In this document: positions 1 to 64,000 of the stretch, piece by piece | Layout: every line of letters begins with the position of its first letter | Position numbering within the stretch: position 1 is the stretch's first letter | Assembly (NCBI GenBank): GCA_951406725.2 | Contig: OX597818.1 | Span: 111,104,001-111,168,000, forward strand | Reading direction: 5' to 3' | From: Octopus vulgaris | Lineage: Eukaryota | Length of the DNA: 64,000 nucleotides | Notes under the pieces: generated by a model | Told to the model about the DNA's origin: nothing | The model's database searches: none | The model's input: the letters and a program-made list of their open reading frames with translations, nothing else | Position numbers and translations under genes: made by a program

Positions 1-32
1 GCAGCAAATATCTCCCTGAAATCTTGCAGAAG

Positions 33-745
33 GCAAGGCTGTGTGGTAAGAAGTCTGTTTCCCAACCACATAGTTGCAGGTTCAGTCCCACAACATGTAA
101 CCACAGGCAAGTATCTTCTACTATAAGTGGAGGCACATAGCCTAGTGGTTAGAGCAGCAGACTCGTGGTCGAGGGATCAAGGGTTCGAATCTCAGATCAG
201 ACAATGTGTGTGTTTATGAGCAAAACACCTAAGCTCCAAGCGGCTCTGGCAGAAGGTAATGGCGAAACTTCTGCTGACTCTTTTGCCACAACTTTCTCGC
301 ACTCTTTCCTACTGCATCTTGCAGCTCACCTGCGATGGACTGGCGTTCCGTCCAGGTGGGGAACCTATACGCCAAGAAACTGGGAAACAGGCCCTTATGA
401 GCCAGGCATGGCTCGAGAAGGAACAAACAACAAAGTCTTCTACTATAGCTTTGGGCTGACCAAAGTCTTGAAAATGGATTTGGTTACAGAGACTGAAAGA
501 AGCCTGCCACAAACACACACACGAGTGTGTGTGTGTGTGTGTGTGTGCATATTTGTTTGTCCTGAACCACTGCATGACAACCAATGTTGGTGTGTTTATG
601 CCCCCATAACCTAGTAGTTCACCAAAAATGATCAACAGAATAAGTACCAATCTTAAAAACAATAGGTACAGGGGTTGAGACATTCCACTAAAAATTCTGA
701 AAGGTAGTACCCCAGCATGGCCACAGTCTAGCAACTGAAATAGTA
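33..745 (+). mobile_element. Abundant tRNA-derived SINE (family 1, internal (TG)n), interrupted by a second SINE
   Basis: Head ggctgtgtggtaagaag...cccaaccac...ggttcagtccca, body ctgaaagaagcc, tail cagcatggccacagtc; many copies in window. Confidence 0.75.
126..435 (+). mobile_element. tRNA-derived SINE (family 2) with 12-bp TSD
   Basis: A box tagcctagtgg, B box ggttcgaatct, (CAA)n tail; TSD tcttctactata at 114-125 and 436-447. Confidence 0.85.
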
Positions 746-1030
746 ACAGTTATAGCCACAAATCACAATCAATGCTGCTGCTACTGTCTCCACAATTTTA
801 AAAGAGGAACACCCTCAACAATACACCTTCAAAAGCAAAACAATACTAAATCTAAAAACGACTGTTAAGGTCTCTGGTTTGTGATATAACATATGAGAGA
901 TAACAAGTCTATGGTTATGATGCTTGTCTGTTTCAACTCACATTAACCGAAGATCTACTAACTTATTTCCAACAGCTACACAAACTCAATATGCTGCCTC
1001 ATACAAAATAAATAAGTAGTGAGAACTAAC

Positions 1031-1064
1031 CGTGTAATCTCGAAAATGTTTCCTTGCTAGTTTA
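1031..1064 (-). CDS. Micro-exon E21 (34 nt, phase 2->0): KLARKHFRDYT; gene continues beyond the left edge
   Basis: Acceptor tttcttttgtag, donor GTTAGT; paralog of E9/E13/E17. Confidence 0.85.
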
Positions 1065-2869
1065 CTACAAAAGAAATAAAAGAACACACATCATCATGAC
1101 TGTCATCATCAACATAATTATCATCATCATGAAGTAACATTTTCAACAATAATTTCATCTTTAGATGGCGTTTTTAAAAAAAATATTTGAACCTAGATTT
1201 AAACTGCATTTCATTTACCTTTGTCTGTGAACCTCATTAGGAGTTTTATTCTCAGCTATGTGCATAGTATCAGACTTTTAATATTTATCTCTCTGCAAAA
1301 ACAGAAATATTACTTTCAAATTTTGGCACCAGGCCTGCAATTTTGAGGGAGTGAATAAGTCAATAATATCGACCATGTAATCAACTAGTACTTAGTTTAT
1401 TGAAAACATGAAGGCCAAAGGTGACCTTGGTGAGATATAAACTCAGAACGTGAAGATGGACAAAATGCCGCTAAGCATTTTACCTGGTATAGTAATGATT
1501 CTGCCAGCTCACCACCATAGCAAACACAGAAATATTGAACTGATGTCACTACTGGCCTTACTAATTCCATTATTGGTAAGACGTATATGTCCTGATTCTT
1601 TGATTCTCATGAGTTTCCCACTTTGGAATTACGGAATCTTCATTCTATAGCATTATATTAATTCATTTCTCACTCAATATGTATTAAAATATTTCTTCTA
1701 TCATTAAGGCTTTTCAATATTCTTCCATCCCAACCTTTAAAACCTTGCAGTGTTTCATGTACAAGGCCCTCCATAAATGCATGGCATGTTATAAATGCAG
1801 TTTTAATGTTCCAACTGAAACAATGCAGATGGAGATGCATAAAAAAAACATTTTCATCTCAAAAGATGAAGTTAATAATCTGAAAAACTTATAATCACAT
1901 CTGCAATAACTCATCTCAAACATTTACATATTTAAGAAACATTATTCTCAAATTAAAAATACACCCCTTTCTCATTTACAAAACAAACAGCCAAAGAAAC
2001 AAAGAAATACAGAAAACATGTTACTGTGAATTTGTTTAGTTCTGTAGAGTGTTAGAGTAATGAAGAATGAGGCCAGACTGGAGTTTATATTATAGTGGTC
2101 CTTGTGGTGTAAATGGACACCATACAGATTAATGAACCAAAGCTACATAGAAATCATAAAAGAGGATCACACCCTCAACAGGTCTGAGGTGTAGAATAAC
2201 ACTTGGGGCATTTGCTTGCTCATTTTCATATGCATAACAATTTGTCTCCTCATAAAATATTATCAATTAAGCACCAAAGATAACCTTTGCAGCATGTAGA
2301 GTCCACTGACTTTGGCTGTTGTTGTACATCATAACAACGTATTCCCAAAGATGATCATGTCTCTGAAGACTGGTCCTTAGGATTCACTTTAACCATGAAC
2401 CATTCAAAATGATGTGAATAAAGAAGCTTTACATTTGCCAGAGTAATCTCATTGCTAAACGGTTAATTAGTGTATATTTTTGTAGTATTATCATATTTAA
2501 TGATGCATATTTTTATGTCCTTTTAGACTGTATTATTTTCAAAATACAACTCATAAGAATTTAACGATATAATTTCTCATAGATTATTTTACACACATTT
2601 GTATTAAGCCTAATATCTTAAATTTCAAACTGAGAAAGCTGAGATATATCCAGGAAATACAGGAAAACATTGATTGAATCCATCAAACGATTGAGTTTGA
2701 ATTTCAAATGTAGCTTAAAATAGTATTTGTTTGTTCTTCTGCTCTCAACACTTCTTGATGATAGCAATCTGTGAAAATATCTCAATTTTAAATTTCAAAC
2801 TGAAAAAAAAAACAGAAAAATAAATTCATTCATTCACCTACCATCATACCCACCCACTATTTGTTGTCA

Positions 2870-3690
2870 GGTTAGAGTATCACATCTATAGGGTCTAATC
2901 AGAAGTGACCATCACTAGACCGCCTGACTGGATTTCCAAGAGACAATATTTTACTGAGACAACTGAGACAATATTTTACTCCAACAATTGGCTTGGCTTG
3001 AAGAGTCCATCTAGTGATTCTTTCGTGCAACATTCTAATCCAGTACCAGAGATGAAACTGTTCAATGGGCAGAAGTAGAAGTTTGCCCTGGAGAGAATCC
3101 CTAGCCTCCAAGCTATGTCAAGTAACATTACTCTAGAGACCTTTTGGTACACTGTGGCATAAAAAGAGGCAGCAGGGAGAGTAAAAACCCCCCAAGGCTA
3201 AGTCATAGGAGGACTCTGAGGTTAAGCTGGACTCTGATTTTAGATTGATCAATATAGGATTCTGGCAGAATATCTTCTCACTTTATAACAAGAAGCCCTC
3301 TTCCACCATTGACGTTATGAATTCAGCTGGAATTCTTCTCTCTAAAAAGAAAAGCATTCTTTGGGCTTGAAGAGAATACGCTGAGAATCTCAATCTGATT
3401 AGGACAAAATCTTCTGGTTGACATGAGGTACATATAGGGCCAAAGACTGACCTCACAGAAGCTAGAGTCACGGAGGTGATTAAAGCACTCAAGTGTGCCA
3501 AGGCAGCTGAAGTGGATGAAATTTCACCTGAGATGTTAAGAAAATTAAAAAGAGAAGATATTCTCTGGTTGATTTGTGTATAGCAGGTGGCATGGACTTC
3601 TGAAAGGACACCAAAACAATGGCAGTCTGGGGTGATGATCCCAATTTTGAAAAAGGGAGAGAAAACTGAAGGAAACAAATGTTTGGACTA
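2870..3690 (+). mobile_element. Old RTE-type LINE remnant
   Basis: + frame remnants VTEVIKALKCAKAAEVDEISPEML...WQSGVMIPILKKG typical of the pre-RT region; stops and frameshifts. Confidence 0.6.
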
Positions 3691-4173
3691 GGAATTCCTT
3701 GCTTTGTGTTATTCCTTGTTTCTGTTCAGGGTTGTTACATGACAAGGACTTATTCAAATTGAAATACTGAATATAAATATATTTAGTTATTTCTCACATC
3801 AACTTTGTCATGGATATTTTCTACATATACCTTTATACTGGTTTCAAAGTTTGGCACAAGGCCAGCAACTTTGGAGCAAACTAGATCAATTACAATGACC
3901 CCAGTGCTAAATTTTAACTTATTCTATCAAACATGAAAAGATGAAAGGCAAAGTCAACCTCAACAGAACTAAACTCAGGCAGTAAAGATAGATGAAATGC
4001 CACTAAGAATTATGCCCGTTGTACTAACAACTTTGCCAGCTCACCACTTTATATATATATATCATTATATTGTGATCACATTTATACATGACAATTACAT
4101 TATCATCATTTAACATCCTTATTTCAATAAAGTAGAAATCCAATTTAAACAAAATGTAATGAAAAATATTTAC

Positions 4174-4235
4174 ATAGCTTTTTCTTTGTCAAAAGATGGA
4201 AGATCAAGTAGTTCCTTCAAAAGTCCTTGAAAATC
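4174..4235 (-). CDS. Exon E20 (62 nt, phase 0->2): DFQGLLKELLDLPSFDKEKA(I)
   Basis: Acceptor atatttatag, donor GTAAAT; paralog of E12/E16. Confidence 0.85.
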
Positions 4236-4706
4236 CTATAAATATTCAAAATGAAAGAATATGTTTAGACTTTATAATAAAATTAATGATTTAACATTTG
4301 TAGTTCTATTTTACCATGTAACTGACTCTTCAATAAAACTGGATATTGCCTCACTTCCTGAAGCAATTGGGTGTTTTGCTTCTCTACATCCACAGCAACA
4401 TCAACTTTCAGATATTTCAGGAACATTGGAATAATTCCAGAACATATACTTTCAACCAACTTTGTACTGTAAGAAAATTAAAGTAATCATTTCTAAACAA
4501 TGCACAAGATCACACATTTTGTAGGAGTCTAGTTATTTGCAACACAGAGCTTAACTAATAAAGGAATGTGGTTTACTAATTAGGGTTTTAACTTCACCAT
4601 TATAAAGTAATGGCTTTGCTTCCTGGACCAAGAGGCACATTATGCCCCTGAGTAAAACAGTTCAGTATTATTTTCTTCCAGTCTATTTAGCTGACAATAA
4701 GCAACA

Positions 4707-5340
4707 ACAGGTACAGGGGTTTATCTTTGGCTAGGTATTTCTCCTGCAGCTGCCTTACCAGGAATATAGCATCAGTGGTACTTTTCCCAGGTACGAACCC
4801 AAACTGCATCTCATCTAAACTAACTCTCTCTCTAATTAGTTGGGCTATGACCCTCAAATACCTCAAGCCTTTGGTTCTCACGGCGCAGAACATTGGCAAA
4901 TTTTTTCTTATCTGCTTCCTCTCTGGCTAAATAGACCTGTCTCTTAGCTTCTCTTTTGGCAGTCTGATACAATTCCCTGCTACCACCATTCTTCCAGTGC
5001 TTCCAAGCCTGTCTCTTTTGTCTAATAGCCCTGTCTACAGCATTGTTCCACCACCACGTTATTTTGGGTCGAGAGGGGACTTTGCATCAACCACAGATCT
5101 GGTTAGTGGCCCTCAGCAGGTTGTCCCTTAGAAACCTCCAGTTGTCTTCTACACCATGTGAAGCTATATCCCTTTCTACTTTGTCAAAGGCTTCAAGTAA
5201 TATGTCCTTAAATCTCTGTCCATTTGCAGGATCTTTAAGCTTCCAGATCCTTCTTCTCCATGTTGGTCGTCTTCTGGCTGGCCTCTTAGTCCTGATCCTA
5301 AAGTCACTAACTACCAGTCTATGTTGTGGGGTACATTCTG
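4707..5340 (-). mobile_element. Internally deleted fragment of the same RTE family as 35250-39039
   Basis: ECTPQHRLVVSDFRIRTKR...KLKDPANGQRF and QFGFVPGKSTTDAIFLVRQLQEKYLAK nearly identical to the long copy. Confidence 0.9.
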
Positions 5341-5879
5341 TGAAGAAAGAAGACAAAATGGTAACAGCTTCAACAAAGTTGCACATTCAGAACTGACCTG
5401 GAATTAACCACATTGCATTTAATGTGTCCATATTTGGCCTAAATATTCTACCTGTTTCATATTCACACCAGCTACATTTGGCTTCACAAACCTACTCTAC
5501 AATGTCATTCTGCTAGAATGACAGCTGCTAAATTAATCCCAACACAGTAGGCACATTGTCCAATGGCAACTTTCCAGGTGCAATCCCATGGTCATTCATA
5601 ACAGGAAGGGTAAACTTTGAATAAAAAGGTAAAAAAAGAAAAAGGTAAAAAAAAGAAAACCTGCACTGAATTTGAGCCTAAGACTTATGAACTTGTAACC
5701 AAATACCTTATGCCCACAACCACTTCATTTCTACAGGGCATCTACTTTGGCAATTTATAATTAAATAATACCAGATTTACAAGCAATTCAGTTATTTTTA
5801 GTTCTCTTGTAATTGTTTAGCCCGAGGTCAGTCCTGATCTGCCAATATACTGCACTGTAAATAAATCATATCGACTAAC

Positions 5880-5913
5880 CTTACGGCCTTTGAAGAATTC
5901 CTCGGCAACTTTC
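5880..5913 (-). CDS. Micro-exon E19 (34 nt, phase 2->0): KVAEEFFKGRK
   Basis: Acceptor tttctcttgcag, donor aag|GTTAGT; same K-x-A-x-E-x-F pattern as the other short exons. Confidence 0.85.
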
Positions 5914-6973
5914 CTGCAAGAGAAACAAATAGACACATATTTTCAGCACATCATCACAATCATCTTCATTACTTCTACATCAATTCACAAAAGGAACCAT
6001 TGCAGAACTGTTATTTTATGTTTGTACATTTTATTACTTAAATATAAATTTAGAATTCATTTGAATAGGTTTAATTTCTGATTATCACCAGGCATCATAT
6101 TTGTGGATGTCTGTACAGTATGAAACTGGAATGTATTTAGCTTCCAAAGATTTCTCTATCAGCAAAAGCAGCCATGGTGAGTCGATGTCAGTTTTAGGTT
6201 TATCTTAACTGGCTTCTTAACAAGAGCATGGCTCTTGCTAATAGGTAAAGCATCTTGGTTTTCCAAAAGGAACAAATGAATAAATAATAACACAAAGTAT
6301 TATAAATGCTTCAAATTTACATTAAGCTTGAAACTCATGTTCATTCAATCAAATTAAGCTTCATTCAATTATTCTGGCAAAAGACTTTTGTCTTTGAATA
6401 ACAAGTAATTCTTCATTATCTCCATTCTGTACTGCTCACTGGCCAGTCCTTGGTCAGTTTTGGTAGCATATCAGGCATTTTAAGAAGAGGTTGCAAACCC
6501 TTTGATTTAACCCTTCCCCAATTATAGAGACAAAGACACTGTGGATGTGCCCTAAGATATTTTACACAGTACAATGACACTAATGCAAAGAAAGTTAGAG
6601 TGTTAAGAATTTATCCCTGGATTTGATTGGTAATTTATTTATCAGACCCAGGAAGATAGAAGGTAATGTTGACTTCTGTGGGATTTGAACTCATAGCAAA
6701 GCGTGCTAGAAAGAGAAGTACAACACTTTCAATCTGACACTCTTATGATCCTGTCAATTTCCACCAAACAAATACTTAGTAACTTTTTAATAGTCCTCTA
6801 AGCAAACATAGTTTAATAGCCACTGGAGTATGTAATAAATATTTTGGTATAAAACAAGAGAAACCTCAGTCATAATGCTGACTTACATGGAACTGCACCT
6901 TGTTACACATTGTGATATCACAGATTGGTTAATGATACTTTTCGTCTTTCTTTATTTGAATCATGTCTTTTCA

Positions 6974-7888
6974 CCCTTTAGTGTTGAAACTGGCTAAAAC
7001 CAGCCAACGTTAAATCCCCTTTATTTGTTCAAACCAACCAAATCTGACCGTATCCAACTGCTCTACGAAACTGCTAAAAAATGAACAAATCATGTTGCTG
7101 AATTCTCGTAGCTTTTAGATAATGTGCAATGAAGCCTTTCCCATTTTTATTCAAGTATAAATAGTGTGAAATTGTTTAAATCACATAGTTTTTTCAATAT
7201 TTGAAGAGAAGTCTGTAATTTGTTTTTAATGAAATGGCATCAGTAAGTAGCAATTCTGACTTTGAAGGTTTTACTCTTGATGATATAGAAAATATAAATG
7301 AAAACAAGAGTATTTTGTCTTCAGATGAATCTGATATTGATATTAGTGAATAGTCATCGGATGAGGAAGATCTTGAGAACGAATGTGATAAAAATGAAAG
7401 TGATGAAAATGATATCATAAACATGGCAACATGGTCAAAAATTACAACACCAATCACTATTCCTGATTTCACAAAAAAACACTGGTCCACAACACAATTT
7501 ACCTCATGATGCTCAACCATTGGACTATCTATTTTTATTTTTATTCAGAAAGTTTTTTTTAAACTGTTATGGAGGAAACAAACAAATATGCACAACATAT
7601 AATTTCTATTCGTGAAGGAAACGATCCATTATGGCAGCCAACTTAAACTGTGGAAATGAGAACATTTTTCACAATCAATATTATGTTTGGTGTTAAACAG
7701 CTTTCTTGACTGTGAAACTACAGGAGTCCTGATATAAGGTATGCTGATCTATATATGTCAAGCATAATGTTGAAGACACGGCATTCAAAAATATCTCAGT
7801 ATTTACATTCAATTAATTCTGCTAATGACCCCAACAAAAACAACCTAAAATATGATCCCCTGTACAAAGTATGTCCTGTAATTGATTG
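6974..7888 (+). mobile_element. piggyBac-like transposon 5' remnant (transposase pseudogene)
   Basis: Begins ccctttag; from ATG 7234 an acidic N-terminus SDFEGF..SSDESD then ETNKYA...EMRTFF...ISQYLH...YDPLYKV typical of PGBD-type transposases; multiple stops. Confidence 0.7.
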
Positions 7889-8622
7889 CAAGTTACTTGG
7901 CAACCCTACTGGTGCTAGTGCCAAGTAAAAGTATCTGTATCAATGCCACATAAGGGCACTTGTGCCGTTGTCAGATTAGAAACCTCTATGCTGCTGCCAC
8001 ATAAAAAGCAACAAGAACACTCTGTAAAGTAGTTGGCATTAGGAAGGGCTTCCAGCTGTAGAAATAAAACCAAAACTGATTGGAGCCTATCTGTCTTCCA
8101 TGCTGGCATGGGTTGCCCAATCTGAAGGAACTAGCAAGATGGAGAGCTGTAACAGGCTCCAGTCATCTGCTTCAGCAAGGTTTCTATGGACAGATGCCCT
8201 TCCTAATGCCAACCACTTTACAAAGTGTACTGAGTGCTTTTATATGTGACACCAACACAAGTTCTTGACAATTGTTCAATTCATTTCAATGTGAACTGGG
8301 GAAAGAAATTATCTTGGACTGAAAATTCCCCTCTTATTCTGTTTCTCTTCTGTGGGTGTATGGAATAGGTTTGAGCCTTTTGTCTTGCAGTTAAATACAT
8401 ACAAACAAAAATAGTGTATTAAAAGTTGCGCAACCAGGACTTACTGAAGTTGAAATACTGAACATAGATATTATGTGTTGCCTCATGAAAACAGTGTCAT
8501 GACTCTTGTTACTATTTCCTACATTTATATTTCCTTATAGCGTTATCATATTTATACATCACAATCTCCTCATAATTCAAAGTCAAAATCAAACTTAAAC
8601 AGAGTGTTATAAAATTACATAC

Positions 8623-8687
8623 TTGATGTCTTCAGCTGACATATTGTCTGGTTGTTCATTGAGTTTCTTTTCAAAAGCTTTATAATC
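8623..8687 (-). CDS. Exon E18 (65 nt, phase 0->2): DYKAFEKKLNEQPDNMSAEDI(K)
   Basis: Acceptor ctcttctag, donor GTATGT; paralog of E10/E14. Confidence 0.85.
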
Positions 8688-8897
8688 CTAGAAGAGTTTA
8701 CAATAAAAGCATTTGTTGTAACTTTATAATAAAATGCAATGACTTAACATTAATAGTTCTATTTTGGACTGGTTAATGAAACAAAACATTATCTCACTTA
8801 CATGTACACCTTAAAAAAAAAAAACCTGATTTTTTTCTCTATACATGCTAACTAAGAATAAAGACACAGTTCTATATTTAAGAGATGAGGAATTATG

Positions 8898-9389
8898 TAC
8901 GTTATCTACACTTGACGGATATTTGTCCTCATCTTGTTTGTAGTTAACACATTTCGGCTGATATACCCTCCAGCCTTCATAAGGTGTCTTGGAGAAATTT
9001 TGAACCTGGGTTCTCATTCCTAAGGTATTTTTCGTCGTTGTTGTTGTTGTTGTTATTGTTATTGTTATTATTATTATTATTATTCAGGTCACTGCCTGGA
9101 ATCGAACTCAGAATCTTGGGGTTAGTAGTCCATGCTCTTAAACACTATGCCCACAGGCATATGGCGTAGTGGCTAAGAGCGCGGGCTACTAACCCCAAGA
9201 TTCCAAGTTCGATTCCAGGCAGTGACCTGAACAACAACAACAATAACAAGATTGAAAAATACCTTAGGAATGAGAACCCAGGTTTCAAATTTCCACAAGA
9301 CACCTGATGAAGGCTGAAGTGTATATCAGCTGAAACGTGTTAACAACCAACAAGATGAGGACAAATATCTGTCAATTGTAAATAATGTA
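8898..9389. mobile_element. Head-to-head palindrome of a tRNA-headed element with hammerhead-like tail
   Basis: Arms are reverse complements about a centre at ~9153; A box tggcgtagtgg, B box gttcgattcc (9207-9216), (AAC)n linker, CTGATGA 9304-9310 ... GAAAC 9332-9336. Confidence 0.8.
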
Positions 9390-11047
9390 AATTAGAATAA
9401 AGAGCTGAAGTCATTGACTGATGGGGGATATTACCTAAGTTGAGAAGTGATGCACAAAAGGGAAGTGACATAATACTACAATGCATTTCATCTTGCACTG
9501 TCAACTGATTTTGATATTCCCCTTCTTAAAAGAAGATTCTATGTAGTCACTAAAAGATAGCAACAAAATCTCCCTTAAATCTTGCAAAAAAACTAAAGGG
9601 TGTGGCTGTGTGGTAAGTCTATTAGTTTACATTTGAAAGGAGGAATGGGTATTTCTCCTACCAACCACAAACTCTACCTCTGCCTATCACCTGAAATGTT
9701 ATTTATTGTCCTATGAAAAGATAGAAAGCTATGTTGACCTCAGCAGAATTTTGAATACAGAAATTCAAGAAAGGTGTTATGCTGTCATTTGATCTGCTCA
9801 GCTACATCTTCGTCAACTATCATCATCATTCAATGTCTGTTTTCCATGCCGGCATGGGTTGGACTGTCTGACAGGAGCTGACTAGGCTCCATGTCTACTT
9901 TTACATTGTTTCTATAGCTTGATGCCCTTCCTATTGCCAACCACTTTACAGAGTGTACTGGATGCTTTTATGCATAACCAGCATGGGTGTGTATACATGG
10001 CATTTGACTGGGTGGATTTTATGTGGCTCCAGCACCCATGAGCCTCCAAAATTACGAATGTTCAGCTAGAGAAAGATGCAATGGACATGCCTGTATGCAA
10101 GGCCGACCACACTTCTACTTAGCTTGACGTGTCTTTTCAAGCACAGCAAACCACCAGGAGTCCCAGACCCTATCCTGTCACTCTCTCTGTGAGACCTAGC
10201 ATCTAAAGATCCTCTCTCACCACTTCATCCCACATCCGCCTGGGTCTACCCCTTCCACTTTAAAAGTGTTTTAAATAACTTTTTCGGGGGGGGGGGCAGG
10301 TTAGTTTCCATTTTAATTTGATAGCACTATTTTCTGTGTGACTTCAACACCTGAAGGAAAAAAACAAATGGATTGAGAGGAAACTGTTGATTTGATCCAA
10401 ATGCATGAAGGGGAGAGAATTCATACAAAAGGCACCCAAGAAGCAGATGGTGGTTTTAAACTGGGTGACATGTAAAGCCTTTACCCAGTTTTCTAATAAA
10501 ACAAAGGACTTTGATCAAAACCAAACAGCTGGTCATCTTATGTTCATATGAATGAAAATATAGTTTTAACATCCACATTTTACAGCTTTCATGGGTTTGC
10601 AGAATTCATTCACGTAGATGTTTGTTACAGTGAAAGGATTTAATGTATTTCTTTGGTCTTTAGACTCCCATGGAAAAACAATTGGAGCTAAACAACAATA
10701 TCTGTAATACTAACAGCAATAACCACAAAAATCACAATCGACGCTGCTGCTGCAACTGGTGCTAATGCAGTTACTGAAGCTACTGCTGGTGGTGCTACTG
10801 CAGCTAACCCCACTATTTTAAAAAAGGAAGACCTCCAGCAATTCACCTTCAAAAGCAAAACAATACTAAATCTAAAAAGGACTATTAAGGTCTCTGGCTT
10901 GATGAAATAAAACAGATGAGAGATAACAAGTCTGTGGTTAGGGTGCTTGTCTGTTTCAATTCACATTAACAGAGGATCTAACTTATTTCTAGTAGCTACA
11001 CAAACTCAATATGCTACCTTCTACATAAATAAAAAGTAAGGACTAAC

Positions 11048-11081
11048 CTTGTGCATTTCAAAATATTCTTGTGCTAGTTTC
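11048..11081 (-). CDS. Micro-exon E17 (34 nt, phase 2->0): KLAQEYFEMHK
   Basis: Acceptor ttccttttgtag, donor aag|GTTAGT. Confidence 0.85.
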
Positions 11082-12251
11082 CTACAAAAGGAATAAAGAA
11101 ATACAAATCATCATTACCATCGTCATTGTCACCACCACCACCATCACTGCCAACAACAACAACAACGCTGCCACCACTGCCATCATCACCATCATCATTT
11201 AGTGTCTACTTTTCATGCTGACATGGATTAGACAGTATGACTGGAGCTGGTAAACCAGCAAGTTGCACTGGGTTCCAGTCAGATTTGGCAAGGTTTCTAC
11301 AGCCGGATGCCCTTCCTAATGCCAAGAGTGTAAAGGGTGTCTTTAATATGCCACTGGCATGGGTGCTGTTATGTGCTACCAGCACAGGTGCACTTCTGTG
11401 ACAGTTATGTGGCACTAGCATCAGCCATGACTACAACTTTACTTCGCTTGACGAGTCTTCTAAAGCATGGCATATCGCCAATGGTCTTGTTCACTTGTCA
11501 CCTCTACAATTAATTTCATCTTTAGAATGGATTTTTCTTCTTTTTAATATTGGAACCTACATTAGGACTTCATTTCAATTAGTTTCATCTCTGAATCTCA
11601 TTAGGAGTTTTATTCTTGGCTTAATGCATGGTACCAGATCATTAATATTATAGCAAATATTTACAAATATTTGCTTCAAATTTTTGCACAGGGCCTGCAA
11701 TGACAACTGGTACTTATTTTATCAACCCTGAAAAGAAGGAAGGCAAAGGTGACTTTGGTGAGATATAAACTCAAAATCTGAAGATGGACAAAATGCCACT
11801 AAGCATTTTGCCTGGCATAGTAACGATTCTGCCAGCTCACCACCATAGCAAACACAGAAATATTGAACTGAAGTCACTACTTGCCTTACTAATTACATTA
11901 TTGGTAAGACGTATATTTCCTGATTCTTTGATTCTCATGAGTTTCCACTTTGGAATTACGAAATCTTCATTCTATAGCATTATATTAATTCATTTCTCAC
12001 TCCATATGTATTAAAATGTTTATTCTGTCATTAAGGCTTTTCAGTATTCTTCCACCCCAACCTTTAGAACTTCACAGTGTTTCATATGCAAGGCCCTCCA
12101 TAAATGCATGGCATGTTATAAATGCTAATGATTTTGCCAGCTTGCCACCCAATATGAACCCTTATATTGTTATCATATTTACACACCACAATCTCCTCAT
12201 TTCATTAACAATAAAAATTGAAGTTAAACAAAATGTAATAAAAATATTTAC

Positions 12252-12313
12252 TTAGTTTTTTGTGTGTCGAGATATGGAGGATAGAGAAGTTCGTTCAAAA
12301 AATCTTCATAGTC
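12252..12313 (-). CDS. Exon E16 (62 nt, phase 0->2): DYEDFLNELLYPPYLDTQKT(K)
   Basis: Acceptor atatttatag, donor GTAAAT; paralog of E12/E20. Confidence 0.85.
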
Positions 12314-13775
12314 CTATAAATATTCAAAATGAAAGCATATGTTTAGACTTTTATAATAAACTGAATGATTTAATATCTGCAGTTCTATTTTACCATGTAA
12401 TTGACTCTTCAATAAAACTGGATATTGCCTCACTTCCTGAAGTAATTGGTTGTTTTGCTTCTCTACATCCACAGCAACATCAAACTTCAGATATTTCAGG
12501 AACATTGGAATAATTCCAGAACATATACTTTCAACCAACTTTGTACTGTAGGAAAATTAAAGTAATCATTTCTAAACAATGCACAAAATCACACATTTTG
12601 TAGGGGTCTAATTATTTGCAACACAGAGCTTGACTAATAAAGGAATGTGGTTTACTAATTAGGGTTTTAACTTCACAATTATAAAGTAATGGCTTTGCTT
12701 CCTGGACCAAGAGGTACATTATGCTCCTGAGTAAAACGGTTCAGTAAATTTCCCTCTAATCTACTTAGCTGACAATATGCAACAGCTGAGTGATGCTGGA
12801 GCCCTCTCTCACTCCAGCTATCATGTCCTTACTGTTGGGTGAAAGGTAGGATGGTTGAGGAGTTGTTTGTATTGAATTGTCACTGCATAGACACATAAAT
12901 GACATATTGAAAATACAGTTTCAGGTTATATTATTTTGTGTGAGATAGCTCTGTTTTGTTTTGGTTATTTTTTCTTTTTTTTTTTTTTGTTAGTCACTTT
13001 TCTAAATACTTGTCTAAAAGGTTGCATGAGTAAGAAGTTTATGTTGTAACTAAATGGTTTTACACACAATCTAATTGCCCCACAAATTGGGCAAGTGTCT
13101 ACCATGACAGTTATGAACTGACTAATATTTTGTGAGTTGAATTTAATAAATGGAAATTGTGCAGAATATCACTGTATGCTGTTACCTTCACACGTATTTA
13201 TTTGTGTTATAGAGAAAAATTGAAAAACTGGTGCTTTTTGAATAAAGTACGCAGCCACAGCTGTTTCATTCTCTTCACAATCACAAATAAAGTGAAACGG
13301 TCTATAGTGACTGACTGGTTATAAACAAATAAACATGAACCCCATATATAAAAATATAAATGAATCTGTATGTCTTGCAAGACAATGGAGCTGTGTGACT
13401 GAACATAGTATTTTTTATGGCAGACCAGATGTTGCCTATGCATACAATCCTCTACATCACCATACTAACAGTGAAGCCAGGGAAAATGTGAAGACTAATA
13501 CAACTTGGTTTCAGTATCATCAGATGTTTTTGTCAGTAGGAAAAAAAAACAACAAAAACAAACCAGAAAACCCTCATCTGAAGTTTGACAACCTTTGTAA
13601 TCCATTGCTCTCGGTTAGAACTACTATTATCAAACAAGAAAGAATGAAAATTAAAAGTCAATTTTAAATGTTTGGAACTAAAACAAATACTGCAAGGCAT
13701 TCTCTCTGACACCCAAACTAATTGGTCAATATAATGTCATAGAAATATATAAATAAATAAAAAGTAATAACTAAC

Positions 13776-13803
13776 CTTTGAAAAGCAATTTTCTGCTAGT
13801 TCC
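13776..13803 (-). CDS. Micro-exon E15 (28 nt, phase 2->0): ELAENCFSK
   Basis: Acceptor ttttgcttttgtag, donor aag|GTTAGT. Confidence 0.8.
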
Positions 13804-15377
13804 CTACAAAAGCAAAAAACATTTTCATGAAAGAGCACCATTATAGATTCATATACGTATTAAAAAAGTTTCCATGTGTCTTAAACTAGCCATGTTGATG
13901 GCACTTGCAAACCTGCAGACATTATCGAGAACTAGTAATGCTCCTTGGTAAAAATGCTATGTCAAAGATTACAGGTACTTTTCAAATATCCCTGGGTTAA
14001 AAGTTCTCAAGAACAGAGCACTTAGTTTGTTGCCATTGGTATCCAGAGATTCCTTGAAGAATGTCATCAATTTACCCTGCAACTAGTTCGTTAGTTCTCT
14101 ATAAATTACCAATGTAAAAATTCCACCAGTTGCATTATTCAACAGGTGGGTGGCTGTGAGCATTTGACAACATTCCTGATGCCAGAACTGCAGCATTGTC
14201 CAAGAGATGAGCTGTAAAAAGGTTTGCTTGACAAAAGGCATCAAAGCTTGCACAATGCAAGTGAATCTCTGTAAATGTTTTGGTCTCAGCACACATCAAC
14301 AGCCATTGGATGTTGGGAACTTGCACAGAGGATGTCAGCAGCAGATAAATTACCTGACACAGTAAACATTCCTTCATGATAAAGCAAATAAGGGTATGCA
14401 AGAATTGCACAGTAAAATATTTTGTATAACATTTACTTGTGTGGCATTATTAGTGAATGAACAAAAAATATTTACATTAAAAATTATAGAGTTCTATAAA
14501 TGCTTCAAATTCTCTTTAATTACATTAGAAATTCTTATGTAATTAGTGAACATTAACTCAAGTCAATCAACAAAATAGTAATTGAATAAAGAATGATTCT
14601 GCATTATATCTCCTCTTCAACTGAAAATTACCTCCTTTCTGATTTTTATTCATTGTTTTGGTTTTTCCATTCGAGTGACTTGCTTGGACCACCGTAACTC
14701 TTCAACACCAGATGTTGTGATTGAACAATGAGGCATAAACATCTGGTCTGTTCTAGTCCCATTGGTCTTTCTATAGCTGAAATATTTCAGCTGTGTAAAC
14801 CATGACAACAGATGATACTAATAGTTCACTAACCGAATTGGTTGATTTTGGCCATTGACAGTTTGCTATCTGTTCATCCATTCAACATCTAGTCATAGTT
14901 GCCATTAATTCAATAAGCTCATCTGCCGAAATAGTTCACATCCATGATTTTAACATACCATAGCTTGTGTGGTTACATACTACTTCTCCTCTTGCTGGGA
15001 CTCCGCCAGGTGCTACAGATCCAGATCAGAGTAGACTTGGAAACAATAATGGCTAAGAGGGGGTTTCACACTCCTCATAACCTTGAAACTTCTGAACCAG
15101 AGTTCCACAATTTGACACAGTTTATAGTTGAAACCAAGATTTTTAGTTAAATAAATAAATTTTAAAATGGTGTAAGAAAAAGTTGCATAACTAGGACTTA
15201 CTGAAGTGGAAATACTGAATATACATTTCATTATCTCTCACATCAACATTGTCGTGACCTCTCTTAGTATTTTCTACATATACATCCTAATATTGTTATC
15301 ACATCTATACATCACAGTTTTCTCATATAATTAAAAGCAAAAATTAAATTTAAGAAAGATGTTATAAAATAACTTAC

Positions 15378-15442
15378 AAAGCTTTTGCAAAATCAATCCA
15401 GTCTGGAAACCATTTCAGTTCTTTTTCAAACTTAGACATACC
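15378..15442 (-). CDS. Exon E14 (65 nt, phase 0->2): GMSKFEKELKWFPDWIDFAKA(L)
   Basis: Acceptor cttttctag, donor GTAAGT; paralog of E10/E18. Confidence 0.85.
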
Positions 15443-15724
15443 CTAGAAAAGTTTATAATAAAAGCATTTGTTGTAACTCTATAATAAAAGTAATGAGTTG
15501 ACATTAATAGTTCTATTTTCGATTGCTTTGGACTATTCAATGAAAGTAAACATTATCTGACTTACAGAAACACTTCAGTTGTTTTGCTTCTTGATGCCCA
15601 TAATAACACCAAGTGTGGCATGTAAGATTCAAAAGAAGACAGGGAAGGAATACAAAAATAATTCCAGAATGTATTGTTTCAAACAAATCTATGGTTTACT
15701 AAAACTAAAATGATTTCTAACATT

Positions 15725-16047
15725 AACTGGCACTCTGCTGGTTACAATAATGTTCCAGTTGATCAGGCCAATGGAACAGCCTGCTCATGAAATTAATATG
15801 CAAGTGGCTGAGCACTCCACAGATACATGTAACCTTAACATAGTTTTCAGAGAAATTCAGCATGACATAGAACATGACGAGGTTAGCCCTTTAAAATTCA
15901 GGTACAACTCACTTTTGCCAGCTGAGTGAACTAGAGCAATGTGAAATAAAGTGTCTTGCTCAAGGACATGATGTGCTACTGGGAATCAAACTCATGACCT
16001 TATGATCACGAGCTGAATACCCTAACAACTAAGCCATGCACCTTCAC
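15725..16047 (-). mobile_element. tRNA-derived SINE (family 3); another copy at ~48420-48745 (+) and a head at 63930-64000
   Basis: Minus-strand head aggtgcatggcttagttgttagggtattc...gagtttgattccc; shared body gtggagtgctcagccacttgca...aatttcatgagcagg. Confidence 0.7.
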
Positions 16048-16997
16048 TATTTCTGACATAGGTGTCTAACTACAAACTTTGCCGGTGTGATGTAGTCTAT
16101 GCATTTTAAGAAGGGGAGAAGAAAATGTTGTTATTGCTGAGAGAGAAATACAGTGAGATAGCAAGAGTGTGTGTGAAAGATAGATAGACAGGTAGAGTTG
16201 TCAACATAGTAACTAACAAGTTTTGATTAAAATGCAGGAATTTTAAATACAAGTCATTCAAAGAAATCAACACAAACTTAAAAGCAAACAAAACTTTCAC
16301 TATATAAAAATATCGATAGTTATTCTTTTGATTGCTTGTGTGTGTGTGAAAGACAAATAGAGAGGTAGAGTGTTGTTACCATAATAACTAACAAGACTTT
16401 CCCTATATATAAGTTTACTATTAAAGGGTGGTGCATGCATGATTAACAAATATTTTCACTGGCTGCATAGTAATGTGTAAAGACCTAGTATTTTACAAAC
16501 CTTGGAAGGATGAAAGGGATAACTGACCCCCATAGCATTTGAAATCAGACTTTAAAGGGAAAAGGGATGTAAATGGTCTGCAAGTAAACAATGACATCCG
16601 AAATAATAAAATTGAATAGGACTCATTAAAGAAACGATGAAAATCTTTCTCTTTGATTAACTTCAACCAAGAAATCAGTTTCTCTTTCATTTAACAAAGT
16701 CAACAGCCATAGCAATAATAGACGCAAAAAGCAGAAGATGATTGCTGCTGTGGTTACATCTGTCATAACTAGTTGTACTGTTAATATTTACCTTCCCTCC
16801 AAACAAATATCTGGTAAACTTAAAACAAATGTTAAGGGCTCTGGCTGGATGAGATAAAATAGATGAGAGATAATTAATCTGTGGATAGGATACTTGTCTG
16901 TTTCAACTCACATTAACAGAGGATTTACTAACTTATTTCCAACAGCTACACAAACTCAATATGTTACCTTGTACATAAATAAAAAGTAAAGACTAAC

Positions 16998-17034
16998 CGA
17001 GGGGTGTGTTTTAAAACATTGTTTTGCTGTTTTC
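16998..17034 (-). CDS. Micro-exon E13 (37 nt, phase 2->0): KTAKQCFKTHPS
   Basis: Acceptor tttcttttgcag, donor GTTAGT; paralog of E17/E21. Confidence 0.85.
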
Positions 17035-18509
17035 CTGCAAAAGAAATAAAGAAACACATCATCATCATCATCATATTTACATCTTTAGACAAAAATAAAC
17101 ATCATAAGATTATAACATTTTGTACAATTGATTTCATTTTTAGACATGAACTCTTTTTTAATATTTGAACCTAGATTTGAACTTCATTTCAATTACTTTA
17201 ATCTCAGAACTTCATTAGGAGTTTTATTCTTGGCTATTAATATTTATCTCTCAGCAAAGACAGAAATACTGGTTTCAAATTTTGACACAAGGCCTGCAAT
17301 TTCGGGGGAGGGGTAAGTCAATTACATCAACTCTATTGATCAACTGGTACTTATTTTATTGACCTTGAATGGATGAAAGGCAAAGTTAACCTTGGCAGAA
17401 TTTCTACTCAGGAAGCGAAGATGGACAAAATGCCGCAGAGTACTTTGCCTGGCATAGTAACAATTCTGCCAGCTCACCACCATAGCAAACACAGAAATAT
17501 TGAACTGAAGTCACTACTGGCCTTACTAATTACATTATTGGTAAGACGTATATGTCCTGATTCTTTGATTCTCATGAGTTTCCCACTTTGGAATTACGAA
17601 ATCTTCATTCTATAGCATTATATTAATTCATTTCTCACTCCATATGTATTAAAATATTTCTTCTATCATTAAGGCTTTTCAATATTCTTCCATCCCAACC
17701 TTTAGAATCTCGCAGTGTTTCATGTACAAGGCCTTCCATAAATGCATGGCATGTTATAAATGCAGTTTTAATGTTCCAACTGCAACAATGCAGATGGAGA
17801 TGCATAAAAAATATTTTCATCTCAAAAGATGAAGTTAATAATCTGAAAAACTTATAATCACATCTGCAATAACTCATCTCAAACATTTACATATTTAAGA
17901 AACATTATTCTCAAATTAAAAATACAGCCTTTCTCATTTACAAAACAAACAAAGGAACAAAGAAATAAACAAAACATGTTATTGTGAATTTGTTTAGTTC
18001 AGTAGAATTTTAGAGTTAAGTAAGAATGAGGCCAGACTGGCGCTTATCTTCTGATGGTCCTTGTGGCATAAAATGAGTCCAGCTCAATAGATGGTCTACA
18101 ATTCGTTGTATATAATTTAAAGTCATTTTATTTGATAATTTTGATGCAATAGTATTTAAACTAATACTCTTTGGTTTAATGACACACTTTAACTATTGTG
18201 TTGGTTTGATATGTTTTGTTACGCTTATGCTACTGAGTTCAAGGAAGTATTTTGCAAATGATGGTGATTTTCATATCTCTTAGTGAATATAACCCACTCC
18301 TACAGCTCGTCCTTTTGCTTTGATTCTGTTATTGCTCTACTCAAATCTTTCAGAGTAAAGATGTCTTCATTAATAGGTCAAGGCGGCAAGCAGGCAGAAT
18401 TGTTATCACGCTTGACAGAATGCTTAGCAGTATTTTGCCCGTTGCTATGTTCTGTGTTCAAATTCCACTGAGGTCAATAAATTAAGTACCAGTGAAACAC
18501 TTGGGTCAC

Positions 18510-18854
18510 TGTATAATCAGTACTCGTAATAAAGTATGATTTTACATTGGAAGCACATCGTTATCTAAAAGAATTTCTATCCATTACTCAACATTTAGGG
18601 ATAGAAATAAACGTAATAGTACCGGTCTCAGCAAACTGATTTGGGATCTAAAAGACCACAATGAACAATTTCATTTAGAATGGTTGATTCTCTCAATCTT
18701 GATACCTTGTGACAAAGGCAAGGAATTCTGTCTTCTCTGCAATTCTGAGCTATTTTTCATTATTTTTTCTAAAAATCCCCTAGTAAACACAGATATAAAG
18801 CGAGCATACAGATGTAAACATTGGCAAAAACACACTTTTAGTGCATATAAGTAG
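18510..18854 (+). pseudogene. GIY-YIG endonuclease C-terminus of a Penelope-like element
   Basis: Translates FYIGSTSLSKRISIHYSTFRDRNKRNSTGLSKLIWDLKD...CLLCNSE...LVN...CKHWQK*, matching PLE GIY-YIG with a C-terminal CxxC..CxH; absent from the ORF track; TGA at 18537. Confidence 0.8.
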
Positions 18855-19059
18855 TCTCTATTATTATATATAATTTAAACTTTAATTTCCTTTATATTTA
18901 ACATTCACTATTAATATCCCTACCCTTTCTGTAAGCTACTTATGACGTTATATCATATAACGTTTTTTTAAACAATATTAATAGTGTTCAGTTAATCACT
19001 GTACAAATCCATCCTTTTTTGCTAAAATGTCTTATTGACAAGTTTCGTTTTTTTCTCAC

Positions 19060-19141
19060 TTTCCTGAAGAGAAGATTGCATTGTTTATACCATTTATTCT
19101 TTTGAATAGTATAAGTGGAATTTTCGAAACATATGTCGAAA
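19060..19141 (+). ncRNA. Minimal type I hammerhead ribozyme in the PLE 3' end
   Basis: Stem I TTTC/GAAA, core CTGAAGA 19064-70, long stem II, GAAA 19126-29, palindromic stem III ACATATGT, GUC triplet ending 19137. Confidence 0.75.
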
Positions 19142-19424
19142 ATAAAAATATTTCCTTTACACCTGCGTTAAACTCCATTTATTTATTCATATGTATATAT
19201 ATATAGATATATATATACATATATCTATATATATATAATAATGCATGCATGCATACATACATACATACATACGTCATTCTAAAAATAAACAATCAAGTCA
19301 TTGAAACATTAAAGTTATGAGATAAAGCATAATTAATTCAAAACAATGTGAATAAATAAGCATTACATTTGACAGGGTAATCTGAATGTTGAAGGGTTAA
19401 ACAAGAAGTTATAAGATTACTTAC

Positions 19425-19486
19425 AAAACTTCATCTTTTGGAATGTATGAACGACCGAACAGTTCATTAAGAAAATTTTCATACTC
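19425..19486 (-). CDS. Exon E12 (62 nt, phase 0->2): EYENFLNELFGRSYIPKDEV(L)
   Basis: Acceptor atatttatag, donor GTAAGT; paralog of E16/E20. Confidence 0.85.
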
Positions 19487-20326
19487 CTATAAATATTCAA
19501 AATGAAAGCATGTATATAGACTTTATAAGAAAATTCATGATTTAACATCTGCAGTTCTATTTTACCATGTAAATGACTCTTCAATCAAACTGGATATTGC
19601 CTCACTTCCTGAAGCAATTGGTTGTTTTGCTTCTCTACATCTACAGTAGCATCAAATTTCAGATATTTCAGGAACATTGGAATAATTCCAGAACAAATTC
19701 TTTCAACCAACTTTGTACTGTAGGAAAATTAAAGTAATCATTTCTAAACACTGCACAAGATCACACATTTTGTAGGAGTCTAGTTATTTGTCCACAAAAC
19801 TCAACTAATAAAGGAATGTGGGTTTAAAACTCACCATTATAAAGTAATGGGTTTGGTTCCTGGACCAACAGATAAATTATGCCCCTGAATAAAACAGTTC
19901 AGTATTATTTTCTTCCAGTCTATTTAGCTGACAATAATCAACAGCTGAGTGGTGCTGGAGCCCTCTCTCAATCCAACTATCATGTCCTCACTGTTGGGTG
20001 AAAGGTAGGATGGTTGAGAAATTATTTGTATTGAATTGTCACTGCATAGACCCGTCAAACACTTAGTGTAGTGAAAGCATAGTTTCATGTTACCAGGTCA
20101 TATTGTGATAGCTATAGAGTTATTTTTGTGGATTATTTTTCTAAATACTTGACTAATAATATTTTCTCAAGCCTGGAAAGGTGAAAAAGAAAATTGACAA
20201 ATATGACATTAGCAGTCAAGAGTACAATTGGTTGTAAGAAAATACAATGTTGCTTATAAGGCAGTGATGTTCATTTCAAACCATCAGATGATGTGAAGAC
20301 AAGGCTACACACAAACACACACACAC

Positions 20327-20330
<4 letters not shown>

Positions 20331-20422
<92 letters not shown>
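20331..20422. repeat. Long (CA)n microsatellite within a minus-strand family-1 SINE (~20280-20580)
   Basis: Uninterrupted CA run. Confidence 0.95.
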
Positions 20423-20425
<3 letters not shown>

Positions 20426-20619
20426 TGCAATGAGATTCTTTCAGTTTCCATCTACCTGATCCACTCACAAGACTTTGATTGGCTAGGGGCTATAGTAGAA
20501 GACACTTGACCAAGATGCAGCACAGAGAGACTGAACTTAAAACCACATGGATAGGAAGCAAGCTTCTGAACCTCACATCCATATCTTTGCCATATGTACT
20601 AAAAATGCACTCAAATTTT

Positions 20620-21260
20620 CTGCTACCAAATTTCAAACATAAAATTTGATTTGATCCCAGGTTAATGTAGAAATAATTACCTTAGGGATTGAGTATCGAG
20701 ATAGAACCTGGAATCACGTGATTGCTAAGTTAACTTCTTAAATGCATATAAATGCTTGTGCTTGCTTTGTGGGTGTAAATGTGGATGGCTTTATTATAAA
20801 TGGGTGGGGTGGGTAGAATGTTCAATTTGAAATCACATGATTCCTCATTCAATCCCATAGCACAGCTCCTTGGACAAGTCTTTTCTACCACAGTTATCGT
20901 TTGACCAAGATCAGAATCAGTAAAGTCCATGCAAAAGAGCTTTCAAAGAGCTTGCTGCTACCAAATTTCATACTAAAATTTCGTTTGACCCCAGGTTTAG
21001 GTAGAAATATTTACTTTAGGGGTTGTGCATTGGGATAGAACCTGGAATCACATGATTGCAAAGTAAACATATTAAATGTATGTCCTCTCTGTGGGTGTGA
21101 AAGTGGATGGCTGTATTTTAAATGGATATGGCCATGGTTGTGTGGATAAGATGTTCAATTTGAAACCACATGATTCCTGATTCAATTCCAATGCACAGCA
21201 CCTTGGACAAGTGTTTTCTACCACAGTAATGATTTGACCAAGTCCTTCTGAGTAGAATCA
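20620..21260. repeat. Local direct duplication, ~335-bp period
   Basis: ctgctaccaaatttca...gatagaacctggaatcac...atgttcaatttgaaa repeated at ~20620 and ~20955. Confidence 0.75.
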
Positions 21261-21326
21261 AGTAGATGCCTGCAAGCTCATCAAACACACACACATGCAT
21301 ACATATACACACACACACACATACAT

Positions 21327-21360
<34 letters not shown>

Positions 21361-21913
21361 GATGAACTTCTTTCAGTTTCCATCAAACCAAATCCTTTCA
21401 TAAGGCATTGACTGGCCTGAAGCTATAGTAAAAGACACTTGTTCAAAGTGCCATGCAATGGGACTGAACCAAGAACCATGTGGTTGGGAAACAAGCTTCT
21501 TACCACACAACCACACCTGAACCTACTGGAAATGGTTTTCATGAAAGGCCAGCTGGTGTATCTGCATAGAAGTGTCCACCTGGCCATACCACCAGTGTTG
21601 TCTATGATAAAGGTATGGGCTGATACAACTTAGGAGTTCTGCTACAAGAGACAAGTAATAAGAACTAATGCTAAGCTTCTAATGTGATGCTTTGACAATC
21701 TTTGTAATCCATTCTCCTGGGATGGTACTACTATTATCAAACAAAAAAGAATGAAAATTAAAGTCATTTTTAAATGTTTAGAACTAAAACAAATACTGCA
21801 AGGCATTCTCTCAGATGCTCAAACTAATTGGTCAATATAATGTCATAGAAATATATAAATAGATAAATAAATGAATAAATAATTAGATAAATAAATAAAG
21901 AGTATCAACTAAC

Positions 21914-21944
21914 CGGTAGATCTTTAAAACGCTCCACTAATATC
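21914..21944 (-). CDS. Micro-exon E11 (31 nt, phase 2->0): ILVERFKDLP
   Basis: Acceptor ttttcttttgcag, donor GTTAGT; positional paralog of E15. Confidence 0.8.
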
Positions 21945-22592
21945 CTGCAAAAGAAAAGAAACATACATCTTCATTGCCCCATCATCAATATCATGAAAAA
22001 GAATTATTATGGTTTTATATACGTATTAAAAAAGTTTCCATGTGTCTTAAACAAGCCATGTTGATGGCACTTGCAAACCTGCAGACATTATCGAGAACTA
22101 GTAATGCTCCTTGGTAAAAATGCTATGTCAAAGATTACTGGTACTTTTCAAATATCACTGGGCTAAAAGTTCTCAAGAACAGAGCACTTAGTTTGTTGCC
22201 ATTGGTATCCAGAGATTCTTTGAAGAATGTCATCAATTTACCCTGCTACTAGTTCGTTAGTTCTCTATAAATTACCAATGTAAAAATTCCACCAGTTGCA
22301 TTATTCAACAGGTGGGTGGCTGTGAGCATTTGACAACATTCCTGATGCCAGAACTGCAGCATTGTCCAAGAGATGAGCTGTGAAAAGGTTTGCTTGACAA
22401 AAGGCATCAAAGCTTGCACAATGCAAGTGAATCTCTGTAAATGTTTTGGTCTCAGCACACATCAACAGCCACTGGATGTTGGGAACTTGCATGGAGGATG
22501 TCAGCAGCAGATAAATTACCTGACACAGAAAACATTCCTTCATGATAAAGCAAATAAGGGTATGCAAGAACTGCACAGTAAAATATTTTGTA

Positions 22593-23430
22593 TTAGCAGT
22601 ATAGCCCGGCACTGCTTGGGATTAAGTTAGGATTATTAAGCTAATCAAGTGCTTTGTTTCAAACCAAACTGAGTAACACTGACGTCAAATTTGAGTGTAA
22701 TCTGTTAAAATTGGTAAATGTTTGGCTGAAAATAGAGTGCAGACAATTTGATTGGGAAATCCATAAGGAATCGTTTTATCGATTTTTCCATACATCGATT
22801 GTTTTTTTTTTTTTGGTGGTGGATTGGAGTAACTTAGGAAAACTCATCAACAGCCTTAACAAAAAAATAAGGGGCCTGGCCCTTCTAGCTTAACTCTATG
22901 AGCAACTTGGCCAAGCACTAATATCAGCTGAGTGAGCATTGTTGTTGGAAAAGTCAGCATTGTCCAATAAAGAAGAGGAAGAGTCCATGAGTCATGCTGC
23001 CATAATTTGAGAATATGCCTGGCCAATGCTTCCGTATCACCTGTTTATAACCATATTGGCTGTAGTGATGACCTGTTCTTCTTTCTACTTCACTATAGAC
23101 AACATTGCATGTTCTGCCCTGTGGAGCATACACAAAAGAGTGTTTCTACTCCCTACACAAGAGCAGGCCACATAAAGTTGCCCATGTGAAAAGCACAGCT
23201 CTCCCAAATTGATGACCACCACCAATAGTGTTTAGCCTTGGGATTTGTTGATGGACATGGCAATCTGCAGATGTTAAACGGTATGTCTGACCCCATGGGA
23301 CAAAGGTGCATCCTTGAAATGAAAACATTTCTCCTCCTCCCATACCCTGTAACAATGGTGGCCTCAATAAAGTGGGGTGTCAGGGACTTGACTAGCAAGC
23401 AGGTCCCATTGCACTGTTTAGGCGGATAAA
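22593..23430 (-). mobile_element. Helitron 3' fragment (PIF1-type helicase C-terminus, terminal hairpin and CTRR)
   Basis: CNGT.LLV..L....IEATIVTG...VFISR..L.P..DIPF, then frameshifted INKSQGQTL...FSHGQLYVACS; ends cccaagcagtgccggg-ctatactg-CTAA. Confidence 0.8.
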
Positions 23431-24114
23431 GCATGTACGCTTTATTTCATTTTAGTTTTATTGAATGATTGTGTAAAATTTTCTAAATAGGATATATTGT
23501 AAGTCTACACACACATACACACATGCACACACAAACACACACTTGCTGTTGTTGTGATGCATGTACTCTTTATCCCATTTGAGTTGTTGTTTTGAGTGGC
23601 AGGAGATAAGTTTCAGCGAACTTGAATAGCATGTTCTGAACTCGTTTCTAATTTTGAAATGCCACATATCAAAAAATGCTTTGAATCACATAGGAAGAAA
23701 AATGGCTACAGCATGAAGTCATCGATTTGCTTCGATCGCCAAGAAAGCAAAAGTACATACAGAGAATTTCATAAACAGAAATAAGTAAATTGTGGCTGAA
23801 AATAGCAGTCAAATAAAGAATTTAAATATTAAAACAAACAGAAATTAAGGAACGAAATATGCTAGTTGCTAATTACATCATTTTGATATAATTAGATTTT
23901 GAAATGTTCCAATAGAAAATACCCATATTTTTAATTGACCACATGTAGGTCATGTGGTATCCAGAATGTGATATGAACTAGAGTACCACGCAACTCTCAG
24001 GTAGGATGTGGGTATCTAACACTACCTATCTGATCCTTGCCTCACATATAATACAATGTTAAAATATTATGCTGCTCATGTCAAAATTAATTAAGATATT
24101 GTATTGGGACCCTA

Positions 24115-24422
24115 GTGGAGGCACATAGCCTAGTGGTTAGAGCAGCAGACTTGTGGTTGAGGGATCACAGGTTCAAATCTCAGACCAGGTAATGTATGTG
24201 TTTATGACAAAACACCTAAGCTCCATGTAGCTCTGGCAGAAGGTAATGGCAAACTTCTGCTGACTCATTTGCCACAACTTCCTCTCACTCTTTGCTCCTG
24301 CATCTAAAAGCTCACCAGCGACGGATCGATATCCCATCCTAGTGGGGAATCTATACACCAATGAAACCAGGAAACTGACCCTTATAAGCCAGGCATGGCT
24401 CGAAAAGGAGCAAACAACAACA
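24115..24422 (+). mobile_element. tRNA-derived SINE family 2, second copy
   Basis: Colinear with 126-435; TSD attgggacccta/attgagacccta at 24103-14 and 24423-34. Confidence 0.85.
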
Positions 24423-24856
24423 ATTGAGACCCTATGATGTTGGCTCAGGAGCCAACATGTTAATCAAAAAAATGAGCGTGTAACAAACCCAGCACTTTAT
24501 CTAGTAAATGAGCATGGCTGAGACTCTTCACAGTTGAGGATTTTATTGAAGATATTTATTCTTTGGACAAAAAGTGACCCTTATGCAGTCAGTGAGTGTG
24601 ATTTGGACAATCAAACTGGTGAAAGTAATGAGGAAAAAGTGATTCAGTTGAACAAATATTGTTGTTGAAAGATAAGGAGATTATTGTTACTCTCCTAAAT
24701 TATTCATAATTCTGTCCATTAGTTTGCCTGCAATCATTACACTTGAACTGTTTATGCAATTATCTATATTTTGCTTAGGAACCCAAGTGGAGAGTAAAGT
24801 TAGACATAGGGGCACAAGTCTGAGAGGGTTAAACAAGATATTATAGAATTACTTAC

Positions 24857-24921
24857 TCGGTTTCAGCTTTTTCAAAACTCTTTGGAGAGTCCTCTAGCAT
24901 CTTTTGAAGACTTCTATATTT
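24857..24921 (-). CDS. Exon E10 (65 nt, phase 0->2): KYRSLQKMLEDSPKSFEKAET(E)
   Basis: Acceptor cttttctag, donor GTAAGT; upstream intron homologous to those of E14 and E18. Confidence 0.85.
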
Positions 24922-25333
24922 CTAGAAAAGTTTACAATAAAAGTATTTGTTGTAACTTTATAATAAAAATAATGATTAGACATTAATAGTTCTATCTTTG
25001 TATTGCTTTGGACTGTTCAATGAAAGTAAACATTATCTGACTTGCAGAAACAATTCAGTTCTTTTACTTTTTGATGTCCATAGTAACATCAAGTGTGACA
25101 AGTATGATTCAGAAGGAATATAAAAATAATTCCAGAACATATTGTTTCAAACAATTCTACAGTTTACTAAAGCTGAAATAATAATTTCTAACAGGTATAT
25201 TATATTGGCAAATTTTGTAGGTGTGACATAGTCTACATATTTGTTTCCAGTATGTGACTAGTACTTATTTTATCATCCTTGGTGGGATAAAAGGTAAAAC
25301 TGACTCCTGTAGGATTTGAAGGGCTAGTATTTA

Positions 25334-26606
25334 TCAGGTCATCCCATAAGTTCTGTCCGAATGTTGAATAAAGAAAACAAGTGATCAAATGTTATATTTA
25401 ATTGAAATTTAATCATCAATGTACTTTTCCTGATTATCTATGACTTCCATCTATTTACAAGCTTTTTAATCCCATCAATGTAAAACTCATTTGGTTTCAA
25501 AGTAAAGAACTCTGAAATGTCAGTTTCAACCTCCTCCTGGCTTGTGAAAGTTATGACCCCCAAATAATTCTGTAAACTATGAAACAAGTGGTAGTCTGAA
25601 GGAGCAAAGTCGGGAGAATAAGGTGGATGAGGAATTTTTTCCCAACCAAGCTCTTCGATCTTCTGTGATGTGATTTTTGCAGTGTGGGGTTGCACATTGT
25701 CCTCATGAAACATCACTCCTTTTCGATTCACTAAAGCGGGTCTTTTTTTACTCAAAGCTTGGTTCAAATGCTCTAATTGCTGACGGTAGACTTGAGCATT
25801 GATTGTTGCATTAGGTGGTAACAATTCAAAGTGAATTACTCCTTTGCAATCCCACCAGATAGAGAGAAGAACCTTTATCCCATGAAGTTCCCTTCTCGGT
25901 TGTGGTTGAGCTTTTTCCCTTTTACCAAGCCACTGTTTACGACATTTAACATTTCGATAGAAGATCCATTTTTCATCACCAGTTACAAGTCTATCTAAAA
26001 AGGGTGAAATAAGTTCGAGAGAATGGAGAGAAGAGCAGATGTCAACTCAGGATTTGTGGTTGCTTTCGGACAATTCATGAGGCACCCATTTTCCAAGTTT
26101 AAGAGCCTTTCCAAGTTGTTGAAGATGACAATGAACAGTTGTATGGTTTGAACTAAGCTTTATTGCCAATTCTACAACTGATAATCCAGGATTTTTTTCA
26201 AGTAGTGCCTCAAGGAGCTTATCATGAAACTCAACTGGACGTCCTGTTCAATCTTCATCTTCCAGGCTGAAATCTCCACTTCTGAATTTTGTGAGCCATC
26301 TTTTGTAAGTTCTTTCATTCAAGCATTCTTTCCCATAAACTGAGTGTTATGTTTCGAGTCGCTTCGGCTGCAGAGTTTCCTTTTTTGTACTCATAAAGCA
26401 TTATGTGCCTCAAATGCTATTTGCATACTTCCATGTTAGAAAAGGTTTTAATCAAAGAAATTTTAAGTCTATTATTCTGTAATTAGTTTAAATGTACACA
26501 AATGCAAAAAAATAATTTTTAATTCCATCAAACATTCTAAAATACTATTAAATTTCATTCAGTTTTAAAAACGCTAAAATCGGACAGAACTTAAGGGTTG
26601 ACCCGA
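25334..26606 (-). mobile_element. Full-length degenerate mariner (DD34D) transposon
   Basis: 27-bp TIRs tcaggtcatcccataagttctgtccga / tcggacagaacttaagggttgacccga, TA TSDs; transposase remnants HEDN..PH, PHPPYSPDFAPSDYHLF; stops and frameshifts. Confidence 0.92.
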
Positions 26607-27336
26607 TAGCTTCTGGCTTCCTGAGAAAGAACAAATGAGCCATAAATACTTCTATGGTTAAGATGCTTGTTTATTTCAGATAACATTACCAGAGTATCAT
26701 TCATTCTTTTATTCATCTATTTCTTCATGCTATTATGGCTTGGATGGAAGGTAACACTGGCAGAATTTTTATAGCCAGATGGTCTTCAAATCACCAAACT
26801 TTACCTGTTTTATAAAGTGAGTGATTTATCATTCTAGATGAATTTAAAGTGCACAGCTAGCAGATGATTTTTCATCATCATCATCGTTTAATGTCTGTTT
26901 TCCATGCTAGCATAGGTTGGAGAGTTTAAATGAGATCTAGAAAGCCAGCAGCTGCACCAAGCACCAATCTGATTTAGCAATGTTTCTATAGCTGGATGCC
27001 CTTCCTAACTCCAACCACTCCAAGAGTATAAGGGGTGCTTTTTTACATGCCACCAGCACAGGAGCCAGTCAGGCAGGCCTGTTATCGATCACATTCGGAT
27101 GGTGCATTTTAAGTGTCACTAGCATGGGAGCCAGTCAGGGGGCACTGGTATCAGCCACATTCAGATGGTGCTTTTTACATGACACCGGAATGGGAGCCAG
27201 TCAGGTGGCCCTGACAGGAAATATCACAAAGCATATCAGTAGCAGCCCAGCTATAAACAATAATATCACTATATATAGCCATAGCTCAGCATAGTTTCTA
27301 AGAATTTACACACAAACACACAGACCTTTATACATA

Positions 27337-27544
27337 CAGGGTGAGCCAATTCATGCACAAAATAAATTCAATATGCTCTGGAATTGTCAGACATACTTCA
27401 ATTTTTCTAAATTAAGATAAAATAAACAAAATGATGATTAATACTTACATACATGCACATGATGAACAAAATTAATATTAATACTAATAATCTAATATAG
27501 ATAAAATGTCAAATGTTTTGGTGTGTGACTTTTGGCCTACCCTG
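27337..27544. mobile_element. Tc1/mariner-type MITE
   Basis: TA|cagggtgagccaa ... ttggcctaccctg|TA. Confidence 0.65.
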
Positions 27545-27767
27545 TATATGCACATATATGAGAGGTTCTTTCAATTTCCATTTATTTAATTGTCGGAAAA
27601 AGCACTGATTCTGTCATGGCCATCTTGGAAAACACTTGCTCAAGATACTACACAGTGGGACTGAAACTGAAATCACATGGTTGAGAAACAAATTTCCTAA
27701 CTGCACATTCTCGGCTGGGCTTGTGTATTCTTACAAATAAAAAAATAAATAAACAGTATGAACTAAC

Positions 27768-27801
27768 CTCGATATCTCCAAAGTACTCTCTTGCTAATTT
27801 T
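27768..27801 (-). CDS. Micro-exon E9 (34 nt, phase 2->0): KLAREYFGDIE
   Basis: Acceptor tattttgcag, donor gag|GTTAGT; paralog of E13/E17/E21 with homologous upstream intron (27950-28200). Confidence 0.85.
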
Positions 27802-28419
27802 CTGCAAAATAAATAGAGACATGCAACTTTTTTTACATCTTCAGACAGAGAAACATTATAAGATTATAGCTTTTTCTACAATTTATTTCTTCTTTTTCTT
27901 CTTTACCACCATCACTATCACCACCGCCAATAACAACAAAAACCATCATTATTTAACATCCATTTTCTCTTAGACATGGATTTTTTTTTAAATATTCAAA
28001 TTTAGATTTCTACTTTATTTTAAGTAATTTCATGACTGACCCTCATTAGGAGTTTCACTCTTGGCTATGTACATAGTACCAAATTATTAATACTTATCTC
28101 TCAGCAATGACAGAAATATTTGGTTTCAAATTTTTGCACAAGCCAGCAATTTTGAGAGAGTGGGTAAGCTGATGTTACTGACCCCAGTGATCAACTAGTA
28201 CTTATATTTTGTTCATTTCCATCTTTTTCAGTTTCATATGTTACATTGGCATAGCAATATTTGTCTTCTTGTGAAATAAATATTGTTATCATAAAACCAC
28301 TCAAGATAACTTTGCTGTATTTGAAGTTCATGTATTCAGACTGTTGTTGTTTAACCCTAGGACAGCCCAGATAAAGCAGACCATTGATCCAAGATATTCT
28401 AGCCATAAGCAACACTACC

Positions 28420-29955
28420 ATCATCGGCATCATCATCATCATCCAATGTCCATTTTCCATGCTAGCATGGGTTGGAGAGTTTGACCAGAGCTGGCAAGCC
28501 AGACAGCTGCACCAAGTTCCATTCTGCTTCAGTATGGTTCCTATGTCTGGATGCCCTTCTAACATCAACCACTTTACGTTGTGTGTGGGGTGCTTTTTAC
28601 ATGGTGCTGACACAAGCGCTTTTATGTGGCACTGACATGAGTGCTTTGTATGTGACACTGGCACAGGATGCTTGCAGGCCAATTCTCTTCACCAGGGGAT
28701 GTGGCCTTAATACTTCTGCTGTGGAGTACAGATCTTCTTGAGCACACCAAGGCACCAGGTATTTCGGTCCTTTGTCATCTTATCTGAAAGGTTTAGTGCC
28801 TTGAGGTTGTCCTTCAGTACTTCATCCCATGTCTTCCCCATGTTCCATCCACTTTGAGAGACAGGCATTTCTTTAAAGAGCTGTCAGCATCCATCTGCAT
28901 CAGATGATCAAACCAGTGCAGTCTTCCCTTTTGCACACTGCATCTAATTCTTCTTATGCCCAACTTTTCTTTCATTACACTAGCACTCTGTTGCATATGT
29001 ACACTTACATTACATATCCAGTGAAGCATATTTGCCTCATTCATCTCTAGCCTTCACATGTTTTCTGCATTCAGGGCTCACATCTCACTACCATGTAGAA
29101 TTGCTGTCCATACACATGCTTCATACAATCTTCTTTTCACTCGGAGAGAGAAATCTTTGGTAGCCAGCAGAGCTAAAAGCTTTCTGAATTTTCTCCATCC
29201 TAGTCTTATTCTAGCTATTACATTCTCTGTACATCCTACATCACTATTAATTTTATCCCTTTGGTAGCAGAAATCATCCACTACCCCTAATGACATGCCA
29301 GGGCATTTGAGAAAGTCAATTTCCCATGTATCAGTAGTTTTTATGGCTTCGGTGCATATTCCACATACAAACACTATTTTTTCTCTGATAACCTCCCTAT
29401 TACTCCACTGCACCTCATGTGTCTATAGCTAACACCGAGTACACCAAATGGAATTCTTGCCTACACCTTCCCTATAAATCGAGCATGGTCACCTACCTGA
29501 AGGGAGTAGGGTCCTCTTTGTTTTCTAGCTTATGAAGACCTTAGTCTTTGCTAAGTTAACCATAAGGTTCTTAGATTCCAGGTTTTACTTTCAACACTGG
29601 GAATTTCTTTTCTAGCTTTGATAAAGAATCTGCTGTGAGGGCAAGATCATCAGCATAATAGATCCCAGGAGTTACTGGTCTTGAATTCCTCTGTTATAAC
29701 CTGGAGGACAATGATGAAAAGGAGGAGACTGAGGACTGAGACTTGATGAATGTCTATCTGTACACCAAATTCTTTGTACTTGTGGTTAACACTGATCTTG
29801 CTCACAGTGTCTCTGTATATGGCCTATACAGCTTTTACAAACAACTTGTCTACCCCTAACCTCCTCAGAGCCCATCATATCACACAGTGAGTTACTCTAT
29901 TGAAGGCTTTCTCTAGATCAATAAATACCAAGTACAATGGTTTATTCTTAGCTAT
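28420..29955 (-). mobile_element. 5'-truncated degenerate RTE LINE with tail
   Basis: FVCGIC...GCTENVIARIRLGWRKFRKLL...RLYEACVWTAILHGSE, EANMLHWICNVS; 3'UTR ending in (GAT)n. Confidence 0.85.
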
Positions 29956-30261
29956 AGTGACACCTGACTGGCTCAAGTGTGGTTGATGCCAGTGCCACCT
30001 GATTGGCTCCCATGCTGGTGGCACGTAAAAACCATCATTCAAGCATGGTCAACACCAGTACCACCTGACTGGCCCCTGTGCCAGTGGCACACTAAAAGCA
30101 CCCACTAGACTCTTAGAATAGTTAGTGTTAGGAGGGGCATCAAGCTGTAGAAGCCTTGCCAGATCGGATTGGAGCCTGGTGCAGCCTCCTGGCTTGCCAG
30201 TCCTCAGTCAAACCGTCAAACCCATGCCATCATGGAAAGTGGACGTTAAACGATGATGATG

Positions 30262-31144
30262 TGGTGGTATCAAAAAGTTCCCAGACTAGTTATGTTTAAT
30301 AAAAAATAACTTATTTACTTAAGTTTTAACATCACCGCCTTCAAAATAGTCACCTTGTGCAGCAGTAACTAGTTCTAGTTTTCTTGCCATTTTTGGAATC
30401 TAGCCTGGAAGTTGTTTTCCATAAGCTAGTCAAAGACCTTCTGCAATTCCCTCTTGATCTCAAAACCCAATTCTTGTCACCAGTGATAATACTGACAAAA
30501 AGGATGGGTCACCAGCAGTGTGCTGATGGATAGCTCAACAGACTTCAACATGATGTTCTTTCTGTTCAGTGGTCAGCAGACAAGGGGACAAACTTTGCAG
30601 AGACATGCCACATGTTCAATCCAGATGTTAGGATTGCCTGCATGGATCCAAACAACAGACCAACAACATTGGCAATGTTGTTGATTGTCGTTCTGTGATC
30701 CTTGTGCACAAGCTGATGAATTTTCTCCATATTTCCAGGGATGACACTTGTGGCAGGTCTTCCAGATTGCTCATTATCTTCCAAGAATGTTCTTTCACTT
30801 TTGAAGCACCTGTACCACTAAAAACATTGTGTACGACCCACTGTTTAATTGCTGTAAGCTTGCCAAAGCATGCACAATGTGTCAGTAGGAGACTTCCCAA
30901 GTTTAACACAAAATTTCATTTTGCCTCATTGTTCCAACTTCCAATCGATGACAAAATCACAGACTACAGCATACAAGTGATCACAAAAACACACTCTCAC
31001 AACTTTCAAACTAAACACAGAAACATCACTTGGCATACTCCCTTATGAAGGTCACAGCTAACCCTCACTATGCACACAACTGTGTGCTGCCATCTACTGG
31101 TGCACTACAGAACTTGTCTGTGAACTTCTTGCAGTTGCCTTACT
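30262..31144 (-). mobile_element. Internally deleted mariner
   Basis: EDNEQSGRPATS...AKFVP HTH/WVP-region remnant; degenerate termini. Confidence 0.7.
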
Positions 31145-31420
31145 ATGCAAATAGTATCAGTAGTGTTTCTCTGCAGGATGAAGCCAAACGGCCATATTAT
31201 TCAATGTATTCCTTCTGTAGAATATTTCAAGTAAGCAGATTAACTTGCAGAAACTTTATTTGTGATTCCTTTTTAAAATTTATTCCTTTTTAAGATAATA
31301 AGTTATGAATGTATAGAGAATCTTTTGTTGCTTGATTGCACAATAGGTAATTCATAAGTGTCATATAAATTACTTGTAGGCATGTGGTATTTTGTTACGC
31401 AATCATAATATACTATAAAG

Positions 31421-32128
31421 CAGTGGCGGCTTGAAGATAAAATTAGTGAGGGTGTTGCTTCAGAAAATTCTTAGCCCTTGTTTTGATACTGTGTAAAAGG
31501 AAACAAACATATAAAAAAAAAATTTATATGTAAACCTGATTGGTTCGTATTTTAGCCACTGCTGGGTAGTGTGTTCAATTTGCTCACTGCACATCACCAT
31601 GAATTCCCCCTTGTTTTTCAAAAATCCCTGCTAAATCACAAAATAAGGGAGGAAAATCTACCCTATTTTTCAAATCCTGGAAGCAACACTGAAGCTGGAA
31701 GCAGGATAATAATCTAATTCTACACTTTATCACATTCAAGAATAGAAACATGTTTTTAAGCACAACACACACGGAATTAAAAAGAAACACTACCTTTCAC
31801 CAGCACACCAGAGTCAGAGCTGCGTGAACAACAGTGCTCTCTCTTCCTAGAGTGCAGCTTCGTATCTCGGACAAGTGGGCATGCACACAACAACCAAACA
31901 CCACGTCGCTGGAACTGAGAGGTGCACAGTTCTATTCAAGGATTTTTTTATTTTATTTTCATAAACTAGGGGATGGCAACTGACATTAAGCTTAAGGATT
32001 ATATAATGTACAAGTATAAAGAAAAAATTAAGGGAAAAAAGGACTCATTATATTGAATGGTATTGATAATATTGAGTGGAAATAGGGGTTGCTGCAGTTC
32101 CACAGTACCTATACACGAGCCGCCACTG
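31421..32128. mobile_element. Non-autonomous hAT-type element
   Basis: TIR cagtggcggct/agccgccactg with perfect 8-bp TSD ctataaag (31413-20, 32129-36). Confidence 0.85.
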
Positions 32129-32194
32129 CTATAAAGTATATTAAATGTTTTATGAGTCAACGCCATGTTCTACTGTATTAGTAGTGCTTTTACA

Positions 32195-32309
32195 TTATTT
32201 TGTTAAGGTTATTTCAACAGAAATTAAAGCCAACACTGATTTTTGCTCTGTGTTTTGCAAAAAATCAGCGCTGGCTATAATTTCTATAGAAATAACCTTA
32301 ACAAAATAA
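32195..32309. repeat. Foldback inverted repeat, ~52-bp arms
   Basis: ttattttgttaaggttatttc...ctgatttttgc / gcaaaaaatcag...gaaataaccttaacaaaataa. Confidence 0.8.
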
Positions 32310-32479
32310 GTGTTATAATCTAGATTTATCATTTGATTTCTATCAAAAGTGAGTCCTGAATAACATAAGGAAGCTCAAAGGATAAGAGGGTCATGCTAAC
32401 TTAAAATTTAATGCGTATATTCAATATTATTTACATGAAGGAAAGCAAACTACAATACAACTTCAGAAAGCATACTCAC

Positions 32480-32544
32480 AGCAATTTTGTTTTATGACCA
32501 GGTTTCCAAGTGTTTTTTAAGCATTCATCCAATTTAAATGCATC
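32480..32544 (-). CDS. Exon E8 (65 nt, phase 0->2): DAFKLDECLKNTWKPGHKTKL(L)
   Basis: Acceptor gaaattttag, donor GTGAGT; completes the UBA-like helix (WNMT|DAF); same size and phase as the repeat long exons. Confidence 0.8.
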
Positions 32545-33308
32545 CTAAAATTTCAAGAAACAGACAATTGAAGTTTCAAATTGCAATTTTGATAATTATA
32601 TTTGTAAATGCCGGTGTCACATAAAAAGCGCCCATGCTGGTGTCATGCAAAAGCACCTGTACCAGTGCCATGTAAAAAGCACACAGTACACTCTCTGAAG
32701 TGGTTGGCATTAGAAGGGGCATCCAGCTGTAGAAACCAAAACAGACAACTGGATCCTGGGCAGCTCTCCAGCTGGCCAACTCCTGTCAAACTATCCAACC
32801 TATGCCAGCATGGAAGACATATGTTAAGTGATGATGGTGATGATGAGGAGGAGGAGGAGGAGGATTTGATTTCTTTCTGTGTTTGTTTATTTCATTTTTA
32901 TCTTATTTTGTCATGTAACTTTAATTATTGATTATAAAGTAATCTGTCATGTATGTGTTGTAGCTGTTTAGCCCCGGGTCCACCTGGATTCAGCAATCTT
33001 CTATGTATCTTTCATCTTTTATCTCCTAGTTGTTTCAGTGATAAGACTGCGGTCATGCTTGGCACAACCTTGAAGAATTTTTAGTCAAATGAATTGACTC
33101 CAGTACTTTATTCATTTTTAAGTATGGTTCTTGTTCCATTGTTGCCAAATCACTAAGTCACAATGATGTAAACACACCAACACTAGTTGACAAGTGGTAG
33201 TAGGGGGACAAATACAGACACAAAGACATATACATATATATAAAGACAATTTAGAAGATGGAGATATAAAATTAATACAATTCATTATCTGCAAAAATCT
33301 AATATATT

Positions 33309-33390
33309 CTCTTACAGCTGTTTCAATTTAGCCTAAAAGATTAAATTACAATAATTAAATCATTGTATTAGGCAAAATCTCATCAGAGGG
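33309..33390 (-). ncRNA. Minimal hammerhead-like motif
   Basis: Minus strand: ccct-CTGATGA-stem II (gcctaa/ttaggc)-GAAA-CAGCTG-TA-agag; one mismatch in stem I. Confidence 0.6.
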
Positions 33391-33497
33391 GCAGAAAAGA
33401 TATACCGTTAGGTTATTGCATGTTTTGTTTACAAATCATCTTAGTTTGCTGAGATGATATATATATATATATATATATACACACAAACACACACATA

Positions 33498-34520
33498 TAT
33501 CATCATCATTGTCATCGTTTAATGTCTGCTTTCCCTGCTGGCATGGGTTGGGTGGCTTGACTGAGGGATGGCAAGCCAGTAAACTGCACCAGGCTCCAAT
33601 ATGATCTGGCATAGTTTCTACAGCTGGATGCCCTTCCTAATGCCAACCACTCTGAGAGTGTAGTGCCACTGGCATGAGGGCCAGTCACACAATACTAGCA
33701 TCGATTACACTTGAATGGTGCTTTTTACGTGCCACGGGCACAGGACCAATCAGGCAGCACTGGCATCAACCATGCTCAAATGATGCTTTTTACGTGTCAC
33801 TGGCACGGGAGCCAGTCAGGCGGCTCTGGCAACGATCACACTCGAATGGTGCTTTTTACCTGTCACTGGTACAGGACAAGTCAGGCTGCACTGGCATTGA
33901 CCATGCTTAAATGGTGCTTTTTATGTGCCACCGGCATGGGTGCCAATCAGGTAGTACTGTCATTGACCATGACAATGACTTCACTTGACTCAACAGGTCT
34001 TTGTAAGGGCAGTTTATTGCCCAATGATTGAAGGCTACTATTAAATGAGCCAGTTATGCTGCGCTGGCATAGGCCATAGTTATGGTCTCACTTGATTTGC
34101 CGGATTTTCTCAAGCACAGCTTATCTCCAAAGGTCTCGGTCACTTGTCATCACCTCCATGAGGCCCAACGTTCGAAGGTCATGTTTTCACACCTCATCCC
34201 AGGTCTTCCTGGGCTACCTTTTCCACAAGTTTCCTCAACCGCTAGGTTGTGACACTTTCAAACCTGACAATACCAGGGCAGGTGTCTCTCTTGCACACCA
34301 CATCTGATGCTTCTTATGTTCAACGTTTTTCTCAGGGTGTAATGTTGTGCATGCACACTGACATTACACATCCAGCGGAGCATACTAGCTTCTTTCTCTG
34401 TAAACTTCCGCATGTCCTCAGCAGTCATGGTCAATGTTTCACTGCCATGTAGCATAGCTATTCGCACACATGCATCATACAGTCTATCTGAGTGAGAGGC
34501 CTTTGTCACCAGCAGAGGTA
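33498..34520 (-). mobile_element. RTE 3' fragment with 3'UTR repeats and tail
   Basis: RLYDACVRIAMLHGSET...EASMLRWMCNVSVH; same family as 35250-39039. Confidence 0.88.
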
Positions 34521-34529
34521 CTTTATCCA

Positions 34530-34581
<52 letters not shown>

Positions 34582-34759
34582 TTATATGTATGTATGTTTG
34601 TATATATAAATATATATAATTGTTAAAGAGGACAACAAACATTAAGGCAAGACAAATACCTCAAGTCATATACGTTATTATTATTGGAAGAATTCCGCTA
34701 TATCGGAAATCAACAATGGTTCCATAACTCCTGTCTTGGCTATGACTTTGGAGCCTTGC

Positions 34760-35249
34760 AAATGTATGATTTGAAACATGTTGGTAACTCCAGAGTTGTG
34801 TGTGTTTATGAAAGGGATGATGTTTTCTTTGTTTTTCGTTTTTGGAGTTCTGAGTTGTGTGATGTTCAGTTTCATTGCTCTTGAGATTCCATCTTTTATT
34901 AATTTGAGTGAGTACTTTTGTTCTAGTAAGAAGTTTTTAAGTTCATTTAGTCTTATTTGACGTGTTTGTGAGTCAATTACTATGCTGCATATGCGTCTTG
35001 CCATACTATAAGGAATGTTTCTTTTTATGTGGGATGGATGGCAAGAGTAGAAATTTAAATATTGGTATGTGTCGGTTTTTTGTAGTAGATGTCTGTTGTG
35101 ACGATGGAGTTGTGTATCTTGATGTTGATGTCTAGGAAGGGAAGTTCGTTGTGGCTGGTATCTATTGTGAAATTGATAAATGGGTGCAGTGTGTTGAGGA
35201 TGTTGTGAAATGTTCATAGATCTTCTTCTGATCTATTCCAAAAGATGAA
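34760..35249 (-). mobile_element. Penelope-like element, distal part of RT (split by the RTE insertion)
   Basis: FWNRSEEDL*..LNTLHP.INFT...ELPFLD, then QYLNFYSCHPSHIKRNIPYSMARRIC, typical PLE RT C-terminus. Confidence 0.85.
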
Positions 35250-38200
35250 GTTCCTGAAAGGTAGGTCTGGCGAGATAGTCGAGATGCTTGAACGGAGACG
35301 TGTTGATGTATGTTGCATGCAAGAAATAAGGTGGAGAGGAGGATCTGCTAGGTTCCTGACAGGCAAGGAACACAGGTACAAGATTTTCTGGGCAGGGAAC
35401 ACTGACGGGGTTGGTGGCGTGGGTATACTTATCGCTGAGAAATGGATAGATAGAGTAATTGAGGTAATCAGAGTAAGTGACAGAATACTTAAGATTAGAA
35501 TAGTGCTTCATAATAGATTAGCAACCATTATATCGGCTTATGCCCCTCAGCCAGGGCTACCCGATGGACAGAAAGACAGCTTCTATGACACCCTACTGCA
35601 GACCACCTCATTGACGAACGACAGGGACCTTCTCTTTGTGGCTGGTGATTTCAATGGGCATGTTGGACGACATGCTGGGGGCTTCCATGGCGTACATGGA
35701 GGCTACGGTTATGGTTCCCGCAACGAGGAGGGAACCAGGCTGCTGGAGTTCTGCGATGCGAATAGTCTTATGGTCTGCAACACTAACTTCAGGAAACCAT
35801 CAAGCCACCTGGTCACCTACCAATCGGGCCGGCATACTAGCCAAATCGACTACATCCTTGCCAGAAAAAGGGAAAGATGGCTGCTTATAAATGCCAAAAC
35901 CTTCCCAGGCGAAGAATGCACCCCACAACATAGACTGGTAGTTAGTGACTTTAGGATCAGGACTAAGAGGGCAACTAGAAGACGACCAACATGGAGAAGA
36001 AGGGTCTGGAAGCTTAAAGACCCTGCGAATGGACAGAGATTTAGAGATATGTTACTTGAAGCCTTTGACGAAGTGGAAGGGGGTATAGCTACACATGGGG
36101 TAGAAGACAACTGGACGTTTCTGAGGGACAACCTGCTGAAAGCCGCTGACCAGATCTGTGGCTGGTGCAAAGTCCCCTTAAGACCCAAAATAACGTGGTG
36201 GTGGAACAATATTGTTGACAGGGCTATTAGACAAAAGAAACAGGCTTGGAAGGCCTGGAAGAACGGTGGTAGCAGGGAAGTGTACCAGACTGCCAGAAGG
36301 GAAGCTAGGAGACAGGTCTATCTAGCCAGAGGGGAAGCAGATAAGAGAAAATTTGCCAATGTCCTGCGCCGTGAGGATGAAAGACTTGAGGTATTTTGTG
36401 TTGCAAGACAGTGTGTGAGAGAGAATCGTGATGTGGTAGGAGAGAAATGTGTTCGCATGGAGGATGGTTCACTTGCGCTAAATGAGGATGCAAAGAGAGA
36501 AGCTTGGAGACGCCACTATGAAAGGTTGCTGAATGAGGAAAATGAATGGGATAAAGAGAGTCTGCCGAATGTTGACCCAACAGAGGGACCAGCTATCCGA
36601 GTTGATAGTTCCGTGGTAGCTAAGGCAATTAGAAGCATGAAGACAGGGAAAGCCCCAGGCCCATCAGGAATTACTGCAGAGATGCTCAAAATATCTGGTA
36701 GTGTCGGCTATAGCATAGTCACCCGTATAGTTAACCAGGTGATACACGAAGGAGTCATACCCAATGACTGGTGTAGCAGCATAATAGTCAACTGCTACAA
36801 AGGTAAAGGTGACGCCCTTGATACAAATAACTACAGGGGCATCAAGCTGTTGGATCAGGTAATGAAGGTTATGGAGAGGGTTATAGCCCAGTTAATTAGA
36901 GAGAGAGTTAGCTTAGATGATATGCAGTTTGGGTTCGTGCCAGGGAAAAGTACTACTGATGCTATATTCCTGGTAAGACAGCTGCAGGAGAAATACCTAG
37001 CCAAAGGTAAGCCCTTGTACCTGGCTTTTGTTGACTTAGAGAAAGCCTTTGACAGGGTCCCCCGATCCCTTATCTGGTGGTCAATGAGGAAACTAGGGAT
37101 AGATGAATGGTTAGTGAGAGCTGTGCGAGCCATGTACAGAGACGCTGCTAGTAAGGTGAGGGTTGGCAACGGGTACAGTGAAGAATTCTGGGTAGAGGTT
37201 GGGGTCCACCAAGGTTCAGTCCTCAGCCCCCTCCTATTTATCATAGTCCTCCAGGCAATAACGGAAGAATTTAAGACAGGATGCCCCTGGGAGCTCCTCT
37301 ATGCCGATGACCTTACTCTAATTGCTGAGTCACTATCAGAACTGGAGGAGAAGTTTCAGGTGTGGAAACAAGGATTAGAATCGAAGGGCCTTAGAATCAA
37401 CCTAGCCAAAACCAAAGTCCTAATAAGTAGGAAGGTGGACCAACCACAAACGACTTCAGGTAGATGGCCCTGCTCGATCTGTAAAAAAGGTGTAGGTAGA
37501 AACTCTATAAGGTGCACCAAGTGTAAGCTATGGACACATAAGAGGTGCAGCAATGTCAAAGGTAGGCTAACTGGGAAGATAGTTTTCGTATGTGGCAGAT
37601 GCTCAGGAGAAATAAACACTGGAAATGTGCAGAGACCAACTTCTACCACGTTCCAGGGAGACAAACTAGAAGTAGTTGATAGCTTCCGCTACCTAGGAGA
37701 CCAAGTCAGTAGCGGAGGTGGGTGTGCTGAAAGTGTAACTGCTAGAGTAAGAATAGCCTGGGCAAAGTTTAGAGAGCTCTTACCCCTGCTGGTGACAAAA
37801 GGCCTCTCGCTCAGAGTAAAAGGCAGACTTTATGATGCATGTGTACGTACAGCCATGCTACATGGTAGTGAAACATGGGCCGTGACTGCTGAGGATATGC
37901 GTAAGCTCGCAAGAAATGAAGCCAGTATGCTCCGATGGATGTGTAATGTCAGTGTTCATAATCGTCAGAGTGTAAGTACCTTGCGAGAAAAGTTGAACCT
38001 AAGAAGCGTCAGTTGTGGTGTGCAAGAGAGACGGCTGCGCGGGTATGGTCATATGACGAGAATGGCTGAAGATAGTTGTGTGCAAAAGTGCTACACCCTA
38101 GCAGTTGAGGGAACCTGTGGAAGAGGTAGACCCAGGAAAACCTGGGACGAAGTGGTGAAGCACGACCTACGAACTTTAGGTCTCACCAAGGAAATGACTA

Positions 38201-38253
38201 GAGACCGAGACCTATGGAAGTATGCTGTGCGTGAGAAGACCCGGCAAGACTAG
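35245..38253 (+). CDS. RTE polyprotein: APE endonuclease, reverse transcriptase (YADD 37300-37311), embedded PHD-like C4HC3 finger
   Basis: CMQE, SAYAPQ, GDFNGH, IDYIL, QH (EN); QFGF, FVDLEKAFD, GVHQGSVLSP, YADD, YLG (RT); GRGRPRKTW C-terminus. Confidence 0.95.
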   Translation: MKFLKGRSGEIVEMLERRRVDVCCMQEIRWRGGSARFLTGKEHRYKIFWAGNTDGVGGVGILIAEKWIDRVIEVIRVSDRILKIRIVLHNRLATIISAYAPQPGLPDGQKDSFYDTLLQTTSLTNDRDLLFVAGDFNGHVGRHAGGFHGVHGGYGYGSRNEEGTRLLEFCDANSLMVCNTNFRKPSSHLVTYQSGRHTSQIDYILARKRERWLLINAKTFPGEECTPQHRLVVSDFRIRTKRATRRRPTWRRRVWKLKDPANGQRFRDMLLEAFDEVEGGIATHGVEDNWTFLRDNLLKAADQICGWCKVPLRPKITWWWNNIVDRAIRQKKQAWKAWKNGGSREVYQTARREARRQVYLARGEADKRKFANVLRREDERLEVFCVARQCVRENRDVVGEKCVRMEDGSLALNEDAKREAWRRHYERLLNEENEWDKESLPNVDPTEGPAIRVDSSVVAKAIRSMKTGKAPGPSGITAEMLKISGSVGYSIVTRIVNQVIHEGVIPNDWCSSIIVNCYKGKGDALDTNNYRGIKLLDQVMKVMERVIAQLIRERVSLDDMQFGFVPGKSTTDAIFLVRQLQEKYLAKGKPLYLAFVDLEKAFDRVPRSLIWWSMRKLGIDEWLVRAVRAMYRDAASKVRVGNGYSEEFWVEVGVHQGSVLSPLLFIIVLQAITEEFKTGCPWELLYADDLTLIAESLSELEEKFQVWKQGLESKGLRINLAKTKVLISRKVDQPQTTSGRWPCSICKKGVGRNSIRCTKCKLWTHKRCSNVKGRLTGKIVFVCGRCSGEINTGNVQRPTSTTFQGDKLEVVDSFRYLGDQVSSGGGCAESVTARVRIAWAKFRELLPLLVTKGLSLRVKGRLYDACVRTAMLHGSETWAVTAEDMRKLARNEASMLRWMCNVSVHNRQSVSTLREKLNLRSVSCGVQERRLRGYGHMTRMAEDSCVQKCYTLAVEGTCGRGRPRKTWDEVVKHDLRTLGLTKEMTRDRDLWKYAVREKTRQD

Positions 38254-39039
38254 TCTGGCCATAACCCGTGGCCCCTACCTGGGACGTAGTCAGTCCACCT
38301 GTGCATACCTTCCTTCTTGTGACACTTGTGAAGACCTGTTGAGGCAAGTGAAAATCAAACAAAATCTAAATAGATGAACATCAATGGAATTTGTATCTTT
38401 GTGGTACCAGTGCCGGTGGCACACAAGAAAACCATCCGAACGTGGCCGTAGCCAGTACCGCACCGACTGGCCTCCATGCTGTGGGCACGTAACAATCACC
38501 ATCCAATCGTGGCCGATCGCCAGCCTAATCTGGCTCCTGTGTCGGTGGCACATAAAAAAACACCATCCGAGCGTGGTCGTCTGCTAGCCTTGTCTGGCAC
38601 CTGTGTCGGTGGCACATAAAAACACCATCCGAGCGTGGCCGTTCGCCAGCCTCGTCTGGCACCTGTGTCGGTGGCACATAAAAACACCATCCGAGCGTGG
38701 TCGTCTGCTAGCCTTGTCTGGCACCTGTGTCGGTGGCACATAAAAACATCATCCGAGCGTGGCCGTTCGCCAGCTTCGTCTGGCACCTGTGTCGGTGGCA
38801 CATAAAAACACCATCTGAGCGTGGCCGTTCGCCAGCCTTGTCTGGCACCTGTGTCGGTGGCACATAAAATCACCCACTACACTCTCGGAGTGGTTGGCGT
38901 TAGGAAGGGCATCCAGCTGTAGAAACACTGCCAGATCTGACTGGCCTGGTGCAGCCTTCGGGCTCCCCAGACCCCAGTTGAACCGTCCAACCCATGCTAG
39001 CATGGAAAGCGGACGTTAAATGATGATGATGATGATGAT
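35250..39039 (+). mobile_element. Young, slightly 5'-truncated RTE-clade LINE
   Basis: Uninterrupted ORF, ~790-nt 3'UTR, (GAT)n tail, TSD GATGAA at 35244-49 and 39040-45. Confidence 0.95.
38432..38872 (+). repeat. 62-bp tandem repeat in RTE 3'UTR (5 near-identical plus 2 diverged units)
   Basis: Unit starts (ccatcc-like) recur at 38563, 38625, 38687, 38749, 38811. Confidence 0.9.
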
Positions 39040-39045
39040 GATGAA

Positions 39046-39750
39046 CCAGTCATCGAAGTAATGTTTCCACTTTTTGTTGATGTCTTCTCTGAAATCATGT
39101 TCGAAGACTTTCCCTATTTCATCGTATAGTTTGTTCTCAAGGAAACCCATCACCAGGTTGGCATATGAAGGTGCGAATTTTGTTCCCATAGCCGTACCCT
39201 TTATCTGTTGGTATGTCTTGTTAAATGATACTGTGTTTTCTTCAAGTATTAATTGGGTGGCTTTGGTGATAAAGTCTGTTTTGAAACATTTATCTATGAG
39301 TTCCTCATATTTTTTTACCCATTGTTTTATCACTTCCAGACCCAGGGTGTGTGGTATGTTTGTGTATAAGTTTGTGCCATCGAAGCTTGCAAGTATGGTG
39401 TCTTCTGGAACCGTATTTGGAATGTGTGTGAGGAAGTCTATGTCATCCCTTATGTAGCTAGGTATCAGTGGGCATAAAGGTTTGAGGAGTACATCTATGA
39501 AGTGGCTTAGTTGTTGGGTTGGCGCCTGGGGCCCTGCCACTATTAGTCTCATTGTGAGGTCTGTGGGCCTTTGTATTCTTATATAATGGTTCCTCAGTTC
39601 CTTAATAGCTCTCTGTATTTCAGAGCTTTTATGAACTTTAGGTAATCCATAAAAATTGCTTTCTTTGGTTCTTGAGTAGCATAAATAGTCTTTCTCCTTG
39701 TCTGTAAAGGATTCCTGGTATTCATTGACTAATGTTCCAATTTTTTTTAA
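39046..39750 (-). mobile_element. Penelope-like element, RT core
   Basis: FYGLPKVHK, RLIVAG, SYIRD, ASFD..NLYTNIP, YQQIKGTAMGTKFAPSYANLVMG, YFDD. Confidence 0.92.
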
Positions 39751-40850
39751 TACATATATATACACACATACATAAGTGAGTGGACAAAAGAAAGAAGGGC
39801 ATGCAACACATTTATTGGGAGTTACATGTATGGGTTAAAACAGTTTGATTCAAATTCCTTGGTACATTAAGTTTCAAAGTGTGATGCTAATCCTCATTCA
39901 TAGGATATTTGAAGAGATCAGTTGGAGAAAATCAAATATTATTACTGGCAGGGGAGCTGTAATTGGTTGAGAAAGTTTACACTATGTCATAGTTTCATGC
40001 TGGTATTTCAGCCATAACAATTACTTGGAAAATACTACATGGTGAACAGGAAATCAACTGAGTTGAGGACAGGAAATTGGTTACATGATTGGAGGGGAAG
40101 TAGGAAAGGGTGGTGGGATGTGTTTGTATGGATGTGCAAGGCTAAGACCTTGTGAGTGGATTTGGTAGACAGAAGCCCATCATACATGTGTGTCTGCAAG
40201 CATGTATGCGTAAGTGCATGAGCATGTGTGTGTGTGTGCATGTAGTGTGTGTGCATGTAGTGTGTGTGCATGTAGTGTGTCTTTGCATTTGTGTTTGTGT
40301 TCCACTACTGCTTGATAACCATAGTTAGTTTGTTTATGTCACCATAACTTATTGGTTCAGCAAAAGAGACCAATAGGATGAATACCAGGCTTAAAAATTA
40401 GCACTGGGGTCAACTTGTTTGAGTAAACTCTTCAAGGCAGTGTCCCAACATGACCACAGTCCAAAGACTGGAACAAACAAAAGATAATCTTATATTCTAA
40501 CTCCCATATTACATTAACAATCTACTTCAAAGAAAATATTTACAAACCAATGAAGGATCCTCAACCTGCAAGAAATAGTTATTAAATTTCCCTCAAATCC
40601 CACCCTACCTTTTTATGAAGAAACATATATTGGATAATGTATACAAAAGATTAGGGTTTTACAACTGGGACACTTTTGATCATAGATTTACAGGATCTGT
40701 ATGAACCAAGGGTTGAACAACAATAAAAACACACTTACTCAGATGATGCTGCATTTCGACATCACCCATGCACAATCTATCAGACCAGACACACTCTATC
40801 TCCAAGAACAGAAACTGCAGACAAAATCAACAGGACTAACAGTTACTTAC

Positions 40851-40950
40851 TGTCATATTCCATTTGACTTTATCAAGAATTCTCTTAGCCGTCGTCTCAT
40901 CAGTACTGGTCCAATATGTGAATGCCAGTATTTTCATATCATTAGTTATT
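40851..40950 (-). CDS. Exon E7 (100 nt, phase 2->0): ITNDMKILAFTYWTSTDETTAKRILDKVKWNMT, UBA-like motif 2
   Basis: Acceptor tttttttcag, donor GTAAGT; K-I-x-x-F-x-x-x-T-x-x-D-E-x-x-A-x-x-x-L-x-x-x-x-W-N resembles the UBA-like domains of p47/DCN1/TDP2-type proteins. Confidence 0.85.
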
Positions 40951-41799
40951 CTGAAAAAAACAAATTTTTTAAAATTAAAAGTGTGCATGTGTGTGTGTAA
41001 ATCTTTTATCTTTAACTTGTTCCAGTCATTAGACTGTGGCCATGCTGGGGCACTGCTTTGAAGAATTTTTAGTTGAATAAATTGACCTCAGTACATTTTT
41101 TTTTTGTTTTTTAACCCTTGTACTTAATTCTATTGATATCTTTTGTTGAACCACTAAGTTAATGGAATGTAAACACCAACACTGGATACCAAGTGGTAGT
41201 GGGGGTCAAACACACACACACACACAGATATACAATGGACTTCTTTCAGTTTTCTTCTACCAAAGCCATACAAGGCTTTGGTCAGTCTGAGGCTACAGTA
41301 AAAAACACTTGCCCAAAGTGTGATGCAATGAGACCATGTAGTTGGGAAGTAAGTTTCTTGCCAGCTGGCTGGCTGTCCATTCATCAGGGTATGTGCTAGG
41401 ATTGTTAAGTTAAGAATAGCCTTGTTTGATATAACAATGTCAGTTATCTCTACATATGCTGACGTGTAGGGCCTCAAGGAGACAAAGTGGCTGAGTTCCT
41501 TTCGAGTGTTGTGCCTCATGGAGGCAATGACTGAGACCTTTGACATTATGTCATGCTTGAGAAGAAGACCCATCAAGCTGAGCAAAATTGTAGTCATGGC
41601 ATATACTGGTGTCATCCAAATTGGCACATGTGCTGGTTGCTCGTAAAAGCACCCATTACACTCTCGGAATGGTTGGCGTTAGGAAGGACATCCAGCTGTA
41701 GAAAACTCAGACTGGAGGCTGGTGCAGCCTTCTAGTGTGACAGCCCGGTGAAACCATCCAACCCATCCCAGCATGGATGTCAGGCATTAAAGATGATGA

Positions 41800-43841
41800 T
41801 GATGCTCTGCATGCCAGACTCACAGATACTCAGATGGATCACTTCTATGAATCCTTTTTGAGGACTACCTCAATGACAAAAGACAATGTCATATTCATTG
41901 TGGCAGGGGACTTCAATGAACATGTTGGAAGACACCCCGATAGATTTCAGAGAGTGCATAGAGGTAACAGCTTTAGCTCTAGAAATGAGGAGGGGACAAG
42001 GTTTCTAGAGTTCTGTGATGCTCATGGCTTACTGGTCTGCAACATTCACTTCAGGAAACCTACCAAACATCTGATCACTTATCAACCTGATGGATTCGTC
42101 CTCACTAGACACAGGGACAGATGTATGCTCATAAATGCAAAGTCATTCCTGGGTGAAGAATGTACAACTGAACATAGGCTAGTGGTTAGTGACTTCAGAC
42201 TTAAGTCCAGAAGGATTCAGAGATGGAAGCTGATATGGAAAAGGAAGTTGTGGATGCTCAAAGATCCTTCAAAGAAGGAGAGATTTAGAGATGTTCTTAA
42301 AGCTTTCAATGAGAAGGAGGAAGAATTAGAAACATAAGATGTAGAGGACAACTGATTTCTGTGGTTGAAGTAAAGCCTCTGCCAGACCAAGGATGACATG
42401 GTGGTGGAACACTGACATTGACAAGGCCCTAAAAGGAAAGAAACAGCTATGGAATAGAGTGGGTAGCAAAGAATTATACCAGAAAGTTAAAAGGGAAGCT
42501 AAATGCCAGGTTTACCTGGATAAGGCAGAAGCAAAAAGGAAAAGGTATGCCAATGACCTGCAGCATGAAGATTAGAGACTAGAGGTATTCTGGATTGTGA
42601 GACAGTGTGTCAAAAGAGAATTGAGATATTGTGGGAGAGAAGTGAGTATGGATGGATAATGGTATGCTTGCACTTAGTGATTCATACAAGAAAGAGGCAT
42701 GGAAAAGATACTATGCAAGGCTACTGAATGTGGAGAATGAATGGGGTAATGGAATTCCCAACAGAGGGACCAGCTGTCCTAGTGGACACCAGTATGGTAG
42801 ATAAGGCAATTAAAGACATGATAGAAAACAGAGAAAGTCTTTGGTCTATCTGGAGATGCTCAAAATATCTGGTAAGGTAGGATATGGGCTAGTCACTCAC
42901 CCACTTAGTTAATCAGGTTATTTAGAAAGGCATAATATCCAATGGCTGGAGTAGCAGCATTATTATTAGCTGCTACAAGAGTGAGGGAGATGCCTTAGAA
43001 GTAATTATAGACGCATCAAATTGCTGGACCAAGTGATGAAAGTTATGGAGAGAGTTATAGTCCAATTAATTAGGAACAAAATTAGACTAGATGAAATGTA
43101 GTTTGGCTTTGACAGAAGCAGAAACACTACTGGTACTATTTTGATAGTCAGGCAACTGCAAGAAAAGTATCTAGCTACGAATAAACCATTATACTTGGCA
43201 TTTGTTGATCTGGAAAAACAAAAGCTTTGATAGAGTACCTTGCTATGTGATAAGGTGGGCTCTGAAGACACAAGGAGTATACAAGTGACTTTTGAAAACT
43301 GTACAAGCCATGTACAGACATTCGGTGAGTAAAGTGAGAGTCAACTATGAGTACAGTGATGAATTTAGTGTACAAGTAAGTGTTCATCAGGACTCAGTTC
43401 TCAGTCTTTTCCTTTTCATCACTGTCTTCCAGACCATAACGGAAGAATACAGCATTGGCTGACCCTGGGAAATGCCCTCACAGCAGATTCTGTGGAAGCA
43501 AAACTTAGAATTGGAGGGCCTTAAGGTTAACTTAGCAAAGACTAAGGTTTCAGTAAGCAAGTAAACAGACAGGACCCTACTCCCTACTGGTAAATGGTTC
43601 TGCTTGATATGTAGGAAAAGTGTAAATAGGAATTCCATATGATGCACCCTTCTTATTCTAACAGCTACACTTTCAGTGCACCCACTCCTGCTACTAACTT
43701 GGTCACCTAGGTAAGGGAAGCTATCAACTACTTCTAGTTTTTCTCCCTGGAATGTGCAGAAATTGTTCTCTGTACATTTTCAGTGTTTATTGCTCCTGAG
43801 CATCTGCCACATACACAAACTATCTTTCCAGTTAGACTTCC
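41800..43841 (+). mobile_element. Degenerate RTE LINE (EN to PHD region) with an inverted terminal piece 43628-43841
   Basis: AGDFNEHVG, RNEEGTRFLEFC, HRLVVSDF, GVHQDSVLS; many stops. Confidence 0.85.
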
Positions 43842-43975
43842 ATTATTTTCATTATCTATTTTTAATCTTAATTTTTATCCTTTATCTTTATTCTTATATA
43901 CTTTAATAAATTATTATCATTATTATTATTGTATTTAAATAAAAATAAAAATATTAATGCATGCGTGCACATAAC

Positions 43976-44009
<34 letters not shown>

Positions 44010-44250
44010 TAAACACACTTTCGTCTGCTTAGTTTGTTGGAGTATCTTAAACGATCAACATATAAATTCTGTAATGTCTATTTTACCCAGAAGATCTTCC
44101 ACCCAGGGTGCTCAAATTGCAAACTTATATTATTATATATGTTTTGTAATTTAAATTGAGTGTAAATTAAAACAATTGTAGGCAATTAATAAATAAATTT
44201 ATATCCATTGAATCTCTGCATTTTCAAACTTATTAATACACATATATATA

Positions 44251-46110
44251 TCTCTATATATAAAACTGAAATGCGTTTTTACCGCTTGGATCGCTTTCAA
44301 TGCCACTACATCCCGTCCGATTCGCTCCAAAATTTACAGGGACATGTAGAATGAGGTGACGATGCTCGTGGGCTACCTTAGAAATCCCTATCTTAAAAGG
44401 TGTGGTTGCTAGGGGCCATCTTCCTCACTCACGCTATTTCCTCCAGTACCCTCTCACTCCTCTTCATTTGACAAGTCCACTCCTGTTATTTAATGTAAAG
44501 TCTTCCTCAAATCACTCTCTCACTATTTCCTCTCTTCCAAGAACATTTTCACTCACTCTATCTCTTAGCTTCCCATACATTTTACTCATGTATCTATCTG
44601 CGTTCATAGAGAGAAACAAATATTACATCGCCATCGCATTATATTGTCTACCTGTCAACACACACACACATATATCTAATATTATATTTTTATTTTTATG
44701 TTTTTGTTTTTGGTTTTTTACGGTTTCATTTCCCTATTAGTGGTTTTATCTCTAATTTAATTTCTACAGCGTGCACACACACACACACACCTATATGTGG
44801 CCCCAGTAGACCCGAATGAAATCGGGTTCTCTTCATCAAAATGTGAAAAGGGGTCTAGAATTATCATTGCCACAACTTATGTATATGTCTTCCTCACTCA
44901 CTCACTCTTTTTCCTAATGATAATTATCATCACCACCACCACCACCACCAACACACAATCATGACAATCTTTCTCTTAAAACAAATCATGTTTACATTGC
45001 AAAATATTTCATTTTCCCGTCCACTCTTTCATATATCACCTTTTCTTTCTCGAGCTCTCTCTTTTTTCCCCGTCCCTATTTATTCTACAAGTCTATCAAT
45101 GACAGCCGCAAAAGTTTCAATATTCCTACTTCACCTCTTTCAGAAACGCAACAGATATTATTTTTTTTGCCGGGGTTAAAGCCCACTACATCCCGTCGGA
45201 TTCACTCCAAAATTTACACCTTTTCTTTCTACCTCTAACTCCCCTTCAATTTCTCTTTATCTCCATTCATAAAGATAATTATCATCGCCACCACCACCAC
45301 CAACACACAATCTGGACAATCTTTCTCTTAAAACAAATCATGTTTACATTGCAACGACGTCTGCCACCTCCGCCGTCTCTATTTATGCCTGGATCATTCC
45401 ATTCAACCCTTTGCTTTCCAAAACATTTAATGCACACATTAATGTTGAGTACTGCAGTTCGGTGAGATGCATACAATACCTCTGCAAGTACATTAATAAG
45501 GGCGATGATATGGCCGTGTTCGTGTTCAGTGATGAAGACCTTAGACATGACAAAATTAAACAATTCGTTTTGGGTAGGTATGTATCCTCCAATTATGCAG
45601 CGTGGCGCATTTTTGGATACGAGATTCATCTAAGCTCACCATCAGTTTTCCACCTGAATGTTCATTTACAGAAGAGACAGCTGGTTTACTTCACAGAGAA
45701 AAATGCACGTCAAGTCATTGAAAATCCAAAAGGGACTACGCTTACAGCATTTTTTAAATTGTGTTCAGTTGATGAGTTTGCTGCTACTCTCATTTACCCT
45801 GAAGTACCGGAATATTACACATACAACAACAATAATTGGAAGCGCAGGTCACATGGAACAGAACTTGACAATTGGCCCGGTGTTTCTAGGAAGAACGTCA
45901 TTGGGCGTGTGTATAATATTCATCCTACCAAACAGGAAATCTTCTTTTTGAGAATGCTGCTTCATGTAGTTACTGGACCAAAGTCTTTTGCTGATCTTCG
46001 CACGGTTGATGGTATCATCTGCGCCACTTACAGGGAAGCATGTTTGAGGCGCGGACTTCTTCTCAATGATGACCACTTACACAGGACATTAGCAGAGGCC
46101 TCAAATTGTA
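44251..46110 (+). mobile_element. Helitron 5' portion with Rep remnant
   Basis: A|TCTCTATATATAAA 5' end; ORF 45411-46142 has FNAHINVEYC, YLCKYINKG (Rep motif 3), GRYVS, LNVHL, TTLTAFF, FFLRMLL, GPKSFADLRTVDG, TYREAC. Confidence 0.85.
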
Positions 46111-46410
46111 AACTGCCATGGCAAATGCCACTTGCACATTAATTTCATGAGCAGGCCTTTCCATTGATCGGATCAACTGGAACATTCATCATCATAATCA
46201 ATAGAATGCCAGTTTTGGTAGGTGTGATTTGAGGAATATTTGGTTGTTATTTGTAGCAGTTCAAATCTCTTCATGAAAGTGTTCATAATGGACAATGGTA
46301 TAACTGAAAAATATGTGTAGGATACACTTAGTCTTTTGAATGCAACCTACATGAACTGGGGATACACAAGAAAAAGAAATCACAACAGATCACACAAAAA
46401 GTTAACTTAC

Positions 46411-46508
46411 TCTTCTCCTTGCAATATTTTATGACCTTTTGGTAATGGAACCTCTTCACCAACTTTAGCTGCAGCGTATATTGATAATTCGAAGGACTTT
46501 TTAATGTC
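46411..46508 (-). CDS. Exon E6 (98 nt, phase 0->2): DIKKSFELSIYAAAKVGEEVPLPKGHKILQGE(E)
   Basis: Acceptor ttttctttgtcag, donor GTAAGT; open and in phase. Confidence 0.75.
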
Positions 46509-47339
46509 CTGACAAAGAAAATTTGATATGCTTTATCATGTACTATTAGAACTGTCAATGGTGAAATTGGTAGAATGGAAAATAAACTGACATTTGATAT
46601 GTAGTAACATTCCTGTCTTTTATCCTTCCAAGATTGATAAAATATGTAACATTCAAATATTGGGTTGATATAATTGATTACATACTCCTATAAAATTGTG
46701 AATTTGTGCCTACATTAGAAATCATTATTATGTACTCATACATACCAAACGTGCTCCATATAAAAGCAAATGTCATATGGTATAGAGAACCCTACCATTT
46801 TTCTAGTTGGTGAGCACATTATACCATCCAGTTTACCTAGCCATGGATGCCTTCGATAGAGTCCACTCTATAGCAAGTATTTAGACCAGGCTTTCAGCAA
46901 GGAGTTCCCAGGACCTACTGACACCGTTTACTTTTCACACTTCTCCAAAATATCAGTTTCAAATTTTGGCACAAGACCAGCAATTTCAAGTGAGGGAGTA
47001 AGTTGATTACATCAACCTCACTGCTCAACTGGTATTTATCATATCAACCCTGAAAGGATGAAAAGCTAAGTCAACCATGGCAGAATCTGAACTCAGAATA
47101 TAGAGAAAGATGAAATACTGTTAAGCACTTGGCAAGCTAACTGCCTTACACTTCTCCAGAATATCAAAAACTATAGCTAAACCCACTGGACAATTCTTCC
47201 CACCCTCTTCCTTTCTAACATTTGTAGATTTCATTCCAATTAAAAATCTACTCATTATTTCTTACTAGCTTGCAAACTGCACAACCTATTCCTCTCTGAG
47301 AAACAAATTTCTAAACTGCCATCTATGGTTCATCTCTAA

Positions 47340-49325
47340 CATCCAGACCATATGCTTTACTTAAACGTCACTCTGAAAGGAGATGTCTGCACGTAAGTAA
47401 GCTCCAATCTCCCAGCCAATCACCACCCTCACTTGGATTTTAATCTGACTCAGAGTCTCCTTCCCTCCCTCACATACGACCACTTCTTCTCTACTCTTTG
47501 AATTCTTTAAACCAACAGCAACTCTTCAGCCATATCTCCTCTCAAATTTATCTCATTTAATCATTCTCTAAAGTTATCCTAGTTGGTGACTTTAATTCTC
47601 ACAACTCCCCTAGTGGCTCCCCGACTCATCTCATATTGATGCTATTGGAGCAAAAAATAAATCTTTTGCAATTCTTAATTCTTCTGAGAGAGAGGAACAG
47701 GTTGTGGGGTATGCAAACTATTAAGAATAGGATCTAAATTGGAATGAAATCTATAGATGTTAGAAAAGAAGAGGGTGAGAGGAATTGTTCAGTAGGTTTC
47801 GTTCTAATTTCAGATATTTTGGAGAAGTGTAAAAAAGTAAAGGGTGACAGTGTCTCAGCAGATCATGGAAAGTCCTTGCTGGAAGCCTGGTTTAAATGCA
47901 TTTCTGATCAACACACTTCTATCTCACCTCCAAACCTAACCTCTACTCGACCATAATTGCCTCGGTATGTATCAGGTTGTCCAATCAATACCTCATCACA
48001 ACTACCCAATATACATTCACATACTACAATCAAAATCAAAATCAAAATCAAAATCGAAATTGATCAACATCAATGTGACACCAGTGCCGGTGGCACATAA
48101 GAGAACCATCCAAACACAGTCATTGCCAGCGCCGCCCCGACTGGCCTCCGTGCCGGTGGGACGTAAAAAGCACCATCCAATAGTGGCCGTTGCCAGCCTC
48201 GCCTGGCACCTGTGCTGGTGGCACGTAAAAAGCACCCACTAAACTCACGGAGTGGTTGGCATTAGGAAGGGCATCCAGCCGTAGAAACATTGCCAGATCA
48301 GACTGGGCCTGGCACAGCCTTCTGGCTTTCCAGACCCCAGTTGAACTGTCCAACCCATGCTATCATGGAAAGCGGATGCTAAACGATGATGATGATGATG
48401 ATGATACTACACAATATCTGGTGAAGGTATACAGTTTAGTTATGAAGGTATTTGATTCATGATTATAAGGTCGTGAGTTCAATTCCTGGCATTGTGTAGC
48501 ATTCTTGAGCAGGGCACTTTATTTCCTGTTGCTTCAGTTCACACAGCTGGCAAAAATGAGTTAAACCTGTATTTCAAAGGACCAACCTTGTTACATTGTG
48601 TCACATGGAATCACCCAGAGAACTATGCTAAGGATACCTGAGTCAGTGGAGTGCTCAGCTTCTTGCACATTAATTTCATGAGCAGGTTATTTTATTAATC
48701 AAATTAAACCAGAATTCGCATCATCATAACTGACAATACCAGTTTGATGCAATATCCACCTACTCCCACTACCATACTTAGATGCTACACACTTCAAGTC
48801 AGTCAACTGGTTGAAGCTCCACCAGTTTTATGCGAAGTGTCCCAGGTCCATTACAATTAGACAGGTGACTGAAACTATCCTTTTAGGCATCTTCCTCCAT
48901 GTCCTGCACACAACAAAAACTCAATGCCTCAAGTTCACTCTGAGATAATTAACAGCAGTTCAAGCCAAAAAGACAGGACTACTGAACCTAGAAATTGGAG
49001 CCTGTTTACCTAGCAAGTAACTCTTGCAAAACCACTGTCTAAACTGAAAAGGATGCCTTTGTGCATCACACGGCATGCAAGCCTTCCACTTTCCAAACTG
49101 ACCCTTTTGGTCCCTTGCTAAAAGAAACTTCTCTAAGTTTTCAGAACCCTCATTTCCTCATTTCTCAATAATGATGGCCAAGTAAGCTGTAACTCCATGC
49201 TTTCCATGGAAAAAGCCTCAACCTTCACTGCCTGCTTTTCATCCAACTCCATACTGAATATGCTAGATAAATTTCCTCCAAAACTATATGTCTTCCACTC
49301 AACTACATTCACCAATTTACATACC
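47340..49325 (+). mobile_element. Possible old CR1/Jockey-like LINE remnant interrupted by SINEs
   Basis: ILVGDFNSHN motif near 47575-47605 and EKASTFTACFSSNS near 49210; heavily decayed. Confidence 0.4.
48028..48404 (+). mobile_element. RTE 3'UTR-only fragment / RTE-tailed SINE-like repeat (other copies ~7905-8265, 9820-10260, 11190-11500, 26873-27215, 29957-30260, 32608-32845, 41500-41803, 50765-50965, 52118-52455, 57530-57993, 62205-62590, 63040-63300)
   Basis: gagtggttggcattaggaagggcatcc...caacccatgc..catggaaag..(GAT)n shared with the RTE 3'UTR. Confidence 0.85.
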
Positions 49326-49327
49326 CT

Positions 49328-50280
49328 ACAAGGGTGAGCTGAAAAGTTTATAAGCTAATTATGAAGGAGTGATGCAAAAGCTGTGAAATCTTGCATGCAT
49401 AAACTTCAACCTGTCTTATTAACCCTTTAGTGTTCAGATTACTCTATTAAATGTAATGCTTTTTTATTTAAATTGTTTTGAATTAATCATGCATTACCTT
49501 ACAGCTTTGAGGTTTCGATGATGTGATTGTTTATTTTTAGAATGTCAATGTAGGTTAGGTGTGAGAGGCTGGATATGGCCAGTTTGAATATAAAATATGT
49601 AGAATATATTGGGCCGGATTTGGCCAGTTTAAACACTAAAGGGTTAATAACTGTATTGTTTCTTTCCTAGTAAACTGACATTTGACTGGTCAAAGAAGAC
49701 TTCAAAAGTAACTAGTAGAATCTTTTCTTGAAAATGGACAAAATTTGGCATTGTAGTGTTATCAAGTACTTGCAGAAAAAGGGTTTAGTCTCCAAGGACA
49801 TTCATGAAGACATTCATAAGAAATGAAATTCCAGCTTTATCAACAGTCCAAAACTGGGCAGAGTCTTGAAGATGGCCCAAGGTCTAACGTCTTGCAACTG
49901 CCACCACCGAGGAAAACATTGATCGTATTCATCACATGGTGATGAATACATTCAAATAGCCAATGCTATTTACATATCCTGTTAGAGAGCTGAGAATATT
50001 CCACACAATGAACATGGTATGATGAAAGTTTCTGCTCAGTGGGGGCCATCCTCTGACACCTGGTCACATCATGAGAAAATCTGACATTATCTGAGGCAGA
50101 GCCAGCTGGTTTCCTTGAACATTTCCTAACCCAGGATGAGTGTTGGGTTCATCATTATATGTCAGAGACAAAGACGCAATCTATGCAGTGGAAACACCCC
50201 TCCTCACCTATTCGAAAGGAGGCCAAGGTCATTTCATATGCAGGGAAGGTGATGGCCTCAGGGTTTGGGATCCAAAAGTA
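49328..50280 (+). mobile_element. Degenerate mariner 5' portion
   Basis: VIKYLQKKG, ATTEENID, FLTQDECWVHHY...QSMQWKH...AGKVMA. Confidence 0.8.
49423..49643. mobile_element. piggyBac-type MITE nested in the mariner
   Basis: TTAA|ccctttagtgtt ... aacactaaaggg|TTAA. Confidence 0.85.
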
Positions 50281-51309
50281 ACAAGACACATCCAGTTTCT
50301 GAGTATAGTCATTGGTTGGTTTTGAAATCTTACCAATGGTAGCCCATAATCCTGCAAAGTATCCTAGTATCAAAAGAATTTAGGTGGCTCCTAGTCTAAG
50401 TCTTGCAACTGTAGAGTAAGAGAGGGAGGACTAGTTTCAGTAGCCTAAGATAGGAAACTAGTCTATACCAGTTAACTTGCTTTTGCATGAAGAACTTCAT
50501 GCTTCAAGCTAACAAGACATTCGTCATGAACACTGTGGTGAGTTATTCAATATACAGGGACTACTAACAGTGAAGTGAATTCAACCACCAAGAACTAAGT
50601 GTTCTGACAATGGATACATCACATTGCTGGTACACAGCTGACTTAGCCATGCATACATTTTTTTGCTATGTTTCTAAAAGAATCACAAATGCTAGAGTTG
50701 TGCTATGATACAGAAGCTTTTTCCAAAGAGAATTAACAATATAATTGAGAGGATAAGATTTTAATCCAGTCTGTTTTCCATGTTAGCATGGGTTGGACAG
50801 TTTGACAGGAGCTGGTAAGGCCAGGGGCTGCACCAGGTTCCATTGTCTGTTATGGCTTGCTTCCTACAGCTGGATGCCCTTTTTAATGCCAATCACTTTA
50901 CAGTGTACTGGGTGCTTTTTATGTGAGACCAGCATCAGTGCATTTTATATGGCACCAGCACCAGCACATGTAGATATGATGGCTACAATGCACAGCACCA
51001 TTTCTATTTCCCATTTGAGTCAGCATCATTAGATAACCGGGTACAAAGACACCCAGAAAACATATATAAAAACAAATTTGCAACTCCATCAAACCCATAA
51101 GATTATAGGGAAAAGTAAATTAAAATTTTGAAAAAAAAATTTAATTACTGTATTTATAATCAAGTGGGAAAATTGAATTATACATGGCCTGTCTTATTGG
51201 CAGCTACATCTGAGGTCTTTGAGTCAATTTAATTGTAGATAAAGAAAACAAAATTTACCAAACAGTAAAGAAGTAAAAAAAATACATAAAAAGTAAATTG
51301 CCAACTCAC

Positions 51310-51379
51310 CTCATCTTTGAATGTTCTTTCTTTTTCTTTGAAAAGTTTGTAGGTCTTACAGAATTCTATCTGAGCAATC
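51310..51379 (-). CDS. Exon E5 (70 nt, phase 2->0): IAQIEFCKTYKLFKEKERTFKDE
   Basis: Acceptor cctctaattgcag, donor gag|GTGAGT. Confidence 0.75.
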
Positions 51380-51486
51380 CTGCAATTAGAGGTGTATGTG
51401 TACATATACATATATTTATATATATATATAAACATAAATAAATAAATAAATAATACATACATACATATATATGCATGTATGCATAA

Positions 51487-51846
51487 AGAAATTTAAAGAG
51501 AAATGCTACTATCAAGGAGGAAATAAATCCTAACCTTTTTGCGTGCACAATTTGTGACAGACCATGTCTTTCTTTTGCTGGGCTCAAATCTCATTTGCAG
51601 ACCTGTGAAAAACAAACCACTAACTACTCTGCCTACCTATCTGTGTATATCTGCCAATGCCAAGTATGCCATAAGGTCCGCAAATCCAACGGAGGCCTCA
51701 AAAGACATTTTATAATAAAAAAAGACCAGAACTTAACTGCAGCTCTTGGTGGTCCAAAGCAGATATGCAATTTAAGTGGGTGTCTTTTAAAAACATTGTC
51801 TGGTTTAAAAAGCCACATTAGATGCCATGATAGATCTAAGGTGTAA
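51487..51846 (+). pseudogene. Three C2H2-like zinc fingers, probably the 3' end of an RTE/BovB-type LINE
   Basis: CTICDRPCLSFAGLKSH, CQVCHKVRKSNGGLKRH, CNLSGCLLKTLSGLKSH; no ATG; followed by a short UTR and (TA)n. Confidence 0.55.
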
Positions 51847-52078
51847 GTACAAGAGGTAGTCAAACTATGTATAAGGAGTAGACAACCACCATATATATAT
51901 ATATATATATATATACACGAAGGGCTTCTTTCAGTTTCCATCTTCCAAATCCACTCAAAAGGCTTTGGTCGGCCTGAGGCTATAGTAGAAGACACTTGCC
52001 CAAGATGCCATGCAGTGGGATTGAACTCAGACCCATGTGGTGGGGAAGCAAGCTTCTTACCATACAGTCATGCCTGCA

Positions 52079-52119
<41 letters not shown>

Positions 52120-53083
52120 TCATCATCATCATCATCATCATCATCGTTTAACATCCATCTTCCATGCATACATGGGTAGGATCGTTGACAGGAACTGGCC
52201 AGGTAGAAAAACTACCCAAAGCCACTGTGTCTGTTTTGGCAGGGATTTTACAGCTAGATGCCCTTCCTGACACCAACCACTCCATGGAGTGGACTCAGTG
52301 TTTTTTATCCGGCACTAGCACAGGCAAGGTTAATTTTGGCATGATTTTTACAGTTGGATGCCTTTCCAAAACACCAACCACATTACAGTGTGGACTGGAT
52401 GTTTTTAATGTGGCACTAATACTGGCAGGGTAACCAAGTAACTCACAAGACAAAGAATTAGAGTGTGAGGTTAGAGTGTAACAAAGAGACAGAGAGACAG
52501 AAGTAGGTGTCTTGTCAGAACAGAGGGGGCATTAGAGGAGGTGATCCAGTATCAGATGATGAATGGTTAGAGTGTAACAGAGAAACAGAGGGGCAGAAAT
52601 AGTTTTGTCGCTATAGAGGAGGATGTGGTTGTCTGGGGAGGGAGAGAGAGAGAGAAAATAGAAACCAGAGTGAGAGAGAGATACAAGAAAGAGAGCAGAA
52701 AGAAGTGTGGTGATGTAAAGGAGACACTTAGCTACCTAGTCAGAGGTAAAACAAGAGGAGAAAGAGTGACCAAGAGAATAGGAAACAGCAAAAGTGTAAG
52801 AGAGAGCAGAAGAGAGATGGTATAGTGCTAGGGTATAGCCACAAGTAACAAGGATCTGAGCATAGAACCTGGGTAGAAAAATAGTGTGTGGGTGTTGGAG
52901 GTGGGGGAAGCAACACTACAGTGAACAAGGCAGTGAGGGCAAGAAAGGGGATTAGAAAGCAATCATAGTTTATGAAGAAGAAATGTAAGGAAGAGAAAGA
53001 TGCAGTTAGAATAGGAGTTGTAGTTCGGTTTCTTGGGGTAGAGTGAGAAGCATGTTATCACATGTGGGTGGGACATAACTCTT

Positions 53084-53122
<39 letters not shown>

Positions 53123-53740
53123 GTGTATGTGTGTATGTATGTGTATATGTGTGTATGTGTGTGTGCATGTATGTGTGTATGTATGTGTGTGTGTGTGTGT
53201 GTGTTTCTTAGCTAGCTGAAGCTATTAATATAATAGTTATGCAATGAGCTATGCTCAAAATAGCTAATCAACAGGCTGAGATTTCTTAAATTAAATGAAG
53301 GTTACATTGTTGCTTAGAATTTCTAAGTCTCCTACACCACAGTGGTGATTTTGAACTGAAGAAAGAAGCCAGTAGTAAAAAATAAGATAAAATAAAAGTT
53401 AAGAAGTAAATCAAGGGAACCGATGAATGATAAAGCAAAGGGTGAGACCCAAAATATGCAAGAGTGGGTGTGGTTTAGAGTTAAGGAATACGAAGAAAAA
53501 GAGAACAAGAAGGAAAGAAAAAAAAGAAGAGAGAAAAGGATTATATCATTGGGAGAAAATACTGTGGTCATAAACTTTCATTCAAGAGATATGACATATG
53601 ATATTTGCTCTGCAGAATACAAGATGCCAGTACATCGGCATACTCATCTAGATCACAATATATACACACACTCACACATGTGCATACATGCTAACTCATG
53701 CACACATAACATAAAACTACTTAAGGGTGTATGGATGCTG

Positions 53741-54080
53741 TATTCTTTTATTCTTTTATTTGTTTCAGTCATGTGACTGTAGCCATGCTGGAGCACCGCC
53801 TTTAGTTGAACAAATCGACCCCAGGACTTATTCTTTGTAAGCCTAATACTTATTCTATCGGTCTCTTTTGCTGAATCGCTATGTTACGTGGAATTAAACA
53901 CACCAAAATCAGTTGTCAAGCGATAATGAGGCGACAAACACAAACATATATATATATGTATATATACATACAATGGGGTTCTTTCAGTTTCTGTCTACCA
54001 AATCCACCCACAAGGCTTTGGTTGCCCAAGGCGCCATACAGTGGGACTGAACCCGGAACCATGTGGTTGTAAACAAGCTT
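53741..54080 (-). mobile_element. Family-1 SINE (further copies at ~21280-21515, 33010-33230, 40140-40487, 41000-41360, 51905-52080, 55081-55430, 56330-56465, 58345-58628)
   Basis: Same head, body and tail motifs as 33-745. Confidence 0.8.
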
Positions 54081-54463
54081 TTATTCACTGTTTTCTAAAC
54101 CTGAGAAAAATAAGTAGGGGTGCAAATTTTGATTTTACACCCTACAAAAATTCTAGAGTGTGCACTTGCACCTGCTATTCTTGGGCCTATGGCTACACCT
54201 GTTGTTAAGAATAATACATTTCTGTACAACTTGATTAATTATATGGATGAGTTCATCATGTCCCACTCTGCTACATACTTTAAGCATATCAATGGTATTT
54301 CCGAATGGACCAGATCTTTCCCTGTCTTACTATCCTTAATTACTTTGTCTATCATATGGCTGACAACTAGGATAATTAGTCTTTCTGTATCCATCTATAC
54401 ACACCTCCCTCCCTCTACTAGGAATATGTAATTATGGCAGTAGATATTTCAAATTGTACTTAC

Positions 54464-54486
54464 CTATCTCGGTCAAATGTAGAATC
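54464..54486 (-). CDS. Micro-exon E4 (23 nt, phase 0->2): DSTFDRD(R)
   Basis: Strong acceptor ttctttttcttcag and donor tag|GTAAGT; exactly bridges phases of E3 and E5. Confidence 0.7.
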
Positions 54487-56475
54487 CTGAAGAAAAAGAA
54501 TAAGAGAAAAAAATTTGTCATAATGCTCATAACAATAATAGTGATGATGATGATGATGATGAAAATGATTATGGTGCTGGTGACTTTGACGAGATAAATG
54601 GTATGGAAGATGTTGTTTAGCATCAAGTGACCCCTGATGGATCTGATGTTAAATGGTGGAATTGTTGCTCATGAAGATGGTTAAGCGTAGTCAACATCAT
54701 CAAATTAATGGCAATTTAAAAAGCAGTTATCAGTCAAAAATTCAAAAGGATATCAAGTTGTGCATGTGTGGCTATAACTGTCTCTTTTGTCTATCATGAC
54801 AAGAATTGACCATTAAAGATAATGAAATTTTTTCTCCACAGCTGTTATTCTAATTGACAAAAAAAAAAGAAACACAATTAGGAGCTCACTACAATAAGTT
54901 TGTTAGCCTACAAACCATGAGATTGGTTAGTCAATTGGAGATGGTTGCTTCTTACAGGATCTGAAGGAAGATGTGCTTGACGATTCTACCCACACAATCC
55001 TCCCAGGAATAAGTGGGAGAAGATGTGCTGAGAAGAGATGAACATACATTTAACTATATGTTCTTCATGCAGAAGGTATCTTTTATCTTTTGTCTTTTAC
55101 TTGCTTCAGTCATTCGACTGTGGCCATGCTGAACTTTTAGTCGAAGAAATCAACCCCAGTAATTATTTATTTTTAATTATTCTATCAGTCTGATTTGCTG
55201 AACCACTACCAGTTGTCAATTAATGGTGAGGAACAGAGAGACACACACAGACACATGCGCATGCGCACGCACGCACACACACACACACACAGGTTTCTTT
55301 CAGTATTGATCTCCAAAATCCACTCACAAAGCTTTGGACGTAGATGACAGTGGCCAGAAGGGCCATGCGGTGGAACTGAACCCAGAGCCATGTGGTTGGG
55401 AAGCAAGCTTCTTACCACACAGCCACACCTACACCTACACATAGGAAATTTCCCTTTAAGTTGTCACAGCTGACAGGATGAGACAGGCATAAGAGTTATG
55501 TAAATATATATATTTGAATACATATATGTATCTCTATGTATGTGTGTGTACATGTGCATGAAGATGTATATTTATTTTTACCATGCATTCACTGCACAAT
55601 TTTGTCTTAGAAAAATATTTTATCTCTACAGATTTTAAGCCAAGCTTCAAGTCACATCTGCACCCTACCAGACACAGTTTTCCAATGCAATTTCCCTCTT
55701 CAGTCATACATACTGCAGCAAGTACTTTTCAAGTTCTAATGTAGACAAACATATATTGATAGATAAATGTATACCACTTTATTTTAACTCACAGCATGTC
55801 TTGTGCTTAAACTAATTCCACCTTGGCAAGCCATAGAAAACACCAGTGAATGTATTGTTTGCTGCTTCCTGTATACAGAAATGAAAGTCCTCTCTTAGCT
55901 TCAAATGATAGAGGCTGTCTTTGCTACTGAAGAGGTGAAATCACTCTGAAACATTGTCTGATAGTTCAGTGTTATCACTTGGTACTTGATCGATGTGGCT
56001 TTACACACAGAATTTATAGAGTGAAAAGTTTTCTTTGTAATAAAAATCCCACAGCAAATACCTTTCATGTTTTAGTGTACAAGAATGTGTTAAAATTAAA
56101 AGCACACATCCTTATTTTCATCCTTGCTGTTTCATGGTTTATACACACACACATGTATATCACAGGTATGGCTCTGTAATACAAATTTTGCTTCACACTC
56201 AAGTAGTTCTAGGTTTGGTCCCACTGTTATATATTAAGTAAGTGTCTTCTGCTATAGACTGAAGCAGACCAATGCTTTAAGAGTGAAATTCTTAAAAAGA
56301 AACTGAGAGGCTCATAGTATGTGCATATATTAGGTGTGGTTGTGTGGTAAGAAGCTTGCTTCCCAACCATCTGGTTCCAGGATAAGTCCCACTGTTTGGC
56401 AACTAGGGCAAATGTCTTATACTATAGCCTTGGGCTGACCAAAGCCTTATGAGTTGATTTAGTAGGCATGCATGT

Positions 56476-56681
56476 ATAGTCACTTACAGCTGTTTCAATT
56501 AAGCCTAAAAGATCAAAATACCAATTATTAAAACCATTATATTAGGGAAAATACAACATCTAAAAACCTAACAGTATATCTTTTTCTTTCTTTCTATCCC
56601 TCTGATGCGATTTTGCCTAATATAACGGTTTTAATAATTACTATCTTTTAGGCTTAACTGAAATAGCTGTAAGTGACTATG
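56476..56681. mobile_element. Short inverted-repeat element with degenerate hammerhead (same family as 33309-33390)
   Basis: atagtcacttacagctgtttc...gcctaaaag vs cttttaggc...gaaatagctgtaagtgactat; CTGATGC at 56602. Confidence 0.65.
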
Positions 56682-57160
56682 TTGGTTTTTTGCAGACAAT
56701 AAATCTTTTATTAAATGCTATATCTCCATTTTCTTTTCTTTTGAATGATTATAAACCATGGTTTATAAATAATCCTATTATTCTATAAATATTATTATTA
56801 TTCACAACAAATATTAGGTATTGAACCAGTAATTCATTGGATGTTACTATCCCTTAATGAGGTTAATTGAATATATATATATAATTATTTGCAGGATCCA
56901 AAAGAATCAACGTATCTTAATAATAAGGACAAGATAGAGTCAAGAACAGCATACTGATGTATCAACAGTGTGTTTGGACACTTGTACTTCCTAGAGGATA
57001 TATAGATTTGTCCTTTTAGTTACACATAACATCCACATGTACAGACTGAAGACATTCAACAAATGCATAAAATCACACAAGGGTATACTCGGCATGCAGT
57101 CCGTGGTCCACTGTAGGCTCATGATCCAATGCGGGGAATGTTCTGAATTAGTGTAGTATG

Positions 57161-57462
57161 AATAATAACACAAGTGGGCTGAGGTTCACTACAGCTGTTA
57201 CACATTTATTACTACATATGTTTAACATTAAACTGGCCTCTCTCAATTTACTCTCCCAACTGGCACCAGGATGAGAGAGTGACTATACATTCTATACTTT
57301 TTGGGTGAAAAATCCTACATTTTAAATTTTGGATTTTAATTTTAATTCATTCACCTAAGGAAAACGTTTTTGTTTTAAATGATGTAATTGATTTGATCTT
57401 CAATAAAAAGAAAAACATGTCTGAAACAGCTGTAGTGAACCTCAGCCCATTTGTGCTATTAT
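57161..57462. mobile_element. Short inverted-repeat element with degenerate hammerhead
   Basis: ~40-bp inverted ends; tcac-CTAAGGA (57351-61)...GAAA-CAGCTG-TA-gtga (57423-38). Confidence 0.6.
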
Positions 57463-58800
57463 TTATGTATATACAGCCATAGCCTACACCAGTGTCACAT
57501 AACCATCCCACTTAAGAAAATACCTTTGGATTGTTGGGCAACATGCCGTGTTTGAGGAGACCTATTGAACCAAGTACATCAAAATCAAAATCAAATCAAA
57601 CCACAATCAACTGGAAATTGTAGTTGTGGTTGATGCCAGTGCCACCTGACTGGCTACCATGCTGGTGGCACACAATAAGCATCATTCATGCATGGGTCAT
57701 TGCCAGTGCTGCCTGACTGGCTCTCGTGCTGGTGGCACATAAAAAGCACAGTCCAAACGTGGGCGATGCCAGCCCCTTCACCCTGACTGGCTCCTGTGCT
57801 AGTGGCATGTAAAAAGCACCTTCTACACTCTCAGAGTGGTTGGCATTAGGAAGGGCATCCAGCTGTAGAAACATCATCAGATCAGGTGGAACCTGGTGCA
57901 GCCTCCTGGCTTGCCAGACCCCAGTCAAATCGTCCAACCCATGCCAGCATGGAAAAATGAACGTTAAACGATGATGAAGATGAGGATGATGATACATGCA
58001 TACATACATGCATATATATCAATATGTGTGTTGTTTAAACATCAGAAGCTGAGGTTTTTCATGTGAGTAAAATTCCCTTTCAAGGTATAAAGTGTTAAGA
58101 AACCCAATATCCTTTAGAGCTAGGCAAAACAAAATCCCTCTAGAGGTGATTATGAGAGCAAGAGATACGTGTTTAGCCATAGCTACAGAATGTCAGTGTA
58201 GTGCACTCATATCCTTTCTGAAACAGAATCAAATCTGCTAGCCTATAGTATATACAGATTCATCTGGATTTTTACCACATGAAAAACTACAGCTTCTGGC
58301 ATTTAAACAACACACATACAATGAAACAACTTCAGTACCTTCTTTTAATTCTGGTACTTATTCTATCAGATTCTTTTGCCAAACTGCTAACTTATGGGGA
58401 TGAGAACATGCCAACACCGGTTGTGGAGGGACAGACATGAAGACACACACATACATAAACGCACACACATGATGACCTTCTCTCAGTTTCTGTTTACTAA
58501 ATCCATTTGCAAGGCTTTAGTTGGCCTGAGGCTATGGTAGAAGACATTTGTCCATGATGCTAAACAGTGGGACTGAACCTGGAACCATGTGGTTGGGAAG
58601 CAAACTTCTTAATCACACAGCCATGCCTAGAGCATAATTTGAATTTACATCTACTACCCCTAATTTATTTTTGTCTCTGTGTTAGAAAACAACAAACAAA
58701 AGACATCAAACAAACAAAAAAAAAAGCTCAGTCAAGATATGCGTCAAAAGTGCTCACAGAAGAAGGAAAAGGAGTTTAACCATAAAAATCTTAACATTAC

Positions 58801-58888
58801 CTCTTCCATTCTTTCCACTATATCTTTAAGTGGTTCACTGTCTCGATATATCTTGTAAACATTGTTCAGAAACTCTTCCATCTTTTCC
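58801..58888 (-). CDS. Exon E3 (88 nt, phase 2->0): EKMEEFLNNVYKIYRDSEPLKDIVERMEE
   Basis: Acceptor gtttactttcag, donor gag|GTAATG; amphipathic helical sequence, in phase. Confidence 0.8.
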
Positions 58889-59477
58889 CTGAAAGTAAAC
58901 ATCATCATAATAATGATCAACATTAACATAATGATGATGATGATGATGATGATGATTTCGTTTATTTGTCACAAGGGTGAAGGATGAGGTGGGGGGGCAA
59001 TACAAAGACAGACATAAAGTGTGGGGGTTTACATATGATGAAATGATAAAAATGAAAGAAAGTAAGAATATATGGTATACACTGACAAAGAAGGGACATA
59101 TGCATTCACACAAAAGTTTAAAAGAAAAAAAGTGGTAGGGAGGATGATAGAGATGTGGCCCGCCTGATACAGGAAGGCCTCTAGGGATAATCGAGGAACC
59201 CAACTCTCCAAGATTTCTGTGAAATCTCAGGAGCAAGTGCCCTCACCAATAACTTCTCTCTAACTCACAGGTCTACACTTAGAGAGGTACCATTCACTCT
59301 TGCCATTTTCCCAAATTTCACCTACCTTTCAATAAATTCACTCGATGACAACACTTCCCTCTTCACACTCAATTTCATTTACAACTGAAACTTGAAGAAG
59401 TCAATGACAGTTCTACTAAAGAGGAATGTAGTGAAATGAAAGCACACTATAAACATAAAGCAACTGAACAACAAACA

Positions 59478-61494
59478 GTTGTTTGATCCTAAGCTGTTTC
59501 CTAATCCAACAAACCTATAGTCAACAGTGTTGACTATAGGTTTGCTGTTGTTGTTGTTTCATCCTAAGCTCTTTCCTACTCCAACAAACCTATAGTCAAC
59601 AGCTTAGGATCAAACAACAACAACAGCAAACCTATAGTCAACACTGTTGACCATAGGTTTGTTGGATTAGGAAAAAGCTTAGGATCAAACAACAACAACA
59701 GCAACCCCTTAGTCAACACTGTTGACTATAGGTTTGTTGGATTAGGAAACAGCTTAGGATCAAACAACAACAACAGCAAACCTATAGTCAACACTGTTGA
59801 CTATAGGTTTGTAGGATTAGGAAACAGCTTAGGATCAAACAACAACAACAGCAACCCCTTAGTCAACACTGTTGACTATAGGTTTGTTGGATTAGGAAAC
59901 AACTTAGGATCAAACAACAACAACAGCAAACCTATAGTCAACACTGTTGACCATAGGTTTGTTGGATTAGGAAACAGCTATGGATCAAACAACAACAACA
60001 GCAAACCTATAGTCAACACTGTTGACTATAGGTTTGTTGGATTAGGAAACAGCTTAGGATCAAACAACAACAACAGCAAACCTATAGTCAACACTGTTGA
60101 CTATAGGTTTGTTGGATTAGGAAACAGCTTAGGATCAAACAACAACAACAGCAACCCCTTAGTCAACACTGTTGACTATAGGTTTGTTGGATTAGGAAAC
60201 AGCTTAGGATCAAACAACAACAACAGCAAACCTATAGTCAACACTGTTGACCATAGGTTTGTTGGATTAGGAAACAGCTATGGATCAAACAAGAACAGCA
60301 ACAGCAAACATATAGTCAACACTGTTGACTATAGGTTTGTTGGATTAGGAAACAGCTTAGGATCAAACAACAACAACAGCAAACCTATAGTCAACACTGT
60401 TGACCATAGGTTTGTTGGATTAGGAAACAGCTATGGATCAAACAAGAACAGCAACAGCAAACCTATAGTCAACACTGTTGACTATAAGTTTGTTGGATTA
60501 GGAAACAGCTATGGATCAAACAAGAACAGCAGCAGCAAACCTATAGTCAACACTGTTGACTATAGGTTTGTTGGATTAGGAAACATCCTAGGATCAAACA
60601 ACAGCAACAGCAAACCTATAGTCAACACTGTTGACCATAGGTTTGTTGGATTAGGAAACAGCTATGGATCAAACAAGAACAGCAACAACAAACCTATAGT
60701 CAACACTGTTGACTATAGGTTTGTTGGATTAGGAAACAGCTATGGATCAAACATGAACAGCAACAGCAAACCTATAGTCACCACTGTTGACTATAGGTTT
60801 GTTGGATTAGGAAACATCCTAGGATCAAACAACAGCAACAGCAAACCTATAGTCAACACTGTTTGGTTTGCTGTTGCTGTTGTTGTTGTTTGATCCTAAG
60901 CTTTTTACTAATCCATAAACCTATAGGTTTATGGATTAGTAAAAAGTGTTGACTATAGGCTTGCTGTGGTTGTTGTTATTGTTTGATCCTAAGCTCTTTC
61001 CTAATCCAACAAACCTATAGCCAACAGTATTGACTATAGTTTTGCTGTTGCTGTTGTTGATCTTTGATCTTAAGTTGTTTCCTAATCCAACAAACCTATA
61101 GTCAGCAGTGTTGACTATAGTGTTTTTGTTGTTGTTGTTGTTTGATCCTGAACTTTTTCTTAATCCAACAAACCTATAGTCAACATTATTGACTAAAGGG
61201 TTGTCCTTTTTGTTTGCTCCTAAGCTTTTTCCCAATCCAGCAAACCTATAGATGACAGTGTTGACTAAAGAGCTGTTGTTGTTGTTGTTGTTTAATCCTA
61301 AGCTCTTTCCTAATCCAACAAACCTATAGTCAACACTGTTGACTATAGGTTTGTTGGATTAGGAAACAACTTAGGATGAAACAACATCAAAAGCTAACCT
61401 ATAGTCAACACTGTTGACTATAGGTTTATGGATTAGGAAAAAGCTTTGGATCAAACAACAACAACAGCAACAGCAAACCTATAGTCAACACTGT
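59478..61494. repeat. 75/78-bp hairpin minisatellite with alternating-orientation blocks
   Basis: Unit aggatcaaac(aac)n-agcaaacctatagtcaacactgttgactataggtttgttggattaggaaacagctt; period 75 (59681 to 59756). Confidence 0.95.
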
Positions 61495-61579
61495 GGTGCT
61501 CCAACATAACTACAGTCAAATGACTGAAACAAATAAAACAATAAAAAGCAACAGAAGCAGTATTAATACCAACATAAAT

Positions 61580-61795
61580 AATCTTTTCCACTCTAAGTAC
61601 AAGGCCCGAAATTTTTGAGAAGGGGGCCAGTTGATTAGATCGACTTCAGTACGCAACTGGTACTTAATTATCGACCCCAAAAGGATGAAAGACAAAGTCA
61701 ACCTCAGTAGAATTTGAACTCAGAACATAAAAGACAGATGCAATACCGCTATACATTTCGCCCAGTGTGCTAACGTTTCTGCCAGCTTGCTGCCT
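61580..61795 (-). mobile_element. SINE family 4 (older copies at ~1310-1515, 3840-4048, 11670-11840, 17270-17480, 18380-18510, 46955-47145)
   Basis: Minus strand ggcagcaagctggcagaaacgttagcac...ctgagttcaaattc...gaggttgactttg..tttcatcc...taagtaccagttg. Confidence 0.75.
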
Positions 61796-61821
61796 TACCA
61801 AAATAAATAATAAATACATAC

Positions 61822-61889
61822 CTGAACTCATAATGATACACTCCATATGTTTTGTAGGCAACATAGAGATCACTTAAATGAAGAGCAAC
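61822..61889 (-). CDS. Exon E2 (68 nt, phase 0->2): VALHLSDLYVAYKTYGVYHYEF(R)
   Basis: Acceptor ctatctttccag, donor cag|GTATGT; open and in phase with E1 and E3. Confidence 0.75.
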
Positions 61890-63370
61890 CTGGAAAGATA
61901 GCAAATCAAGTAATCTTTTGATACGTGTTTGGCTTTATCACAAAATTAGTAAAGATTGATGAGTCTATAAACTTCATTTTTTTATGTTTTTTACACTACA
62001 CTTTAACTGATAACCATTTACAGATGCCCAATTTTTTCATATATACAACATGATGGCGACTGTGAATATAGTTTAGCTCCAAGTTGGCTCTGATAGATCA
62101 AACCCTTGAGCAGCCCAAATTTTTTTTTCAGTTCAAGATTGTAAAAAAAAACACAAAAACAAACAGGTTAATCATGGGTAGAATGTCATTTTACAAGTTT
62201 TACTTGGAGGCTGACGCCAGTGTTGTCTCACTGCCACCTGTGCTGGTGGCAAGTAAAAAGCACCATACAAGCATTGAGCCTCATGGAGGCAGTGACAGAT
62301 GACCAAAAGTCTTGGTAATATACTGTGCTTGTGTTAACTTGTCAAGCCAAGTGAGACCATAGTCATGGCTGATGCCAGTGTCAGGTCAATGCCACCTGTG
62401 CCGGTGACACATAAAAAGTACCCATACACTCTCAGAGTGGTTGATGTTAGGAAGAGCATCCAATCATAGAAACCTTGCTAAATCAGATTGGAACCTGGTG
62501 CAGACCCCCTGGCTTACCAGTTTTCAGTTAAACCATCCAACCCATGCCAGCATGGAAAGCAGACATTAAATGATGATGATGATGATGATGAAGGCTAATT
62601 TGGAACTAAACAGTTATACTTCTTGCCAACTAAATGCCAGAGTCTTAGTTACTTTGGCTAGTATCTATCAAGCTAGTTGTCACTCAGTTCTATTATCACC
62701 TAGCTGGCTGTCATCTGATTGCCACTGCCATGTGTACATATATTTTGGTTAGGCTTGAAATAGGGATATTTAATTCTAACACAAAGTTAATTTCAGTATT
62801 AGTTTATCTTCTTTCACTTGGTTCTTTCTTGCATATATCCCTATATTTCAATGAAGCAAAGTATTATTTATCCCAGGCAAAAAACAATGGGTCAGGTACT
62901 TGTGATATTAATGTTTTTCTCAGTTAACTAAACATGAATTACCTAAGATTAGAAGTGCCCTTCTACAGATCATTACCAAAGTGTATGAAACAGTATTGAT
63001 TGTGTTGATGGTTGATTCAGTCTACATCTTCTGTCTGAGAAGACCTGTCAAACCAAGTGAGATCATAGTTGTGACTGATGCCAGTGTTTTGTAACTGGTA
63101 CCCATGCCAGTGGAATGTAAAAAGCACCCACTACACTCTTGGAGTGGTTGGCATTAGTAAGGATATCCAGTCATAGAAAACATGCCAAATTAGACTGGAA
63201 CCTGGTGCAGCTCCCCAGATTACCAGTTTTCAGTCAAATACCAACTCATACCAACATGGGAAACAGACATTAAATGATGATGATCATCATCATGATCATC
63301 CAAGAATAAAATAAGAAAACGATTACTTTATAATTTTCATAGCATTAATAATATGTTTAATCAAACATAC

Positions 63371-63476
63371 GATAAAATTCCAATCTGCTTTCTTCAGAAC
63401 ATATTCTGCTTCACCATTTGTATAATGATATCTTTCTCGTAACACATAAAACAGATCAAGATGTGATTCTGGTTCA
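63371..63476 (-). CDS. Exon E1 (106 nt, phase 2->0): EPESHLDLFYVLRERYHYTNGEAEYVLKKADWNFI, UBA-like motif 1
   Basis: Acceptor tgtttttcttctag, donor GTATGT; A-x-x-x-L-x-x-x-x-W-N motif parallels E7. Confidence 0.8.
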
Positions 63477-64000
63477 CTAGAAGAAAAACATATACATATA
63501 AAAATGTGTATAATATAATATATTACATTACCTAATATATATATAAACATACTAAGTTACTTTATCCTTGTCAGTTAAAAGGATTCTTTAACAAAAAATC
63601 ACTTTAACCTGTTTAGTACCAACAAATGTGAGACTGTCCCTAACCCTACAACCAAAATTTAATGCTATTTCATGTCCCAATGACCAGCTTAACAAGAATA
63701 AAGATATTTTCCTGAATTTTTCAAGAATTTCAAAATTAACTGTAGCAAAGGATGAATATTTCAACACAAAAATGGTAACAAAAGCATGAAACTTACAACT
63801 CTACTGACTCATGGGACTACATGACTGCTAAAAATATGTACAGGATTGTCTTAATAAGTTGTCTCCTATCAGATAAATGACCTCATTTGACATTACATTC
63901 AATGTGAAACTTCACAACATACATACATTGAAGGTTCGTGGCTTAGTGATTAGGGCACTCAGCAAACAATTGTAAAGTTGTGAGTTCAATTTCTGGCAGC

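Follow-up and report, generated by a model that had tools for sequence, protein, structure and literature searches.

Near-identical intron blocks beside old, mutually divergent exons point to probable gene conversion within an octopod repeat gene

The 64,000-nt stretch of Octopus vulgaris DNA analysed here (the window) covers part of an Octopus gene, ~322 kb long and on the minus strand, that is annotated in O. sinensis as LOC115212235 and in which near-identical intron blocks flank repeat exons that differ strongly from one another. The explanation that we favour, and consider probable, is that gene conversion within the gene makes the introns alike, with selection preserving the differences among exons. 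We infer both that conversion rather than constraint lies behind the blocks and that selection removes tracts crossing an exon.

The gene is octopod-restricted and encodes a protein of ~2,060 aa with four UBA-like units, 37 putative helical repeats of ~32 aa, a weak SEP-like stretch and a C-terminal tail of 285 aa that is 47% alanine. In the O. vulgaris assembly the repeats occupy 74 exons over ~240 kb (245,001 array bases counted), 61 of them lying beyond base 1 of the window across ~210 kb. The amplified unit consists of four exons, of classes A1, B1, A2 and B2, which encode two ~32-aa repeats, and is present about 18 times. All 74 repeat exons have AG/GT ends, an open frame free of stops and lengths of 28, 31, 34 or 37 nt or of 56, 59, 62 or 65 nt, so that the statement in the preliminary description that exon lengths differ by multiples of 3 and that no stops arise holds for the entire array. 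The exon chain agrees with the O. sinensis RefSeq model; models of relatives lack exactly 8 exons, in register, and the O. sinensis model is without E37-E44. A candidate E1 at 63561-63585 was dropped, the O. sinensis protein setting this exon at 63371-63476. Exons and intron blocks of the window are listed in the table.

Table. Exons of the repeat gene and shared intron blocks in the window.
Feature	Position (strand)	Class	Length (nt)	Remarks
E1	63371..63476 (-)			sixth exon of the gene; third UBA-like unit; phase 0 end; P0001 178-212 match with 2 changes
E2	61822..61889 (-)			phase 0-2
E3	58801..58888 (-)			phase 2-0
E4	54464..54486 (-)		23	
E5	51310..51379 (-)			
E6	46411..46508 (-)			
E7	40851..40950 (-)			fourth UBA-like unit
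E8	32480..32544 (-)		65	phase 0-2; joins head to repeat array
E9	27768..27801 (-)	repeat exon, B2	34	
E10	24857..24921 (-)	repeat exon, A1	65	
E11	21914..21944 (-)	repeat exon, B1	31	
E12	19425..19486 (-)	repeat exon, A2	62	19/20 aa identical in O. bimaculoides
E13	16998..17034 (-)	repeat exon, B2	37	
E14	15378..15442 (-)	repeat exon, A1	65	
E15	13776..13803 (-)	repeat exon, B1	28	
E16	12252..12313 (-)	repeat exon, A2	62	16/20 aa identical in O. bimaculoides
E17	11048..11081 (-)	repeat exon, B2	34	
E18	8623..8687 (-)	repeat exon, A1	65	recent copy = E38, 68 kb downstream
E19	5880..5913 (-)	repeat exon, B1	34	
E20	4174..4235 (-)	repeat exon, A2	62	19/20 aa identical in O. bimaculoides
E21	1031..1064 (-)	repeat exon, B2	34	
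Block before E20	4236..4706	A2-upstream		common to 12/18 A2 introns at 89-97%
Block before E16	12314..12899	A2-upstream		96.9% over 586 bp to a copy 197 kb distant
Block before E12	19487..20158	A2-upstream		about 90%
Block before E15	13851..14427	E15-type		old dispersed-repeat relic
Block before E11	22017..22593	E15-type		12 mismatches/577 to the E15 copy
Block before E21	1429..2391	B2-upstream		14 array matches at 93-100%, self counted
Block before E17	11744..12125	B2-upstream		
Block before E13	17417..18066	B2-upstream		

Recounting reproduced the differences first reported for individual pairs. Between E20 and E16, 18 of 62 nt and 13 of 21 codons differ (12 of the 20 whole codons plus the junction codon), and between E21 and E17, 13 of 34 nt; the intron stretch at 4236-4667 departs from that at 12314-12746 by 20 mismatches and 1 gap over 433 columns, and the two E15-type blocks are as close as the table indicates. 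Over the whole array, median exon identity is 0.55-0.65 (648 same-class pairs; medians for the flanks in this comparison exclude bins below 65% identity or below 80% aligned), and in-register intron blocks reach 93-98%. The contrast between near-identical introns and exons of ~50-70% identity therefore stands for exons (~55-65%) and blocks, but in-register matches of at least 200 bp and at least 93% cover only 77,727 of the 245,001 array bases (32%): near-identity is confined to blocks and does not extend to whole introns. Among 160 matches passing the same two thresholds, 150 are in register and 9 span an exon. For one exon class (11 copies), identity is 0.93 over the 20 nt that precede the acceptor and falls to 0.58 over the exon's first 10 nucleotides, with a small shoulder of 0.86 at 20-40 nt.

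This divergence includes silent sites. Paralogous exons show a dS of ~0.5 (pS 0.39-0.47), with a median terminal-branch dS of 0.25 for the repeats, and codon pairs encoding the same amino acid differ silently in 28% of cases, even among the 133 pairs whose flanks are at least 93% identical. Far from being comparable with intron divergence, divergence at silent exon sites is ~8-10 times that of the intron blocks, and for this reason diversifying selection alone, one of the two explanations originally proposed, is unsupported. Change of exons by RNA editing or through a cDNA template was considered and rejected, twofold codons ending in purines differing less (144/789) than those ending in pyrimidines (228/905).

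Comparison between species indicates that the exons are old. Repeat units within the protein have a median amino acid identity of 31% to one another; orthologous repeat exons are 97.5% identical at the amino acid level to those of O. sinensis and 75% (218/289 aa over repeats) to those of O. bimaculoides, in which one-to-one orthologues are present and the identity of each repeat is kept by position. At the protein level, exons are nearer to their orthologues in other species than to their paralogues, and Argonauta has a repeat array with the same pattern. Because each exon is conserved between species, the exons are old rather than hypervariable; the preliminary description was right about variability between repeats, whereas ongoing hypervariability is unsupported. 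It is thus very unlikely that the array expanded recently, with introns recording its true age and positive selection alone separating the exons as in venom genes: star-like intron identities and a significant site class with omega>1 (below) would fit such a history, but the excess of silent exon divergence, the one-to-one orthologues in O. bimaculoides and the Argonauta array contradict it.

The blocks appear younger. Their age was judged against the genome-wide synonymous rate, with the O. bimaculoides split at dS 0.123 (PMC10925132), in place of a comparison of orthologous O. bimaculoides introns. Of the 37 blocks that adjoin exons with an orthologue in O. bimaculoides, 18 are significantly less diverged than the p expected at dS 0.123 and 19 are not, in a blastn screen that is blind to blocks more than ~15% diverged. 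A PHI-type test gave evidence of recombination in the A2-up block (p 2e-4 to 2e-3) and the A1-down block (p 0.008) and no signal in the B1-down block (p 0.50), the third of the three blocks tested. Exons older than the bimaculoides split, set among younger blocks that are in register and mosaic, agree with the second of the original proposals, conversion. Counting against conversion, pairwise block identities are star-like and, in the four largest classes, do not fall as distance grows; they lie mostly at 93-98% with few at 99-100%, and conversion may therefore be slow or past. A weak positive correlation between exon and flank identity, seen in two classes (rho 0.30, 0.42), likewise speaks against it.

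A different reading is that the blocks are functional elements, such as signals for splicing or RNA structure at very small exons, and that purifying selection has preserved them ever since the units came into being, making conversion unnecessary. That blocks often extend to the splice site itself, that identities are star-like and independent of distance, and that the B1-down block lacks a recombination signal are all compatible with this idea. We nevertheless consider it unlikely, as it requires several unrelated blocks of 300-1000 bp to evolve roughly ten times more slowly than silent sites, even though blocks are missing from many units (the A2 block from 6 of 18 A2-class introns) and two of three carry a recombination signal. 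One block, moreover, is a decayed dispersed repeat: that before E15 is 67-83% identical to 7 copies on other contigs and 97-98% identical among its three array copies, which sit in 3 of 18 introns beside exons that are unlike. No long ORF is shared in 13800-14500, and the only Rfam match in positions 1-33000 is to one miRNA, in a simple repeat, so that nested genes or known RNAs were rejected as the content of the blocks. Recent transposon insertions were likewise set aside, the three blocks searched having high-identity matches inside the array only.

An assembly artefact, in the form of collapsed or duplicated haplotypes, is scarcely credible as the source of the near-identical blocks. The wider region does contain a 100-N gap, and E37-E44 are absent from the O. 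sinensis model. Read depth in public runs, however, argues against mis-assembly: contigs over 13851-14404 stand at 2-4 times the depth of nearby single-copy sequence in three large runs, the letters of the other copy at these positions occur in 4/4 runs, and depth over the A2 block is likewise raised. The copies also differ by 2-7% and lie beside different exons that are present in two other species.

Positive selection does appear to have acted on part of the codons. For the paralogous repeats, M2a is preferred over M1a with an LRT of 34.8 (F3X4) or 24.9 (F61), whereas the highest value among null simulations, 41 in all, was 5.7 in a set of 14 and 9.7 in a set of 27 whose trees were shuffled exon by exon, and about a quarter of codons fall in a site class with omega ~2-3 between paralogous repeats. 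The non-core columns singled out are 6, 11, 17, 18, 32, 37, 39, 43 and 56 of the unit alignment. Under M0, omega exceeds 1 significantly with F61 alone (p 0.004, against 0.08). These values may be inflated, because silent sites of very short exons are perhaps constrained. Diversifying selection is thereby retained for some codons, though not as the sole cause.

It is also conceivable, but quite unlikely in our estimation, that conversion is real and that exons escape it without selection for distinct binding, either because divergence and differing lengths pose a mechanical barrier to tracts or because selection merely avoids near-identical repeats prone to misfolding. In keeping with the published view that divergence protects tandem homologous domains from misfolding (PMC4660218; PMC6863430), no more than 2 of the 153 unit pairs are over 50% identical in amino acids. 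Such passive escape would also accommodate the faster change of repeat exons between species (26/1028, versus 3/580 in the rest of the protein; p 0.003) and the overwriting or recent copying of some exons (E27 = E63; E38-E41). Yet neighbouring units are no less alike than random ones (0.34 versus 0.32), and avoidance of similar neighbours was not seen; ten exon pairs remain divergent although both flanks are at least 93% identical; and a passive barrier would not be expected to yield a class with omega>1.

The protein p47/NSFL1C is a cofactor of p97/VCP with the domain order UBA-SEP-SHP-UBX. A p47/NSFL1C-like gene lies ~27 kb from the repeat gene, head-to-head with it and with exon borders in common; it matches UBA_4 and SEP and presumably includes a UBX, a label taken from sequence motifs that Pfam did not confirm on a 42-aa piece. 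Besides this adjacency, the first exon of each gene is 35 codons long, the two align gap-free (z=8), and both genes have a phase-0 intron after the second UBA helix. The whole repeat protein matches PF14555 (33.8 bits, cut-off 21.8) and PF22566 (29.3 bits, cut-off 26); E7 alone matches UBA_8 (E 2.7e-4) and UBA_4 (E 9.3e-4) at levels under the cut-offs, both of which the whole protein passes. The SEP-like stretch weakly resembles the neighbour's SEP (p 0.017-0.044) and shares two exon borders and their phases with it, below Pfam detection. The repeat gene differs in its four UBA-like units, 37 inserted repeats and Ala-rich tail. Since the protein has no match to the SHP motif and no Pfam match to UBX, the gene is likely, as judged from these similarities, a derivative of p47/NSFL1C and not a member of the family. 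A derivation of the repeats themselves from UBA gained no significant support: their profile scored at best 0.3 bits against UBA (p47 exons 1-2), and of 2000 shuffles the 1438 that were reported place this score at their 95th percentile.

A simple hydropathy scan, which is not a trained predictor, revealed no signal peptide or membrane segment in the protein; its peak over 19 residues, 1.24, is in the Ala tail, with none N-terminal. With no signal peptide observed and a cytosolic p97 cofactor as the presumed parent, the venom or gamete-surface role once envisaged is unlikely; the protein may be a recognition module, which was suggested with it. A PDB sequence search returned a single chance match, the ESM Atlas offered nothing usable for the repeats and, for the C-terminal part, no match above 0.80, and the main text of open full-text papers yielded no publication for the locus and protein ids, the UniProt ids or octopus p47/UBX.

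Under the conversion hypothesis, the octopod gene would have arisen probably as an inverted local duplicate of p47/NSFL1C, after which the UBA-like exon was multiplied four times, recognisable p97-binding parts were lost and the four-exon unit was amplified. Homologous intron blocks of these old units would still pair in register and be overwritten by gene conversion or unequal crossover, which would be why they look young. Tracts replacing one exon by the sequence of another repeat would mostly be purged by selection, and tract extension was probably also halted at exons ~40% different. Positive selection at non-core positions may account for part of the divergence among repeats; today each repeat would be maintained by position.

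Tentatively, the protein may be a cytosolic, elongated helical scaffold that offers a different binding surface in each repeat, its UBA-like head linking partners to ubiquitin. More speculatively, and with real doubt, it could be an octopod-specific intracellular recognition protein derived from a p97 cofactor, with its 37 repeats forming a surface library under positive selection that arises from conflict, be it with a pathogen, with a selfish element or within the germ line. The homogenised blocks might then serve as in-register exchange points at which four-exon units are added, dropped or reshuffled with the frame intact, the head might send captured targets to ubiquitin pathways, and more isoforms could arise if any A+B exon pair were skipped in frame. 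If its repeats bind distinct targets, the protein would represent a new kind of diversified intracellular sensor. In any case this previously unstudied octopod protein, with a traceable origin beside p47, is a candidate cephalopod novelty in ubiquitin/p97 biology.

Homogenised introns beside distinct exons are already known, usually from two paralogues or low-complexity repeats; the scale here is unusual. The Schistosoma mansoni SmPoMuc genes likewise contain tandem exon-plus-intron repeats, for which the authors propose conversion restricted to introns with selection preserving exon differences; SmPoMuc, however, is a family of several mucin genes built from two or three types of exon (PMC2576457), whereas the octopus has a single gene of p47-like origin with 74 mostly unique exons in four classes and no leader peptide. 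Intragenic concerted evolution is also described for spider Flag and Argiope MaSp2, where iterated introns are 94-99.7% alike, with two alternating intron types in places, and MaSp2 exons are highly homogenised and of low complexity (PMC9779670, PMC3563967; Hayashi and Lewis 2000 as cited). The octopus exons, unlike these, are complex, mutually dissimilar as protein and conserved between species position by position; the introns belong to four alternating classes. For the primate red/green opsins and colobine RNase1 duplicates, a divergence peak under gene conversion is reported, with homogenised introns, exons nearer to orthologues than to paralogues and selection inferred, in two or three whole genes with few selected sites (PMC3924837). 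In the octopus gene, by contrast, nearly every exon of ~18 units is a sharp-edged divergence peak. With four intron classes and orthologues in three other octopods, these replicate peaks would allow the length of tracts, the escape of exons and the intensity of selection to be measured directly after alignment of O. bimaculoides DNA. One observation against the favoured explanation is that identity changes more abruptly at the acceptor than a simple model of divergence peaks would lead one to expect.

A search of the analysed Octopus vulgaris assembly (G000) found the intron block again about 200 kb past base 1 of the window, and 400 kb around the window was therefore analysed. A splice-profile scan of this region, with 2 of the exons contributed by a looser scan, identified 74 repeat exons on the minus strand, 37 A (phase 0-2, 56-65 nt) alternating with 37 B (phase 2-0, 28-37 nt); every one has AG/GT ends, and no stop occurs over their 1,189 codons. 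By their splice flanks the exons group into units of four, A1-B1-A2-B2. The manual counts of the preliminary description are reproduced: exons E20 and E16 differ at 18 of 62 nt (13 of 21 codons) and E21 and E17 at 13 of 34 nt, while the intron beside E20/E16 holds 20 mismatches and 1 gap in 433 columns, and the E11 and E15 copies of the block at 13851 differ at 12 of 577 columns.

The single protein retrieved with the terminal exon, O. sinensis XP_036358878.1 (LOC115212235, 1,935 aa, annotated 'uncharacterized'), maps to window position 81,869 through about -240,060, and the match marks the assembly as an Octopus closely related to O. sinensis. Six proteins reached E 0.001 or better among 1.84 billion representatives; relatives comprise P0002, P0003 and P0009 in O. 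bimaculoides, P0004 and P0006-P0008 in Argonauta hians, and one further fragment, P0005. The four A. hians fragments, partial gene models that follow nearly one after another on a single contig, are probably one split orthologue, and the repeat profile has multiple matches in each of P0006-P0008. On these protein searches, the family appears confined to octopods. No publication was found under the gene's ids in a search of open full texts.

At cut-offs of at least 200 bp and at least 93% identity, 150 of 160 self-matches in the array link same-class introns and 9 cross an exon; 32% of the array lies inside in-register matches. Among 37 in-register blocks with bimaculoides orthologues for both nearest exons, 18 fall significantly under p 0.113, the value implied by the mean autosomal bimaculoides-sinensis dS of 0.123 stated in a section of PMC10925132, and 19 show no significant shortfall, in a screen blind above about 15% divergence. 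On copies picked for being alignable, PHI-type tests gave a significant recombination signal in two of three blocks, A2-upstream (p 2e-4 to 2e-3 over 12 copies) and A1-downstream (p 0.008 over 8), and none in the third, B1-downstream (p 0.50 over 9). Judged by these alignments, the blocks are young and mosaic, and they keep register. That they are instead intronic elements under constraint we consider improbable.

The block at 13851 derives from a dispersed repeat that has decayed, and is 67-83% identical to 7 copies elsewhere. Its copies before E11, E15 and E71 are 97-98% identical, and none was found before the remaining 15 B1 exons; despite the near-identical block before both, E11 and E15 share only 43% identity. 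The possibility that such blocks stem from mis-assembly, raised in the preliminary description, is countered by the reads: in public runs X10-X12, contigs over 13851-14404, a block with three copies in the assembly, are covered to depths of 120.7, 18.3 and up to 20.2, where single-copy contigs nearby reach about 42-58, 4-8 and 5-9, and 4 of 4 runs show the letters of the second copy at 13973, 13991, 13997 and 14081. An assembly artefact is thus barely credible.

At the acceptor, identity falls from 0.93 to 0.58, with a small shoulder. Paralogous exons have a silent divergence (pS) of 0.39-0.47, about four times the dS of 0.123 and about ten times block divergence; on terminal branches the median dS is 0.25. 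In the comparison with O. sinensis, the repeats have 26 changed residues among 1,028 and the rest of the protein 3 among 580 (p 0.003; E37-E44, absent from that model, and the Ala tail of the non-repeat part excluded); in the unit alignment, the core holds one of 27 differences and the variable columns the other 26 (p 0.0035). Identity to O. bimaculoides is 218/289 in the repeats and 314/383 in the N-terminal part. This position-wise conservation, with a median identity of 31% among units, indicates that every repeat had already acquired its own identity by the time of the bimaculoides split, placed at 13-34 million years in part of PMC10925132.

The suggestion of diversifying selection on the paralogous exons is supported, for part of the codons, by codon models of 17 of 18 units (67 codon columns, without the recent copy U38; IQ-TREE topology with branch lengths that were only rescaled). 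M0 omega was 1.26-1.48, and M2a, preferred over M1a (LRT 34.8 with F3X4, 24.9 with F61), placed 24-35% of codons at omega 2.2-2.9; omega could be raised by constraint on silent sites close to the splice junctions. The highest LRT under null simulation was 5.7 in 14 runs, and 9.7 in 27 runs on trees shuffled exon by exon. Recent expansion with positive selection alone is very unlikely to account for the array.

We consider it probable that the in-register intron blocks exchange through intragenic conversion and unequal crossover, with exons that would be protected by selection and by divergence from one another. A passive barrier, or avoidance of misfolding, seems a rather improbable substitute. 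PMC4660218 reportedly holds that homologous domains in tandem diverge as a guard against misfolding. For rates, misfolding and dates we drew on portions of PMC13669787, PMC6863430 and 10.1101/2023.05.16.540928. E27 (-23,042) and E63 (-146,165), identical exons 123 kb apart inside a 1,567-bp match at 96.9%, are read as a putative case of tolerated exon-crossing conversion. The most recent-looking tract lies in the upstream introns of E42 and E46 (about -76,260 and -92,120; 601 columns, 3 mismatches, 2 gap columns), beside exons that are 86% identical.

The contrast between near-identical intron blocks and diverged exons is real and its pattern is already known in kind, being described in sections of reports on primate opsins and RNase1 (PMC3924837), SmPoMuc (PMC2576457) and spider Flag/MaSp2 (PMC9779670, PMC3563967); the repeat gene differs from these in its larger scale, its four alternating intron classes, its complex exons conserved by position and its p47-like origin.

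Exactly eight exons are missing from each relative's model, E37-E44 in O. sinensis and E52-E59 in O. bimaculoides P0003; gaps in the annotation or the assembly are another possible cause. A match of 680 bp at 94% joins the introns on either side of E52-E59, whereas the introns flanking E37-E44 have only pieces of about 100 bp in common. E37-E44 (window -56,801 to -89,085) hold recent copies of E18-E20 and E33 (94-95% over 1-4 kb, exons included), and their absence from the O. sinensis model is either a repeat-number change or an annotation gap.

The repeat gene lies head-to-head with a p47/NSFL1C-like gene on the opposite strand, whose start codon, at window +108,530, is about 27 kb from its own start. 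The two first exons, 35 codons each, align without gaps (z 8.0; 0 of 20,000 shuffles scored as high). A C-terminal stretch weakly resembles the neighbour's SEP (p 0.017 global, 0.044 local), in two exons that start and end at the same residues and phases as the neighbour's SEP exons. Pfam places UBA_4 and UBA_8 above cut-offs in the repeat gene's protein, in which no UBX match was found by Pfam, no SHP-like motif, and by hydropathy scan no hydrophobic leader or membrane segment; its tail is 47% alanine. In the neighbour we take an SHP-like motif and UBX-like motifs to be present. The neighbour is likely the parent, and we read the repeat gene as a putative p47 derivative rather than a p47 family member. 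Four N-terminal units share one phase-0 intron position at their ends. As to descent of the repeats from UBA, the profile comparison did not reach significance; the residue pattern of the repeats suggests a helical fold. Tentatively, the product might be a helical scaffold in the cytosol, with binding surfaces that differ from one another and a UBA-like head linking to ubiquitin.

Neighbouring gene and other elements observed in or near the repeat gene or elsewhere in the genome
Feature	Position	Strand	Observation
p47/NSFL1C-like gene	G000:C5:111212530-111243300 (window +108,530 to about +139,300)	+	UBA_4 and SEP by Pfam
75-bp tandem array	window 59478-61494		16.7 copies, 92% matches, within E2-E3 intron; inverted repeat inside unit, partial inverted copies flanking both ends
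GC-richer element	window ~35240-38250		by eye, presumably a LINE-like element that would encode endonuclease and reverse transcriptase; pieces related to it, 66-92% identical, lie at 4708-5339, 28832-29944 and 41842-43470
CpG-richer stretch	window ~44250-46130		by eye, presumably a candidate rolling-circle transposon fragment
ORF	window +160,630 to +161,082	-	taken to resemble the last exon of alpha-1,3-fucosyltransferase
Second SEP-domain match in genome	G000:C21:23688691-23688849
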